This document shows positions 1 to 64,000 of a stretch of DNA of 64,000 bases, one piece after another. Positions within the stretch are counted from its first letter, which is position 1, and the number at the start of each line of letters is the position of its first letter. Below the pieces are notes generated by a model. It saw only the letters and a list, made by a program, of their open reading frames with translations, was not told the origin of the DNA and searched no databases. The DNA lies in the NCBI GenBank assembly GCA_034521595.1, contig JAXHMG010000003.1, positions 64,001 to 128,000 of the forward strand, in the 5' to 3' direction. The position numbers and the translations under genes were made by a program. Source of the DNA: Gemmatimonadota bacterium. GTDB taxonomy: Bacteria; Gemmatimonadota; Gemmatimonadetes; Longimicrobiales; Gaopeijiaceae.

Positions 1-403
1 CGGGGTGCGGCATCCCGAAGTTGCGCCGGAGGTTCTCCTTCATGTCGCGGCCCTTCTGTTGGCCCACGACCATGACCGAATGTCCGTTGAGGCGAGCCCA
101 TCCGCCGACGATCGCTTCGTCGTCCCGGTAGCCTCTGTCCCCGTGGAGCTCGATCCAGTCGGTGAAGAGCCGGTGGATGTAGTCCAGGGTATAGGGCCGT
201 TGCGGATGGCGGGCGACTTGCACCTGCTCGATCGGCTTCAGGCTCTCGTAGGTCTCGCGCTTCAGGTCGAGGAGCTTGCCACGGAGCACGCCGACCTCGT
301 CCGAGACGTCGATGCCCTTACGGTCCGCGAGATCGAGCAGCTTGTCGATCTGCGTCTGGATCTCGACGATGTCGCGCTCGAAGTCTAGATGCACGTTCGT
401 CAT
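1..403 (-). CDS. accA: Acetyl-CoA carboxylase carboxyltransferase alpha subunit, 5' part (runs off the window edge)
   Basis: Manual translation from ATG 403: MTNVHLDFERDIVEIQ...VQVARHPQRPYTLDYI...ELHGDR...GQQKGRDMKENLRRNFGMPHP, all AccA signatures. The listed + ORF 5..388 is its antisense shadow. Confidence 0.95.
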   Translation of the reverse strand, partial: MTNVHLDFERDIVEIQTQIDKLLDLADRKGIDVSDEVGVLRGKLLDLKRETYESLKPIEQVQVARHPQRPYTLDYIHRLFTDWIELHGDRGYRDDEAIVGGWARLNGHSVMVVGQQKGRDMKENLRRNFGMPHP

Positions 404-530
404 GGGAAGGAGAAGCGTCTGGGACCCTGAAACTCGCCGGAGGCCGGCCGGGTCCGCAACCGGCGACGGGCCCGGACGAGCTGTTCGCGAAGTCCCTCGC
501 GGCGTGGAGCCGTGCGGCTCGCGGCAAGCC

Positions 531-2234
531 TCAGGGCCGCAGCTCCTTGAGCACCCATCCGTCGGGGTCGAGCCGTACCGAGCCGGTCGGCCGCGCGTCG
601 AGCGTGAAGCGGAGCGTGTCCTGGCCCGAGGCTGAAACCGCCTCGCGGCAGATCCGTTCGACTCCCTCACCCCAGCAGAGCTCGAGGGGCACCCGGAACC
701 GGGGCCAATCTTCGTTCTGGACCTGTTGCACGACGACCTCGGCGACGCCGCCGTTCGCTTCATCCGGAATCCAGCGCTCCTCGACTTCGAAGACCGGATA
801 TCCGGGTCGGTGGAGCCACTGCGTGAAAAACCAGTCGAGCTCGCGGTGGGAGACCTCTTCCATGACGTCCTTCAGGTCGTCGGTCAACACGGCCGTGTGG
901 ATGTTTCGCCGGTAGAACTCACGGATGGCCTCGAAGAAGACTTCGTCTCCGAGCAGGCCGCGGAGCATGTGCAGAACCCATGCGCCCTTGGGGTAGTTGT
1001 TCGCGTTGAGGAGCGCGAACAGGTCGGTCTCGTCGGGATCGATGACCGGTCGCTCCGCGGCCTCCGAGTTCACGACTCGGGTGCGGTTGTTCTCCATGAT
1101 TCCGCGGAACGCGTCCACGCCGTCGGCGGCCTCGAAAAACAGACCTCCGAAGTAGGTCGCGAACCCCTCCGAAAGCCAGAGGTGGTGCCAGCTCGCTTCC
1201 GTCACGGCGTCGCCGAACCACTGGTGCGCGATCTCGTGCGAGACGGTGCTCTCGATGTCGCGCCCGTCCGCGATCGCCTGCTCCGAATAGAAGATGGCCG
1301 AAGCGTTCTCCATCCCGCCGAAACGGGTCGCTGACTGGACGTTGGCGAGCTTCTCGAACGGGTAGTTCCCGACCAACTCGGTGAAGAAGTCGACCATCTG
1401 GGCCGCGCGCCGGAACGAGGGCTCGGCGTTCTCGACGTCCTCCGGAAACACCCAGTAAGTCACCTCGACGCAGCCGTCCTCCCGCCGGGACGCCGGAGCC
1501 CGGCCGCATGCCGCCAGGCCGATCGTGCGCACCTCGAGGTCCGCCGCGCCGATCACCATGTTGTACGTCGAGATGGGTACGCCCACCTCCCAAACCCAGG
1601 TGCGTCGCTCTCCGCTCTCCGGACCGAGCGCTCCGTCGCGCGTCGGCGTCGGCTCACCGACCAGGTGGCCGTTCGCGATGACCCGCCAGCCGGCCGGAGC
1701 GTGGACCGTATAACGCACGGTCGCCTTGTCGGCCGGATGGTCCACCGTGGGCATCCAGAAACGTGTCCGGTTGGGCCAGTTGTCCACGAAGGCCGCGGGA
1801 TCTCCGTGTACGTTGTCGCGCAGGATGAGCCCGTCGTCGGGGACGCCCCGATACGCGAGCGCTACCCGGACGGTGTCGGCCGGGCGTCTGCCGTCCAGGG
1901 GCACCCGGACGACCCCGTCCTCGTGGAGGTAGGGCACGGTCTGGCCGTCGACGGTCAGCTCGGTGATCTCGAGCCCGGTGAAGTCGATCGGAAGCACGGG
2001 TCCGTGCTCCCGCACGCTCACCCGGAGCTCGGTATGGCCCTCGAAGCCCTCCGCACCGGATGCAAGGCCGACTTCCACCTCGTAGTGGAGCACGTCCACT
2101 CCGGGTGCGTAGGGCCCCGGGGCCGGCGCGACGCCCGCCTCGATGGGCTCGGGCTCCTGCGCCCCCGCCGGAATCGGGCCGGTGCCCAGCGCGAGGACGG
2201 CGGCTGCGATCGATACGGCCCGTTTCCACGTCAT
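531..2234 (-). CDS. Secreted M1-family zinc aminopeptidase
   Basis: Signal peptide MTWKRAVSIAAAVLALG, GGMEN motif, HEIAH(x18)E, NYPKGAWVLHMLR. Start placed at ATG 2234, just after the upstream stop at 2237. Confidence 0.9.
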   Translation of the reverse strand: MTWKRAVSIAAAVLALGTGPIPAGAQEPEPIEAGVAPAPGPYAPGVDVLHYEVEVGLASGAEGFEGHTELRVSVREHGPVLPIDFTGLEITELTVDGQTVPYLHEDGVVRVPLDGRRPADTVRVALAYRGVPDDGLILRDNVHGDPAAFVDNWPNRTRFWMPTVDHPADKATVRYTVHAPAGWRVIANGHLVGEPTPTRDGALGPESGERRTWVWEVGVPISTYNMVIGAADLEVRTIGLAACGRAPASRREDGCVEVTYWVFPEDVENAEPSFRRAAQMVDFFTELVGNYPFEKLANVQSATRFGGMENASAIFYSEQAIADGRDIESTVSHEIAHQWFGDAVTEASWHHLWLSEGFATYFGGLFFEAADGVDAFRGIMENNRTRVVNSEAAERPVIDPDETDLFALLNANNYPKGAWVLHMLRGLLGDEVFFEAIREFYRRNIHTAVLTDDLKDVMEEVSHRELDWFFTQWLHRPGYPVFEVEERWIPDEANGGVAEVVVQQVQNEDWPRFRVPLELCWGEGVERICREAVSASGQDTLRFTLDARPTGSVRLDPDGWVLKELRP

Positions 2235-2236
2235 GG

Positions 2237-3241
2237 TCAGCCTTTCTCCTGAATGGTTTCGAATACCTCGACTTCCCCGAAGCTCTTCAGCCTGCCCCAA
2301 TACCGTGCGTAGGCGCGGGCGAGCTCGGGGTCGAGGTCCGGGCGTTCCGTGCCCAGCCCACTGAACTGCTCGAGCGCCTCGGTCTTGCCCGAGATGCGAT
2401 CCGCAATATCGACCACGTGGTGCGGCGAGAACGCCGAGGGCGACGTGGCCGTCTGGTACCCGAACACATGCACACGGCCCTCCGCGGCCTCGACGGCGAT
2501 GCGCGAAGCCGCGGAGCGCGATGGATGGCGGTCGCCCCGTGCCGGAGCGTACATGACCGAGGGGCGCAGCTCGTGCACGGCGCGGTGCAGCATCATCGCC
2601 ATGGCGTCGGGATCCCCGACCAGCGACTCGGCCAGCCGGAGCGTGAAGCCCAGGCCGCGGGCCGCCGCCCTTGCCGCGGCGAACTCGTCCGGATCCACCC
2701 GTGGTGGGTCGACCGGAATGGGCAGGATCACGACCTGGGCGCCTTCGGCGACCGCCGACCCGAGAACGCCCGCGCACCCCATGATCCCGTCGCCGATCAA
2801 TCCTTCCACGACCAGGACGGTCTCACGCTCGGGTGAAGCTCGCGCGGTCTCCGTGCCCCGAGGTCCGACCATGGAGCGGACGCGTCCGACGAAATCGTCC
2901 CGGTCCAGGGGCTTCACCATCACCTGATCGGCGCCCGCCCGGAACGCCTGGTCCCAGTAGTGCTCCTGGGTGTAGCCGGTCGTCGCCAGCACGGGCATGT
3001 GCCGGTCCTTCGCTTTGGCGGCGCGGATGACCTGGAATCCGTCGGCTCCGGGGAGGTTCAGGTCGGCGACGAGGAGGTCGAAGCCCCGCTCCTCGAGGAG
3101 TCGCAGCGCGTGGTCGCCGTCCTGCGTGTGCGTGACGGCGAACTCCGGCAGCCCGGAGAAGAACGTCTGCACGAGCAGCGCGTGATCCACCGAATCCTCG
3201 ACGAAGAGGACCTGGCGCTTCTCGGTGGAATCGGGGGTCAA
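2237..3241 (-). CDS. Response-regulator receiver domain fused to a degenerate PIG-L/LmbE deacetylase-like domain
   Basis: REC motifs VLFVED, ADLNLPGADG, TTGY, KP. C-terminal GCAGVL, RPSVMYAP..GDRH, VDI..K..AL, ARYWG pattern of the PIG-L family. Confidence 0.8.
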   Translation of the reverse strand: MTPDSTEKRQVLFVEDSVDHALLVQTFFSGLPEFAVTHTQDGDHALRLLEERGFDLLVADLNLPGADGFQVIRAAKAKDRHMPVLATTGYTQEHYWDQAFRAGADQVMVKPLDRDDFVGRVRSMVGPRGTETARASPERETVLVVEGLIGDGIMGCAGVLGSAVAEGAQVVILPIPVDPPRVDPDEFAAARAAARGLGFTLRLAESLVGDPDAMAMMLHRAVHELRPSVMYAPARGDRHPSRSAASRIAVEAAEGRVHVFGYQTATSPSAFSPHHVVDIADRISGKTEALEQFSGLGTERPDLDPELARAYARYWGRLKSFGEVEVFETIQEKG

Positions 3242-3312
3242 CGAGACATCTCGGTGTTTGGGCGGTGTGACGCTCGGAGCCCGAGCGTGCTCGACTGGAA
3301 TATATTGGGGCT

Positions 3313-3669
3313 AGCAGCCCGTGGCAGAAGTTGGGTGGGCCGGACCCGTGCTGCGCCCGGGTGCCCCGGGAGCGCCACGGCCCCAGATCCTAGGCGCCAT
3401 GACGAAGGCATAGCCTTGAGCTGGGCACCGCGCGAAGCGTGGTCCGAGGAGTGGCAACGACGGAGATGGGGCCGTGCCGCCCCGGGCACCGCCGCGCCAG
3501 CGGTGGTCCGAAGGGCACAAGGGGACCAACGCTATCGCGTCGGTGCCCGCGGCATCATACTGCGTCATAGCTCCTCCCCGATGCTTTGGCATCGCATTCG
3601 TCGCTCTTCCTTGTCTGATATCCGCAAGACCCTTGTGCGCGGCCCACCCAACTTCTGCCACGGGCTGCT
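3313..3669. mobile_element. Non-autonomous TIR element (MITE-like), copy 1, opposite orientation to copies 2 and 3
   Basis: Perfect 30-bp terminal inverted repeat (3313-3342 / 3640-3669, AGCAGCCCGTGGCAGAAGTTGGGTGGGCCG). Intergenic, homologous to 36653-36930 and 40522-40906. Confidence 0.85.
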
Positions 3670-3683
3670 CGGGAACCGTCCCG

Positions 3684-4955
3684 TCACGCGGCGTCGGAAG
3701 ACCGGTCTCGTCGGGGCTCCGGCAGGAGGAACCACACGATGAGCCCCATCGTGAGCACGAAGACGGCACCGACGATCGTGTTCGACCTGTATCCGACCCC
3801 GGCGAAGAGCGGGCCGGCGATCGCGCCACCGAGCGCGAACCCGACTTGGCCGAGCGCGACCGTGAGGCTCATCAGCGATCCTCTGCGGTCGTCGCTCACG
3901 AGCGCGGTGAGCAGCGCCGAGAACGGGCTGATGCGCATCGCGACGAGCACCATCGTCAGGAAGAAGATGACGTACGCCGTCCAGAGGTTCGTGACCAGCG
4001 GTACCGTGAGGAGCATGACCACGGAGAGTCCGATGCAGGAGAGCAGGATCAAGCCTTTGCGCCCGATCCGGTCGGAAAGCTTCCCCGCTTGCGGGCCGGT
4101 CACGACGTTTGCGACCCCGCCGATCAGGAACATGAGCGCGATCTGGTTGCCGGTCGCTCCGATGTCCCGCTCGAGCCAGGTCGGTAGGTAGACCACGAAC
4201 ACCGAAACCCCGAGGAACATCATGAAGAACGCCGTTGCCGCCCATGCGATCTCGGCTCGCTTCAACATCGTGACGTAGTCTTCGATGGCCTTCTTGATGG
4301 AGAGGCGGTGCTGGCTCAGCTGCACGTCGGGCTGTGGCATGCGCAGGAAGAGCAGGAGCAGGGTGGCGGCCATCGTGATCGCGAAGAGGTAGAAGGGCGA
4401 GCGGAAGCCCCATCGCTCCGCCATGACGATGCCCATCGGGATCCCGATGATCTGTCCGAAGGCGGATCCGCTCATCACCCAGCCGGTGGCCCAGCCCCGA
4501 CGCTCGTACGGAAAGTAGTCGCCAATGTAGGAGACGGCCGCTCCGCTCAGGATGCCACCCGCGATCCCAGCGAAGATGCGCACGGCCAGGAACGAGACGT
4601 ACCCGGTCACGAAGCCGTGGAGCGAGAGCGCGAGCGTCATCGTGCCGGCGCCCATCATCAGGATGCGTCGCCGTCCGATCTTGTCGGAGATCGGACCCGA
4701 GATGATGGCGAACACACCGACCATGATCGAGTAGGCGGACACCAAAGTGCCGAGCACCGCGTCCGCGATCCCGAGCTGGTTGCCGATCATGGGCAGGATC
4801 GGCGAGATGATCATGATCTGGCTGGCCGACGAGAACACCAGCAGCCAGAGGGTGAAGACGACCAGCAGCGGGGACACCTCGGTCGCGTCGCCCGGGGGGG
4901 TGTCCGGGCCCGCCGGGGGCCGGACGGCTTCACCGCCGAGCTCGGCTCCGCTCAA
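3684..4955 (-). CDS. MFS transporter
   Basis: Multiple TM helices, motif A GPISDKIGRRR and GKLSDRIGRK. TTG start overlaps the upstream stop (TTGA); start uncertain. Confidence 0.9.
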   Translation of the reverse strand: MSGAELGGEAVRPPAGPDTPPGDATEVSPLLVVFTLWLLVFSSASQIMIISPILPMIGNQLGIADAVLGTLVSAYSIMVGVFAIISGPISDKIGRRRILMMGAGTMTLALSLHGFVTGYVSFLAVRIFAGIAGGILSGAAVSYIGDYFPYERRGWATGWVMSGSAFGQIIGIPMGIVMAERWGFRSPFYLFAITMAATLLLLFLRMPQPDVQLSQHRLSIKKAIEDYVTMLKRAEIAWAATAFFMMFLGVSVFVVYLPTWLERDIGATGNQIALMFLIGGVANVVTGPQAGKLSDRIGRKGLILLSCIGLSVVMLLTVPLVTNLWTAYVIFFLTMVLVAMRISPFSALLTALVSDDRRGSLMSLTVALGQVGFALGGAIAGPLFAGVGYRSNTIVGAVFVLTMGLIVWFLLPEPRRDRSSDAA

Positions 4956-5734
4956 CCCCCTTCGTTCCTGTCGACCCGCCCGGCGGCCCGCTGGGCCGTG
5001 GGCATCAGAACGAGCTGGAACACGTCCACGTGCTCGGGCGTGTTGGCCACGTAGAGCACCGCGTCCGCCACGTCGTCGCCCGACAGCGGGCGGGTGTCGG
5101 CGTAAACCTTCTTCGCCCGCTCTGCGTCTCCGTGGAAGCGGACCTCGCTGAACTCGGTTTCGGTCAGGCCCGGATCGACGCTGGAGACCCGCACCTTGGT
5201 GCCCAGCAGGTCCATGTTCATCCCTTCCGCGATCGCCCGCAGCCCGAACTTGGTGGCGTTGTAGACGGCCCCCTTCGGGTAGACCCAACGCCCGGCGATG
5301 CTCCCGATGTGGATGACGTGTCCACTGTTCCGCTCCACCATGTGCGGCAGGATCGCGCGCGACATGTAGAGGACTCCCTTGAGGTTGGTGTCGATCATGT
5401 CCTCCCAGTCGTCGATCGATCCCTCGTGGAGCTTGTCGAGACCCCGCGCCTTGCCGGCGTTGTTGACGAGGATGTCGGGGAGGAGCTCCAGCCGTTCGAG
5501 CGTGTTCACGTATTCGGCGACCTGGTCGCGGCTCGCCACGTCCACGCCGTGGGCGTTCGCTTCGACGCCGTGTTCCTTGCGCAGCTCCTCCGCCAGAGCC
5601 TCCACGCGCTCGAGCCGGCGGGCGGCGAGAAGGAGGTTCGCGCCCTGCTCGGCGAAGCGTCGCGCGCATGCTTCGCCGATTCCGGCGCTCGCTCCGGTGA
5701 TGAGGACGCGTTTTCCGATCAATCGATTGATCAT
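4952..5734 (-). CDS. Short-chain dehydrogenase/reductase, YdfG-like
   Basis: TGASAGIG, NNAG, YNATK, DPGLTETEFSEVRFHGD. Confidence 0.92.
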   Translation of the reverse strand: MINRLIGKRVLITGASAGIGEACARRFAEQGANLLLAARRLERVEALAEELRKEHGVEANAHGVDVASRDQVAEYVNTLERLELLPDILVNNAGKARGLDKLHEGSIDDWEDMIDTNLKGVLYMSRAILPHMVERNSGHVIHIGSIAGRWVYPKGAVYNATKFGLRAIAEGMNMDLLGTKVRVSSVDPGLTETEFSEVRFHGDAERAKKVYADTRPLSGDDVADAVLYVANTPEHVDVFQLVLMPTAQRAAGRVDRNEGG

Positions 5735-5860
5735 GGTGGTGATGGTTCGGTGAACGGGTTGGGGGGCGTCAGATTCGCCCCGGCTCATCCGCGACGCAAC
5801 CGTGGCGACACCGGCGGTGGCCGACGGCTCCGGAAGCCACTACCCTCCGGCCGTCACGCG

Positions 5861-7108
5861 ATGGCTCGGAGGAGCGACTTGGACAGGAAGCAGGTCGGCG
5901 CCTGGGCGCTGTACGATTTCGCCAACTCGGTGTTCCCCGCGGTCATGACGACCGCGGTGTTCCCGGTCTACTACATCACGGTGGTGGTCGCGGACGGGGG
6001 TGGAGCCGGCGAGTGGTGGTGGGGGCGTGCCGTCGCGCTGTCGGCGCTGATCGTGGCCGTGACCTCTCCGCTGTTGGGTGCGATCGCGGACCGCGGCGGT
6101 GCGCGGAAGAAGTTCATGTTCGGGTGGGTCGGCGTATGCGTTGCAGCCGTCGCCGCGATGACGACGCTCGAGGCCGGGATGGTGATCCCGGGGTTCGTCC
6201 TGTTCGTCGTCGCCAACGTCGGGTTCGAGGGGGCGAACGTATTCTATAACGCGTATCTGCCCGACATCGCGCCTCCGGAGCGGCGTGGCTTCGTCTCGGG
6301 GCTCGGTTTCGGGATCGGGTACCTCGGCTCGGCCGTCGGGCTCATGATGGCGATTCCGTTCGTCGACCGGATCGAGCTCGTCTGGCTGTTGGTGGCCGGC
6401 TTTTTCTTCGTCTTTTCGCTCCCCGCCTTTTTCTTCCTGCCCGAGGACCGGCCGACGGGAATCACGCTGCCCGCGGCGGCACGCTGGGGGTTCGGCAACC
6501 TCCGCGTGATCGTGAGCGAGGTCTGGGCGAACCGGGAGCTGCGGAAGTTCCTGCTGGCCTTCTTCTTCTATATCGACGGCGTGCTGACCATCATCGTCAT
6601 GGCCGGCGCGGTCGCGACGGAAACGTTCGGTTTCGACCAGCGCGGGACCATCGTCCTCTTCCTGATCGTGCAGTTCTCGGCCCTGGCGGGTGCGTTCGCC
6701 TTGGCGGGCCCGACCGACCGTTTCGGGCCCAAGCGGGTGCTGAGCGGGGTGATCGTGCTGTGGATCGCCACCGGCGTGTCCGCCTACTTCATCCAGGACG
6801 CCGCGGTTTTCTACGGCCTGGCGGTGGTCGCCGGACTCGGTCTGGGCTCGATCCAGTCGGCGAGCCGGGCGCTGATGGCTTCGCTCGTCCCCGAGGGCCG
6901 GGAAGCCGAGATGTTCGGCTTCTACGCTCTGTGCGGAAAGACGTCGTCGATCATCGGACCGACCCTGTTCGGATACGTGACGCTCCTGGCGGACGGCAAC
7001 CAGCGGCCCGGCTTCCTCGTTTTGACCGGGCTGTTCGTCGTCGGCCTCTTCCTGTTGCAACGGGTTCGGGATCCCGTGTCCGGTCGCGTCGAGACGGCCG
7101 GGTCGTGA
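5861..7108 (+). CDS. MFS transporter, UMF1/ATG22-like
   Basis: WALYDFANS, FYNAYLPDIA, GFGIGYLG, EMFGFYALCGK, multiple TM helices. Confidence 0.9.
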   Translation: MARRSDLDRKQVGAWALYDFANSVFPAVMTTAVFPVYYITVVVADGGGAGEWWWGRAVALSALIVAVTSPLLGAIADRGGARKKFMFGWVGVCVAAVAAMTTLEAGMVIPGFVLFVVANVGFEGANVFYNAYLPDIAPPERRGFVSGLGFGIGYLGSAVGLMMAIPFVDRIELVWLLVAGFFFVFSLPAFFFLPEDRPTGITLPAAARWGFGNLRVIVSEVWANRELRKFLLAFFFYIDGVLTIIVMAGAVATETFGFDQRGTIVLFLIVQFSALAGAFALAGPTDRFGPKRVLSGVIVLWIATGVSAYFIQDAAVFYGLAVVAGLGLGSIQSASRALMASLVPEGREAEMFGFYALCGKTSSIIGPTLFGYVTLLADGNQRPGFLVLTGLFVVGLFLLQRVRDPVSGRVETAGS

Positions 7109-7231
7109 CGGGCCGCGTCGCGCCGCGCACCGGCACGCGATGGCGCGTCGGCGGTCGGGGAGCGACCTTGGCGCGTCGGCGGGCGGGTGCCCGCGCTCTC
7201 GGCAGGCGATTCTCACTCAAGGAGGACGAAG

Positions 7232-7759
7232 ATGGTTTCGGGACGCGACCTCGGACGGGCACGGCCCCTGACACTGTGGGCGATCGCCGTGGCGGGCTCG
7301 GTGCTCGCCGGCTGTTCGATCGAGCCGCGCACCGACCGTGAAGAGTCGGCGGCCGACGGACCCGCTTCGGGTGCGCCCGACAAGGAGGTGGTCGACGTGC
7401 CCGGCGTCGCGAGCTTGCCGGTGTTCTCGTCAGCGATTCGAAGCGGAGATTTCATCTTCCTGTCCGGCGCCATCGGCACGGTGCCGGGCGAGGAGCTGCA
7501 GTTGGTCGAAGGAGGCATCGGGTCCGAGACGCGGCAAACCCTCGAGAACCTCAGTGACGTGATCGAGGCCGCGGGGGGGACGATGGAAGACATGGTGAAG
7601 TGCACGGTCTTCCTCGCGGATATGGACGATTACGAGGCCATGAACGAAGTGTATCTCGAGTTCTTCCCTTCGGATCCCCCGGCTCGCTCGGCGCTCGCCG
7701 CGGCGGGTCTGGCGTTCGACGCCCGGGTGGAGATCGAGTGCATCGCGGCGGCTCGTTAG
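7232..7759 (+). CDS. RidA/YjgF-family protein with lipoprotein signal
   Basis: GGAGG RBS, lipobox LAGC, FLSGAIG, VKCTVFL, MNEVY..FF...PPARS, VEIECIA. Confidence 0.88.
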   Translation: MVSGRDLGRARPLTLWAIAVAGSVLAGCSIEPRTDREESAADGPASGAPDKEVVDVPGVASLPVFSSAIRSGDFIFLSGAIGTVPGEELQLVEGGIGSETRQTLENLSDVIEAAGGTMEDMVKCTVFLADMDDYEAMNEVYLEFFPSDPPARSALAAAGLAFDARVEIECIAAAR

Positions 7760-7765
7760 CTGCGC

Positions 7766-9640
7766 TCAACCCCGGATCTCGGGAGCGGCGTCGTGAAAGG
7801 TGACCCGCCATACCCGGAGGTGCTCTTCCAGGCCGCGCACGTTCACTTCCAGGGACTGGAGCTCCGCTCCGAGCCGGAAGCACAGCTCGTCGACGCCCGG
7901 GTCCACCCGGACCGCATCGGAAAGGACGACATCGTTCCCGGCGGACACTGAGCCGAGGCGTGCGGCGATGTTGACGGTCGAGCCGAAGTAATCGAGTCGG
8001 TCGTTGAGCGTGACCGCGATACATGGGCCGTAGTGCACGCCCGCTTTCAACACGAGCGGGAGCTCCTTATCCGGGATCTCGCTGTCCGGGCGTCGCATCT
8101 CGGTCCCGCTCGCGAGTCGTGCTTGCGCCGTACGAACCGCCTCCATCGCATGTTGTGGCTCTTGGAAGACCGCCATGACCGCGTCGCCGATCGTCTTCAC
8201 GACCGCCCCTTCGTGCTCGCGCACGGCTTCGTCGAGCACTTCGAAGTGGCGCATCACACGCCTGTACGCGGGGGCGTCGCCGACGCGCCGATACATGCGC
8301 GTGGAGTCCTTCAGGTCGGTGAAGAGGATGGCGAGGCTACCGACGTTCATGAACGTGCCAGACCGTAACACCTCGTCGCTGAAGATGTCCCGAAAGTCCG
8401 CGAGCGCCGTGACCTCGGCGGCCGTTGCCGCGGTGTCCGCCCAGGCAATGCGCTCGATGTCGACGAGCACCTCCGAGTCCGTTTCGTTGTGGAGCGTGAC
8501 CTGGGCTCTCGGATGCACGGCCGAGTGGACCTCGCCCCAACCGCTCGGGAGGAGCTTGACCGTGACGTGCTCGACACCCTCCGTAGAGACCTCGAAGGCA
8601 GGACCGCCCGGCACGCCCCAGGCCCGCAACCGGTGGCGCCCGGGTTCCAGCACCCCGTGGACCGCCCGGCGCTCGGACGGCGCGAGGAGCTGTTGAACCT
8701 CGATGTGTGGCGTGATCTGGGGCCCGGCGACGCAAAATTCGGGAGCGTGAACCGGACGAATCGCCGCCGTGGGCCTGAAGGATACTTCAACCGAGTTGGC
8801 GAAATCGCGGGAAAACGTGACGTCACAGCTCTCGCAGTGGGTGCTCCCTTCGCGCATGCGGGCGAGCGACGTGACACGGTCTTTCGCCCCCAGGCAGCGA
8901 GGACAGATCACGTCCCACGTCAGATCGAGTAGGCCTGCGCGAGTGGCCTGCATGCAGGTGTGCAGCGTTTCACGGCGCTCGGTCCCCCATGCGTCCGCTC
9001 GCTCGTAGGGCCGGATCCGGGCGAGGCTCATCTCGTCGGCGGTGGCTACGTACCTTAGGATTTGCTCCGTGAGTTCCGGACGGACGCCTGTTTCGGCGAG
9101 GCGTTTCCCCGCCCGCCGTAGGCGAGGAAGCCGACGGCGGGGAAGCGCTTCGGGGGCATCCTGGGCATCGCTCTGTCCGACCACCTGTTCCGCGTACCTC
9201 TTGAAGGTACGCCCGAATGTGGCACGGCTGATCACACCGATCTGAATCGGAGTCGTGACGAGACCGAAGATGCCTCGTGGGCGGGCGTGCACCCGATAGG
9301 TGAGGTGCGTCCGGTGCGGACCCGCTTCCTCCAGGGTGGCGAGGACCCTCATCTCACGAAGCGGCCCCCGGCTGTACCGGCGGACGACTCCGAAGCGCCA
9401 CGGCTTCACCCACTCGAAGGGCAGCTCTTCCCACTCCAGGGTGACGCCCTTCACACGCAGATGCAGCTGTCGGCGTGCGTTGGTGGCGATCCGACCGTCG
9501 CTGGTGGGTTGCTCCTGGACGGGAGGCAACCCTACGTCGCGGTTGAAGCGGTTCGTGTCGGAGACGAGGGGCCACAGGGCTTCAGGCGATGCGGGCAGTG
9601 TCCAGGACCACTCGTACTCGAATTCACGAGGAAGCCCCAT
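7766..9640 (-). CDS. Class III adenylate/guanylate cyclase with SRPBCC-like and Cys-containing (DUF5939-like) N-terminal domains
   Basis: LFTDLKDST, VVKTIGDAVMA, DYFGSTVNIAARL, plus CPRC and CESC motifs. Confidence 0.88.
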   Translation of the reverse strand: MGLPREFEYEWSWTLPASPEALWPLVSDTNRFNRDVGLPPVQEQPTSDGRIATNARRQLHLRVKGVTLEWEELPFEWVKPWRFGVVRRYSRGPLREMRVLATLEEAGPHRTHLTYRVHARPRGIFGLVTTPIQIGVISRATFGRTFKRYAEQVVGQSDAQDAPEALPRRRLPRLRRAGKRLAETGVRPELTEQILRYVATADEMSLARIRPYERADAWGTERRETLHTCMQATRAGLLDLTWDVICPRCLGAKDRVTSLARMREGSTHCESCDVTFSRDFANSVEVSFRPTAAIRPVHAPEFCVAGPQITPHIEVQQLLAPSERRAVHGVLEPGRHRLRAWGVPGGPAFEVSTEGVEHVTVKLLPSGWGEVHSAVHPRAQVTLHNETDSEVLVDIERIAWADTAATAAEVTALADFRDIFSDEVLRSGTFMNVGSLAILFTDLKDSTRMYRRVGDAPAYRRVMRHFEVLDEAVREHEGAVVKTIGDAVMAVFQEPQHAMEAVRTAQARLASGTEMRRPDSEIPDKELPLVLKAGVHYGPCIAVTLNDRLDYFGSTVNIAARLGSVSAGNDVVLSDAVRVDPGVDELCFRLGAELQSLEVNVRGLEEHLRVWRVTFHDAAPEIRG

Positions 9641-9670
9641 CTCTCCTCCCCATCACGTTGCCTCGGATTC

Positions 9671-10144
9671 TCAAGAGGTCGAGTCCGAGGTCGCGACTCC
9701 CGCCTCGTCCAACACCGTCTGGAGGCTGTCGCGGAGCGCGTTGTGACGCTCGATCGTCGATCGACACGCGGCTTCGGCATTGCGCAGGCGCTCGACCCGG
9801 GCATCCCACGCATCGACCGAGTCGTTGTAGCGTTCGAACGACTCCATGTACTCGTCGTACTGGTCTTCCGGAACCCCGCGGGCGTCGAGCGCCTCGAAGC
9901 TATCCACCTGCGAGCGGAGCGACGTGATGACGTCGTCGAACTCGCGGAGGCGTGTCTCGGAGCTCTCGACGGTGCCCCTGCAGCGCTGGGCGGATGCCCG
10001 CGCCTGGAAGAGCTCGCTCCGGAGCCTGGTGATCTCCGACGAGACCCGTTGGCGCTCGAGGATCCGGTCGACACCCAGGAAGAGCAGGGCGGCCGCGCCG
10101 AGCGAGAGGAGGACCGGGAGCATCGAGCGGAGCTTCTGATTCAC
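9671..10144 (-). CDS. Hypothetical membrane-anchored coiled-coil protein
   Basis: N-terminal hydrophobic helix followed by charged heptad-rich sequence, GC3-biased codons. Confidence 0.7.
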   Translation of the reverse strand: MNQKLRSMLPVLLSLGAAALLFLGVDRILERQRVSSEITRLRSELFQARASAQRCRGTVESSETRLREFDDVITSLRSQVDSFEALDARGVPEDQYDEYMESFERYNDSVDAWDARVERLRNAEAACRSTIERHNALRDSLQTVLDEAGVATSDSTS

Positions 10145-10187
10145 CGTGCCCCACCCCGGTCTCGGAGGCGTCGCGGACGGACGTCTC

Positions 10188-11876
10188 TCACGGATCGACG
10201 GTGAATCCGAACATCATCCCGGCTTCCAGGTGCTCGGCGATGTGGCAGTGAAGCATCCATTCGCCCGGATTGGACATCTCGACCAGGAGGTCCATGGTGG
10301 AGCCGACGGGAACGATCGCCGTGTCCTTCCACACCAGGTTCTCGTTCCGGACCCCGTCCATCGCGAGCACGAGGAACCGCTGGCCGTGGATGTGGATCGG
10401 ATGGTTCATGGGGTGGAAGGAGTCGGGTGAGTTGAAGATCCGGATCTTCACCACGTCTCCGACGTCGAAGCGCCAGTCGATCTCGTCGTTCTCGGCGCCC
10501 GTATCGCGGTCGCGCAGGATCCAGGTGACCTGTTCGCCGGTCGAGAGCCAGTTCATCATCGGCATCCCGTCGTTCCACTCGACCGGTGGATAGTAGAGCG
10601 TGTCGGCCTCCATGGAGAGCATGATGGAGGGATGGAGGTTCCGGACCCGCACGGTCGTCTCCAGCTCGTGGTCGGGCTCTCGGTCGAACCACGGACGAAA
10701 CGCCTCGATCTCCTCCTGCACGGCCTCGTGCTCTCTCAACGTGGTGAACGCCTCGGAGAGGTCGGGCTCGGCGGGTTCGTCGGCGACCGTCACGAGCGAG
10801 AGCGTGTCCACGTGCGGGTAGAATTCACCGCGGAAGTGATTGACGGCCTGGATGGTGTTCGCGATGGCGACCTCACCTGGATCGTCGAACATCACGTCCA
10901 CCACGTAGCGCTCCGCGGGTCCGATGACCACGGACTCGGTCCATTGCTCGCGCTCGTAGCGGCCGATGTCCGAGGCGACGATCTTCACCCGAGCGCTCCC
11001 GAACGTGACGTTGAACGTGCGGGTGTTGGCGACGTTCGTGAGGAAGAAGCGCACCACTTCCCCCCGCTTCACGTCGAGGGTGTGCTCGGTCTCGCCATTG
11101 ACCATCATCACGTTGCCGAAGCGACCCATGAGCGCGTGCGTGGCCGCGCTCTCGCCCCACGGTAGGGCCCCCTCGTCGTCCACGAGCAGATCGTCGAGCA
11201 CGAAGACCTCCTCCCGGTGGGAGGGCCCGTAGTATTCCGGGTCCGGCGACGTCACGTGCAGGTTGCCGAACAGTCCGAGGTCCTGTTGGACGTCTTCGCG
11301 GACGTGCGGGTGGTACCAAAACATGCCCGCATCGGGAACATGGACCTCGTAGGTGAAGCTCTCACCCTGCTCGATCGGGTCCTGGGTCAGCTCCGGTACG
11401 CCGTCGTACCGATTCTCGAGACGGATGCCGTGCCAGTGGATGGTCGTCGGCATCTGGATGTCGTTCGTTACTTCGACCACGAGCGTCGCGTCCTGGGGCG
11501 CCTGGATCAGGGGACCCGGGTACTGCTCGTTGTAGCCGTACATGACCATCTCGTGGCCTTCGATCGTGCGGCGCACCATCGACACCGAGATGTCGAGGGT
11601 GTCCCCGTCCTCCATCTCCACCACCTCGGATGGACGCGCCTCCGGGAACATCGAGGGATCCATGCCCTCGCCCGGCAGGAACGGCTCCACGACCGGGGTC
11701 GCGGTCTCGAGTCCGGGGAGCATCGGCATGTTCGGGTCCATGGGGACCATGCGCCAGCCGCCCTCCATGTCCATGCCTTCCATCTCGTGGCCCTCGTGCT
11801 GAGCCGCGGAGACGGACGGCATACACGCCAGGAGCGCCGCGACGGCGAGGGCTCGGCATACGACAGTGCGTGCCAC
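10188..11876 (-). CDS. Multicopper oxidase
   Basis: HWHG, WYHPH, HPIHIHG, HCHIAEHLEAGM copper motifs, signal peptide, Met/His-rich N-terminus. GTG start 1 nt after the upstream stop. Confidence 0.95.
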   Translation of the reverse strand: MARTVVCRALAVAALLACMPSVSAAQHEGHEMEGMDMEGGWRMVPMDPNMPMLPGLETATPVVEPFLPGEGMDPSMFPEARPSEVVEMEDGDTLDISVSMVRRTIEGHEMVMYGYNEQYPGPLIQAPQDATLVVEVTNDIQMPTTIHWHGIRLENRYDGVPELTQDPIEQGESFTYEVHVPDAGMFWYHPHVREDVQQDLGLFGNLHVTSPDPEYYGPSHREEVFVLDDLLVDDEGALPWGESAATHALMGRFGNVMMVNGETEHTLDVKRGEVVRFFLTNVANTRTFNVTFGSARVKIVASDIGRYEREQWTESVVIGPAERYVVDVMFDDPGEVAIANTIQAVNHFRGEFYPHVDTLSLVTVADEPAEPDLSEAFTTLREHEAVQEEIEAFRPWFDREPDHELETTVRVRNLHPSIMLSMEADTLYYPPVEWNDGMPMMNWLSTGEQVTWILRDRDTGAENDEIDWRFDVGDVVKIRIFNSPDSFHPMNHPIHIHGQRFLVLAMDGVRNENLVWKDTAIVPVGSTMDLLVEMSNPGEWMLHCHIAEHLEAGMMFGFTVDP

Positions 11877-11877
11877 G

Positions 11878-12450
11878 TCAGCTCCCGAAGCCGTACGAGG
11901 CGCAGTTCTCCTGCTGCAGCGCGCCGTGTCCGAGCATCGTGTGCATCGCACCACTCCGCGACATGCCTCGGAAGACGACGGGCCCCGACCAACGATCTCC
12001 GTCCGGGGCGTCCGCCGGCTCGAGCGTGACGACAACGAGAAACTTGTTCCAGGACACGGGACCGCCGGCACGGAGGTTCTCGTCGAATGCGGTCAGCCGC
12101 TCGACCCGGTCGAGGTCGGGCGTGGTGAGCCAAGCGACGAGCCGGCCGGAATCGGGCGGGCGCATGCGCTCGATGGAGATGTCGACATGGTACACGTAGC
12201 TCCCGTCGGAGCTGACGGCGACCGGAAAGGGTGAGGCCGGGGGAAAGCTGACCTCCGCCCTGGCGCGGGCCGTGCCGGTTCCCGGAATGTTCTTGGTCGA
12301 AGAAAGCTCGAACCCGTAGAACTCGGGCCCCGAGGGGACGCCGCAGAATGCGGCCGGGCCCTCGGCGGATACCTGCGCCACCGGAGCGGGCATGCCCGGG
12401 GTGAGCGCCGGCACTATCAACGTTAGAAAGAGAAGGGCGTTGTTCGTCAC
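11878..12450 (-). CDS. Exported hypothetical protein directly upstream of the multicopper oxidase
   Basis: Signal-like N-terminus, beta-rich body (VAWLTTPDL, FLVVVTLEP..WSGPVV), C-terminal MHTMLGHG. Confidence 0.7.
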   Translation of the reverse strand: MTNNALLFLTLIVPALTPGMPAPVAQVSAEGPAAFCGVPSGPEFYGFELSSTKNIPGTGTARARAEVSFPPASPFPVAVSSDGSYVYHVDISIERMRPPDSGRLVAWLTTPDLDRVERLTAFDENLRAGGPVSWNKFLVVVTLEPADAPDGDRWSGPVVFRGMSRSGAMHTMLGHGALQQENCASYGFGS

Positions 12451-12662
12451 GTCGATCCCCTGTGGAACGGTGGCCTTCGATCGTCCGCCGGTGGGCGATT
12501 CGCGCCCGCGGCGTTGCATGAGCCTACACGCGAGCGGCTGAAATGAGCCTATTCGGGTGACTGGTGGACGACAAGGCGAGGGGCGCGAGCCCTCGTTCTC
12601 GCGGCGCCCCGTCTTTATCCTACCCGGACTGCGACCCGTGTCCCGAACCTGTGAGTATTGCC

Positions 12663-13061
12663 ATGGCTGATGGCTCCCGGCATGAATTCATCGCCTCACC
12701 CGAGCTCCCCGCACCCATCGGGCCGTACTCACCGGGGGTGGCTTGGGACCGCATCGTGATGGTGTCGGGGCAGGGAGCCACCGATCCGGCCACGGGGGAG
12801 CTCGCGGGTCCGGACGTGGAAACCCAGACCGAGCAGGTGTTCCGAAACATCGAATCGATCCTCGTCGCCGCCGGGACGGATCTCTCCAGGGTTTTGCGAT
12901 GCGGGGTCTTCCTGGTCGACCTGAGAGACTTCGAAGCGATGAATGCCGTTTACGCGCGTTGGTTCGGCCACCACAAGCCGGCGCGCACGACGGTTCAGGT
13001 GGCCTCGCTACCCGACCCGGGACTCCGGGTGGAGATCGACGCGATCGCGTATCGGCCGTAG
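12663..13061 (+). CDS. RidA/YjgF-family enamine/imine deaminase
   Basis: PAPIGPYS, VSGQ, MNAVY, PARTTV, VEIDAIA. Confidence 0.92.
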   Translation: MADGSRHEFIASPELPAPIGPYSPGVAWDRIVMVSGQGATDPATGELAGPDVETQTEQVFRNIESILVAAGTDLSRVLRCGVFLVDLRDFEAMNAVYARWFGHHKPARTTVQVASLPDPGLRVEIDAIAYRP

Positions 13062-13162
13062 TCCGTCGTCGCACTTCAGACGACGGCATCGCGAATGCGT
13101 CCACGGGCCGGCGACCCGATGCCGGGGCGACTCGATCTCGAGTCGCCCCGGCACGGCGCTCG

Positions 13163-14512
13163 TCAATGCCGTCGGCTGATCGGACCCTGGATCAGCGATT
13201 CGTCCCACTTCTGGGCCGAGGAGATGTCCGGCACGCCCCATCGCTCACCGTTCCAGCCCTGAAAGCCGTCCATGCGGAACGTCCAGAATCCGGTCGACAT
13301 ATCGCTGACGACGATGAGGCCGTCCTCGTTGCGCACGTCCACGCCGAACGCGCCGTTGAACATGGAGTAGCGGTCGGTGTTCGGCGGTCCCAGGTAGGTG
13401 TCGTAATACCCCACCGTCACGGGATTCTCGGGATCCTGCATGTTGAAGATCTGGAGGCCGTCGAGGTATCCGGAGACGAACACGTAGGGCCACCGGACTT
13501 CGTGATTGTGCACCAGGTTCTGCCAGTCCGCCGTCCATGCGGAGATCGGCGAGCTGATGTTGGACTGCTCGCCGTCGAGCGCGGGCTGGAGGTCGAAGAT
13601 GCGTAGCGGCGCGTACTGGTATTCCGTCTCCGCGATGACGTAGCGGCCGTCCGGTGTCGGAGTGAACGTGTGTCCGTAGTTCACGCCCGAGACGCCCGTC
13701 AGCGTGATGCGCAGCTCTGGCGCTTGAAGGTCCGAGACGTCGTAGATGTAGTAGCCGCCCGTACCGCCCCCATAGAAGCGGTCTTCCCCCGAATCGGGGT
13801 GATAACCCACGTAGAAATCGTGGTATCCTCGGCCGCTTCCGCGCCCGAGCGCGGACTCGGGAACGGGAACCATCCCGACGCGCGCGTTCTCGATGTCGCC
13901 TTCGACGATCATGCCGAGGTCGTAGACCAGGGCCCCGGGAGCGTTGGCGGTCGTGAACAGATAGACCCGATCGTCCGAGTGCTTGTAGATGAAGATGTTG
14001 TGGAACCCGCCCGGCATCTCGGGCTCGCGGATGCGCGCGACCTCTTCCACGGAGCTCGGGTCGGGCAAGCCGGTGACATCGAGGATGACGGCTCCGAGGT
14101 CCGAATTCGGGCCGCCCTGCCCGAACTGGAGGGACTGCACCGCGTAGTAGCGGTCGTTCCACTTGAAGTGCTTCGTATCCATCCCTCCGGTCGGGAGGTG
14201 CAGGTCCTGGTCCTCGATCCGCCACTCGTAGAGGAGCTCCGGCTGCTCGGGATCTTCGATGCTGATGATGTCGAGACCCTTCGGGCCCACGGGACCGTAC
14301 TGCATCCGCGCGACATAGGCGTAGGGTCGGTCGAGCTCCTGCTCCACCTCCATGTCCGCGACCGAGAGCCTGGGGCCCAACGGCAGGTGGCCGAGCACCT
14401 CGATGTTGTCGCTTCCGCGGTCGGCGGGCGTCCAGGGTGTTTCCTGTGCGGCCAGCGGGGCGAAGGATACCGCGAGCAACGCGGTGGTCACGAACGTGTG
14501 GAGCATCTTCAT
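13163..14512 (-). CDS. Secreted LVIVD-repeat (beta-propeller-like) protein
   Basis: Signal peptide, GAGAGG RBS, repeats such as LDIISIEDPEQP, YIYDVSDLQAP, LQIFNMQDPENP, and HNIF/HDFY/HTF/HNHE histidine motifs. Confidence 0.78.
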   Translation of the reverse strand: MKMLHTFVTTALLAVSFAPLAAQETPWTPADRGSDNIEVLGHLPLGPRLSVADMEVEQELDRPYAYVARMQYGPVGPKGLDIISIEDPEQPELLYEWRIEDQDLHLPTGGMDTKHFKWNDRYYAVQSLQFGQGGPNSDLGAVILDVTGLPDPSSVEEVARIREPEMPGGFHNIFIYKHSDDRVYLFTTANAPGALVYDLGMIVEGDIENARVGMVPVPESALGRGSGRGYHDFYVGYHPDSGEDRFYGGGTGGYYIYDVSDLQAPELRITLTGVSGVNYGHTFTPTPDGRYVIAETEYQYAPLRIFDLQPALDGEQSNISSPISAWTADWQNLVHNHEVRWPYVFVSGYLDGLQIFNMQDPENPVTVGYYDTYLGPPNTDRYSMFNGAFGVDVRNEDGLIVVSDMSTGFWTFRMDGFQGWNGERWGVPDISSAQKWDESLIQGPISRRH

Positions 14513-14608
14513 CGGGCACCTCTCGAAGGTCACGAAACGGACGAGGAGCCAAGGTGGCGTGGCGATGGCCCGAGGGCAACCGGAGCCGTGGCGCGCCCGG
14601 GTCCCTCC

Positions 14609-15766
14609 CTACACGAGCGAGAGTATCGTCGCGGCCAGGCGCTCGTCGTCGTAGTAAGGGGCACGCTCCGGGGTGAGGAGGCGAGTATCGACGAGCTCGA
14701 TCCCGAGATCCTGGAGAAAGTGGGACGTCCCGTCCGAAAGGGTGACCGCCTCCGGGTCGACGACGACGTAGCGCACGAGACGGGCCGGGGCCGCGTGCTC
14801 CGATGTCCCCTCATCGAGACACGCGAGGAGCCGCAGCACCTTCCGGCGGAGGTCCAGCCCCCGTTCCTCGGGGTCCGTCCCGTCGGGGTTGGGCACGTAG
14901 ACCTTGGGAGCGTCCGAGCGGACCACGGCATCGGCCACGCCGTCCGGCAGGAGGGTCGCGAGGAGGCTGGAGTAAAAGCTCCCCACGGGGTAGCAGATCA
15001 GGTCCGCTCCCTCGATCAGGCGGGCCACGGCCTTGTCGATTGGGACGCGGTGAGGGGCCGGGCGCATGAGGGATTCGGTCAGGAAGAGGCGCTCCACCGG
15101 TGACGTGAGCGGTGGAGCGCCCTTCCCGGTGATGCGGTGTTGGCCCGCGACGCGGCGACCGTCACGAAGCTCGGCCGCGAGATGGAGATCCGCGTCCACG
15201 ATCGGGCGGACCACGCCCTGCGTCTTCACGAGGCGGGAGAAGAAGTGCACCACGCGCTCGAGATCACGGTCCTGGCTCAGGTAGCCACCGGTGAGCACCA
15301 GGTTGCCGATCGCGGCTCCACGCAGGTCGAAGGTCCGGGGCATGGCATCGACGAAGTAGTCGAGGTGGTTGCGCACGATCCCGCGAAGCGGCTCGGGTAT
15401 GGCGGCCACGAGCGGGTCCGATCCGGCCACCATCCGCGCCAAGTGGGCGTTCAAGGCCTCGGGCTCACCCTCCGAGGGAAGCCGGAACGCCAGGAGGTCG
15501 TGGAGCTCCCGGGTGCCGCTGGTCGTTGGGTCCGCCAGCGCGAGGAGACGGTTCCGGAGGTCGCCCACGGCCGGCATGCGGAAAGCCCGCCGCAGCTCCG
15601 CGCTGCTTCCTCCGGAGTCGAACGGCGTGACCAGATGGATGGAGTTGTGGGTGAGCTCCACGAGATGCCGGCTCAGCGTGCGGAGTCCGTTGCCGCCGCT
15701 GAAGAAGAGCGGGGCGGGTCCGAGCTCCGGGGCATGGCGGTAGCGCTCGAGGGGAACTGCGGTCAT
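14609..15766 (-). CDS. CofD/YvcK-related protein, GAK-system type
   Basis: PELGP..LFFSGG, THNSIHLVTPFDSGGSS, GDLRNRL, ADLICYPVGSFYSS. Confidence 0.85.
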   Translation of the reverse strand: MTAVPLERYRHAPELGPAPLFFSGGNGLRTLSRHLVELTHNSIHLVTPFDSGGSSAELRRAFRMPAVGDLRNRLLALADPTTSGTRELHDLLAFRLPSEGEPEALNAHLARMVAGSDPLVAAIPEPLRGIVRNHLDYFVDAMPRTFDLRGAAIGNLVLTGGYLSQDRDLERVVHFFSRLVKTQGVVRPIVDADLHLAAELRDGRRVAGQHRITGKGAPPLTSPVERLFLTESLMRPAPHRVPIDKAVARLIEGADLICYPVGSFYSSLLATLLPDGVADAVVRSDAPKVYVPNPDGTDPEERGLDLRRKVLRLLACLDEGTSEHAAPARLVRYVVVDPEAVTLSDGTSHFLQDLGIELVDTRLLTPERAPYYDDERLAATILSLV

Positions 15767-15892
15767 GCCTAGCTCCGTGCCGATGCGACGCGAGGACCTG
15801 TGACTCGTGCGGTCGGGGCTGTCGCATGAGGCTACCGATGTAGGAGCGGCGGAGCCAGCCTCCCACGAACAGGTGCGGGGCAGGGCTTCGGG

Positions 15893-18112
15893 CTACCGTC
15901 CCCCGCCGGAGGGGACGCGGCTGGGCTCGATCGGCTCCACGGAGGGAGGCGCTACGGCGTGCCAGGCCCGCTCCAGCCATCCGAGCACGCCGCCGCGGCA
16001 CTGTTCCACGCGGACCGAACCGGCCTGTACCCATGCTTCCTCGGGCTCGGTTCCGGATCGGGTGGCACAGCCTCGCTCGATGGCCCGGCCCGTCACCGGA
16101 TCGTAGCGGACCCGCTCGACACCGATCGGTCGTGGCCACGTCGTACGCGACCGTGCCTCCGTTCCTTCGAGGGCGTCCATCCATCGGGCCCACGCCGGGG
16201 CGGCGAGGGCGCCCCCACCCGCATCCGGAACGATCTCCGCCGGATCGTCGAACCCGAGCCAGATCCCGCTGACCAGGCCGGGCGTGAGCCCCACGAACCA
16301 CGCATCTTTCCCGTTGTTGGTGGTGCCTGTCTTGCCGGCCGCGGGGCCGCGGTATCCTTCGTGCCTCACGCTGACGGCGGTGCCCCGGTCGACGACGTCG
16401 CGCATCGCGTCCAGAACGACGAAGCTCGTCGTGGGGGCCAGCGCCGGGTCACCGTCCGTAGGATTCGGCCGTGTCCAGAGGACGGTGCCGTCTCTGTCCT
16501 CGACGCGCTCGATGAGGTGGGGCTCCACCATTCGCCCTCCGTTTCCGAACACGGCGTAAGCCCCGGTCATGTCGAGCAGCGACGCATCGAACGCCCCGAT
16601 GGAGGTGGAGGGGACTTCCGGGATCGGGCTGTCGATGCCGACGTTCCTCCCCACCGCGCCGAGTGCGTCGAGCCCGAGGTCCATGGCGAGATGGGCCGCG
16701 GCACGGTTCGAGGAGCGTACGAGCGCCTCGCGCAAGGGTAGCACCGTTTCGTCCACGTGGTCGGCGGGCAGCCACGGCCCGCTCGCGCTCTGGATGGGCA
16801 CCGTGTCCGCCGAGACCGGCGCCAGCATCCCGAGCCCACGCTCCAGCGCGGAGGCCACCAGGAACGGCTTGATCAGCGATCCGACCTGGCGCTCGGCCTG
16901 GTCCACCCGGTCGAACTCGGAATCCGTGAAGGCTCGGCCGCCGACCCAGGCGCGTACGGCGCCGGTCCGCGGGTCGAGGGCCACCGCCGCCCCCTGGAGG
17001 CGATCGGCCGTGTCGCGCGGCGTGAAGGGGCCGTAAGCACCTCGCTCGATGGCGCCGATCTGTGCCAGGAGCGCGTGTTCTCCCTGTTCCTGGACTCGGG
17101 GGTCGATGGTCGTGAAGATCCGCAGACCCGATCGACCCGCCAGCTCGGAGGTCACGGCGCGCAGTTCCCGGGTGGCCGCGGCACTCAGGTAGCTTCGGTG
17201 TCGCCGGAGCTCCAGGTGAAGAGATGTGCCCAACGGCTCCGAGCGGGCGGCTTCGACCTCTTCCGTCGAGGCGATCCCTTCCTCGTGGAGGATGCCCAGG
17301 ACGACGTTCCGCCTGGCGCGCGCACGTTCGGGGTGCCGTCGGGGCTCGTAACGCTCGGGGCCGCGCGTCATTCCGACCAGCGTCGCGACCTGGCCGAGGT
17401 CGAGCGCGTCGACCCCCTTCCCGAAGTAGTGCTGCGAGGCCCGTTCAATGCCGTAGATTCCGTTCCCCATGTAGATGGCGTTGAGGTAAAGCGTGAGCAC
17501 CCGCTCGTGGCCGAGCCGTTCGATCAAGCGCGGCGCGGTCAACGCTTCGATGACTTTTCGCCGCCAAGGCCCCACCCCCCGGAGGGATTCGCTCCAGAGC
17601 GTTCGCACGAGCTGCATCGGGATGGTGCTCGCTCCTTCCTCGACCTCGCCGGCCCGGAGGTTCCTGAAGGCCGCCCGCATGACGCCTCTGCCGTCGACGC
17701 CGCCGTGGTCCCAAAATCGGCGGTCTTCCACGGCGACGAAGGCATCGCGCACGAGCTCCGGAATCTCTTCGGCGTCGAGAGAACGACGGAGCGGCCCGGC
17801 GACCTCCGCGAGGGTGCTCCCATCTCTGCCCACCAGCTCGATCGCCTCGGGTAGGGGCTCGCCCGCCTCGAGCTCCGTCAGCGTGAGACAGGCCTCCTCG
17901 GGCGCGCACGACACGGAGAATGTCCGGGTCACGGTCACCCAGCCGATGAGCACGAGGCCCAGCAGCCAAACGAGATGGATCCCGCGACGGTGAAGCGCAC
18001 GCCGCAGCGTGCGCGGAAGTCGTCGGAAGCTCCGGGACGGACCATCCTTCCGGTCGGAGAGGTCCACGTCGGGACCACCGGGGGTGCCCAAGGGGTCTAT
18101 GGGGAAGCTCAT
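15893..18112 (-). CDS. Class A penicillin-binding protein (PBP1A-type)
   Basis: TM anchor, EDRRFWDH and GASTIPMQL (transglycosylase), SLIK, SSN and KTG (transpeptidase). Confidence 0.93.
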   Translation of the reverse strand: MSFPIDPLGTPGGPDVDLSDRKDGPSRSFRRLPRTLRRALHRRGIHLVWLLGLVLIGWVTVTRTFSVSCAPEEACLTLTELEAGEPLPEAIELVGRDGSTLAEVAGPLRRSLDAEEIPELVRDAFVAVEDRRFWDHGGVDGRGVMRAAFRNLRAGEVEEGASTIPMQLVRTLWSESLRGVGPWRRKVIEALTAPRLIERLGHERVLTLYLNAIYMGNGIYGIERASQHYFGKGVDALDLGQVATLVGMTRGPERYEPRRHPERARARRNVVLGILHEEGIASTEEVEAARSEPLGTSLHLELRRHRSYLSAAATRELRAVTSELAGRSGLRIFTTIDPRVQEQGEHALLAQIGAIERGAYGPFTPRDTADRLQGAAVALDPRTGAVRAWVGGRAFTDSEFDRVDQAERQVGSLIKPFLVASALERGLGMLAPVSADTVPIQSASGPWLPADHVDETVLPLREALVRSSNRAAAHLAMDLGLDALGAVGRNVGIDSPIPEVPSTSIGAFDASLLDMTGAYAVFGNGGRMVEPHLIERVEDRDGTVLWTRPNPTDGDPALAPTTSFVVLDAMRDVVDRGTAVSVRHEGYRGPAAGKTGTTNNGKDAWFVGLTPGLVSGIWLGFDDPAEIVPDAGGGALAAPAWARWMDALEGTEARSRTTWPRPIGVERVRYDPVTGRAIERGCATRSGTEPEEAWVQAGSVRVEQCRGGVLGWLERAWHAVAPPSVEPIEPSRVPSGGGR

Positions 18113-18279
18113 CAGCTCGTCGTCAGAGTTCGTCAGGGTTCCGGGTCATCAGGGATGAAGGAATCGTGCCAGTCGCTCGTCACGCTCCACATGGTCCGGG
18201 AATTGCTGGTAGTCACACCTATCCGTACCGGCGCGCTCGTACCGGCGCGGCGAGTCGGACATCACATCCAGGAGATTCG

Positions 18280-18876
18280 ATGAAGCGCATCGTGTTCGTG
18301 TTGCTCACTCTCGCGCTCGCACCCGGCGCCGCGTCGTCCCAGATCGTCTGGGACGCACCGACCATGCTCCGCCCGGGCGCGCCGTCCGGGCTGTCCGTGC
18401 TGCTTCTCGAGCCGTACCCGGGCAACGAGTTCGGGGCACTCGCCGTCTGGCGGCAGTCGCCGGCGCCGGTGGGACTCGGGCTCCGGGCCGGCGTCGCGGA
18501 GGACGCGGGCGGTGAGCTTGCGGCGTTGTTCGGTCTCGACGTGTCCGGGCCCCTCTCCAGCCTGGAGGGCGGTGGTGATCCGGGGATGATGTGGTGGGCC
18601 GGTGCCGGGTTGGGGGTGGGTGACGAGCTGGTCGCGACGTTTCCGGCCGGGATCGTGCTCGGCTGGAATCTCGAGAGCGATGGCGTGGTGTTCTCACCCA
18701 ACGTCGGGGGTCACATCGCGCTCGACATATTGACCGGCCCGGGGGACGACCTCGACCTCGACGGTGCCTTCGACCTGGGCGTGGATCTCGGGTTCAGCTC
18801 GGGGATCCAGGCGAGGTTCGGCGCCTCGCTCGGGGGACGTGAAGCTCTGGCCATCGGGCTCAGGCTGCCCATGTAG
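18280..18876 (+). CDS. Hypothetical exported protein, possible outer-membrane beta-barrel
   Basis: AGGAG RBS, signal peptide, alternating Gly/hydrophobic strands. Confidence 0.7.
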   Translation: MKRIVFVLLTLALAPGAASSQIVWDAPTMLRPGAPSGLSVLLLEPYPGNEFGALAVWRQSPAPVGLGLRAGVAEDAGGELAALFGLDVSGPLSSLEGGGDPGMMWWAGAGLGVGDELVATFPAGIVLGWNLESDGVVFSPNVGGHIALDILTGPGDDLDLDGAFDLGVDLGFSSGIQARFGASLGGREALAIGLRLPM

Positions 18877-18893
18877 CGCCGGTCGGAAGGCAC

Positions 18894-20540
18894 TCATCCG
18901 CCGGGCTGGAGGGGAGGCGTCGTGTCGGGCGGCCGGCGGTGCCCGGTCACTCGTTCGAAAGCGCGTGCTATGCGGATCAGCGTGGCTTCGTCCCAGGCCT
19001 TGCCCATGATTTGAAGGCCCGTTGGAAGAGCACCGTTTCGCACGAAGCCCATGGGAACGGTCATCGCCGGGAACCCCGTGGGCGGCGACAGGGCCTGGCT
19101 GTTGTTCCCGTGCGGGGTGGTCAGGTCTCCGATGAGCCTCGGTGGGTTGTTCCACGTCGGGTAGACGAGCGCCTGGACGTCGTGACTGTCCATCGCGCTG
19201 CGCACCGCGTCACGAAGCCGCTCCTCGTTGCGGGCGGCCTCCCGGCATCGCTCGTCCTCGTCCGGTGGAACGGAGTCGCGGCTCAGGATCCCACGGATCC
19301 GCGGCATGACGGTAACATGGACTTCTCCACTTTCCTCGATCTGCCGCAAGGTGCGCACCGGTGGGTCGGGAAGCGTCGCCAGATACCGCTCGAGGTCGTG
19401 TCGGAAGCGCGAGCATCCGAGCCCTTCTCTCAGATCGTCCAGGTCGGGAATCCGGAAATCGGTTGCCACCCCTGCGCCCAGGGCGCGGAGCGTGTCGAGG
19501 GCGTCCGTGAAGCGCGCGAGCACCTCCGGGTCCGCGGTGCGTGTGTATGCGAGCTGGCCGACGACTCCGATCCGGACACCGGTCAGATCAGCGCCCATGG
19601 CGTCGAGATAGCTCTTGGCCCGACGGTCATCGGCTTCCGCGGTGACGGCATCGGCGGAATCGGTGCCGGCGATGACGTCCAGGACCCGGACCGCGTCTTC
19701 CACCGTCCGCGCCAACGGGCCGCCGACGTCGCGCGTGGCGGAGAGCGGAACGATGCCGTCGCGGCTCGTCAGGCCCTGGGTCGAGCGGACGCCCACGAGG
19801 GCAGTGTGACTGGCCGGCCCCCGGATCGAGTTCCCGGTATCGGTTCCGAGCCCGACGAGCCCGAAATTCGCAGCGATCGCGGCCGCCGTCCCGCCGGACG
19901 AGCCCGCGGGCACACGGTTCAGCGCGTACGGATTGAACGTGTACCCCGGGAGCGCCGAGCCGATGGTCTCGTAGGGGGTGAAGGCGAACTCGGCCATGTT
20001 CGATTTGGCGAGCACGATCGCTCCGGCTTCCCGGATTCGTCGCACCTGGTGCGCGTCGTCCGCCGGGACGGATCCCTCCAGCGCCGCGGACCCCGCCGTG
20101 GTCGGCATGTCGTGCGTGTCGTAGTTGTCCTTGACGATGAACGGGACCCCGTGGAGAGGCCCGCTCAGCCGCCCGGTGCGGCCGAACCGGGCATCCAGCG
20201 AGTCGGCCCGCTCGAGCGCGCGCGGGTTCAGCCGGAGAATCGCGTTCAGGGAAGGTCCGTTCCGGTCGTATGCATCGATCCGGCGCAGGTAGGCGACCAC
20301 CAGATCGCGGGTGGTGAGGGTGCCTGCCCGCATGGCGCTGTGGGCCCGCTCGATGGTGAGTTCCCGGAGCTCGACCCCGCCGACCCGCTGCGCATGGGCC
20401 CGCTCCGGGGTGAGGAAGGCGGTCAAGACCGTGATCGCGAGCGTGAGTGGCAGGAAGGCGAAGCGCGCCCGGTCCGAGCGGATCGGGGGTGCGGGTCGGG
20501 TCATGAGCGCCGTCGGAATCCTCCGGGCGGTGATGGTCAT
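18894..20540 (-). CDS. Secreted amidase-signature-family enzyme
   Basis: VKDN, GSSGG, GTDTGNSIRGPA. ATGA overlap with the upstream gene. Confidence 0.92.
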   Translation of the reverse strand: MTITARRIPTALMTRPAPPIRSDRARFAFLPLTLAITVLTAFLTPERAHAQRVGGVELRELTIERAHSAMRAGTLTTRDLVVAYLRRIDAYDRNGPSLNAILRLNPRALERADSLDARFGRTGRLSGPLHGVPFIVKDNYDTHDMPTTAGSAALEGSVPADDAHQVRRIREAGAIVLAKSNMAEFAFTPYETIGSALPGYTFNPYALNRVPAGSSGGTAAAIAANFGLVGLGTDTGNSIRGPASHTALVGVRSTQGLTSRDGIVPLSATRDVGGPLARTVEDAVRVLDVIAGTDSADAVTAEADDRRAKSYLDAMGADLTGVRIGVVGQLAYTRTADPEVLARFTDALDTLRALGAGVATDFRIPDLDDLREGLGCSRFRHDLERYLATLPDPPVRTLRQIEESGEVHVTVMPRIRGILSRDSVPPDEDERCREAARNEERLRDAVRSAMDSHDVQALVYPTWNNPPRLIGDLTTPHGNNSQALSPPTGFPAMTVPMGFVRNGALPTGLQIMGKAWDEATLIRIARAFERVTGHRRPPDTTPPLQPGG

Positions 20541-21244
20541 GCGGGCTGGTCTCCCCGTTCCGCGAGCGCTCGGGCACGCGCCCAAACCTGGTCGAACATG
20601 GACTCCGTCAATCTACCCGTGAACGTATTCTGCTGGCTCGGATGATACGATGCGAGCACGGTCGGGAATCCCTCGAGAGGGACCTCGACGCCATGCCCGA
20701 AGTTCGGGCGTGGGCTGGGGACCGGTGCGGAGCGGTCCGCGAACACGCGGAGGACATGGGCGTACGCCATCCCGCCCAGTACCACCACCACGCGTACCGT
20801 GCTCCGGAGGAGGTCCAGCTCGCACTCCAGCCACTCCCGGCACGTCTCCCGTTCGGTCGCCGTGGGCTTGTTGGCGGGAGGAGCGCACCGGACCATGGCG
20901 GTGATCCACACGTCCCGAAGCTCGAGACCGTCGTCCCGTGACACCGCGTCCGGCTGGTTGGCGAGTCCGGCCCGGTGCAGCGCCCCGTACAGCCAGTCGC
21001 CCGAGCGGTCTCCCGTGAACATGCGCCCCGTGCGGTTCGCGCCGTGCGCGGCGGGCGCGAGCCCCAGGACCAGGATTCGTGCTCCGGGATCACCGAACGA
21101 GGGCACCGGCCGGCCCCAATACGACTGCTGCCGGAACGCGGCGCGCTTCTCCTCGGCGACCCGCTCGCGCCAAGCGACGAGGCGTGGGCAGCGGCGGCAG
21201 GCGACGATTCGGTCGTTGAGTGTGTCGAGTTCGGTCGCGGGCAT
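20537..21244 (-). CDS. Uracil-DNA glycosylase family 5 (UdgB-like, Fe-S)
   Basis: CRRCPRL, GLAPAAHGANRTGRMFTGD, CAPPANKP, HPSQQN. Confidence 0.93.
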   Translation of the reverse strand: MPATELDTLNDRIVACRRCPRLVAWRERVAEEKRAAFRQQSYWGRPVPSFGDPGARILVLGLAPAAHGANRTGRMFTGDRSGDWLYGALHRAGLANQPDAVSRDDGLELRDVWITAMVRCAPPANKPTATERETCREWLECELDLLRSTVRVVVVLGGMAYAHVLRVFADRSAPVPSPRPNFGHGVEVPLEGFPTVLASYHPSQQNTFTGRLTESMFDQVWARARALAERGDQPA

Positions 21245-21404
21245 CGCGGACGGTGGAGCGTTGAGAGGCGCTGGGTCGGGGTCCGCGAAAGTAGAGGAGG
21301 GGGGCCACGGAGGGACAGGGCGCGGTGGCCCAGACCGGGACGCCGCTGCATGTTCCGGTCCCGCGGGGCAGCCCGTTCCACCAGCCGAGTCGGAGTCCGC
21401 CTGC

Positions 21405-22193
21405 ATGTCCGAAGCCGTGACGTACGGCAAGTACCTCAAGCTCGACGAGCTCCTCTCCCTGCAGCAGCCGAGGGACCGGATGGAGCACGACGAGATGCTC
21501 TTCATCGTCATCCATCAGGTCTACGAGCTCTGGTTCAAGGAAGTGCTGCACGAGCTCGACTACGCGTGCGTGCTCCTGCGGGAGGAAGGGGACGCGGCCC
21601 GTGCGCAGCACACGCTCTTCAGGGTGCTCAAGGTGCTCAAGGTCCTGGTCGCGCAGCTCGACGTGCTGGAGACGATGACGCCCACCGAGTTCCTCACGTT
21701 CCGTGAGCACCTCGATCGGGCCAGCGGCTTCCAGTCGGACCAGTTCCGGGCCCTCGAGTTCGTGCTCGGCCGGAAGCGCCGCGAGAGCGTGGAGCGCTTC
21801 GACGAGGGAACACGAGCCCGAACCGCCCTCGAAGCTCGGTGGAACGAGCCGACCCTCTGGGACGCTTTCCTCCACTACCTCGCGGGTGAAGGGTACGGGG
21901 TCCCGGAGGACCAACTTGCCCGGGATCCGGTCGCGACGATCGAGCCGTCCCCGGCGCTGCAGGACGTGTTGTTGGAGATCTACCGGCGGGACTCCAAGAA
22001 CGCCCAGCTTTGTGAGCACTTCGTGGACTTGGACGAAGGGCTGCAAGAGTGGCGATACCGGCACGTGAAGATGGTCGAGCGGACGATCGGCTCGAAGACG
22101 GGGACCGGCGGGTCGGCGGGCTCCACGTACCTCCACTCCACCTTCGACCAGCCCCTCTTTCCCGATCTCTGGGAGATCCGGGCACGGCTATGA
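21405..22193 (+). CDS. kynA: Tryptophan 2,3-dioxygenase
   Basis: TYGKYLKLDELL, FIVIHQVYELWFK, SGFQS, WRYRHVKMVERTIG.KTGTGGS. Confidence 0.95.
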   Translation: MSEAVTYGKYLKLDELLSLQQPRDRMEHDEMLFIVIHQVYELWFKEVLHELDYACVLLREEGDAARAQHTLFRVLKVLKVLVAQLDVLETMTPTEFLTFREHLDRASGFQSDQFRALEFVLGRKRRESVERFDEGTRARTALEARWNEPTLWDAFLHYLAGEGYGVPEDQLARDPVATIEPSPALQDVLLEIYRRDSKNAQLCEHFVDLDEGLQEWRYRHVKMVERTIGSKTGTGGSAGSTYLHSTFDQPLFPDLWEIRARL

Positions 22194-23446
22194 GTCGGAT
22201 GCACGTCCAGCACGAAAAGCGGGCGGACCTCGAACGGTCGGGTGTCCGGCGGACCGCCGAAGCGTTTCGCACGTCCCCGAACCCGATCGCCGACCGCTAT
22301 TCCCGTTTCCGGGTGAGCGAGCGGCTGCTCCTGACCGGGCATTCGCATCAAGCCTGGCCGGATGCGGCGTTCGAGGGGCAGCAACAGGCTTGGCTCGATG
22401 CGGCCGAATGGGTGGACGACAAGTGGGTGCGAGTGGCCGAGCAGAGTGAGCGGGTCGCCGACGGATATCGCCGACTCATGGGGGGCGTCTCGGGTGATCT
22501 CGCCCTCGATGCCAACACCCACGCGCTCGTCGTACGGTTCCTTTCGGCGCTCCCCCTCCGCGGCCGACCGCGCGTGGTCACGACTGACGCGGAGTTCCAC
22601 ACCATTCGCCGGCAGCTCGACCGGCTGGCCGAGGAAGGCATCGAGGTGGTGAAGGTGCCCGCGGCGCCGGTCGACTCGCTGGCCGAGCGCTTGGCCGACC
22701 GGATCGACGACCGCACGGCGTGCGCGATGTTGTCCTCCGTTCTGTATGCCAGCGGTCTCGTCGTGCCCGGCCTGCCGGTGGTCGCGGACGCGTGCCTCAG
22801 GCACGGGGCCGAGCTCCTCGTGGACGCGTACCACCAGTTGAACGTCGTTCCGTTCGATCCCGCGGGACTCGAGCGCGCGTTCATCGTGGGCGGCGGCTAC
22901 AAGTACTGTCAGATGGGCGAGGGAGTCTGCGTCATGCGTATTCCCGAGGGATGCCGGCTGCGTCCCGTGGTGACGGGTTGGTTCAGCGAGTTCGGGGATG
23001 TGGCCGTGTCGCCCCCTCGGGTCGAGGTTCCCTACGGCGCCGGAGCGGCGCGCTTCGCCGGCTCGACGTTCGATCCCACGTCGCATTATCGCGCGGCCCG
23101 CGTGTTTCGCTTCTTCGAGGAAGAAGAGCTCGACGTGCCTCTGCTCCGGGCCGTCAATCGCCATCAGGTGGATCTCCTCGTCGACACGTTCCGCGGGATC
23201 GACGCCGACCCTTCCGTCGTGTCCCTCGACGAGGACGTGGACGGTGCCTCCCGGGGCGGCTTTCTCGCGCTGCGCGCGCCCGAGGCGGCTGCGCTGTCGG
23301 AGGCGCTCGCCGTACGAGGAGTCCGTACCGACGTCCGCGGAGACGTGCTCCGCTTCGGTCCCGCGCCCTACCTCAGCGACCAGCAGGTCCGTGCCGCGAT
23401 GGAGGCTCTGGGCGAGGTGCTTCGAGAGGATGTCACTCCGGGGTGA
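22190..23446 (+). CDS. kynU: Kynureninase (PLP-dependent, class V fold)
   Basis: LTGHSHQ, DAYH, GGYKY, TGWF, LRFGPAPY. ATGA-coupled to kynA. Confidence 0.82.
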   Translation: MSRMHVQHEKRADLERSGVRRTAEAFRTSPNPIADRYSRFRVSERLLLTGHSHQAWPDAAFEGQQQAWLDAAEWVDDKWVRVAEQSERVADGYRRLMGGVSGDLALDANTHALVVRFLSALPLRGRPRVVTTDAEFHTIRRQLDRLAEEGIEVVKVPAAPVDSLAERLADRIDDRTACAMLSSVLYASGLVVPGLPVVADACLRHGAELLVDAYHQLNVVPFDPAGLERAFIVGGGYKYCQMGEGVCVMRIPEGCRLRPVVTGWFSEFGDVAVSPPRVEVPYGAGAARFAGSTFDPTSHYRAARVFRFFEEEELDVPLLRAVNRHQVDLLVDTFRGIDADPSVVSLDEDVDGASRGGFLALRAPEAAALSEALAVRGVRTDVRGDVLRFGPAPYLSDQQVRAAMEALGEVLREDVTPG

Positions 23447-23891
23447 TCACGGGACCGAGGTGTGCTTCGTCACCGACCGCGATCTCGCCGTCATCGAGCA
23501 CGACCGCGTAGACGCCGCCGTTCCACGCCGTGGCGAGGGCCTGGGTGAGACCCGGACATTGCAGGTCCATTCGCTCGCACGGACGGGTTTCGCCACGGAT
23601 CCACAGGCGGACCCCACCGAGTGAAAGCGTGCGGCCACGGGTTCCACGTAGCCGCACCCCCCGGACCATCACGTTGGCCCGCCGCATGGACGGATCGGCG
23701 TCGGGGAGGTCTTCGCGGATGCGTTCGAAGACCTCGTGCTCGATCACCGTCACCTGACGCCGGCTGCGGCCGAAGTTCGCGTCCGTCGCGATGCCTTCGC
23801 CCGAGACGAGTCTCGCTCGATCGACGGAATCCATGGGACCGCGCCGGGCGCGCTTGATCCAGATCGCCTCGATCCGGCCCGGGGGTACCAT
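23433..23891 (-). CDS. MOSC-domain protein
   Basis: RQVTVIE, RRANV, ETRPCERMD, GGVYAVVLDDGEIAVGD. Alternative GTG start at 23900. Confidence 0.88.
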   Translation of the reverse strand: MVPPGRIEAIWIKRARRGPMDSVDRARLVSGEGIATDANFGRSRRQVTVIEHEVFERIREDLPDADPSMRRANVMVRGVRLRGTRGRTLSLGGVRLWIRGETRPCERMDLQCPGLTQALATAWNGGVYAVVLDDGEIAVGDEAHLGPVITPE

Positions 23892-23896
23892 GCACT

Positions 23897-25219
23897 TCAC
23901 CGCGGGAGTGACTCTCGGAGGACCCGGAGCGTGTTCCCTCCGAGGATCCGCACGACGTCCTCCTGCGTGAATCCTTCGTTCAGCAGGGCGTCGACAAGGT
24001 GATCCGTTCCCGACGCGTCCACGATCACCGGCACGGCGCCGTCCCAGTCCGAGCCGAGCGCGACGTGCCGAGTTCCCACCCGGTCCGCCGCGTAGCGCAC
24101 GGCCCGGGCCCAGTCGGCGGGGGTCCGACCGCAAATGGCGTCCGGCCACAGGCCGATGCCGATGATCCCCCCCGTGCTCGTGATCGCTTCCAATCGGCCG
24201 TCGTCCAGGTTCCTCGGGCTCGGGCAGGTGCCGTCCACGCCGGTGTGGGAGACCACGACCGGACGGGTCGTCCGAGCGACGACATCGTCGATGAGGGCGG
24301 GGGAGGCATGGGCGAGATCGACGAGCATGCCCAACGCGTCCATGCGGTCCAGGAGTCGCGTGCCGAAGTCGGTCAGCCCGCCCTTCTCGATCCCGTGCGC
24401 GGAGCCGCCCGCCGCATTGTCGAAGAAGTGGGTGAGGCCGATCATGCGAAATCCCGCCTCGAACAGAAGGTCGACGTTGGACGCCGTTCCTTCGAGGGCG
24501 TGGGCCCCTTCCAGGCTGAGCAGCCCCGCCACCGTTCCGTCGCCGGGCGCGTGGCCGGCGAGAAACCCACTCAGGTCGCTTCGTGATTCGATCATCCTCA
24601 GTCGCCCGTTCGCCCTCGCGGCGGTCCGCCGGAGCCGATCCGCCTGGTGGAGCGCTCGCTGGAGCGGGCTTCGCCAAGTCCGGAGGGGCCAGAGCTGGAG
24701 CATCGCCAGGGCGGTGATCTGGTCCGAGTCTCCCGCGTTGGCATGGAGGTTGACCCCCCGAGGCACCTTCGTCACCACGGAGAACACCTGCACCGCCACC
24801 CGTCCTTTCACCAGGCGAGGGAGGTCGATGTGGCCACGCCCCCTCGGCTCGAGCAGGTTCGTGTCCCACAGCAGCGCGTCCGAGTGGAGGTCGACGATGC
24901 GGAGCGTGTCGTGGAGACTCGTCGCCTCCTCCGCCAACGGACCGGACGGATGGGTGGGCGTCGGATTCAGGCGTGCGGTCACCAGGCCCGGACCGAGCCA
25001 GAGGGCGAGGACCGCGGCGGCTCCGAGGGTGAAGAGGGCGAGGAGAAGGATGTGGGGGAGACAGGCGCCGGACGGGCCCGAGACCTCTCGATCGAACGAC
25101 ACGACCTGCCGGATCGGCGTGCGGTGGACGGAGCCCTCGTACAGCTCGTGCCGGAGGGAGCCCACGCCGTCTCCGACGGCCAGGAACGTCTTTTCGCGGG
25201 CTCCCGTTTCGAACATCAT
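23897..25219 (-). CDS. Membrane dipeptidase (M19); start uncertain
   Basis: DLHSD, LEGAH, DLAH, VVSHTG, HVALGSDWDG, TM anchor, preceded by an unusual extension of about 55 aa. Confidence 0.85.
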   Translation of the reverse strand: MMFETGAREKTFLAVGDGVGSLRHELYEGSVHRTPIRQVVSFDREVSGPSGACLPHILLLALFTLGAAAVLALWLGPGLVTARLNPTPTHPSGPLAEEATSLHDTLRIVDLHSDALLWDTNLLEPRGRGHIDLPRLVKGRVAVQVFSVVTKVPRGVNLHANAGDSDQITALAMLQLWPLRTWRSPLQRALHQADRLRRTAARANGRLRMIESRSDLSGFLAGHAPGDGTVAGLLSLEGAHALEGTASNVDLLFEAGFRMIGLTHFFDNAAGGSAHGIEKGGLTDFGTRLLDRMDALGMLVDLAHASPALIDDVVARTTRPVVVSHTGVDGTCPSPRNLDDGRLEAITSTGGIIGIGLWPDAICGRTPADWARAVRYAADRVGTRHVALGSDWDGAVPVIVDASGTDHLVDALLNEGFTQEDVVRILGGNTLRVLRESLPR

Positions 25220-25335
25220 ACCGAGTAGACGCCGTGGCGTGCGCGTGGGCCCATGGCGCCGGTAACGACGCAGATCTCGACTGCCGTCCCGTCGTCGAAC
25301 TGGAGCTCGATGTCCCTGCACCGGGAACAGGTCAC
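25216..25335 (-). CDS. Candidate 39-aa CxxC small ORF or frameshifted gene remnant
   Basis: GGAGG then GTG at 25335: VTCSRCRDIELQFDDGTAVEICVVTGAMGPRARHGVYSV, GC3-biased codons, ATGA overlap with the next gene. Confidence 0.35.
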   Translation of the reverse strand: MTCSRCRDIELQFDDGTAVEICVVTGAMGPRARHGVYSV

Positions 25336-25370
25336 GGGCCCTCCGGGATTGCAGAATCGCACGATAAGAG

Positions 25371-25386
25371 TGCAAAATAATCGCCA
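25371..25386 (-). promoter_or_regulatory. Candidate sigma54 (-24/-12) promoter
   Basis: Minus strand TGGCGATTATTTTGCA, exact GG-N10-GC spacing, in an AT-rich intergenic patch. Confidence 0.45.
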
Positions 25387-25421
25387 ACGCCGTCCCCCCA
25401 CCGCAACAGGACGTCCGCCCC

Positions 25422-25919
25422 ATGCGCGTGATCGGTGTCATCTCGGATACCCACGGCCTCCTGAGAGACGAGGCTCTCGCCCGCCTCCAGGGATCCGACC
25501 TCATCCTCCACGCCGGCGATGTCGGCGACATCGGGATCATCCGACGGCTCTCGGAGATCGCTCCGGTGAGAGCCGTCCGGGGGAATACCGACGGAGGAGA
25601 CCTCGCGGAGGCGCTTCCGGAAACCGACGTGATCGACCTCACCTCCCCGCATGGTAGCGTATCGACCGAGGGCCGGGGGCCGCTGGCGTATCTCATGCAC
25701 GGACACCGGGCCCTCGAACTCGACCCGGTCGCTGCCGGCTTCCGGGTGCTCATACACGGACATACGCACCAACCCTCCGTGTCCGAGCGGGACGGGGTGC
25801 TTTACTTCAATCCGGGAAGCGCCGGTCCCCGCCGTTTCAATCTCCCCGTCACCGTGGGGTGTCTCCGGATCGAGGGTCCGGACGTGGCACCGGAGGTCGT
25901 GGATCTGGACGTCGACTGA
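25422..25919 (+). CDS. YfcE/MJ0936-family metallophosphoesterase
   Basis: ISDTHG, HAGD, VRGN, HGHTH, NPGS. Confidence 0.93.
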   Translation: MRVIGVISDTHGLLRDEALARLQGSDLILHAGDVGDIGIIRRLSEIAPVRAVRGNTDGGDLAEALPETDVIDLTSPHGSVSTEGRGPLAYLMHGHRALELDPVAAGFRVLIHGHTHQPSVSERDGVLYFNPGSAGPRRFNLPVTVGCLRIEGPDVAPEVVDLDVD

Positions 25920-25933
25920 TCCCGGGTGCCTTC

Positions 25934-26731
25934 TCACCGCGCCGACGTATGCCGGTCGAGGCCCGCCTCGCAGCGCACACGGCCCGTGCGCAACGTTTCC
26001 GCGAGCCGGGCCCGACTCTCAGGCACGTGGTCGCGCGGGAGGGTGGGGTGATTCAGGTGATAAAGGATGGCGTGTCCGTACACGAGCTTCCGTCGAAGGC
26101 CGAGGTGATAGAGGCGTGAGGCGAAGTCCGAGTCTTCTCCGATGCCCCATCCCGAGTACGCTTCGTCGAAGCCGTTGACGGCTTCCGCGTCGGTGCGCCA
26201 GCAAGCCAGATTGCACCCGAGGATCCCTCGTTGCTCGGAATTCTCCAAGACGAGCGGCTTGGGCGAGCGCAGCCCTTTGGCCGCCCTGTCGATGCGACCT
26301 CGCACTGCCCACGAGAAGAGGCGCACGCGTTCCGGATCGAACTCGGGCACGTACGGCTCCCGCACGAAGCACCTCCGGCCCTGAACCCAGAAACCGGGCT
26401 CGGCCAGCTTCGCGTGATCGGAGACGAACCGAGGGTGGGGCACACAGTCCGCGTCCGTGAAGATCACGTAATCGCTCGTCACCGCGGCGAGCGCGCGGTT
26501 GAGGATGACCGTTTTGCGGAACCCATCGTCCGCATGCCACAGATGCCGGGCGGGAATGGCGGAGCGTCGGATCCAAGCGTCGACGAGCGTGCGCGTATCC
26601 GCTCCCGATCCGTCGTCCGCCACCAGGACCTCGTCCGGAGGGCGGCGCTGAAGGTCCACGGCCCGGAGGACCTTGGCCAGCACCTCGGTCTGGTTGTAGG
26701 CGCTGATGATCAGCGCGATCGACGTACCCAA
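25934..26731 (-). CDS. Glycosyltransferase family 2
   Basis: IISAYN, VADDGS, FTDADC, VNGFDE..GWG.GEDSD. Confidence 0.92.
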   Translation of the reverse strand: MGTSIALIISAYNQTEVLAKVLRAVDLQRRPPDEVLVADDGSGADTRTLVDAWIRRSAIPARHLWHADDGFRKTVILNRALAAVTSDYVIFTDADCVPHPRFVSDHAKLAEPGFWVQGRRCFVREPYVPEFDPERVRLFSWAVRGRIDRAAKGLRSPKPLVLENSEQRGILGCNLACWRTDAEAVNGFDEAYSGWGIGEDSDFASRLYHLGLRRKLVYGHAILYHLNHPTLPRDHVPESRARLAETLRTGRVRCEAGLDRHTSAR

Positions 26732-26738
26732 GGCTCGG

Positions 26739-27830
26739 TCAGAAGGTATCGAGGAGGCGCTGGAGCTCGCGCGCGTCGTCGGTTCGGGAGAGCGCCAACA
26801 TGAGGAGGATCCGGGCCTTGTGGGGTGGAAGATCCGGGGCCAGGAGGGCCCCCAGGGGTGCGGCGGGGTCGCCCACGATCCGGCCGCCCGGCACCCGTGA
26901 CGCCAGCACCACGGGCACGCGCCGCTCGACGGCGTCGAGGATGCCGCGGCGGGTGCCGGGGCTCACGCGGCCGCCCGCGAACGTCGCGACGACGATGCCG
27001 TCCACCTCGCGACCGGCCACGCGTGCGACACGCGAGGCCTCGGCTCCTGTGTAGTCCGTGACGATCGCGACCCGGGGAAGCTCGTCGATGCCGCGGACAT
27101 CGAACGGGCTCTCGGTCGTGTGCGGACGCAGAGCTTTCCGGTGGAACGCGACCGTGTCGGGGTCGGCGTACCCGAGAAAGCCGAGCTCGGGCGAACGGAA
27201 GGTGTCCACACGCTGGTTGTGCGTCTTCCACACATCACGTGCGGCCGCGATGTCCTCGTTGAGCACGACGAGCACCCCGTGCCCCGATGCTTCCGGATCG
27301 ACCGCGACTCGGACCGCGTTGACCAGGTTCGCCGGGCCGTCCGCGGAGATGGCCGTAGCCGAGCGCATGGCGCCCACGAGCACGACGGGGCGCGGATCGC
27401 GCACCGTCAGGTTCAGGAAGAACGCCGTCTCTTCGAGCGTGTCCGTGCCGTGGGTGATGACGATGCCCCGCAGGTCCGGATCGCTCTCGAGCAGGTCGTT
27501 CACCCGACGCGCCAGCGTGAGCCAGTGCTCCGGAGTCATCTGTGAGGAGCCGATGCGGTAGATCTCCTCCACCGTGACGTCCGCGTGGTCGAGCACCGCG
27601 GGCACGGCGGCGACCAGGCTGTCGCCGGCCAACGAGCCGGCGGGTCGGCTGGCGATGGTTCCTCCGGTCGTGATGACGACCACGCGCGGGCGGTCCGGTT
27701 CCTGGGCCTTCAGAGCGCGCCCTTCCGGGAATGCGGTCAGGACCGTGACCGCGACCGCGAGCCCCGCGACCGCGAGCTTCGAGGCGGGACGAGCGCGCGG
27801 AGGTCGCGCCGGGGAGCGAGGCGGAGTCAT
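26739..27830 (-). CDS. Secreted type II L-asparaginase/glutaminase
   Basis: Signal peptide, TTGGTIA, THGTDTLEET, SADGPANL. Confidence 0.92.
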   Translation of the reverse strand: MTPPRSPARPPRARPASKLAVAGLAVAVTVLTAFPEGRALKAQEPDRPRVVVITTGGTIASRPAGSLAGDSLVAAVPAVLDHADVTVEEIYRIGSSQMTPEHWLTLARRVNDLLESDPDLRGIVITHGTDTLEETAFFLNLTVRDPRPVVLVGAMRSATAISADGPANLVNAVRVAVDPEASGHGVLVVLNEDIAAARDVWKTHNQRVDTFRSPELGFLGYADPDTVAFHRKALRPHTTESPFDVRGIDELPRVAIVTDYTGAEASRVARVAGREVDGIVVATFAGGRVSPGTRRGILDAVERRVPVVLASRVPGGRIVGDPAAPLGALLAPDLPPHKARILLMLALSRTDDARELQRLLDTF

Positions 27831-27863
27831 ACGGTCGGCATGACGTGGCGGCGCGATACGCCT

Positions 27864-28223
27864 TCAGTTCCGGCTGGCCGAGGCGGGAGGCGGCGTCTCG
27901 GAAAAGCGGGTGACGGCGTGCACGATCCCCCGCGCGGCACGGTCCGGATCGTCGAGTATCACTTCCCGGTCGCGAGGGCTCGTGAGGAAGCCCGTCTCGA
28001 GGATGACCGCGATGGTCATCGGGTGGAGCGCGTGCTCGTAGCGACGGAAGTTGAACGCGTAATAGTTTCGCATTCTCCGTGTGGTCGTCGGGAGCCGGCG
28101 CAGCCCGGTGAGGCTTCCGTAGCTCTCGTCGAGCAGGGCCGCCATGCGATCGGCGCGCCCAGTCGCGTCGCGCCTGAGCGCGGCGGCCCCCACCGCCAGC
28201 TGCAGAGGTCGAAACCGTGTCAC
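27864..28223 (-). pseudogene. N-acetylmuramoyl-L-alanine amidase (Amidase_3) C-terminal fragment, probable internal deletion
   Basis: AGGAG RBS and GTG, 16 signal-like residues joined directly to RRDATGRA...AVILETGFLTSPRDR...AARGI. The N-terminal Zn-ligand motifs are absent. Confidence 0.65.
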
Positions 28224-28356
28224 GTTCGTCTCCTGGTCACGTGATGAGGGCGGGTGCGGGGCCCCGACGACGAGGTTAGGGTACCACGCTACGGGCGCGA
28301 CGCCCCGTCGGCAACGCCCCGACTCCCTGTCGAGATTCCCGTCCGAGGAGGATTCC

Positions 28357-28728
28357 ATGCGGAGCGCGTTGACGGTATTCATGGCGCTACACGCGATCGC
28401 GCACCTCGTAGGGTTCGCCGTGGCCTGGCGCCTGCTCGAGTCGGACGAGGTGCCTTTCAAGACGACGTTGTGGTTCGGGCTTCTGGACGTGGGGCCGGTG
28501 GGCATCCGGCTCGTCGGGTTGCTCTGGCTTACGCTCGCCGTGCTCTTCCTCGTGGCTTCGGGAGGGGCGCTCCTGGGGCAACCGTGGTGGATGGGGCTCG
28601 CTTGGGCGACCGCCGGGACCTCGCTCGTGCTGTCGGTGCTCTCCCTTCCGGAAGCGCGCATCGGGATCGTGGCGAACGCCTTCGTGATCGGTGCGCTCGC
28701 GCTCGGACCACGGCTGGGGTGGTGGTGA
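28357..28728 (+). CDS. Hypothetical membrane protein
   Basis: GAGGAG RBS, about four hydrophobic helices, HAIAH motif. Confidence 0.78.
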   Translation: MRSALTVFMALHAIAHLVGFAVAWRLLESDEVPFKTTLWFGLLDVGPVGIRLVGLLWLTLAVLFLVASGGALLGQPWWMGLAWATAGTSLVLSVLSLPEARIGIVANAFVIGALALGPRLGWW

Positions 28729-29630
28729 CCCCTTTCGTGCCTCCCCGGGCGGCGCTCCTCGTGGCGGTCTTGGCCGTTTCGTGGGCCGGCCCGCTGGTCC
28801 GCCTCGCGACGGCGCCGGCGTTGTCGGTCGCGCTCTGGCGCATGCTGTTTTCGATGGTGCTCATCGGCCTCGTCGTCGTGGCTCGTGGCTCGCTGCTGCG
28901 CGGTGTCCGCCTCTCGGCCCGCGAATGGACCCTGGCCGTGGGTGCGGGGATCCTGCTCGCGGGGCACTTCTGGAGCTGGATCGCTTCACTTCGTTACACG
29001 AGCGTCGCGAGCTCCGTGGTCCTGGTGTCGCTGCAACCCTTCATCGTCGCGATCCTCTCGGCGCTGCTCCTTCGGGAACGACCGACGCGAGCCCAGTGGA
29101 CGGGAATCCTGGTGGCGGTAGGGGGCGCGGCCACGGTCGGTTGGGGCGATTTCACGCTCGGTGCCCGTGCCCTGTTCGGAGACGGGCTGGCGTTCTTCGC
29201 CGCTTGGCTGGTCGCTGGATATTATCTCGCCGGTCGCGTCCTCCGTCGGAGGCTCGATCTCTGGGCCTACATCGCCGTGGTCTACGGCATCGCCGCGCTG
29301 GTCCTGTCCGTCGCGGTGCTCGTCACTCCGGACGTACCCTTCACGGGGTTCCCGCTCGGCGACTGGTTCGTGTTTCTCGCACTCGCGGCGGGACCCATGA
29401 TGCTCGGCCATACCGGCGTCAACTATGCGATCCGGTACGTGCCGGCGTACATCGCCAATCTGGTGCTTCTCGGTGAGCCGATCGGGGCGACGTTGATCGC
29501 CTGGCTTCTTCCGGCGATCGCCGAAGTCCCGCCCCCGCAGACGCTCGTCGGGGGCGCGTTCATCCTACTGGGGATCGCCCTCGGCACGGCCGGAGGACCA
29601 GGGTCGCGCCGAGCTCGAGCGAGGACGTGA
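28725..29630 (+). CDS. DMT/EamA-family transporter
   Basis: About 10 TM helices, HFWSWIASLRYTSVASS, GHTGVN, LGEPIGA. Confidence 0.92.
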   Translation: MTPFVPPRAALLVAVLAVSWAGPLVRLATAPALSVALWRMLFSMVLIGLVVVARGSLLRGVRLSAREWTLAVGAGILLAGHFWSWIASLRYTSVASSVVLVSLQPFIVAILSALLLRERPTRAQWTGILVAVGGAATVGWGDFTLGARALFGDGLAFFAAWLVAGYYLAGRVLRRRLDLWAYIAVVYGIAALVLSVAVLVTPDVPFTGFPLGDWFVFLALAAGPMMLGHTGVNYAIRYVPAYIANLVLLGEPIGATLIAWLLPAIAEVPPPQTLVGGAFILLGIALGTAGGPGSRRARART

Positions 29631-29714
29631 CGGGGCGGCGCCGCTCTGGCACGCATCCGTCGGTATGGCGAAGGTTGGGGTCGGTAGCGAGACGACCCAC
29701 AGGAGGCGGACCAC

Positions 29715-31076
29715 ATGAGCGACCGAGAGAGCGAAACCCCCACCGTATCGATGCCGACCGGAAGCGGGAGGCGCGGGGCGGAGCGGGAGACCCTGCGCAC
29801 GGCTGAAACGGCGGCGAGCGCGATCGACGAGGCGCCTCCCGAGAAGATGACACCGTTCGAAGCGGTCAACTTCCAGTTCGACCGGGCTGCGAGGGTGATG
29901 GGCCTCCCGGAGTACCTCCAGGTAGCGCTCAAGACGCCGTATCGCGAAGTCCTCGTGGAAATCCCGCTCGTCGACGAGGACGGCCGCATCACCACGTTCC
30001 ACGGCTATCGGGTCCAGCACAACAACGCCCGAGGGCCCATGAAGGGAGGGCTGCGCTACCATCCCGACGTCGATCTCGACGAGGCGCGCGCGTTGGGGTC
30101 GCTGATGACCTGGAAGACCGCGCTCGTCGACATCCCCTATGGTGGGGCCAAGGGGGGCATCGACCTCGATCCCCGGAAGCTCCGTCCCGACCAGGTGGAA
30201 CGGGTGACTCGCACGTTCATCGAGCGCATTCATCACCTCATCGGACCCAACGAGGACATCCCGGCTCCGGATGTGAACACCAATCCTCAAGTCATGGCCT
30301 GGATCGTCGACGAGTACTCGAAGTTCCACGGCTTCACCCCGGCGGTGGTCACGGGCAAGCCACTCGAGGTCGGAGGGTCACCGGGACGCAACTCCGCGAC
30401 AGGACGGGGCGTCGCGGCCGTGACGGCCCGGGCGGTCGCCGACCTCGAGCTCGACCTGAGAGGGACGACGGTCGCCGTGCAGGGGTTCGGTAACGTGGGA
30501 AGCTGGGCGGCTCACTTCCTCGCGGAGATGGGGGCCAAGGTGGTCGCCGTCAGCGATGTGAACGGGGGGATCTTCAACGCCGAAGGCCTGGACGTGGACG
30601 GGCTCCGCGCATTGGTCGAAGCCGGCCGGAGCGTGGTCGAGCACGAAGACGCCGAGCACATCGACAACGACGCGCTCCTCACTTCCGAGGTCGACGTGCT
30701 CATCCCGGCGGCGCTCGGAGGCGTGCTCCACCGGGGTAATGCCCGCGACGTGCGGGCCCGGCTCGTCGTGGAGGGAGCGAATGCCCCGACGACGCCGGGA
30801 GCGGACGCGATCCTCCACGAGCGGGGCGTCACCGTCGTTCCGGACATTCTCGCCAATGCCGGAGGGGTGACGGTCAGCTATTTCGAGTGGGTTCAGAACC
30901 TGCAGCAGTTCCGCTGGACGGCCGAGCAGGTCGATAGCCAGCTTGCTCAGACGCTCGAGGAGGCGTACGACAACGTTGCCGAGACTGCCGGGAAGCACGG
31001 CATCACCCTTCGTACGGCGGCGTTCGTGGTCGCGATCGAGCGAGTCGCGGCGGCGATGAAGCTACGGGGGGTGTGA
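29715..31076 (+). CDS. gdhA: Glu/Leu/Phe/Val dehydrogenase (glutamate dehydrogenase-type)
   Basis: GPMKGGLRY, GGAKGG, PAPDVNT, QGFGNVG, PDILANAGGV. Confidence 0.9.
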   Translation: MSDRESETPTVSMPTGSGRRGAERETLRTAETAASAIDEAPPEKMTPFEAVNFQFDRAARVMGLPEYLQVALKTPYREVLVEIPLVDEDGRITTFHGYRVQHNNARGPMKGGLRYHPDVDLDEARALGSLMTWKTALVDIPYGGAKGGIDLDPRKLRPDQVERVTRTFIERIHHLIGPNEDIPAPDVNTNPQVMAWIVDEYSKFHGFTPAVVTGKPLEVGGSPGRNSATGRGVAAVTARAVADLELDLRGTTVAVQGFGNVGSWAAHFLAEMGAKVVAVSDVNGGIFNAEGLDVDGLRALVEAGRSVVEHEDAEHIDNDALLTSEVDVLIPAALGGVLHRGNARDVRARLVVEGANAPTTPGADAILHERGVTVVPDILANAGGVTVSYFEWVQNLQQFRWTAEQVDSQLAQTLEEAYDNVAETAGKHGITLRTAAFVVAIERVAAAMKLRGV

Positions 31077-31080
31077 CGGC

Positions 31081-31419
31081 GTGGAGGAGATCGGATGGGA
31101 CGATTTCACGCGCGTGGAGCTGCGCGTGGGGCGGGTGCTGGAAGCGGTGCCGTTCCCGGAAGCGCACCGACCGGCGTACAGGTTGAGGGTGGATTTCGGG
31201 CCGGAGATCGGGGTGCGGAACTCGAGCGCGCGCATCACTGAGCGCTATGAGCTGGACGAGCTCGAAGGTCGGTTGGTCGTGGGGGTGGTCAACTTCCCGC
31301 CCAAGCAGATCGGCCCGATGATGTCGGAGTGCCTCGTCACCGGCTTTCACGACGCGGAGGGTGGGGTCGTTCTGTGCGTGCCGGAAGCGGACGTTCCGCT
31401 CGGTGCGAAGCTGCTTTGA
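31081..31419 (+). CDS. csaA: tRNA-binding/export chaperone CsaA
   Basis: ELRVG, DFGPEIG, VVNFPPKQIG..MSECLVTG. Confidence 0.92.
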   Translation: MEEIGWDDFTRVELRVGRVLEAVPFPEAHRPAYRLRVDFGPEIGVRNSSARITERYELDELEGRLVVGVVNFPPKQIGPMMSECLVTGFHDAEGGVVLCVPEADVPLGAKLL

Positions 31420-32012
31420 GCAAGGCCGAAAGACGAGACGATGAAAAGCGATCGAACGAGGACGGGACCTTGTCGTTAGGAGCCGATGTCCATGCGGCTC
31501 TCGCGGCCGGACGAGCGGTGGGCGGGTCGGTGCTGCTCGCCGTGGCGCTCGTCGGATGTGAGGGCTCCGGGCCGGAGCCCACCCCGGAGCGGGATGCGGT
31601 CGAAGCGTTGGTCCACGATCACGCTCGGGCGTGGATGACGGGCGATACCGCGCTCCTGCGCCGCATCATGCATCCCGACGCCCGGCTGGCGTACCCGCGC
31701 CGCCGCGTCGACCGGGAGACCTGGATCGAGGAGCTGGCCGCGTTTCACGAGCAGAATGTCGATACCCGGGTCTATGTCCACCGCGTGGTCGTGGAGGACA
31801 GCACCTTCGCCGTGGAGTGGCAGTTCGCGACGACCGAGCGAGAATCCGGGGCGCGAACCGCCGTGGGCGACGCGATCATCGGCGAGGTGCGGGACGGGCG
31901 CATCGTGCTCTGGAAGGAGTACCTCGACGGTCGGATCTTCGCGCTGCAGCGCTCCGGGGAGCTTCCGCTCGACGAGGGGGAGGAGCCCTACCCCTGGCCG
32001 CGGGTGCCATGA
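31416..32012 (+). CDS. NTF2/SnoaL-like lipoprotein; start uncertain
   Basis: Lipobox LVGC, FAVEWQF, GRIVLWKEYLD. Confidence 0.75.
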   Translation: MSKAERRDDEKRSNEDGTLSLGADVHAALAAGRAVGGSVLLAVALVGCEGSGPEPTPERDAVEALVHDHARAWMTGDTALLRRIMHPDARLAYPRRRVDRETWIEELAAFHEQNVDTRVYVHRVVVEDSTFAVEWQFATTERESGARTAVGDAIIGEVRDGRIVLWKEYLDGRIFALQRSGELPLDEGEEPYPWPRVP

Positions 32013-32024
32013 CGAGCCGCGCCT

Positions 32025-33155
32025 TCAACGGTCGAAGTACGCTTGCAGAGCTTCGGTCTCCGTCGTGCGTGTCATCGCCAACATGAGGAGGACCCGGGCC
32101 TTCTGGGGACTCAGGTTGTCGGCGAGCACGACACCGGCGTCGAGGAGCTCGATGTTGTTCGAATACAGTGGGACGACGCGTCCGGTGAGGACGCGGGTGC
32201 TCGTCACGACGGGAATGCCGCGCGCCCTGACTTCCTCGATCGCCGCGACGGAGCCGCTGCTCACGTGACCCAGGCCGACGCCCGCGACCACGAGGCCATC
32301 CATCGTGTCCTGTTCCAAGAGGGCACGGATGACGCGGCCGTCGGACCCCGCGTACTCCATGACGATCTCAACGGTGGGGAGCTCGTCGTCGGCTCGCAGA
32401 GGGATGGTCTGGCGACGCGTGGGGCTCCGGTAGAAGCGGACTTCTTCGACGTCCGCAACGCCGAGTAGACCGAAGTCGAGCGTCTGGAAGGTTTCCACCC
32501 TCATGGTATTCGTCTTGGTAACCTCTCGGGCGGCGTTGATCTGGCCGTTCATGACGACCATGGCGCCCTTGCCCACCGCTTCCGGAGACACGGCGACACG
32601 GACCGCGTTCAGCAAGTTCCTCGGGCCGTCGCTGTCCTCCTCCATGGCCGAGCGCTGGGCACCGATCACGATGACCGGCTTGTCACTCCGGACGGTCAGG
32701 TCGAGGAAATAGGCGGTCTCCTCCAGGGTGTCGGTGCCGTGCGTGACGATCACGCCCGCCACGTCCGGCTCGGCCAGGAGAGCGTTCGTGCGGCGTTCCA
32801 GCTGTCGCCACGTGTCGGGCGTCATGTCCCAGGAGTTCACGTTCGCGATCTGTTCCACGCTCATGCGCGCGAGGTCTTCGAGCTCCGGGACGGCTTCCAC
32901 GATCTCGTCCCCCGTCAGCGCCGCTCGCAGCGCTCCGGCCTCTTCGTCGTACCGGCTCGCGATGGTTCCCCCGGTCGCGAGAACCACGACCCTGGGAAGT
33001 GCTTCGTCCTGGGCGCCGCCTCCTTCGACCTGTGCGTGAGCAGTAGGGGGGGTGGGCAGGGCGGTCAGTGCCATGAGAGCGATCAGCGTGAGCGCTCGGG
33101 GGACGGGGGTCCGGTCGGCGGTGACGGTGTGGGCGGTCGCTGCAGAGTGGGACAT
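32025..33155 (-). CDS. Secreted type II L-asparaginase/glutaminase, second paralog
   Basis: Signal peptide, ATGGTIA, THGTDTLEETAY, DGPRNL, NLSPQKARVLL. Confidence 0.92.
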   Translation of the reverse strand: MSHSAATAHTVTADRTPVPRALTLIALMALTALPTPPTAHAQVEGGGAQDEALPRVVVLATGGTIASRYDEEAGALRAALTGDEIVEAVPELEDLARMSVEQIANVNSWDMTPDTWRQLERRTNALLAEPDVAGVIVTHGTDTLEETAYFLDLTVRSDKPVIVIGAQRSAMEEDSDGPRNLLNAVRVAVSPEAVGKGAMVVMNGQINAAREVTKTNTMRVETFQTLDFGLLGVADVEEVRFYRSPTRRQTIPLRADDELPTVEIVMEYAGSDGRVIRALLEQDTMDGLVVAGVGLGHVSSGSVAAIEEVRARGIPVVTSTRVLTGRVVPLYSNNIELLDAGVVLADNLSPQKARVLLMLAMTRTTETEALQAYFDR

Positions 33156-33391
33156 GAGCGGCTCCGGGTTCAGGGGCGTGGCTCGCGTCGGCGTCTCGAT
33201 GCTCCGGCGCGTGGTCTGGGGACAATCGATAAGGGTTCGAAGGCCCGCACGCGAACGCGGCGAGCCGGCGGAGCCTGCGCTCGTCCCGCGGGGCCTTGTT
33301 CCCGGGGAGGGGGCGCGTCACACTTCTCCGCTGACAATGCCGCGGCCGGCCGCGGCGGCCTGGAACACATTCGCACGCACCGGAGAGCGAC

Positions 33392-33742
33392 ATGATCGAC
33401 AACCTCGATTGGCGGTACCACCGCCCGGGCTGACAGAGCTGCAAGAAGACGCAAGAGTTTCTTGCGACGCACGGCATCGGCGACGGCCACCTCCGGAGCG
33501 CGACCGCCGACCCCATCGAGGGTCGGGCCGCGCTCGAGCTCCTGGAGGGCATCGACGAGCTCTGGGTGGCGAAGGGGCGTAAGATCGTGCGCTATGACCT
33601 CCGGTCCGAGCGGCCTTCGGACGATGAGCTCCTCGGTTCCATGCTGGGTCGGTCGGGCAAGCTGCGGGCACCGACGAGCCGGGTCGGGAGGCTCCTTCTG
33701 GTCGGATACAACCAGGACTTGTTGGAGGAAGCTCTTCTCTGA
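33392..33742 (+). CDS. ArsC/Spx-like thioredoxin-fold selenoprotein (Sec at codon 14, UxxC); not in the ORF track
   Basis: GGAG RBS. MIDNLDWRYHRPG-TGA-QSCKKTQEFL...VAKGRKIV...LGRSGKLRAPTSRVGRLLLVGYNQDLLEEALL, 116 aa by readthrough, filling an otherwise empty gap. Confidence 0.85.
33441..33465 (+). promoter_or_regulatory. Candidate bacterial SECIS hairpin
   Basis: GCAAGAAGAC-GCAAGA-GTTTCTTGC stem-loop starting 7 nt after the in-frame TGA (33431-33433); the apical loop begins with G. Confidence 0.65.
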
Positions 33743-33963
33743 CTTGACTTCTCGCCCTTTAGAAGCGAGCCTTGTCCCCAACCGGAACCGGACTCTGTTC
33801 GGTCCACGAAAATACGTAAGCGAAGGCGGTGGCTTTCGAGAGTCATTCGCCTATGAGCATGTGGCCGAGGTGGCCACACCCCGCGCGGGGTGACCGCGCA
33901 AGTATGGTGTCGGGAAGTACGGATCATCCGAAACTCCGACCATCGAACATCCAAGGGAGCGCG

Positions 33964-34176
33964 ATGATGCGTACCAGAGGAACTGTGAAGTGGTTCAATG
34001 ACCAGAAGGGCTTCGGCTTCATCAGCCCGGAGGACGGAAGCAAGGACTGCTTCGTCCACCACAGCGCCATTCAGATGGAGGGCTTCAAGAGCCTGACCGA
34101 AGGCGCCACCGTCGAATTCGACGTGGTCGAGGGTGCCAAGGGCCCAGCCGCGGAGAACGTGGTGGAGCTCTCGTAG
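33964..34176 (+). CDS. cspA: Cold-shock protein
   Basis: GTVKWFN..KGFGFI (RNP1), FVHHSAI (RNP2). Paralog name is generic. Confidence 0.95.
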
Positions 34177-34201
34177 GGTCATAGGTACCACGGTACCTCT
34201 G

Positions 34202-34241
34202 CGGGCCGTCCCGGAGTCACTCCGGGACGGCCCGTTTTTTT
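34202..34241 (+). terminator. Rho-independent terminator
   Basis: CGGGCCGTCCCGGAG-TCA-CTCCGGGACGGCCCG followed by T7. Confidence 0.92.
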
Positions 34242-34277
34242 GTGCTCAACACTCGCCATCTTGGCCGTGTCTTTATA

Positions 34278-34296
34278 GTGGTATATGATATACCAC
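34278..34296. promoter_or_regulatory. Candidate Rrf2/NsrR-type operator
   Basis: Perfect 9-1-9 palindrome GTGGTATAT-G-ATATACCAC, 32 nt upstream of the Rrf2 ATG. Confidence 0.7.
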
Positions 34297-34328
34297 GTTT
34301 GGCACACCACTTTAGCGAGTCGTCCTCG

Positions 34329-34778
34329 ATGAGGCTTTCCAGGTTTACCGATATCGGGCTCCGAGCCCTCATGTATATCGCCGCGCAGGGCCGCAACGTC
34401 TCTGCGCGAGAGGTGGCGGACGCCTACGGCGTCTCACGCGACCACGTGACCAAGAGCATGCAAGGTCTCGTGGCACTCGGGGCATTGAGCTCGACACCGG
34501 GAAGGAACGGGGGGTTCGCGTTGGATGCGGACCCATCGACGCTCCGCCTCGGAGATCTCGTGCGCAGCCTCGAGCCGAGCCTGGCGATCGCGGAGTGCTT
34601 CGGAGAGGATTCCACCTGCCCGCTCACGGACGACTGTGCGCTGGCGTCCGCCCTGTTCCAAGCACGCGAGGCGTTCTTCGTCTCGCTTGATCGCTACACC
34701 TTGGCCGATCTGGTCTCCGGGACGTATCAAGGCCTGGTTCAGATCGCTCCGCGGGAGCTGGAGGTGGCTCGTGCGTAA
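34329..34778 (+). CDS. Rrf2-family Fe-S regulator, NsrR-like
   Basis: MRLSRFTDIGLRALMY, GRNGGFAL, three Cys in ECFGEDSTCPLTDDCAL. Confidence 0.9.
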   Translation: MRLSRFTDIGLRALMYIAAQGRNVSAREVADAYGVSRDHVTKSMQGLVALGALSSTPGRNGGFALDADPSTLRLGDLVRSLEPSLAIAECFGEDSTCPLTDDCALASALFQAREAFFVSLDRYTLADLVSGTYQGLVQIAPRELEVARA

Positions 34779-35190
34779 CGTCCGTGACGGCGTCACCGAG
34801 CCCCGCATCCGCGCCATGGTCGAGACGTTCTACGAACGCATTCGCGAAGACGAGGCGCTCGGACCGATCTTCGAAAGCCACATCGGGGGCACCTGGCCGG
34901 AGCACATGGACCGGATGGTCGACTTCTGGTCCAGCGTCCTGCTCGGCACCGCTCGGTTCCGCGGCAATCCGGCCGCGCGACACCATGCCATGGCCGAGCT
35001 CCGGCCCGAGCATTTCGACCGTTGGCTGGAGCTCTTCGAAGAAGTCCTCGGGGAGATCTTCGCGGAGCCCGATGCCACGGATATCCTCTGGCGTGCCCGA
35101 CGCATGCGCCACGTGCTCGACACCGGCTCGTCTCAGGATGCCACTTCCTCACACCTCACAGCTCTTTCCACGACGAGGGCAACACGATGA
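34771..35190 (+). CDS. Group III truncated hemoglobin
   Basis: VETFYERIR.D..LGPIF, WPEHM..MVDFWSSVLL, GNP...H, HFDRWLELF. Confidence 0.92.
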   Translation: MRNVRDGVTEPRIRAMVETFYERIREDEALGPIFESHIGGTWPEHMDRMVDFWSSVLLGTARFRGNPAARHHAMAELRPEHFDRWLELFEEVLGEIFAEPDATDILWRARRMRHVLDTGSSQDATSSHLTALSTTRATR

Positions 35191-36593
35191 TCATGACTTC
35201 GGAAAACCGATCGGAAATCAGGCCCGGTGCGGTCACTTCCCGAAGCCGGAGCAACCTGCTGGCGGCTATCGGGATCGGGCTCGCGGGGACGCTGTTCTCG
35301 GTCGTCCCCGCCGCGGGGCAGAGCTCCGGGGGAGCGTACGAGCATGTCGACGACGAAGGCTCTCCGGTCGACCCCATCGCGATCCTTCAGAAGCAGCTCG
35401 ACTCGGACGAGGCCGTGCTCGACTTCAAGGACGAGCAGGGCTATCTGGTCTCGCTCCTCGAGGCCCTCGACATCCCGGTTTCGTCGCAGGGGCTGATCTT
35501 CTCGAGGACGAGCCTGCAGACCAACCTGATCACGCCGTGGACACCCCGAGCCGTCTACTACAACGACGACGTGTACATCGGGTACGTGCAGGACAGCCCG
35601 ATCCTCGAGATCGCTTCCATCGATCCGGACGACGGCGGAGTGTTCTACACCCTCGAACAGGATCCGGACAGCGAGCCCGAGTTCAAGGAAGAGGGCACGA
35701 CGTGCTTGATGTGCCACGAGTCGCGGTCGGTGACCGACGGGGTGGCGGGCGTCATGGTGCGCTCGGTCGTCGTGGACCGGTTCGGCTATCCCATCTCGCC
35801 GTTGCACGAAGGCTCGACGACCGACCGCACACCGCTGGACCGCCGCTTCGCGGGGTGGTACGTCACCGGGACCCACGAAGGCGGCCCGCACGCGGGGAAC
35901 GCTTATGCCCCGGTGCTCAGCCACGAAGTTTCGGATGTGTCGGCTTACCTCGAGGAGTTCGATGTCAATGCCGACGGCAACGTCGTCGACCTGGAGGGTC
36001 GCTTCGACTCCGAGCCGTATCTCACCGCGCACAGCGACATCGTGAGCCTGATGGTGCTGACGCACCAGACCCGGGTGCACAACCTCATCACCGTCGCGCA
36101 CGAGGCGGCCAAGGAAGCCGTTGGTGGAGCGGCGATGTTGGCCCGGATGCGCGACGGTTCGATCCCCACCCCCGACATTCCGTCGAGGGCCCAGGTTCGT
36201 ATCAATGGAGCGGTGGAGCGGATGGTGCGCTCGATGCTCTTCGCCCGGGAGGCGCCGCTGCCGGGGCCGGTCGAGGGCACGTCGGGCTTCGAGGAAGAGT
36301 TCGAGGCGCGAGGCCCGTTCGACGACGAGGGGCGTTCGCTCCGCGAGTTCGACCTCGAGGAGCGTCTGTTCCGTTATCCGATGAGCTTCCTCATCTATTC
36401 GGACGCATTCGTGACGTTGCCGGACCTGATCAAGGAACCGTTCTATCGCCGCGTGGCGGAGATCCTGGACGGCCGGGACAGGACCGGGGAATACGACCAT
36501 CTCGACGAGTCCGATCGGACGGCCATTCGGGAGATCCTCGAGGCGACCAAGCCGGAATTCCTGGAGTTCACCGAGGAAGAGACGGCCCGATGA
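35187..36593 (+). CDS. Exported hypothetical protein with one CxxCH heme-c motif
   Basis: ATGA-coupled to the globin gene, signal-like helix, CLMCH, FSRTSLQ, RFAGWYVTG, SDIVSLMVL.HQ. Confidence 0.82.
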   Translation: MIMTSENRSEIRPGAVTSRSRSNLLAAIGIGLAGTLFSVVPAAGQSSGGAYEHVDDEGSPVDPIAILQKQLDSDEAVLDFKDEQGYLVSLLEALDIPVSSQGLIFSRTSLQTNLITPWTPRAVYYNDDVYIGYVQDSPILEIASIDPDDGGVFYTLEQDPDSEPEFKEEGTTCLMCHESRSVTDGVAGVMVRSVVVDRFGYPISPLHEGSTTDRTPLDRRFAGWYVTGTHEGGPHAGNAYAPVLSHEVSDVSAYLEEFDVNADGNVVDLEGRFDSEPYLTAHSDIVSLMVLTHQTRVHNLITVAHEAAKEAVGGAAMLARMRDGSIPTPDIPSRAQVRINGAVERMVRSMLFAREAPLPGPVEGTSGFEEEFEARGPFDDEGRSLREFDLEERLFRYPMSFLIYSDAFVTLPDLIKEPFYRRVAEILDGRDRTGEYDHLDESDRTAIREILEATKPEFLEFTEEETAR

Positions 36594-36597
36594 GGGA

Positions 36598-36642
36598 ATG
36601 GAGGGCCGGTCCGTGCCCGAGCGCGCGGGGCCGGCCCTCCAT
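36598..36642. terminator. GC-rich hairpin after the Rrf2 operon
   Basis: 12-bp stem ATGGAGGGCCGG / CCGGCCCTCCAT, no T-tract. Confidence 0.45.
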
Positions 36643-36652
36643 CGCCTGTGGT

Positions 36653-36930
36653 TAGCAGCCCGTGGCAGAAGTCTGGTGGGTCGCGCACGAGGGTCTTGCG
36701 GATATCGTACAAGGAAGAGCGACGAATGCGATGCCAAAGCATCGGGGAGGAGCTATGACGCCGTACGATGCCGCAACCCCCTCGTGCCCTTCGGGTTGGG
36801 GCGGCACGGCCCCATCTCCGTCGTTGCCACTCCTTGACGTAGCTCAGGGCTATGCCTTCGTCGTGTCGCCTAGGGTCTGGGGCCGTGGCGCTCCCAACGC
36901 GACCCACCAGACTTCTGCCACGGGCTGCTA
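36653..36930. mobile_element. Non-autonomous TIR element, copy 2 (shortest form, no inserted units)
   Basis: Perfect 33-bp TIR TAGCAGCCCGTGGCAGAAGTCTGGTGGGTCGCG, bounded by TTAG...CTAG, between convergent genes. Confidence 0.85.
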
Positions 36931-36947
36931 GTGAAGGCGCTTTGCCG

Positions 36948-37373
36948 CTACACCGGCCAGTCCTGGAGAATCCGCTCGGTCTCCTCGGCGTGCTCGCTCT
37001 CGTCCCGAACCATGTCCTCGAGCTGCACGGAGAGACCCTTGTCCCCGTAGGCGTCGGCCTCCTGGGCGCGCTTCGTGTAGTCTGCGACAGCTTTCCGTTC
37101 GGCCGTGAGGACGGCTTCGAGCATCTCCCGATTGGTGCTCGCCGCAGCGATCTCACGGGGGCGGGTCGTCGGCTCGCCCCCGAGGGCGACGATCTTGTTG
37201 GCGAGGAACTGAGCGTGCGTCTGCTCGTCGGCGACCTCCGCGAGGAAGAACTCGGAGAGCTGGGGACGGTAGGGCCCGGACGCCTTGGCCGCGTACGTCA
37301 GATATTGGATGATGGCCGAGAGCTCTCCCGTCAGGTCTTCGTTCAGCTTGTCGATCAGGGTCTGCTTGTTCAC
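36948..37373 (-). CDS. Ferritin-like (bacterioferritin-related) protein
   Basis: GGAGG RBS, GELSAIIQY, DEQTHA, AERKAV..Y, DESEH di-iron pattern. Confidence 0.88.
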   Translation of the reverse strand: MNKQTLIDKLNEDLTGELSAIIQYLTYAAKASGPYRPQLSEFFLAEVADEQTHAQFLANKIVALGGEPTTRPREIAAASTNREMLEAVLTAERKAVADYTKRAQEADAYGDKGLSVQLEDMVRDESEHAEETERILQDWPV

Positions 37374-37461
37374 GGAGTTCCTCCCTCCTCGGTGGGATAG
37401 CGGTCCTGGGACCTCGAGCATTCTCGAAAGGTGATGCGCTCGGGGGGATCGGGCCAGCCCG

Positions 37462-38406
37462 TCACCCGTCCTGCCCGGACGGTGTCTCGTCGCCTTCGTC
37501 CTGCTCGAAGAGCTCGGTCGTGAGATACCGTGCCGCCGAATCCGGAGCGATGCAGGCGACCCTGTGCCCCGGTCCCAGCTCACGCGCTACCTCGAGCGCG
37601 TTCCAGACGATCGCGCCGCTGCTCATCCCTACGAACAACCCTTCCTCGCGAGCGAGCCGCCGGGCCAGGGGAAAGGCGTCTTCCTCCCAGGCAGTGCGCA
37701 CCTCGTCGATCACCGAGCGGTCCAGATTAGTGGGAATGAACCCGGGGCCCATCCCCTGAAACTGGTGCGTGCCGCGCTCTTCTCCGGAAAGGACGGCGCT
37801 CCGCGCGGGCTCCACGGCGACCACCCGGACCTCCTCGAGACGTTCCTTTAGATAGCGGCCGACACCCGAAATCGTGCCGCCGGTCCCGCTCCCGTAGACG
37901 AACGCATCGATGCGCCCGTCCATTTGCGTCCAGATCTCGGGAGCGGTGACTTCGTAGTGCGCCTGCGGGTTCGCCGGATTTTCGAACTGATTCGGTAGGA
38001 ACGCCCCCGTTCGATCGCGGATTTTTTCCGCTTCCGCGATGGCCGCGAGCATGCGGAGCTCCGGGTCGGTCAGCACGAGCTCCGCGCCGTACGCCAGGAG
38101 CGTCTGCTTCCGCTCGAAGCTCATCGTCGAGGGAAGGCAGAGGGTCAGGTGGTAGCCCCGTGCCGCCGCGACCTGAGCCAAGCCGATGCCCGTGTTGCCC
38201 GACGTCGGCTCGACGATCCGGCCCCCGGGCTCGAGCACCCCTCGGCGTTCGGCGTCCAGCACCATGCCGAGGGCGGGACGATCCTTGATGGAGCCGCCCG
38301 GGTTCATGCCCTCCAGCTTGACCCAGACCTCTGCTTCGTCCGGACCGATGACCCGGCGGAGTCGGACCATGGGTGTGTTGCCGATGAACGCGTCGATGGT
38401 CGTCAC
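37462..38406 (-). CDS. cysK: Cysteine synthase
   Basis: IGNTPMV, KLEGMNPGGSIKDR, TSGNTG, GTGGT, QGMG. Confidence 0.92.
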   Translation of the reverse strand: MTTIDAFIGNTPMVRLRRVIGPDEAEVWVKLEGMNPGGSIKDRPALGMVLDAERRGVLEPGGRIVEPTSGNTGIGLAQVAAARGYHLTLCLPSTMSFERKQTLLAYGAELVLTDPELRMLAAIAEAEKIRDRTGAFLPNQFENPANPQAHYEVTAPEIWTQMDGRIDAFVYGSGTGGTISGVGRYLKERLEEVRVVAVEPARSAVLSGEERGTHQFQGMGPGFIPTNLDRSVIDEVRTAWEEDAFPLARRLAREEGLFVGMSSGAIVWNALEVARELGPGHRVACIAPDSAARYLTTELFEQDEGDETPSGQDG

Positions 38407-38533
38407 GTCTGGAGCGTTCCTGTCGCGGAGCCCGCTCGTGAGGTGCCACGCGAACGGCAAGCAGGCTATGATGAATGGGTCCTCCGGCACCCGGCCGGTG
38501 GCGTCGATGCTTCAGCCGGAGCTGCCTCCAAAC

Positions 38534-39196
38534 GTGACACGCGCGACGCTCGTTCCCAAGACCGTCTTGCCCGCGATCCTCTTCGTTGCGCTCGCGTGCG
38601 TTGGCGACGAGGGAGCCTCGGACGCGTCGGCCGCGGCCACGGTGCCCGATTCGTTCGACGTGGTGCTGAGCACGAGCGGCGGAGAAATCGTGATGCGGAT
38701 GCACCGTGCCTGGTCGCCGAGAGCGGTGGATCGGGTGTACGAGCTCGTGAGCTCGGGCTTCTACGACGGAGCTCGCTTCTACCGGGTGAACGAGCAATTC
38801 GCCCAGTTCGGCTTCAGTGGTCGACCGGAGCGCGACACGGTGTGGATGGAGCGGCGGCTGCCCGACGAGCCGGTCCGTGCGTCCAATGTTCGGGGCACGG
38901 TGGCGTTCGGCCGAGCCGGGCCGAACTCGCGCAACTTCGTGTTGTTCGTGAACCTGGTGGACAACACCTTTCTCGATACGTGGTCGGGCGACGGTGTCGA
39001 CGGATTTCCGCCGGTCGGTCGTGTGGAGCGGGGCCTGGAGGTGGCGGAAAACCTGTACTCGGGTCACGGAGATGCGATCGTGGCCATGGAAGACTCGATT
39101 CTCGCACGGGGCAACGCGTTCCTCGATCGCCGCTTCCCCGGGTTGGATTCGATCGTAGGCGCCGAAATCACTCGAAGCTGGACAGACAGCCCATGA
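38534..39196 (+). CDS. Cyclophilin-type peptidyl-prolyl isomerase, lipoprotein; start uncertain
   Basis: ALAC lipobox, GFYDGARFYRV, AQFG, NVRGTVAF, FVNLVDN. Confidence 0.87.
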   Translation: MTRATLVPKTVLPAILFVALACVGDEGASDASAAATVPDSFDVVLSTSGGEIVMRMHRAWSPRAVDRVYELVSSGFYDGARFYRVNEQFAQFGFSGRPERDTVWMERRLPDEPVRASNVRGTVAFGRAGPNSRNFVLFVNLVDNTFLDTWSGDGVDGFPPVGRVERGLEVAENLYSGHGDAIVAMEDSILARGNAFLDRRFPGLDSIVGAEITRSWTDSP

Positions 39197-39543
39197 CGTC
39201 GCCGGATCATCTCAGTGAGGATCAGCTCGCCGCCCTCCGAGCGGAGCTCGACCGGGAGCTCGCGAAGCTGGAACAGAGCATGGAGGTCACCGACGAGGCG
39301 CTCCGGCCGGTGCAGTTGGATCAGACCGCCGTGGGGCGGCTCTCGCGCATCGACTCGTTGCAGAACCAAGGGCTGACCAAGAACCTGCGGGAGCGAGAGC
39401 AGGCCAAGCTCGGGATGCTCGTGGAAGCCCTCAAGCGTATCGAGGCCGGCCGGTACGGGATCTGCGAGGAATGCGGAGGGCCGATTCCCTTCGAGCGATT
39501 GATCGTGATGCCGGAAACACCGACGTGCTCGGCCTGCGCTTGA
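39193..39543 (+). CDS. DksA/TraR C4 zinc-finger protein
   Basis: Coiled coil, ALKRIE.G.YGICEECG.PI..ERL...P....CSAC. Confidence 0.9.
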   Translation: MTSPDHLSEDQLAALRAELDRELAKLEQSMEVTDEALRPVQLDQTAVGRLSRIDSLQNQGLTKNLREREQAKLGMLVEALKRIEAGRYGICEECGGPIPFERLIVMPETPTCSACA

Positions 39544-39610
39544 AGGCCGGGGCCGAGAGCGAGGGGGCGCTTCTACGCCTCGCGGACGCCTCATGGCCCG
39601 CGACCCCGGC

Positions 39611-40285
39611 TCATCCGTCGACGAGCGTCGCGCTCACGATCCGCGTGAGATCGGGAAACTCCTGGTCGAGGTAGGCGTTCCCTCGGGCCTCGACCATGGC
39701 CTGATAGGGGCCTTCGCCCCTCGGGGGACCGTCGCCGTACCCGTCATGGAACCGGTCGACCACGTCCATCCCTTCCACCACCTCGCCGACGGGGGCGAAG
39801 TGGTTTTCGTCCAGCTGCGGGTTGTCAGCGAGATTGATGAAGACCTCGGTGGTGCGGGTGTGACGCCCTCCCTTGGCGAAGGTCACGCGTCCGCGGGTGT
39901 TTTCCCGCACCACGGGGTCGTCGACGAGGTACTCGGTCTTCCACGCCTGATTCACGTACGGGTCTCCGTTGAGCCCGAACTGGGCGACGAAGCCGTCCAC
40001 GACGCGGTATACGCGCGTGTCGTCGAAGAACCCGCTCTTCACCAGGTTGTAGAACCGATCGGCGCCGAGCGGTGCCCAGGCGCGGTGCACCTCCACCACG
40101 AAGTCACCCGCGCTCGTCTCGAATCGCGCGCGGAAGGTTTCGGGCGCTCGCTCGTCGAAGCGTTCCGGGCGAAGCAGGGGGTTCGGCCGCTGGGCGTCCG
40201 AGGTGTCGGCCTCACCCGAGCAGGCGAGAGCGACGATGGCGGTGGCCCACAGTGGGGTGCGGCGAAGGATGGGGGGAGCAAGCAC
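39611..40285 (-). CDS. Cyclophilin-type peptidyl-prolyl isomerase, lipoprotein
   Basis: ALAC lipobox, WAPLGADRFYNLV, YRVVDGFVAQFG, RTTEVFINL. Confidence 0.9.
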   Translation of the reverse strand: MLAPPILRRTPLWATAIVALACSGEADTSDAQRPNPLLRPERFDERAPETFRARFETSAGDFVVEVHRAWAPLGADRFYNLVKSGFFDDTRVYRVVDGFVAQFGLNGDPYVNQAWKTEYLVDDPVVRENTRGRVTFAKGGRHTRTTEVFINLADNPQLDENHFAPVGEVVEGMDVVDRFHDGYGDGPPRGEGPYQAMVEARGNAYLDQEFPDLTRIVSATLVDG

Positions 40286-40521
40286 TCGGATCTCCGGACG
40301 TGGAAAACACCAGTGGAGGATGTGGGTCTGGGAAGGCGGTCCGTCAAGGTTGGCATCAACTGGCGCTCCCGGACCGTTCGGTGCCGTCCCGTTCTACGAC
40401 GGGCTGCTCGGAGCGCCGTATGGAGCACATTCGCCCGCATGACGTAGTACCGTGTGAGCCCAGGCTACGAGGACCTTTATCCGACTCGATGAATATGTGA
40501 ACCGTGGCGCGCATACAGAGT

Positions 40522-40906
40522 TAGCAGCCCGTGGCAGAAGTCTGGTGGGTCGCGCGACCACCGCTGCGCGGCGGTGCCCGGGTCTTGCGGATATCGTACA
40601 AGGAAGAGCGACGAATGCGATGCCGAAGCATCGGGGAGGAGCTATGACGCCGTACGATGCCGCGGGCACCGACGCGATAGCGTTGGTCCCCTCGTGCCCT
40701 TCGGACCACCGCTGGCGCGGCGGTGCCCGGGGCGGCACGGCCCGACCCACGCCCTCCGGGCGTGGGTGCCCCCCGTCGTTGCCACTCCTTGACGTAGCTC
40801 AGGGCTATGCCTTCGTCGTGTCGCCTAGGGTCTGGGGCCGTGGCGCTCCCGGGGCACCCGGGCGCAGCACGGGTCCGACCCACCAGACTTCTGCCACGGG
40901 CTGCTA
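40522..40906. mobile_element. Non-autonomous TIR element, copy 3 (longest, five inserted units)
   Basis: Perfect 31-bp TIR, bounded by TTAG...CTAG, between divergent genes. Confidence 0.85.
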
Positions 40907-40941
40907 GGAGCCGTCGAAGCCATGACCAGGGACCGCCGCCG

Positions 40942-41766
40942 ATGACCGCGATGATCACGTGGGCCGCTGTCGCGCTACTCGCCGGCGGGATGGAACGGGG
41001 GGGCCAGGCACCCGCGCAAGAGCCTGCTCCGAGCGTGCTGGAAGTCCGGGTGGACGTGCCCGGAGGACGTATGCGGGCGCTCTGTACCCCCGGGAAGCCG
41101 CGCGTCCTCTTCCTGCACGACGAGGGAACCGGCGCGGCCTCGTGGCGGCCGGTGCTCGAGCAGCTCACTGGCATAGGCGCCTGCGCGTACGACCGCGACG
41201 CCATCCTACCCGGCCGCGTGCCGCCGGAGGGACTCGGGTGGTACGAGTACCTCGAGCGGTTGAAGGACGCGCACGAGGCGTTGGGGGTGTCGGAGGAGCT
41301 CGTCCTGGTCGGGAACGGGGTCGGAGCGATGTACGCGCGACTGTTCGCCGCCTCTCTCCCGAGCGCCGTGTCCGGGCTGGTCCTGGTGGAGCCGAGCCAC
41401 GAAGACATGCCCGATCTGCTCCGGGCGGCCATGCCGCCCGAGGACTGGAACGAGTGGATGGCGGACAGGGCCCTCCCCAACGAGGACGGACTCCGGCCGG
41501 CGGCCCTGGCGGAGCGAGCACGAAGAGCCCGGCTACCGTCGATCCCGGTTACGGTGGTCACGGTGGGGCGCCGGCGGATCCCGCCCGACTGGGACGCGCG
41601 GTTCGTGGCCGAGGCGGCCAGACAGACGCACGAAGCGCTGGTCGAGGGCCAGCCGTTCGGGCGGCACGTACCGGCTCCGGGCTCGGGCCCGAACGTCGCG
41701 CAGGATGTCCCGGCTCTCCTGGTGGAGGAAGTCGAACGGATCGTGCGTATCGCCTTGGGTTCCTGA
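40942..41766 (+). CDS. Alpha/beta-hydrolase-fold protein with degenerate catalytic residues
   Basis: VLFLH, ACAYDR, LVLVGNGVG, GLVLVEP, SGPNV..DVP. Confidence 0.8.
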   Translation: MTAMITWAAVALLAGGMERGGQAPAQEPAPSVLEVRVDVPGGRMRALCTPGKPRVLFLHDEGTGAASWRPVLEQLTGIGACAYDRDAILPGRVPPEGLGWYEYLERLKDAHEALGVSEELVLVGNGVGAMYARLFAASLPSAVSGLVLVEPSHEDMPDLLRAAMPPEDWNEWMADRALPNEDGLRPAALAERARRARLPSIPVTVVTVGRRRIPPDWDARFVAEAARQTHEALVEGQPFGRHVPAPGSGPNVAQDVPALLVEEVERIVRIALGS

Positions 41767-41834
41767 CGGACCGCACGACGACCGGCTACATTCGGCCCAC
41801 GGCCACGCACGCTTATCCATGCAAAAGGGAACCG

Positions 41835-42386
41835 ATGGACGCGACACGGACGGAAACAGCCACGCTCGGAGGGGGATGCTTCTGGTGCCTGGAGGCGGTT
41901 TTCAACCTGACGGAGGGCGTGCTCGGCGTGAAGTCGGGCTATATGGGTGGGCATACGACCGATCCCACGTACGAACAGGTATGCACGGGCACCACCGGGC
42001 ACGCGGAAGTGGTGCAGGTCGAGTTCGATCCGGACGTCATCACGTACCGCGACCTTCTCGAAATCTTCTTCGGTATCCACGATCCGACGACCCTCAACCG
42101 TCAGGGGGCGGACGTCGGGACGCAGTATCGTTCCGTGGTCTTCCATCACGCGCCCGAGCAGGAGCAAGTGGCCCGAGAGGTGATCACCGCGCTGGAGCGC
42201 GAAGGGGTGTGGGACGCTCCGATCGTGACGGAGGTGACGGAGGCGGGCCCGTTTTACCCGGCCGAGCCCTACCACGACCAGTACTTCGACAGGAATGCGG
42301 ATCAGCCCTATTGCCGTGCCGTGATCGCACCGAAGGTCGCCAAGTATCGACAACGCTTCGCGCACAAATTGCGGCGCGACCGGTGA
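41835..42386 (+). CDS. msrA: Peptide methionine sulfoxide reductase A
   Basis: GGGCFWC, GYMGG, TGHAEVV, QYRS, AEPYHDQY, YC. Confidence 0.97.
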   Translation: MDATRTETATLGGGCFWCLEAVFNLTEGVLGVKSGYMGGHTTDPTYEQVCTGTTGHAEVVQVEFDPDVITYRDLLEIFFGIHDPTTLNRQGADVGTQYRSVVFHHAPEQEQVAREVITALEREGVWDAPIVTEVTEAGPFYPAEPYHDQYFDRNADQPYCRAVIAPKVAKYRQRFAHKLRRDR

Positions 42387-42504
42387 GTGCAGCGTACATT
42401 TCCTGAGTAGATCGAGCGTCCGGGCACGTAGGGAGGCGGGAACTTCCCCATGCTGCGCGGGATAGTCCGATCGATGTAACCCCCCCAAGCACAGGAGATG
42501 GCGT

Positions 42505-42930
42505 ATGCCCAAGCCAGACGGCGACCTGGTCGTCAAGTGGCGGGAGTTGGCCGAGGAAGGCTATCTGTACGCCGAGATCGCGCGGATGTACCCGAAGCAT
42601 ACCGTGGACCAGGTGCGCCACTATTGTTTGGGCCACACGGGGAGGAACCTCGGGGGCCCGATCCAGAGCGTCGATCGTTGGTACGGATCCAACGTCTGGC
42701 TGAGGGGCGAGAACTCACCCCACAGCGAGCTGACGGAGGAGCAGGCCCGGAGCGTGCTCGACGACTGGGACGAGGACGCCGACCGCTGGCGCTCCTCGGG
42801 AGCTGAATGGGCACGCATCCTCGGGGTGTCTCCAAGTACCATCTACATGCTGCGCCGTGGTGAGACGTGGAAGCATTTGAAGCATCCGAACCAGGGGCGG
42901 AAGCCGAAGAAGGACAAGAAAGGGCCCTGA
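42505..42930 (+). CDS. Hypothetical HTH DNA-binding protein
   Basis: CAGGAG RBS, GENSPHSELTEEQ...WARILGVSPSTIYMLRRGETWKHL, basic tail. Confidence 0.78.
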   Translation: MPKPDGDLVVKWRELAEEGYLYAEIARMYPKHTVDQVRHYCLGHTGRNLGGPIQSVDRWYGSNVWLRGENSPHSELTEEQARSVLDDWDEDADRWRSSGAEWARILGVSPSTIYMLRRGETWKHLKHPNQGRKPKKDKKGP

Positions 42931-43015
42931 TCGGATCCGTCGCACGCGTGCCGGGGTGGCGAGGTCGGGGCACCGCTTTTTAGGGAAGGCCAGGGGCCCC
43001 TTCCCGGGACGCCGG

Positions 43016-44581
<1,566 letters not shown>

Positions 44582-44735
44582 GGGACTGTCGCGTGCGAGC
44601 ATGAGGGACGATGAGTATTCGGGGTGCTCTCTTAGTCTCACCAAGATCCCGGGTTCGCGCCAACGACGGAACAAGGCGGCTTATGCGCAATATAACCCCG
44701 GTGCGGTAAGCTCTGACCCGAACAAAGGAACCGTA

Positions 44736-45098
44736 ATGTCCCACGACTGGCTCGAACGCGATGACCTGTCCGTGTTCGTGGTTGCCGGTGTCCCCAAGGG
44801 ATTCAACCGAAAGCTCCAGGAAACGATCACGAAGGAGCACGGCGAGAAAGCCGTGTCGATGCGTGTCAACGACGAGTTGGCGGATTGGGTCCTGACGAAG
44901 GTGCGTGGGGAGTACCGTCCTTCGTCCAAGCGGAGCACCGCGTCGAAGGCGCTCTGGCGGGCGTTCCGGGCTCTGGCCGCCGCGCGCTACCACCTGAAGG
45001 ACGACCCCGAGTTCAGCGAGGAGGTTCGGGCGCTGCGCGATCAGGTCGAAGCTCATTGGTTGCGCATCACACCGCTCAACCGCGAGACGGAGGACTGA
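44736..45098 (+). CDS. Hypothetical protein (120 aa)
   Basis: AAAGGA RBS then ATG, coding-like composition, fills the gap, no recognisable motif. Confidence 0.7.
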   Translation: MSHDWLERDDLSVFVVAGVPKGFNRKLQETITKEHGEKAVSMRVNDELADWVLTKVRGEYRPSSKRSTASKALWRAFRALAAARYHLKDDPEFSEEVRALRDQVEAHWLRITPLNRETED

Positions 45099-45139
45099 GC
45101 GGCCGACCGGGACGGAGCACGGGCGCATCCTTTCCGGTG

Positions 45140-45661
45140 TCAGGCGAGCAACTCCCGGATCACTCGATTCCGATGCTCGAAGATCTTCCGGAGTTGGTGC
45201 CGGACGAAGGGGAGCGCCACCTCACCGAGCGGCCATCCGGGTAGCCGGTAGCGGACCTCGTCCGTCATGCGGGTCCGGCCGTGACCGACATTCTCGAACA
45301 GATGGCGATGGGCCCACGTGTGATACGGGCCACGGATCTGGGTGTCCGTGAAGCCGTACGGTGGATCCCAGACGCTGATCTCGGTGCGCCAACGGAACGG
45401 GATCCCGTTGAGACGTATCTCATAGTCGATCCGTGCGCCCGTTCTCATGCGGATCGGAGCGGGCGTCAGCATGCGGAACCGTAACGCCTCGGGTGTGATT
45501 CGCTCCAGGTTCTGGGCCGCCGCGAAAAACGGGAACACTTCGTCCCTCGGACGGTCGAGCACGGTGACCGCGCGCAGGAGATGAAAGCCGTGCCCGAGAT
45601 CTCCGACGTCCGGGTCCACGCATGCGTGGGTGGGGTCCGGGCCGGGGAGGGGCCGCTTCAC
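45140..45661 (-). CDS. SRPBCC-family protein
   Basis: VFPFF....NLERITP, WRTEI..W.PP..F.D.Q.RGPY..W.H.H.F. Confidence 0.87.
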   Translation of the reverse strand: MKRPLPGPDPTHACVDPDVGDLGHGFHLLRAVTVLDRPRDEVFPFFAAAQNLERITPEALRFRMLTPAPIRMRTGARIDYEIRLNGIPFRWRTEISVWDPPYGFTDTQIRGPYHTWAHRHLFENVGHGRTRMTDEVRYRLPGWPLGEVALPFVRHQLRKIFEHRNRVIRELLA

Positions 45662-45674
45662 CGAGCCTCGCCGT

Positions 45675-48600
45675 TCAGGACGAGGCCTTGTTCCACCGGC
45701 GGGGCTGCTGTTCCTCCTCCTCGAAGCGCGGGCGAGTGCGTCGCACGAGTCGGACGTTCCGGCGGCCGAAGAGCTTCTGCAGTTCCTGCATGGCGTCCCG
45801 GTCCGGGGTTACGCCCAGAGAGCGTGAGCGGAGCCTGGGCGCCTGGTCCCCGTTGTCCCGACCTACTTGGAGCCAGACCGGTGAGGTGCCCGGATGGGCG
45901 GACAGCACGTCGCGTGCTTTCGCGAACGCCTCCTCCGGCACCTCCGAGCCGAGCTCGAGCTCGATCTGCACCGCGAGCTCCCCGGCTTCGGCGACGTCTT
46001 CGAGAGCGCGCGCGGAATCCAGGAAGATCGGCGGCTCTTCTTCATCCCGTTCGCGGCTGCTCACCTTGCCCGTGATCACCACGGCGGCGTCCTGCCGAAG
46101 GATGTCCTTACATTCCTGCCAGGTTTCTCGGAAGGCGAGCACCGTGGCGGTTCCGGTGAAGTCCTCCACGGTGATCTTGCCCCATTCGGAGTTGTCCTTG
46201 CGCGAGATCTGCCGTGCGACGGAGGTCACGACACACGGAAGCTCGACGCTCTGCCCGGCGTGCTCGATCAGGGAGTCGGACGAGACCCCCTCGAAGGCTT
46301 GGACGACTTCCCGGAAGCGGTCGAGCGGGTGTCCGGAGATGAAGAATCCGAGCGCGGCTTTCTCACGCGCGAGCCGCTCCGACTCCGGCCATTCCGGAAT
46401 GCTCGGGAGTGAAGGAGCTTTCTTGGCGAGGGCGGAGCCGTCGTCGAACAGGGAGCCCTGACCGGCTTCGATCTCGGCCGCGCGGGCTTGTACTTCCCCG
46501 TACGCCGTGTCGAGCCCGGCGAGGAGCTGGGCCCGATGACCGAACGCGTCGAGCGCACCCGCGGCGATGAGCGCCTCGCACGCCCGCTTGTTCAGCGCGC
46601 GCGTGTCGATACGCTCGAGGAAATCGAACAGGGACGTGAAGGGGCCGTCTTCACGCGCGTCCAGGATCGACTGGACCGCGGAGTGCCCGACGCCCCGTAC
46701 GGCGCCCATGCCGAAGCGGATCTCGCTGTCATCGGTGACGGTGAATTTCCAACCCGACTCGTTCACGTCCGGCGGGAGCACCTCGACCGGGTCTTCGAGC
46801 TTGTCGATGAAGCGCGGGAGCTCCCGGCACGCGCCGATGTGCTTCACCACGCTGTCCGTGTTGTCGATGACCGACGAGAGGAGCGCGGCCATGAACTCGG
46901 CCGGATAGTGGGCCTTCAGCCACGCGGTCTGGTACGAGATGAGGGAGTACGCCGCCGAGTGGCTCCGGTTGAAGCCGTAGCGGCCGAACGTCTCGATCTG
47001 TTCGGCGAGGTCTTCGGCCGTGGGCTTCTCGATCCCCCGCTCGACCGCTCGTTCGACGAACCGTCCGAGCTCCTTGCGGATGAGCTCCGCGTCCTTCTTA
47101 CCCACCGCCTTCCGGAGCATGTCCGCTTCCCCGAGCGTGAAGCCCGCCAGCTCGGAGGCGATGCGCATGACCTGTTCCTGGTAGACGATGACCCCCTGGG
47201 TGGGCTCCAGGATCGTCTCGAGGCTCGGATGCGGGTACGTGACCGCCTCACGGCCGAGCTTCCGGTTGATGAAGACGTCGGTCATTCCCGAGTCGAGCGG
47301 ACCGGGGCGGATCAAGGCGTTCGTGGCGACGAGGTCTTCGAACCGGTCGCAGCGCATCGCGCGCAGCTTGTCGTTCGCGAGCCGGGATTCGAACTGGAAG
47401 ACCCCCGCGGTGCCCCCGCGCGCCATCATGCGGTAGACGGCCGGATCCTCGAGGGGCACCTCGTCGATGCTCTCGTACGTCTCGCCGGTATCCGGATTCT
47501 TCAGGATTCCGTGGCGGGCTTCGACCATCTTCACCGCGTCGTGGACGACGGTGAGAGTCTTGAGCCCCAGGAAATCCATCTTGAGCATGCCGGCCTCTTC
47601 GAGGCTCGTCATGTCGTACTGCGTCACGGCCATGGCGTCGTCGCCGTTGCCGTTCTTTCCGGTCTGGATGCTGACCGGGACGTACTCGTCCAGTGGCCCG
47701 GGCGCGATCACCACACCCGCGGCGTGCACGGACGCATGACGGGCGAGGCCCTCCAGCGTCATCGAGTAGTCGAAGAGCTGCCGGTGCCGTTCGTCTTTCT
47801 CGTAGAGCTCCTTGACCTCCTGGAGCCCCTCCACCGCTTCCTGTACCGTGTACGCCTGGCCCGGCGCGTTGGGGATCAGCTTGGCGATGCGGTCGGTCTC
47901 GCCCGGCTCGAATCCGAGCGTCCGCCCCACGTCGCGCACGACCGCGCGGCTCTTCATGGTGCCGAACGTGATGATCTGTCCGACCGCGTCCTTGCCGTAC
48001 TTCCGGCGGGTGTACTCGATGACCTCGCCCCGACGCTCGTAACAGAAGTCGATGTCGATATCCGGCATCGAGATCCGGTCGGGGTTGAGAAAGCGCTCGA
48101 AGAGCAGGTCGAACTCGAGCGGATCGAGGTTCGTGATGCCCAGGGCGTACGCCACGAGGGATCCTGCGGCGGAGCCTCGGCCCGGGCCCACGGGGATGTC
48201 CTGCTCCCGCGCCCAGCGGATGAAGTCCTGGGTGATCAGGAAGTACCCGGCGTACCCGGTTCCCTTGATCACTCCCATCTCGTAGTCGAAGCGTTCCTGC
48301 GCCTGGGGCGGAAGCGGATCTCCGTAGCGCTCCTTCGCCCCTTCGAGCGCGAGATGCTCGAGGAACGCGGTCTCGTCGGGGTGCTCGTCGGGGACCGGGA
48401 ACTCGGGCAGGAAGTACTTCTTCTCGAAGACGAGGTCCACCTCGTCCGCGATCTTGAGCGTGTTCTCGACCAGGTCCGGCCGCTCCGGGAACCGCTCGGC
48501 CATCTCGTCGGCGCTCTTGAAGTAGAGCCCGTCGTCGTAGTGCATGCGGTTCGGGTCGTTGCGGTCCTTGCCGAGCCCGATGCAGAGCAGGATGTCGTGC

Positions 48601-49250
48601 GCTTCGTGGTCCTCCGGCTGGAGAAAGTGCGCGTCGTTCGTCATCACCGCGGGGAGGTCCAGCTCCTCGGCGAGATCGAGGACCTTCCGGTTCAGATCCG
48701 CCTGGCCTTCGGTATCGTGTGCCTGTACCTCGAGGTAGTAGCGGCCGTCGAAGAGGTTGGCGTACCACTCCGCGGCTTCTCTCGCGGCCCCCCAATCGTC
48801 GGCCATGAGATGACGCGCCACTTCTCCGGCCATGCACGCCGAGGACACGATGATCCCCTCATGGTGCCTGGCCATGACTTCGCGGTCGATCCGAGGCTTG
48901 TGGTAGAAGCCTTCGGTATAGCCGATCGAGGACAGCTTGACGAGGTTCTGATACCCCACGCGGTCGCGGGCGAGGAGGACCAGGTGGTAGTAGGCGCGCT
49001 CGCCCTGTCCGGAGCGGGACTTGTCGCGCCGGTCACCCGGTGCGACGTAGGCCTCCATCCCGACGATCGGCTTCAGACCTTCCTTCCGCGCCATCTTGTG
49101 GAAGTTCCAGGCCCCGAACATGCACCCGTGGTCCGTGAGCGCGAGACCGGGCATCTCGTGCTCCTTCGCCTTGCGCACGAGGTCGGTGAGACGGCTGGCG
49201 CCGTCGAGGAGTGAGAACTCGGAGTGCGTGTGGAGGTGGACGAAGCTCAC
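45675..49250 (-). CDS. dnaE: DNA polymerase III alpha subunit
   Basis: FVHLHTHSEFSLLDG (PHP), GPGRGSAAGS, PDIDIDF, KMDFLGL, YGFNRSH. About 1191 aa. Confidence 0.98.
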   Translation of the reverse strand: MSFVHLHTHSEFSLLDGASRLTDLVRKAKEHEMPGLALTDHGCMFGAWNFHKMARKEGLKPIVGMEAYVAPGDRRDKSRSGQGERAYYHLVLLARDRVGYQNLVKLSSIGYTEGFYHKPRIDREVMARHHEGIIVSSACMAGEVARHLMADDWGAAREAAEWYANLFDGRYYLEVQAHDTEGQADLNRKVLDLAEELDLPAVMTNDAHFLQPEDHEAHDILLCIGLGKDRNDPNRMHYDDGLYFKSADEMAERFPERPDLVENTLKIADEVDLVFEKKYFLPEFPVPDEHPDETAFLEHLALEGAKERYGDPLPPQAQERFDYEMGVIKGTGYAGYFLITQDFIRWAREQDIPVGPGRGSAAGSLVAYALGITNLDPLEFDLLFERFLNPDRISMPDIDIDFCYERRGEVIEYTRRKYGKDAVGQIITFGTMKSRAVVRDVGRTLGFEPGETDRIAKLIPNAPGQAYTVQEAVEGLQEVKELYEKDERHRQLFDYSMTLEGLARHASVHAAGVVIAPGPLDEYVPVSIQTGKNGNGDDAMAVTQYDMTSLEEAGMLKMDFLGLKTLTVVHDAVKMVEARHGILKNPDTGETYESIDEVPLEDPAVYRMMARGGTAGVFQFESRLANDKLRAMRCDRFEDLVATNALIRPGPLDSGMTDVFINRKLGREAVTYPHPSLETILEPTQGVIVYQEQVMRIASELAGFTLGEADMLRKAVGKKDAELIRKELGRFVERAVERGIEKPTAEDLAEQIETFGRYGFNRSHSAAYSLISYQTAWLKAHYPAEFMAALLSSVIDNTDSVVKHIGACRELPRFIDKLEDPVEVLPPDVNESGWKFTVTDDSEIRFGMGAVRGVGHSAVQSILDAREDGPFTSLFDFLERIDTRALNKRACEALIAAGALDAFGHRAQLLAGLDTAYGEVQARAAEIEAGQGSLFDDGSALAKKAPSLPSIPEWPESERLAREKAALGFFISGHPLDRFREVVQAFEGVSSDSLIEHAGQSVELPCVVTSVARQISRKDNSEWGKITVEDFTGTATVLAFRETWQECKDILRQDAAVVITGKVSSRERDEEEPPIFLDSARALEDVAEAGELAVQIELELGSEVPEEAFAKARDVLSAHPGTSPVWLQVGRDNGDQAPRLRSRSLGVTPDRDAMQELQKLFGRRNVRLVRRTRPRFEEEEQQPRRWNKASS

Positions 49251-49403
49251 TTCACGGGTCGGGCGGCGGGTCCAGGATGCGGCGAGTATGACTGATTGTA
49301 GTCGGCGCGCCGGAGCGGGCCAACCGAAGCCGCGGCCGGGGGCCCGATCCATGCGGATTTCGGTATTCCATCGTCGCCGTCGGCACGCCGTCGACGCGCC
49401 CGC

Positions 49404-49916
49404 TCAGCGTCCCGGCGCGGCCTCCATGGCAGGCATGCAGATCGCGAGCACGTAGTAACGGTCGAGCTCCGCGGTGGGCACCCGGGCTTCTTCGACGATC
49501 GCCTCCGCCTCGGTTCCCAGCATGCCCGTGACGTAGAAGTTGAAGAGGCAGTCGGAGCCTTCCTTCCTGAACCGGAGCGACGACTCGTTCGGCGCGTCCT
49601 GCGGATCGGGGGTCCGCGTCCATCCGTCCCCCCGGACCTGCTCGTAGAACAACTCGGATTCCGTGCCCGGGGTGTTTTGGGTCAGACCCGCAGCCGTGAC
49701 GCGGCAGGACGGCACGCGTTGGTCGGTCCGCCAGTCGTTGATCGTGTCGGGTGTCGTGACCGCGGCCATGCCGACCTTGTCCGTCAGCAGGGTGTGCGCA
49801 TCACGGCAATGGATCTCCTCCTGGGCACCGGCTCCGTCCGGGCTCGAAGCGTCACAGCCCGCGAGGACGAATGCGAACACGGGAGCGATGAGCAGGGTGC
49901 TGGTCCGTTCGAGCAT
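49404..49916 (-). CDS. Hypothetical lipoprotein
   Basis: Lipobox LAGC, four further Cys. Confidence 0.75.
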   Translation of the reverse strand: MLERTSTLLIAPVFAFVLAGCDASSPDGAGAQEEIHCRDAHTLLTDKVGMAAVTTPDTINDWRTDQRVPSCRVTAAGLTQNTPGTESELFYEQVRGDGWTRTPDPQDAPNESSLRFRKEGSDCLFNFYVTGMLGTEAEAIVEEARVPTAELDRYYVLAICMPAMEAAPGR

Positions 49917-49996
49917 GCTGACACCGGGGGCTGAGTTCCGAGGATGATTCGCTCGCGAAACGCGTGCCCTGCTTTACCCTCCCGGTCGGTTCCTGT

Positions 49997-50461
49997 TCAC
50001 CCGCCGCCGGCTTGCCGGTCCGGCTCGCATGTCTCCTCGGGATCCTGCTTCGGCCGGGCCAACCCGACCCAGAGGTAGAGCGTGGTGTCACGTGGCTCGC
50101 TCCACTTGAAATCGATCTCGAGCTTCGAGCGCATGCCGGCCGTGTACGTGAACGGGACGGATTCTCCCGCATCCGCGCTCACCTCCAGACGTCCCGGACC
50201 GAGTGCGTCCCGGGCGTCGATGTCCCACCGGCCCGAATGCCCTCTCCATACGTGCACGCATCCGGCTACGGTCACGCCCACCGTGGGTACGGTCACCGTG
50301 GACACGTGGCCCGTGCCGCTCCGTATCGGCACGCTTACCCAACCTCCGCCCCGTTCCACGCTCGCCAGTAGATCCTGGACGGTCTGAGCCGCCCCGGGAG
50401 CCGGGATGAGTGTGAGGCCCGCGACGAGCAGGCTCGTGAGCGCGATGGAGGGGAAACGCAT
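49997..50461 (-). CDS. Hypothetical secreted protein
   Basis: Signal peptide MRFPSIALTSLLVAGL..GAAQ, beta-rich, 2 nt from the upstream stop. Confidence 0.75.
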   Translation of the reverse strand: MRFPSIALTSLLVAGLTLIPAPGAAQTVQDLLASVERGGGWVSVPIRSGTGHVSTVTVPTVGVTVAGCVHVWRGHSGRWDIDARDALGPGRLEVSADAGESVPFTYTAGMRSKLEIDFKWSEPRDTTLYLWVGLARPKQDPEETCEPDRQAGGG

Positions 50462-50463
50462 GG

Positions 50464-51483
50464 CTACTCCGTGCAGCTGAACGAATCCACGATCGTTTCG
50501 AGCTGGATAATGTACTCGTACTTCTCGCGTCCGGGCGCGTACAACCATGCATCGATGAGGTAGGTGCGGTCCTGCTCGTCACAGGTGACCGTATACGTCA
50601 TCAACGGCCCTCCGGCCGGCCACCCGAGGTCCGGGGGATTGCGCCACTGGGCTTGGAGTCGGAGGCCCTGGCGACCGTCCAGCGTATGCGGTTGGACGGT
50701 CGCCGCATCCTCATCGACCTCCTGCTCCTGCGTGTAGTAGGTGTTCGCGATGCTCTGACGCCACTGCAGGATCTCCTCGGGATCGAGCTCTCCGGACGCC
50801 GGGCTCCGCCAGGTGACCGCGACCTGCCGGATGAGCTCCGACGGGTCCGGTTGATCGTTCCGGAAGACGAACACCGAGTCCTCGGTCATCCAGCGATACA
50901 CGTCGGGCACGACCACGCGGAAGCCCGCCTCCGCCGCGAGCGTGTCCGCGAGCGCTTGGTCCACGCCGGAGAAATACATGCGGGAGCGTGCATACTGGCG
51001 AAACTGCTGGTCGAGAGTCTCGGACACTTCGTCGAGCAACGACGGTAGGCCGCCGAGGGAACCGTCGTCCGGCAGCACGATCAGCCTCACCGTCTGCTCT
51101 CGCGACCAGACGCCACCGATGTCGTAGAGACCGGGGCCGTCGACGTCGACATCGTCGCTGGCCTTGTCCAGCGCTTCCTCCATCCACGGATCCGACAGCG
51201 TTCCGATGAGGAGCATCTGGCGGAAGCGGCGCAGGTTTTCCCAGTACTGCGCGTAGGGCTCCTGATAGGTGACCGTGAACGCCTTCTCGTCACGCACGGT
51301 CTGAATGGTGCGCTCGATCGCTCCGTAAACGGAGTCGGAGATCTCGGCCCAGCGTTCCGGGTCCGTCACGGCGATCACCGAATTCGCGTCACCGTAGGTC
51401 AGCCCCGGCTCGTCACAACCCGCGAGGGTCGTCACGAGCAGGAAAAGGATAAGTGAGGCGGGTCTGGACTTGGGGACAAGCAT
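50464..51483 (-). CDS. DUF4837-like lipoprotein
   Basis: Lipobox LAGC, C-terminal AGGP..TY...RTYLIDAWLYAPGREKYEYIIQLE. Confidence 0.78.
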   Translation of the reverse strand: MLVPKSRPASLILFLLVTTLAGCDEPGLTYGDANSVIAVTDPERWAEISDSVYGAIERTIQTVRDEKAFTVTYQEPYAQYWENLRRFRQMLLIGTLSDPWMEEALDKASDDVDVDGPGLYDIGGVWSREQTVRLIVLPDDGSLGGLPSLLDEVSETLDQQFRQYARSRMYFSGVDQALADTLAAEAGFRVVVPDVYRWMTEDSVFVFRNDQPDPSELIRQVAVTWRSPASGELDPEEILQWRQSIANTYYTQEQEVDEDAATVQPHTLDGRQGLRLQAQWRNPPDLGWPAGGPLMTYTVTCDEQDRTYLIDAWLYAPGREKYEYIIQLETIVDSFSCTE

Positions 51484-51503
51484 GAGCGTTCTCCAGCGAG
51501 GGC

Positions 51504-53618
51504 TTAGACCGTCTGTAGTAGCCGATCCGCGTCGTCACCGTTCCACGGACCCAGGTTTCGTTCGAGCAGCGCGTCGGGATCCGGGTCGCGCTCCATGAAG
51601 GCACGGAACAGCGTTTCCGGATCGTCCGCATCCCCTCGGGACAGGATGGCGCCCACGTATTCGCGGCCCGTCTCCCGGTTGAAGATGCCTTCCTCCCGGA
51701 AGCGGGTAAACGCGTCCGCATCCAACACTTCAGCCCAAAGATAGCTGTAGTACCCGGCTGCGTATCCGCCGGCGAACAGGTGCGCGAACGACGTCAGCCC
51801 GTGCAACTGCGAGAAGGTGTCGCCCGGCACGAACGCCCGGAAGCGTTCCTCGGCGAAGCTCATGACCTCATCCGCCTGGACCTCGTCGAGCGTCCGCTCC
51901 TCGTCGTCGGCCGCTTCGGACCGGAGCCGGGGCGCGAGCTCGCTGTGTAGCGCCAGGTCCACCGTACCGAGCGAGAGCTGACGCATCTGGAACCAGCCAC
52001 CCATGAAGCGGCGAGCCGCGATCATGCGTTGGTATAGCTCCTCCGGAAGCGGCTCACCCGTGTCGTGATGCCGCGCGAAGAGGTCGAGGGCTTCGCGCTC
52101 CCAGGTCCAGTTCTCCATGAACTGGCTCGGAAGCTCGACGAAGTCCCACGCGACGTTGATCCCCGCGCGTGACGGGATCTCGACCCTGGACGTGCAGTGA
52201 TGCAGGAGGTGGCCGAACTCGTGAAACGTCGTCTGCACCTCACGGTGGGTGAGGAGGGCCGGCCCGTCTTCGTCCGGCGGCGTGAAGTTGCCGCAGATGA
52301 CGCCGAGGTGGGGCTCGAACCCGCCTTCCCGTGGCCCCCCCGTGACGAAGTGGTTCATCCAGGCGCCTTGGCGCTTCTCCTTGCGGGGAAACCAGTCCGC
52401 GTAAAAGGCGCCGAGCCGGGTGTCGTCCGTTTCGTCGAAGATCTCGAAGTAGCGCACGTCCGGATGCCAGACCTCCTCGACCTCCCGCTCCGTGATTCGG
52501 AAGCCGAACGTGCGGCGCACGATCTCGAAGAGCCCGTCGAGTACCTGCGGAAGTGGGAAGTACGGGCGGAGGTCCTCGTCGTCGATGTCGTAGCGGGCTT
52601 TTCGGAGGTGTTCCGCCACATACGAAACGTCCCACGGCTCGAGCGCATCGTACCCGAGCTCGCGAGCATGGGCCTCGAGCTCGGCCGTGTCTCGCTCATA
52701 GTACGGGCGCGTCCGCTCGACGAGGTCCCGCTCGAACGAGATCGCGCCCTCCCCGGAGCGCGCCATGCGCTCCTCGAGGACGTAGTCCGGGAAGCTCTCG
52801 TATCCGAGGAGCTCCGCGAGCTCGTCCCTCAACCGGAGAATCTTCGCGATGAGCGGACGGTTGTCGTGCTCTCCGGCGCGGCACCGCGTGGCGTACGCGG
52901 TTCGGATCTCCTTGCGGAGCGCTCGATCGTGACAGTGCTTGAGGATGGGCTCGACGGACGGGTGATCCAGGGTGAGCAGCCAGCCGTCGAGATCCTGCTC
53001 GCGAGCCTTCGCGCGAGCCCGACGCTTCGCGGCTTCGGGAACGCCGTCCAACCGGGAGTCGTCCTCGATCAAAAGCTCGTAGCCCGCCGTAGCGTCCAGG
53101 ACGTTTTCGCTGAAGCGCTGCTCGAGCTGGGCCATCTCCACGCGGAGATCCTGAAGCCGCTCCTTGTCGTCCTCGGGAAGGTCGGCGCCCGCCCTGCGAA
53201 ACTCCGCGAGCGTCTTGTCGAGGTGCCGTCTCCGGAGACCCGTGAGGGCCCGCGCTTCCTCGGTGGCCTCATAGGTGGCGAAGCGGCTCCAGAGCCGGGT
53301 GTTCAGGGGCAGGCTGGACCAGAACGCCGAGATCTCCGGGAGCACGGCATTGTACGCGGACCTCAGCTCCGGGGATTCCGCCACGGACATGAGATGCGAG
53401 GGCGGAGCGAGCCGGTCCGAGAGGCGGTCCAGCACACGGTCGAGCCGCGCCACGGTGTTCTCCCAGGTCGGGGAGGCGCTGTCGCCCGCGATGGTGTCCA
53501 CTTCGTTCCGCGCCTCCCGGAGCGCGGCGCGGATGCCGGGCTCCACGTGCTCCGGCCGCATCCGGTGGAAGGGGGGGCGGAAGGTCTCGAGCAGGAGAGG
53601 GTTCTCTTCGTCGGTCAT
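51504..53618 (-). CDS. prlC: Oligopeptidase A (M3 family)
   Basis: NPLL, KRQGAWM, FHEFGHLLH, VELPSQFMENW, GYAAGYYSYLWAEVL. Confidence 0.93.
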   Translation of the reverse strand: MTDEENPLLLETFRPPFHRMRPEHVEPGIRAALREARNEVDTIAGDSASPTWENTVARLDRVLDRLSDRLAPPSHLMSVAESPELRSAYNAVLPEISAFWSSLPLNTRLWSRFATYEATEEARALTGLRRRHLDKTLAEFRRAGADLPEDDKERLQDLRVEMAQLEQRFSENVLDATAGYELLIEDDSRLDGVPEAAKRRARAKAREQDLDGWLLTLDHPSVEPILKHCHDRALRKEIRTAYATRCRAGEHDNRPLIAKILRLRDELAELLGYESFPDYVLEERMARSGEGAISFERDLVERTRPYYERDTAELEAHARELGYDALEPWDVSYVAEHLRKARYDIDDEDLRPYFPLPQVLDGLFEIVRRTFGFRITEREVEEVWHPDVRYFEIFDETDDTRLGAFYADWFPRKEKRQGAWMNHFVTGGPREGGFEPHLGVICGNFTPPDEDGPALLTHREVQTTFHEFGHLLHHCTSRVEIPSRAGINVAWDFVELPSQFMENWTWEREALDLFARHHDTGEPLPEELYQRMIAARRFMGGWFQMRQLSLGTVDLALHSELAPRLRSEAADDEERTLDEVQADEVMSFAEERFRAFVPGDTFSQLHGLTSFAHLFAGGYAAGYYSYLWAEVLDADAFTRFREEGIFNRETGREYVGAILSRGDADDPETLFRAFMERDPDPDALLERNLGPWNGDDADRLLQTV

Positions 53619-53809
53619 GGGGCCTCGGCGAGGGGCGGGTCAGGACCCGCAATCTATCGTCCCGAAGCGGTGCGTGTAGGGCCGATGGACGTGACCAGAT
53701 CTCCGTTGACAACCGCGATCCCGCTGACAACCTTCGCGCCATGCGCGCGGTGGGAAGTCGAAACGGGTCGGCTTCGCGGTCGCGCCGTCCGCCATGGAGG
53801 TTGAGCAAG

Positions 53810-53992
53810 ATGAGCCGTTCGGACTGGTTCGAGGGCGAGGTCGTTGCCGCCGAGATGTTCGCTTGGGGAGACGACGAGGAGGACCTGGACGACGATCTCG
53901 ACGAGGACGAGTGGGACGAGGACGACGATTGGGACGAGGAGGACCTGGAAGACGATGACGATTGGGACGAGGAGGACGACCTCTGGGACTGA
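53810..53992 (+). CDS. Hyper-acidic 60-aa miniprotein
   Basis: GGAGG RBS at 53796, MSRSDWFEGEVVAAEMFAWG followed by 40 residues of only D, E, L and W. TTGACA upstream at 53706. Confidence 0.65.
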   Translation: MSRSDWFEGEVVAAEMFAWGDDEEDLDDDLDEDEWDEDDDWDEEDLEDDDDWDEEDDLWD

Positions 53993-54083
53993 GCCGTCGC
54001 ATCGAGCAAAGAGGCTCGAGTGGGCTGGTCGCGCGCGCCTCCACGCTTCCGGTCGGTTTCGCGTGAACCTCGGCCGCGGCCGA

Positions 54084-55427
54084 TCAGGTACCGTCGGCCG
54101 TCAGCGTCCCATGCGCGGCCGCGGCTCCGGCGCGTCTTCCCGTGCTCCACGCCCACAAGAAGTTGTGCCCTCCAATGGGACCGAAGGCGTCGAGCACCTC
54201 GCCGCAAAGGTGGAGTCCGGGGTGGCGCCGGGCTTCGAGGGTGCGGGGCGCGACCTCGGCGAGGGAGACGCCGCCGCCGGTCACCTCCGCTTTCTTGTAC
54301 CCTTCGTCGCCCGTCCAGGGGAGGTGATACGCCGTCAGCGCTTCGACCAGGCGTCGGCGGTCGTCTCGACGAAGCTGCGCCAGTTGGGTTTCCGAGGGCA
54401 CGCCGCACTCATGGAGGAGTAGTTCGGTGAGCCGACGGGGCAGCTCCGAGGCCATGGCCGACCGCACCGTGCCAGGTCCGTGCCCCAGGCGAGCCGTCCA
54501 CCCGTCGGCGTTCGCGGCGCTCCACTGCACCAGGAGCTCCTGACGCTTTCCGTCGAGTCTCTGGCGGGTGGCCAGGTGCGACACGTCGAGCACCGTAGGG
54601 CCGCTCCATCCGCGGTGCGTGAACAGGAAGCCCCCTGTCGTTTCGAACGCGGGCTTGGTGCCGGGCGCGCGCAGCGTGATGGTGAGCGAGATCCCGGCCA
54701 GGTCCGCGTGAGGGTGGGGGTCGGCCGTCAAGGGAGTGAGCGCGGGATAGGGTGGATGCACGACGAGTCCGAGCCGCTCGGCGAGCCCGAGCCCGAATCC
54801 GTCGCTACCCGTCGCGGGGACCGAGAGCCCACCCGTGGCCAGTACCACGGCCGTGGCGTCCAACGTCGGAGCTCCATCGAGAACGACCCGCCAACGCACT
54901 CGGGAGCCGTCCTTCGAGCTCGCCGGGAGCACGTCGGTGACCCGGGTGCCGAACCAGAGCCGGGCGCCGGCTTCGCGCACGCGTTCAACCAATCCGTCGC
55001 GGACGTCCCGCGCCCGATGGCTCGACGGGAAGAGCTTGCCGGTCTCCGCCTCCAGCTCGAGCGGCATCCCGAGCTCGGATTCGAAGAAGGCGCGCTGCTC
55101 GTTCAGCGGCCATGCGAGGAGAAGCTTCCGGAGCGTATTCGGCGAGGAGTCGGTCACATAACGTCGGGGCGCGGCCGCCGCTGGGAGGATGTTGCACCGC
55201 CCTCCGCCGCTGATCAGAATCTTGCGCCCGCCGTCCGCGGTGCCCTCGACCAGGATCACGGGAGCGCCGGCCCGCGCGGCGAACAGCGCCGCCACGAGTC
55301 CGGCCGCGCCCGCCCCGATCACGACGACCGGTGCGGGGTCGGTGGCATCGGTGGACGATCCGCGCCACGACGGGCGGTCCTCGTTCGGCGGCGGGTCGGT
55401 GGCCCTGTGCGAGCGCTCGAAAGTCAT
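54084..55427 (-). CDS. HI0933/YhiN (BaiN-like) flavoprotein
   Basis: GAGAAG, GRKILISGGGRCN, LATGG.S.P.TGSDG, LFTHRG.SGP, AEVTGGGV, GGHNF..AW.TG. Confidence 0.93.
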   Translation of the reverse strand: MTFERSHRATDPPPNEDRPSWRGSSTDATDPAPVVVIGAGAAGLVAALFAARAGAPVILVEGTADGGRKILISGGGRCNILPAAAAPRRYVTDSSPNTLRKLLLAWPLNEQRAFFESELGMPLELEAETGKLFPSSHRARDVRDGLVERVREAGARLWFGTRVTDVLPASSKDGSRVRWRVVLDGAPTLDATAVVLATGGLSVPATGSDGFGLGLAERLGLVVHPPYPALTPLTADPHPHADLAGISLTITLRAPGTKPAFETTGGFLFTHRGWSGPTVLDVSHLATRQRLDGKRQELLVQWSAANADGWTARLGHGPGTVRSAMASELPRRLTELLLHECGVPSETQLAQLRRDDRRRLVEALTAYHLPWTGDEGYKKAEVTGGGVSLAEVAPRTLEARRHPGLHLCGEVLDAFGPIGGHNFLWAWSTGRRAGAAAAHGTLTADGT

Positions 55428-55576
55428 GGAGCCAACGATCGCGCCCTCCGCAACGGACGGACAAGGCCGCCGGCCATCCGACGACGCCCGTTCGACACTG
55501 GCAACGTTCGACCGGTGGAGCGAGTTTCCGAACCGACGAGCCGACCCCCATCCGCGACACCCTTCTAGCAGGTTCC

Positions 55577-56365
55577 ATGTTTCCGATGACGCTTTGGGTC
55601 CGCCGCCTCTTGCTGGCGAACATCGTGATGTTCCTGGTGGCGAATCCCGGAAGCCCGATCTACGGCATGCTGTGGCTGTATCCGCCCGCGGTGCTCGTGC
55701 GTCCGTGGACCGTGGTCACGTACATGTTTTTGCACGCCGGCTTCGGGCACCTGATCTTCAACATGATCGGCCTCTTCTTCTTCGGCCCGCGGCTGGAAGG
55801 GCGTCTGGGATCGAAGGGCTTCTTGGGCCTCTACTTCTTGTCGGGGCTCGGGGGAGCGGCCTTCAGCTTCCTGTTCGCGCGCGAGTATCCGGTGGTCGGC
55901 GCCTCGGCGGCGGTTTACGGAGTGCTCCTCGGCTTCGCCATGCTGTGGCCGCACGAGCGGATCTACATCTGGGGAATCCTCCCCGTACCGGCGTGGCTCC
56001 TGGCGGGCTTGCTCGTCTTCGGCTCGTTGTACGCGGGCATCAGCCCGGGTGAGGCTTCGCGCACCGCGCATTTCGCGCACCTCGGGGGACTCGCGTTCGG
56101 TTTCGGTTTCCTGAAGTGGTGGGATTGGAAGAAGGGTGGGGCCAAGCGGGCGTTCCAGAAGAAGATGAAGCCCGAGGCGGCGGCGCCGTCCGGGGTGGTC
56201 GGAGATCGCCTCGCCGTCTCGCGCTGGAAAGGGATCCCGGTCGATGGCCTCCATGAATTGAACCGCGAGGAGGTCGAGCGCCTGTTGGCCAAGATCGACG
56301 ACCACGGAGCCGGCAGCCTGACGACCTCGGAACGTGAATTCCTGGACCGGATGGCCCGAGGCTGA
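55577..56365 (+). CDS. Rhomboid intramembrane serine protease
   Basis: TYMFLH..FGHLIFNM, GASAA, AHLGG, soluble C-terminal tail. Confidence 0.93.
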   Translation: MFPMTLWVRRLLLANIVMFLVANPGSPIYGMLWLYPPAVLVRPWTVVTYMFLHAGFGHLIFNMIGLFFFGPRLEGRLGSKGFLGLYFLSGLGGAAFSFLFAREYPVVGASAAVYGVLLGFAMLWPHERIYIWGILPVPAWLLAGLLVFGSLYAGISPGEASRTAHFAHLGGLAFGFGFLKWWDWKKGGAKRAFQKKMKPEAAAPSGVVGDRLAVSRWKGIPVDGLHELNREEVERLLAKIDDHGAGSLTTSEREFLDRMARG

Positions 56366-56383
56366 CTCGGAGCCCTTGGTCGC

Positions 56384-56998
56384 GTGAGCGAGTCCAGCCG
56401 TTACGCCATTCCCGCCCGCATCCACCGGGTGGAGGAGACGATCCAACGAAGCCGGTTCGTCACCACCCTCGCACACGCGCCCGACGCCGACGCCGCGCAC
56501 GCCTTCGTGGAGCGGATCCGCAGCGAGCTGCCCGAGGCGACGCACCACTGCTGGGCGTTCGTCGCGGGACCTCCGGGGAGCACCGGGCACATCGGCATGA
56601 GCGACGACGGGGAGCCGCACGGGACCGCGGGCCGCCCGATGCTGACGGCGCTCCTACACAGTGGTGTCGGCGAAGTGGTCGCGGTCTGCGCCCGCTGGTT
56701 CGGAGGCGTCAAGCTGGGCACGGGCGGACTCGGCCGGGCCTACGCCAGCGGAGTCAAGCTCGCTCTAGAGCATCTGCCCACGGAGGAGCGGGTCGATCGG
56801 GTTCCGGTTCGGGTGACGGTCGGTTACCCGGACGTGGACGCGCTACAGCGGCTGGTCGCTGAGATGGAGGTGGTGGTGGAGGACGAGAGCTACGGGCAGG
56901 AGGTGCGCTACGATCTGGCGGTGCCCGCCACCGTGCTCGACGCCTTCGAGGAGGCCGTGGCCGAAGCGACGCGCGGGGCGGCGCTCATCGACCGCTGA
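56384..56998 (+). CDS. yigZ: YigZ/IMPACT-family protein
   Basis: RSRF, ATHHCWA, SDDGEPHGTAG.PML, RWFGGVKLGTGGL.RAY. Confidence 0.93.
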   Translation: MSESSRYAIPARIHRVEETIQRSRFVTTLAHAPDADAAHAFVERIRSELPEATHHCWAFVAGPPGSTGHIGMSDDGEPHGTAGRPMLTALLHSGVGEVVAVCARWFGGVKLGTGGLGRAYASGVKLALEHLPTEERVDRVPVRVTVGYPDVDALQRLVAEMEVVVEDESYGQEVRYDLAVPATVLDAFEEAVAEATRGAALIDR

Positions 56999-57053
56999 GC
57001 TCCGGCGCGACGGGCACCTCGAGCAGGCCGCGGTGCCGCGGGTCCGACCGCCG

Positions 57054-57659
57054 TCAGCGGAGGCGTGCGGCTCCGCGGAGGGCGGCTTCGAGCACGTCGA
57101 GCTCGTCGCTCCAAAAGACCCGCCACCCCTCGGCCCCCCGGCGCAGCTGCATCACTTTGACTTCCGACACCGACCCGCTGATGCGCATCTGCGTGCGGTA
57201 GACCACGTGTGCCGTGTCCGCCGCCTCCATGACGTGCCCGAGCACTTCGTCGTCCCGGTCGTGCAACGAGTGGGTCAGCCCCGGCATGTCGTCGGTCACC
57301 GTCGTGAGCGCTCGGTCGAAGACCTCCGGAGCGTCGAGGTCGGCGTAGCCCGCGGAATCCGTCCCGACCAGGTAGTTCAGCAACTCGCCACTCTCGTCGA
57401 CCTCCGTGGTCATGGTTACGACGTCCCGGAAGAGCTGCAGCGTCTCGGGGTCCAGGAACTGGGCGGCCGTGCTCCAGCGCGACGCACGCACCGAACGGAT
57501 GAACATCTCGGCGGCGGAGTCGGGCGTGGCCGTGAGCTCGGCCAGGGTCTGGGCGCGCGCAGCCGATGGCTGTCCCATGGCCGTCGTGAACAGCGCCGCC
57601 AAGAGAAACGGCAGCCGGCGGCACGAAGCTTCGGGGCGGGGAAAAAGCGTATGAACCAT
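57054..57659 (-). CDS. Hypothetical secreted protein
   Basis: Signal-like N-terminus (..ARAQ), coding-like composition. Confidence 0.72.
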   Translation of the reverse strand: MVHTLFPRPEASCRRLPFLLAALFTTAMGQPSAARAQTLAELTATPDSAAEMFIRSVRASRWSTAAQFLDPETLQLFRDVVTMTTEVDESGELLNYLVGTDSAGYADLDAPEVFDRALTTVTDDMPGLTHSLHDRDDEVLGHVMEAADTAHVVYRTQMRISGSVSEVKVMQLRRGAEGWRVFWSDELDVLEAALRGAARLR

Positions 57660-57727
57660 GGACCACGCTACCCCGCACGCGCGCCGGGGAGCCCGCCGTC
57701 GTCGTCACGGACCTTTTCTCGAAGTGG

Positions 57728-57756
57728 TTGAACCCGTAGAGTCCCTTTCATAGCTT
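57728..57756 (+). promoter_or_regulatory. Candidate sigma70 promoter for tRNA-Ile
   Basis: TTGAAC-N17-TAGCTT, 44 nt upstream of the tRNA. Confidence 0.5.
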
Positions 57757-57800
57757 AACCGGCCTAGCCCACCACTCGACACTCGCGGTTGGGCCATGCG

Positions 57801-57875
<75 letters not shown>

Positions 57876-57888
57876 CTGGACGGAGTGT

Positions 57889-57922
57889 GAGCCCCCCGAG
57901 GATCGAAATCCTTGGGGGGCTC
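57889..57922 (+). terminator. Hairpin downstream of tRNA-Ile
   Basis: GAGCCCCCCGAGGAT-CGAA-ATCCTTGGGGGGCTC, weak T-tract. Confidence 0.65.
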
Positions 57923-57983
57923 GAACATTTCGTTGGAGGCCGTGCCCGCTTCGCGGCCCCGCTCCCTCGAGCCTCATGACGCC

Positions 57984-59171
57984 ATGAGCGATCCGAAGCC
58001 TCGCACCGTCGCGGTGCGCACGCAGATACCCCGGTCGCCCCAGGCCGAGCACTCGGTTCCCCTCTATCTGACCTCGAGCTTCACGTTCGACTCCGCGGAG
58101 GAGATGCGGGCGACGTTCGCCGACGAGCTCGACCACAACATCTACAGCCGCTTCACCAACCCCAACGTGGCCGAATTGACGGATAAGCTGCGTGCCATGG
58201 AGGGGGCCGAGGCGGGTCACGCGGTAGCCTCGGGGATGGCCGCGGTCTTTGCTACCTTCGGGGCCCTGCTGTCCGCCGGGGATCATATCCTGGCGTGCCG
58301 CTCGGTGTTCGGCTCCACGCACACGGTGCTCACCAAGTGGCTCCCACGCTGGGGGATCACGCATACCTACGTCGACGCCGGCGATCAGGAGGCTTGGGAG
58401 AGGGAGATCACCGACGAGACCCGCATGATCTTCGTGGAGACGCCGACCAATCCGGCCCTCGACATCCTGGACTTGGGTTGGCTGGGGGAGCTCGCGGCCC
58501 GGCACGATATCCTGTTCGTGGTCGACAATTGCTTTGCGACCCCCGTGCTTCAGCGTCCTCTCGATTGGGGCGCGGACCTCTGCGTCCATTCGGCGACGAA
58601 GTTCATCGACGGCCAAGGGCGCGTGCTCGGGGGGGCGGTCGTGGGTCGCCAGGATCTGGTGGACGAGATCTTCGCTTTCTGCCGTTCGACGGGGCCCGCT
58701 TTGTCTCCTTTCAACGCGTGGGTTCTCTCCAAGAGCCTGGAGACGCTCGCGGTCCGCATGGAGCGTCACTCCGAGAACGCGCTGGCGCTGGCGGAGGCAC
58801 TGGACGGGGCGCCCGGCGTCACGGAAGTGCGTTACCCTTATTTGCCTTCCCATCCTCAGCACGACCTGGCCCGTCGCCAGATGTCCGCGGGGGGCGGGAT
58901 CCTCACCTTCACCGTGGAGGGCGGGCTCGAGCAGGGGCGCCGGTTTCTGGATGCGGTCCGCATGTGCTCGCTGACGGCGAACCTGGGTGACACCCGGACC
59001 ATCGCGACGCATCCCGCCTCCACCACGCACGCCAAGCTCACCGAGGAGGAGCGTCGGGCCGTAGGCATCACGCCCGGATTGATACGCATCTCGGTGGGGC
59101 TGGAGGATATCGACGACATCGTCGCCGACGTTCGCCAGGCCCTGGAGGCGTCACGGTCCGCGCTTCGTTAG
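57984..59171 (+). CDS. metZ: O-succinylhomoserine sulfhydrylase (trans-sulfuration family)
   Basis: LYLTSSF, YSRFTNP, ASGMAA, VDNCF, HSATKFIDGQGRVLGG, TANLGDTRT, adjacent to metA. Confidence 0.9.
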   Translation: MSDPKPRTVAVRTQIPRSPQAEHSVPLYLTSSFTFDSAEEMRATFADELDHNIYSRFTNPNVAELTDKLRAMEGAEAGHAVASGMAAVFATFGALLSAGDHILACRSVFGSTHTVLTKWLPRWGITHTYVDAGDQEAWEREITDETRMIFVETPTNPALDILDLGWLGELAARHDILFVVDNCFATPVLQRPLDWGADLCVHSATKFIDGQGRVLGGAVVGRQDLVDEIFAFCRSTGPALSPFNAWVLSKSLETLAVRMERHSENALALAEALDGAPGVTEVRYPYLPSHPQHDLARRQMSAGGGILTFTVEGGLEQGRRFLDAVRMCSLTANLGDTRTIATHPASTTHAKLTEEERRAVGITPGLIRISVGLEDIDDIVADVRQALEASRSALR

Positions 59172-59181
59172 AGTCTCGCTG

Positions 59182-60264
59182 ATGCCTCTCGTCGCCCACT
59201 CCGGCCTTCCGACCTTCTCCGCCCTGAAAGCTCAGGGCCACGAGCTCCTCACCGTCGAACGGGCCCGGCATCAGGATATCCGTGAGCTGCACATCGGGTT
59301 CCTGAACATGATGCCCGACGCTGCGCTGCGAGCCACGGAGCGTCAGTTCATCCGGCTGGTGGGGGCGTGTAACCGGATCGCGCAGTTCTACGTGTACCCG
59401 TTCACCGTGCCGGGCGTCCCAAGGGGCCCTCAAATCTCGGATTACATAGACGAGCACTACAGTCGCTTCGAGGATCTTCGAGAGGATGGCCTCGATGCTC
59501 TGATCATCACCGGAGCGAACGTCGCGAACCCGGAAGTGGCCGAGGAGCCGTTCTGGGACCCCTTGGTCGAAGTCGTGGATTGGGCGCGGGAGCACGTGAC
59601 CTCCGTCTTCTGCTCCTGTCTGGCCACGCATGCATTGGTCCAGCACCTCTACGAGATCGAGCGCCAACCGCTGCCGAAGAAGAAGTGGGGCGTCTATAGC
59701 CATCGGGTGCACACCAGAGACCATCCGATCATGCGTGAGATCAACACCCGCTTCGACGTTCCCCACTCCCGCCATAACGATGTCTCGCGAGAGCAATTCG
59801 AATCCGCGGGTCTCGTCGTGCTCGTGGAGAGCGAGGAAGCGGGCGTCCACATGGCCACGAGCCCGGATCAGTTCCGATTCCTCTATCTCCAAGGGCATCC
59901 CGAGTACGACGTGCACAGCCTGCTGAAGGAGTACAAGCGCGAGGCGCATCGCTTCCTGGCCGGTGAGATTCCGCTTCCCCCGCCATTTCCCGAACACTAC
60001 TTCACGACCGAGGCAGCGGACCTCGCCACGGCGTATCTGGAAGCTGCCCTGCACGCTCGCGATGCGGGTGATCCCTTCCCCGAGACTCTGGAGCGCGACA
60101 TCCTGCCGCTGCTCGACAACACCTGGGGGGATACCGCCAAGGCGATCGTGAACAACTGGCTGGGGCTCGTCTATCAGCTCACGGACATGGATCGCCGGAA
60201 GCTGTTCATGCCCGGAGTGGATCCGGACGACCCCCTCGGGATCTTGGCCCGGAACAGCGTGTAG
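59182..60264 (+). CDS. metA: Homoserine O-acyltransferase, MetA family
   Basis: QDIRELHIGFLNMMPD, LIITGA, SCLA, K.WGV, PHSR, QGHPEYD. Confidence 0.93.
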   Translation: MPLVAHSGLPTFSALKAQGHELLTVERARHQDIRELHIGFLNMMPDAALRATERQFIRLVGACNRIAQFYVYPFTVPGVPRGPQISDYIDEHYSRFEDLREDGLDALIITGANVANPEVAEEPFWDPLVEVVDWAREHVTSVFCSCLATHALVQHLYEIERQPLPKKKWGVYSHRVHTRDHPIMREINTRFDVPHSRHNDVSREQFESAGLVVLVESEEAGVHMATSPDQFRFLYLQGHPEYDVHSLLKEYKREAHRFLAGEIPLPPPFPEHYFTTEAADLATAYLEAALHARDAGDPFPETLERDILPLLDNTWGDTAKAIVNNWLGLVYQLTDMDRRKLFMPGVDPDDPLGILARNSV

Positions 60265-60559
60265 CGGCCCGGCGGTCCTGGCGGGTGGACACAACTTGTT
60301 GGAACGGCCGTGAGCCACGGCGGTGTGCGACTCTTTTGCCGCTTCTCCGCCCCATTTTCCGGGCTTGTCGCAGATCGCGACGGGCTCGCTCAATTCGCCG
60401 GACTCGGCAAGGGGGTTCGAGGGGCTCTCGGGGAGGCTTTGTCGATAAAAGTTGCCGACGGCCGGGGGCGGCACCTCTGCTATCGTGGGTGAACCCGCTT
60501 GTGCCACGCGCTTGGCGGGGTGCCGGGCATTTTTTGCCGAGCGCCGGTTCCGCCCGTGA

Positions 60560-60574
60560 AGGCATGCTTTCTGC
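60560..60574 (+). promoter_or_regulatory. Candidate sigma54 (-24/-12) promoter
   Basis: AGGCATGCTTTCTGC, GG-N10-GC spacing, inside a 400-bp intergenic region with repeated TTGCCG/CGGCAA words upstream. Confidence 0.5.
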
Positions 60575-60669
60575 GATTTGGAAGGCCACGAACGAACGGC
60601 GGCCCACGCCTGGAGCAGAATCTCGGCACGGGGCCGCGACACGGAGTGCAAGCACCCAGGAGGTGGATC

Positions 60670-61056
60670 GTGGCTTTTCGTACGATGCTCGTGGCGGCGC
60701 TCGTCCTGGCGCCGATGGTGACGATGCCGGCCGACGTGTCGGCGCAGGATCGGGGCGCGGAGCGGTCGGAGGCGGCCGCGGCGCGTGGTGCGGCCGACCA
60801 GCAAGCGGAACAGCGTCCCGACGGGGCTCCTGCCGGACTTCAGAAGGCGTTCGAGGGCCGGACGCCTCCGGCAGCTCTCGAACGGCAGTTCCCGGGAATC
60901 TTCTCCGAGCCGGAGCCCGAACCTGCGGCCGAACCGACGTCGGAGCCGGAGCCTGCCCCGGAGGACGACTGCGAGACGAGCCTCGAGCTCGTCGGCGGTG
61001 AATACGTCCTCGTGGACTGTGAGGGGAACGTCGCCGACCCGTCCGAGATGGATTAG
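60670..61056 (+). CDS. Small secreted hypothetical protein
   Basis: CAGGAGG RBS then GTG, signal peptide, EP-repeat linker, two-Cys C-terminal segment. Confidence 0.75.
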   Translation: MAFRTMLVAALVLAPMVTMPADVSAQDRGAERSEAAAARGAADQQAEQRPDGAPAGLQKAFEGRTPPAALERQFPGIFSEPEPEPAAEPTSEPEPAPEDDCETSLELVGGEYVLVDCEGNVADPSEMD

Positions 61057-61071
61057 ATCGCACCGACCGCT

Positions 61072-61971
61072 TCAGGGAGCTCCGCGTGCGTGCGTCCGGC
61101 GGGGCAGTGCCGGTACGAGCGTGGTGCCGGTGCGCCAGCCCCGGACCTGGAACTCCCGTGAGCTCTGTGCGGTCTCTCCGGTGTCTTCGTCGGTGACGGT
61201 CACCGTTAGACGGTACGCTCCCTGCGGAAGCGCCGATTCGACCCGCCGCAGCTCTCCCAACGCTCCATCGCCACCGGGCGCCGAACGGCCGGTGAAGACG
61301 GTCCGGACCGCCGGTGCCCCCTCCGCATCCTCGGGTCCGCCCGTCAGCACGCGAATCGAGATCTCGGTCGCGTAGGCGTGGTCACCCGGAAGGTTGTAGA
61401 TCTCGTAGTAGACGTCGAAGGCACTCTCCGGGAAGAGGCGAGTGGGCAGGAGGGCCAGCGCGGCGCTTCCTCGCTCCCATCCCTGGTCCACGTCCGGGAG
61501 ACCGAGCGCGATGTCGCTCAACAGGAGCTCATCGCCGCCGTAGTCGGGAATCGAGAACGGGGACTGATAGAGCTGCCCGACTCCCGGGGTGCTCGCGTCG
61601 GTCATGATCACGCGTTGCTGCGTGTCTCGGGAAGGAGGAGCGTCCAGCTCGACGTAGGTGTGGAGGAGGTGATCGCCGTCCAGCGAGCTCGGCGTGCCCA
61701 CGAACACGGAATCGTCGGTCCGGACGACGGTTTGTAGCGCGGTGTCCGTCACGATGAAGCTCACATCGAACCGGTAGCGGCTCAGCCCGTCTTCCTCGTC
61801 TCGGTGAAGCTCTCCAGCGGAGACGGCGAAAGCGGCCACCACCCGGGTTCGTCCCTCTTCACCGCGGAACGTGTAAAGGTCGTATTCGAACGGGAGAGGG
61901 CCGCGCTCCTCGGGAACCATGGCGACCGACGCGGCCACGAGCGCACCTGCCACCGAGAGCGTCAGCCGCAT
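61072..61971 (-). CDS. Hypothetical exported beta-sandwich protein, possibly related to the C-terminal part of GWxTD proteins
   Basis: Signal-like start, LLLSDI, VYYEIYNL, GAYRLTVTVTD..TG. The family resemblance is from memory. Confidence 0.68.
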   Translation of the reverse strand: MRLTLSVAGALVAASVAMVPEERGPLPFEYDLYTFRGEEGRTRVVAAFAVSAGELHRDEEDGLSRYRFDVSFIVTDTALQTVVRTDDSVFVGTPSSLDGDHLLHTYVELDAPPSRDTQQRVIMTDASTPGVGQLYQSPFSIPDYGGDELLLSDIALGLPDVDQGWERGSAALALLPTRLFPESAFDVYYEIYNLPGDHAYATEISIRVLTGGPEDAEGAPAVRTVFTGRSAPGGDGALGELRRVESALPQGAYRLTVTVTDEDTGETAQSSREFQVRGWRTGTTLVPALPRRTHARGAP

Positions 61972-61984
61972 GGTCGTCTGCCCG

Positions 61985-62224
61985 TCAGTTGATGGTGTCG
62001 TGGGCCTGGGCGCGGGCGTTCGCGGCGTCCCGCGCACGGAGCGCCGCGCCGACCCCGCCCGCGCCGGGCACGGGGAGCTCGGCCGCGATGCTGTCCTTCT
62101 GGGCACGGGTGAGCGTGTCCGTGGCGCTCGCGGTTCCTTCCGGATCCTGCCCGCCACAGGCCTGCAACCCGAGCGTCAGGAACCCGCCGAGCACGGCCAC
62201 CCGGACCCACGCCCATCCCGTCAT
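61985..62224 (-). CDS. Small lipoprotein (79 aa)
   Basis: ATGA overlap with the upstream gene, lipobox LQAC. Confidence 0.72.
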   Translation of the reverse strand: MTGWAWVRVAVLGGFLTLGLQACGGQDPEGTASATDTLTRAQKDSIAAELPVPGAGGVGAALRARDAANARAQAHDTIN

Positions 62225-63051
62225 CTTCCCGCCTGTCGTTCCTTCCAGGCGTCGTAGCGCATGCGGAGCGTGCGCACGGGGTTCGCATCCTCGTGGGGCT
62301 CCGTGTTGTCCGGCCAGACGGCGAGGTAGAGGTGGTAGTCGCCGTTGTTGTACGGCGCCCGGAGGTCTTCCGGATGATTCACGTGGAAGCGCCCCATGGG
62401 ATCCTCGGGGTCCGCGGCGAGGATGTAAGCGACATGGGAGGTCTTCCCGGTGCACTGGGCGCCCGGGAGAGGCTCGCTCTCGCAGGTGCAGCGGGAATCA
62501 CCGCCGAGCGCGTCGGCTTCCTCCATCGCGGCCATGACCCGGTCCACCATGTCGAGGTCGCTTTCCTGCATGACGCGTGCGGCCTCGGTCAACGCCTCGT
62601 TGCTCGCAATGATGTTGCCCTGCACGGACCACAGAACGCCGCCCTCCGTCTCCCCCGACATGTTGAGCGCCACGTCCCGATTGTTGGAGCCCGTCCGGCC
62701 TGCGCTCCGTCCGAGCGCGTCCACGATGCCGAACTGCCGGCTTTCGATCGACGGGTCGGACTCGAGCATGCGTATGATCTGCTCGGGATGCGTGCGTTTT
62801 TGCATCTCTTCGAAAATGAGGCGGTGGTTGGCCTGCGTGCGGTCCACACCGGCCTGGGCGGCCGCCACGCCGATTCCGGGAATCACGATGGCCTGGAGCT
62901 GCATGAGCTGGTCGGGGCCCTGAGCAGCGCACGTGGCCGAAGAGATGACCACTCGCCCAGTCTCGAGATCCATTGCGATGATGGACCAGGTCGCGGAGGC
63001 GGACGAGGGGAGGACGAGCGCGAAGACGCAGGCCAGGAGGAGCTTCTTCAT
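62221..63051 (-). CDS. DUF1028-family Ntn-hydrolase-like secreted protein
   Basis: Signal peptide ending ASA/TWSIIA.D, RQFGIVD..GR...TG, VQGNI, GGDSRC. Confidence 0.87.
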   Translation of the reverse strand: MKKLLLACVFALVLPSSASATWSIIAMDLETGRVVISSATCAAQGPDQLMQLQAIVIPGIGVAAAQAGVDRTQANHRLIFEEMQKRTHPEQIIRMLESDPSIESRQFGIVDALGRSAGRTGSNNRDVALNMSGETEGGVLWSVQGNIIASNEALTEAARVMQESDLDMVDRVMAAMEEADALGGDSRCTCESEPLPGAQCTGKTSHVAYILAADPEDPMGRFHVNHPEDLRAPYNNGDYHLYLAVWPDNTEPHEDANPVRTLRMRYDAWKERQAGR

Positions 63052-63144
63052 GTGGCGTATCCGGGGAGTGGGAGGAGGATCTACGACCAGGGTGCTCGTC
63101 GCGCGCGGGCGTGTCAATCAGAACCGTTCCGGGGATGAGAGCGT

Positions 63145-63630
63145 TCACGAGGGTGAGCCTCGGTTCCGGAGAAGTCGCGTCAGGGTCCGATCGAAGGCCG
63201 CCGCGAAGGCCTGCTTCTCCTTTTGGCCGTATGCGTTCGGGCCCCCGGTCTCGACCCCCGTCGCCCGGAGCCCGTCCATGAAGTCCCGGATGGAGAGCCG
63301 TTCGCCGATGTTGCTGGCCGTGTACTCTTCGCCCCGCGGATCGAGGGTCACGACACCCTTTTCGACGAGTCGAGCTGCCAGCGGGATGTCGGCCGTGATC
63401 GCCAGGTCGCCCGGAGCCGCCGCCTCGGCGATGTGGTCGTCCGCAGCGTCGGGGCCTCCCGCTACACGCTCCGCCGTGACGAACGGATTGTTGGCCGGGG
63501 TCTGGAGCCGCTGGTTCGCCACGAGCACGGCCGGAATCTCGAGGCGCAGCGAGGCCCGGGCGACGATGTCCTTCACATCGCCAGGTGCGGCGTCGGCGTC
63601 CACCCAGATGCGCAGGCCCGGTTCGTTCAT
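63145..63630 (-). CDS. YaiI/YqxD (UPF0178) family protein
   Basis: IWVDADAAP, DAADDHI, GDLAITADIPLA, PRGEEY, ERL..RDFM..LR. Confidence 0.93.
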   Translation of the reverse strand: MNEPGLRIWVDADAAPGDVKDIVARASLRLEIPAVLVANQRLQTPANNPFVTAERVAGGPDAADDHIAEAAAPGDLAITADIPLAARLVEKGVVTLDPRGEEYTASNIGERLSIRDFMDGLRATGVETGGPNAYGQKEKQAFAAAFDRTLTRLLRNRGSPS

Positions 63631-63844
63631 CGTCGTGGGGTTCCTTTGCAAACAAACAACGTAACGTGTTGGATTTCGGAGCATACGCTCACGCTCGTGT
63701 CCGATTTTCGCTACCTTTCAATGCTGCAGGATCTTCACATCGAGCCCCCGGTTCCGGGGCCTCCCCTGCACCCGACCCTGCGCCAGCTACCTGAGCCGGA
63801 TGTTCCGGCCGGCCCGCCGAGCGCTCACCGACCGGAATGTTCAT

Positions 63845-64000
63845 TTGGCTTTCTCCACACTCGAGTTGCACCCGGCCCTCATGCGAGGTGTCGACGACCT
63901 GGGCTTCACCAGCCCGACCCCCATCCAATCGGAAGCGATTCCGCATGCCATGAAGGGGCGGGACCTACTCGCCTGCGCGGCGACCGGGAGCGGCAAGACC
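63845..64000 (+). CDS. DEAD-box RNA helicase, 5' part (runs off the window edge)
   Basis: TTG start: [33 protein letters not shown]...[16 protein letters not shown] motif plus Walker A. Confidence 0.93.

Follow-up and report, generated by a model that had tools for sequence, protein, structure and literature searches.

Hairpin units of 22-28 nt nested within one superfamily of structured MITEs in a Gemmatimonadota genome

Short hairpin units are nested within larger inverted-repeat elements of a Gemmatimonadota genome. These units are homologous to one another and make up a single modular family of hairpins, whose ends are fixed and whose stems co-vary. Within the host's bacterial family they are confined to one superfamily of MITEs that are structured and core-bearing. 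We see an even chance that they are a micro-hairpin family akin to REPs and SDRs which has repeatedly colonized the loops and linkers of this one superfamily as a single-stranded hairpin.

The window, that is, the whole 64,000-nucleotide stretch of DNA analyzed here, holds three TA-flanked MITE copies. The 19-mer AGCAGCCCGTGGCAGAAGT of their terminal inverted repeats (TIRs) occurs six times in the window as three inverted pairs (expected 0.01), which delimit stretches of 357 nt (3313-3669), 276 nt (36654-36929), and 383 nt (40523-40905). Copy 1 (3311..3671, + strand; TIR 19-mers at 3313-3331 and 3651-3669; alignments A1 and A2) carries four units, at sites A, B, D, and E, and copy 3 (40521..40907, - strand) carries five, at sites A, C, D, E, and F, so that A, D, and E are common to both. 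Copy 2 (36652..36931, - strand) has no units and serves as the empty reference at all six sites. The units are 22-28 nt long and lie in both orientations. In copy 1 they are found at 3343..3366 (site A, - strand, interior CGGGCGCAGCACG, 36.8 bits with the covariance model), 3423..3444 (site B, + strand, interior GCGCGAAGCGT, 24.4 bits), 3484..3508 (site D, + strand), and 3524..3548 (site E, - strand), the last two being covariance-model matches as well. In copy 3 they are found at 40556..40579 (site F, - strand, one loop base different from the site D unit), 40664..40688 (site E, + strand), 40704..40728 (site D, - strand), 40744..40771 (site C, - strand, with a 10-bp stem), and 40852..40875 (site A, + strand), all five again matching the covariance model. 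An exact sequence check and a MAFFT alignment bear out the nine units, the empty copy 2, and the six sites reported by the first-pass annotation of this DNA.

In the MAFFT alignment, each unit in the window substitutes for 3-5 nt of copy 2, with no target duplication. Replacement is clean at site F (36687..36690, ACGA on the + strand of the window, as for all that follow), site E (36775..36778, AACC), site D (36794..36797, GGTT, which pairs with the site E AACC in a local hairpin), and site B (36837..36840, ACGT), and it comes with one adjacent change at site C (36814..36817, ATCT) and site A (36896..36899, AACG). The core lengths are accounted for in the same way: copy 1 exceeds copy 2 by 81 nt (357-276), its units totaling 96 nt and displacing 15-16 nt, and copy 3 exceeds it by 107 nt (383-276), with units that total 126 nt and displace 19-20 nt. 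Replacement without duplication, in both orientations, and the match between units and core lengths had been claimed from the first reading and are upheld here. Across the genomes the replaced stretches are loops, linkers, or helix ends, typically put at 3-6 nt and ranging overall from 3 to about 10 nt, and the replaced bases (AACC, AACG, ACGT, AGAT, TCGT/ATGT, TTTG, ATAT) show no common target motif; with length and target both variable, no clean chemistry rule follows.

Each unit folds into a stem-loop that is closed by ACC pairing with GGT, preceded by GGGC and followed by C, and the fixed ends, with the unpaired 5' GGGC tag, are invariant in 27 of 27 units (alignment A5). The pattern GGGCACC-N4-24-GGTC is enriched over a shuffled background, with 20 matches in the window (9 of them the units and 11 elsewhere) against 2.60 +/- 1.61 in 100 shuffles (maximum 7). 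The middle, described at first reading as self-complementary, is so through stems that co-vary. For 17 hand-picked units, 99.3% of 136 stem cells pair, compared with 85.4 +/- 1.9 in shuffles (0/500 as high), and pairing falls to 27-41% with slid partners. Over 49 distinct units, drawn from 89 matches, the paired fraction is 99.0% of 387 cells, leaving 4 non-pairs, and 57 cells show changes on both sides against 16.5 +/- 3.1 (0/500), in an alignment fitted to the covariance model, which favors pairing. The 37 G.U/U.G cells among these 49 units are all wobbles on the unit's own strand, and where oppositely oriented units share a MITE, each keeps its G.U-type wobbles on its own strand and not on the folded strand of the MITE. 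Pairing kept on the unit's own strand fits the folded single-stranded substrate that had been suggested for the units.

When the covariance model is applied to the whole 3.49-Mb genome (E<=1), all of its 33 matches lie inside 11 MITE copies, so there is no free dispersal of units. The host elements have TIRs of about 30 nt, measure 260-385 nt, and number 19 aligned copies plus 2 more, with TA at both ends in 17 of the 19; they are MITEs in being small elements of many copies, with terminal inverted repeats and no transposase gene inside. They are also structured. Ten empty copies yield a consensus fold of 96 pairs, of which 19 are altered on both sides, and the single strands of copies 2 and 3 fold at -176.8 kcal/mol (z -11.6) and -245.9 kcal/mol (z -10.8), respectively.

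In this genome the unit variants are site-specific, with one variant per site, found on three or more backbones. This is what simple descent predicts and counts against repeated insertion from a pool; it fits inheritance together with MITE transposition and cassette-sparing gene conversion. It is conceivable, if doubtful, that the units are structural expansion segments, the MITE interior being a folded RNA or ssDNA module and the units helix extensions that came from a few internal duplications and have since only been inherited, lost, or shuffled between MITE copies by recombination. The fixed sites with site-specific variants would follow from this, as would the co-varying interior of the host MITE and the filled states that sister species share. 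So would the placement of units that face each other (D/E and A/F), since on a single strand the D and E units pair into one long hairpin that takes the center of the element from -9.2 kcal/mol when empty to -34.5 kcal/mol. The wobbles kept on the unit's own strand are not expected of such helix extensions, however, and neither are the same fixed ends at 10 or more sites, nor the contrast between copies 2 and 3, whose backbones are 1 substitution apart and yet differ in unit occupancy at five sites.

The comparison with relatives weighs against the expansion segments in another way, as an identical unit recurs in far-diverged MITE families and at another site. Units occur in seven genomes besides this one, with strong covariance matches numbering 41 in G002, 9 in G003, 6 in G004, 5 in G015, 3 each in G009 and G022, and 2 in G007, and all unit contexts inspected there are MITE-like. 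A 26-nt unit with the interior GCGGCCGAAGGCCGT is identical in this genome (G000, locus L016), G003 (L190, twice), G002 (L211), and G009 (L192); it lies at a different site in G009, and the 40-nt flanks of its copies are strongly diverged. Similarly, the 22-nt unit that copy 1 carries at site B recurs unchanged in another genus (G009, L192; 24.4 bits), where it occupies site C and again replaces AGAT. Site F holds a D-type unit in the MITE family of the window and a C-type unit in the other TIR family. Across genera at least four sites come on top of the six, giving at least ten; those in G009 L192 and G007 L196 include the apical TTTG loop of the CGATGC/GCATCG hairpin. Although convergence could, in principle, produce the same short GC-rich hairpin at two sites, identical units in diverged families and at another site, different variants at one site, and at least ten sites together point to independent insertions across genera. 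The units are not, however, a free genome-wide mobile element, and their fixed sites and site-specific sequences within this genome are what the counter-case of the first-pass annotation, units ancestral at fixed positions, predicts. No orthologous loci differing in unit occupancy were seen among the genomes compared, nor any unit excision or insertion at read level in the public runs, which are kept as contigs.

The host genome has 67% G+C, and relatives of the TIR are found in Acidobacteriota, Planctomycetota, and similar MAGs. Among 100 other-lineage loci with the same TIR (719,475 bases), only 2 weak unit matches were obtained. Terriglobia copies of the same MITE carry a related cassette with the ends GGGC(C)ACCGA...GAGGCC and tandem G.A pairs.

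The mosaic of filled and empty sites could also arise from homing-like cassette conversion, an unlikely account of the family as a whole, in which templated repair proceeds only from a copy filled at the same site, mismatch repair passes over hairpins looped out of heteroduplex DNA, the occasional new site arises by illegitimate repair guided by microhomology, and no dedicated mobility function exists. In yeast, palindromic loops are resistant to mismatch repair, and several features of the genome accord with such a process. Unit presence and backbone SNPs 2-30 nt away occur in all four combinations among the aligned copies; copy 3 combines the backbone of copy 2 with five units identical in sequence to those on other backbones, and these two copies have the same orientation and lie 3.6 kb apart. 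A deletion at L016 that reaches from the site D unit to the one at site F is of the kind that recombination between units would leave. Conversion tracts would nevertheless need ends within 2-6 nt of a unit, and the account does not explain the identical ends at every new site or why illegitimate repair has placed no units outside MITEs. That the units are assembly or alignment artefacts or chance matches is hardly credible: repeats do break short-read contigs here, but the 20 pattern matches against 2.6 expected, the placement of all model matches in MITEs, and the units in seven other genomes and in public-run contigs speak otherwise, and a single 83-nt contig of run X1 (kept as contigs) spans the copy 3 site E unit and part of the site D unit with no differences, which makes an assembly artefact unlikely.

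Under repeated colonization of the MITEs by a REP/SDR-like hairpin, the units would have been copied again and again into new places over evolutionary time, each acting as a folded single strand, with few target bases lost and none duplicated. Once settled, a unit would multiply passively with the transposition of its host MITE. The presence/absence mosaic within the genome would then be mainly the product of descent and gene conversion between MITE copies, conversion homogenizing backbone bases and sparing hairpin loop-outs, and units that face each other (D with E, and A with F on the two sides of the TIR stem) may make the stems longer when the MITE folds. More tentatively, the units might constitute a class of micro-transposon. 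Such hairpins, self-contained and about 25 nt long, would move single-stranded into unpaired loops and linkers of folded MITEs, be swapped for about 4 nt by a cut-and-replace chemistry without duplication, and be served by an enzyme not yet linked to transposition.

A co-occurring HUH/RAYT/TnpA(Y1) gene, as had been proposed, was not found: Y1_Tnp (PF01797; RAYT, TnpA) has no match in this genome and is absent from all 8 unit-bearing genomes, compared with 7 positive genomes of the 41 searched overall, at genome completeness of 78 to 98%. A Y1/HUH transposase encoded in the unit-bearing genomes was accordingly rejected as the inserting enzyme. As for partners of the MITE, an IS630-type DDE_3 was not found, the two DDE_Tnp_1 matches belong to an insertion sequence with other ends, and none of 5 solo TIR hits revealed a full-length autonomous partner.

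Comparison with known systems places the units among several short palindromic modules. Bacterial MITEs can have modular internal insertions, as in ERIC elements with inserts of about 70 bp at fixed internal sites; such modules, and the GC clusters and double-hairpin elements of fungal mitochondria, are regarded as mobile with no enzyme known for them. These resemble the units as short GC-rich palindromic modules at defined positions in structured or repeated sequence but are larger or organellar, and we know of no description among them of GGGCACC/GGTC ends or of confinement to one MITE superfamily. IS200/IS605 elements, and the PATE mini-elements, share with the units a folded single strand, hairpin recognition, and the lack of target duplication. 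IS200/IS605 transposition, however, needs TnpA(Y1), absent from the 8 unit-bearing genomes; insertion takes place 3' of a single fixed tetra- or pentanucleotide and costs no target bases, whereas the replaced targets of the units vary, and its elements have two different subterminal hairpins where the units have one.

SDR4-6 of Nostoc, reportedly proposed by Elhai et al. in 2008 to be mobile 21-27 nt repeat modules with precise insertion, are reportedly nested in larger repeats. They are similar to the units in size and insertion precision, but they belong to another lineage and have no sequence likeness, and the units are MITE-confined and replace target bases. The relevant passages of two reports have SDR5 entering HIP1 after its 3rd base and before its 4th (PMC4390886) and describe SDRs as known only in Nostocaceae, heterocystous cyanobacteria (PMC5861425). 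REP and REPIN elements (RAYT, Y1 HUH) have in common with the units an imperfect 20-40 nt palindrome, a short unpaired conserved end tag, G.T-rich stems, and frequent inverted pairs folding into a larger hairpin. They differ in that the tag of the units is GGGC and not GTAG or CGTC, that REPs are dispersed in many copies through extragenic DNA, for the most part apart from other repeats, whereas the units (about 33 per genome) are all in one MITE superfamily, that the 8 unit-bearing genomes have no RAYT/Y1 gene, and that the units replace a few target bases. The sections of one REP survey that bear on this describe a tag, GTAG or CGTC, left unpaired at one of the ends and families "inserted within" palindromes, namely, A. 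variabilis GTAG-15, T. roseum GTAG-23, and H. neapolitanus CGTC-1 (PMC3733652). With REPs nested in palindromes, as those sections describe them, and the 21-27 nt SDRs of Nostoc as close precedents, the initial view that this was not a described system was too strong.

If the units are truly mobile, they would be among the smallest mobile DNAs known and parasites of a parasite, hairpins living only inside MITEs, and their replacement of a few bases instead of duplication would be unlike the DDE and HUH chemistries compared. If the micro-transposon reading is true, the Terriglobia cassette would imply a class of ancient origin that is widespread in Acidobacteriota. If the units are inherited expansion segments and no more, they represent tidy, ordinary modular MITE evolution. 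The units provide a natural experiment in how structured mobile elements grow by helix addition, and they could be used to test if, in bacteria, looped-out hairpins evade gene conversion.

The window holds the 19-mer AGCAGCCCGTGGCAGAAGT six times, as three inverted pairs, where 0.01 occurrences would be expected. These pairs span 357, 276, and 383 nt in MITE copies 1 (3311-3671, forward strand), 2 (36652-36931, reverse strand), and 3 (40521-40907, reverse strand), respectively, and mark terminal inverted repeats (TIRs) of ~30 nt. The first-pass annotation had aligned the three copies by hand, and MAFFT reproduces that alignment: copy 2 carries no unit, copy 1 has sites A, B, D, and E filled (four units), and copy 3 has sites A, C, D, E, and F filled (five units). 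All nine units reported there were found in place, at 3343-3366, 3423-3444, 3484-3508, and 3524-3548 in copy 1 and at 40556-40579, 40664-40688, 40704-40728, 40744-40771, and 40852-40875 in copy 3. The clean replacement of ACGA, AACC, GGTT, and ACGT by a unit, with no duplication, is likewise seen in the alignment, and at sites A and C 4-5 nt are replaced with one adjacent change. The units explain the differences in core length (81 and 107 nt), as had been claimed. The suggested search against a shuffled background, with the pattern GGGCACC-N4-24-GGTC, gave 20 matches in the window versus 2.60 ± 1.61 (none of 100 shuffles reached 20), and the units make up nine of these 20. They are a real and statistically solid feature. 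Beside the MITEs, a GC-rich, terminator-stem-like hairpin (GGAGGGCCGG...CCGGCCCTCC; 36591-36650) occupies the stretch between a stop codon, which it immediately follows, and copy 2, and copy 1 starts 13 nt past the stop of a reverse-strand frame (3684-5669).

Each unit folds as GGGC, a stem-loop closed by ACC/GGT, and a final C, and the ends are invariant across the alignment of all units. Among 17 units, 99.3% of 136 stem cells pair, compared with 85.4 ± 1.9 in shuffles (0 of 500 as high) and 27 to 41% in slid controls. For 49 distinct units from eight genomes, in an alignment fitted to the model, 99.0% of 387 cells pair and changes on both sides occupy 57 cells versus 16.5 ± 3.1 (0 of 500). 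In the same 49 units, G.U or U.G cells number 37 versus 4 non-pairs, and it follows that pairing is kept on the GGGCACC...GGTC strand. Both unit orientations occur within one MITE, and the G.U pairs of the MITE's own fold are confined to one strand, so the constraint is that of the unit and not of a MITE transcript. Such strand-bound pairing suggests that the unit itself exists in a single-stranded form. In computed folds, the opposed units at D and E, and those at A and F across the TIR stem, pair in the single strand, and the D/E units lengthen the central hairpin, whose folding energy goes from -9.2 to -34.5 kcal/mol. A mirror-copy origin, with E derived from D and F from A via palindrome correction, was rejected, as F resembles D more closely than it does the complement of A; the D and E interiors are alike at 10 of 14 bases, and mirror copying is possible for that pair. 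By eye alone, the AAC targets looked like integron core sites and GGGCAC/GGTCC like restriction sites; both resemblances were dropped.

The source genome (3.49 Mb, three contigs, 67 to 69% G+C) contains 19 alignable MITE copies with these TIRs, an additional copy at C3:802816, and another with different TIRs at C3:1321.5k. TA is present at both ends of 17 of the 19 aligned copies and the first base inside the element co-varies between ends (G...C or A...T), from which we read a TA duplication. A search for an autonomous partner returned none: DDE_3 was absent, and five solo TIR hits lacked a transposase frame with matching ends. Two DDE_Tnp_1 matches were rejected as partner, as they lie in an IS5-like element whose ends are GGSCTGTTAACACTATCG. 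This CTAG-flanked insertion sequence of ~830 bp lies at about 1112-1943 of locus L184 (G000:C3:10789-14175) and is unrelated to the MITE ends. Outside the source genome the exact TIR word recurs in >118 stretches, most of them from metagenome-assembled genomes (MAGs) labelled Acidobacteriota (Thermoanaerobaculia, Terriglobia, Bryobacterales, and Vicinamibacterales) and Planctomycetota; a hit in M. colombiense was a chance match within a coding region. The MITE interior is structured, with a copy 2 fold of -176.8 kcal/mol (z of -11.6) and a consensus fold of 10 unit-free copies whose 96 pairs include 19 changed on both sides. Rfam gave no match to the MITE copies, even at E ≤ 10, and its sole match in the window at gathering score is a tRNA gene (57801-57875). 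The conserved core was also found with at least three other TIR types (loci L176, L186-L192, L198, and L211, and L017 in the source genome, G000:C3:1321400-1321900) and in some elements is doubled as two inverted copies. The occurrence of one core with several TIR types shows that MITE families have exchanged TIRs and core as modules.

Occupancy and backbones were read by eye from tool alignments of the 19 copies. Nine copies have no site filled. In the remainder the filled sites are F (L009), A in degenerate form and E (L003), D and a degenerate E (L005), A, D, and E (L002), A, B, D, and E (copy 1), A, C, D, and E (L008 and L001), A, C, D, E, and F (copy 3), and A, B', C, D, and E (L010). L016 (G000:C3:642850-643290) has A, B', and C filled, and then a single unit links site D straight to the right TIR. 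A deletion of ~170 nt between the near-identical D and F units has there joined the unit of site D to the right-TIR surroundings of site F. Across the 19 copies the unit variant is site-specific, with the same variant at a given site on different backbones, and empty and filled members are present in both backbone subfamilies. Copy 3 is the copy 2 backbone (one substitution, by eye) plus five units, whose sequences are those on other backbones, and backbone markers 2 to 30 nt from units do not travel with them. These two copies have the same orientation, are separated by 3.6 kb, and disagree in occupancy at five unit sites; as five of six same-genus genomes have no MITE at the copy 2 site (gaps of 56 to 198 nt), the copy 2 insertion is young. 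Empty sites are not scars of excised units, as AACC, ACGT, and the like are not derivable from unit ends, and no excision joint at copy 3 was seen in the contigs of a public run, which are blind to rare variants. A covariance model built from 17 units gave 33 matches in this genome at E ≤ 1, all of them inside 11 MITE copies. The plain pattern gave 209 matches genome-wide, near the chance rate of window shuffles, and well-formed pattern hairpins outside MITEs were few and weak.

Beyond the source genome, the model matches 41, 9, and 6 times in G002, G003, and G004 of the same genus and 5, 3, 3, and 2 times in G015, G009, G022, and G007, which fall outside the genus and within the family. Further genomes searched, among them some of the 17 other genomes of the family, gave single noise-level matches only, and 100 loci (719,475 bases) of other lineages with the same TIR gave two weak ones. 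Every unit context inspected in the relatives is a MITE, though not always the same MITE, and units also occur in elements with three other TIR kinds that share the conserved core. L016 of the source genome, L190 of G003, L211 of G002, and L192 of G009 share one and the same 26-nt unit (interior GCGGCCGAAGGCCGT); in L190 it forms a mirror pair on both arms, in G009 it sits at a new site, and the flanks of its copies are far diverged. In G009, site C holds the 22-nt unit that copy 1 has at site B, and there too AGAT is replaced. Site E has three different interiors among three genomes, and site F has a D-type unit in the MITE family of the source genome versus a C-type unit in another TIR family. 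In locus L196 of G007 units occupy three more right-half sites, one in place of the TTTG loop at the tip of a conserved hairpin and another in place of ATAT, and the sites total at least 10.

A different nested cassette of ~29 nt was observed in Terriglobia copies of the same MITE, in MAG loci L094 (2180-2222), L103 (4072-4202), L079 (4853-4983), L082 (3551-3595), L122 (7817-7859), L132, and L134; L080 and L109 are without it. Its pattern is (G)GGC(C)ACCGA-SG-[7-nt loop]-CS-GAGGCC-GCRGG; it contains tandem G.A pairs, and its ends resemble the GGGCACC...GGTC ends of the units. It occupies two sites in opposite orientations, between which an inner pair changes compensatorily. One Terriglobia copy (L079:4712-4759) also has two tandem 24-nt hairpin repeats (GCGCCGRCCCGAAGYCGCGAAGAA), which L109 lacks.

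Descent, transposition of the MITE, and a conversion process that skips hairpin loop-outs together give the best account of the data from the source genome alone. What is seen in other genera is difficult to account for unless units were placed repeatedly and independently. The units could be inherited expansion segments of the MITE, a reading that we consider doubtful. Pure homing-like conversion, which would suit the recurrence of one variant per site on different backbones, seems to us unlikely. An artefact of assembly or alignment deserves almost no credence: an 83-nt contig of the public run (kept as contigs only) is identical across unit E and part of D. Loose contig ends at unit borders match the empty alleles of other MITE copies.

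The HUH-type chemistry offered in the first-pass annotation fails, as Y1_Tnp is absent from the source genome and from all eight unit-bearing genomes; among the 41 genomes searched, it is present in seven others. The proposal of a small mobile or modular hairpin holds in part: modularity is borne out and mobility on an evolutionary time scale is probable, but the units are not free of the MITE. Nor is the system wholly without precedent, the closest known families being REP/REPINs and the small dispersed repeats (SDRs) of Nostoc. In the full text of open-access papers, no account of a GGGC-tagged hairpin restricted to MITEs was found. Di Nocera et al. describe tagged REPs, some "inserted within" palindromes, and also CGTC REPs without a dedicated transposase (PMC3733652), and SDR5 is described as a module of 21 nt that inserts precisely into HIP1 (PMC4390886, PMC13756078, and PMC5861425). 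The units differ from REP/REPIN-RAYT systems in tag, copy number, dispersal, and RAYT and are therefore regarded as REP-like in their working and not as members. A unit would enter the MITE as a folded single strand, and its insertion would cost a few target bases. We put at about even the chance that the units constitute a REP/SDR-like micro-hairpin family, specialized on one structured MITE superfamily and inserted in this way by an enzyme other than a Y1/HUH transposase encoded in these genomes.
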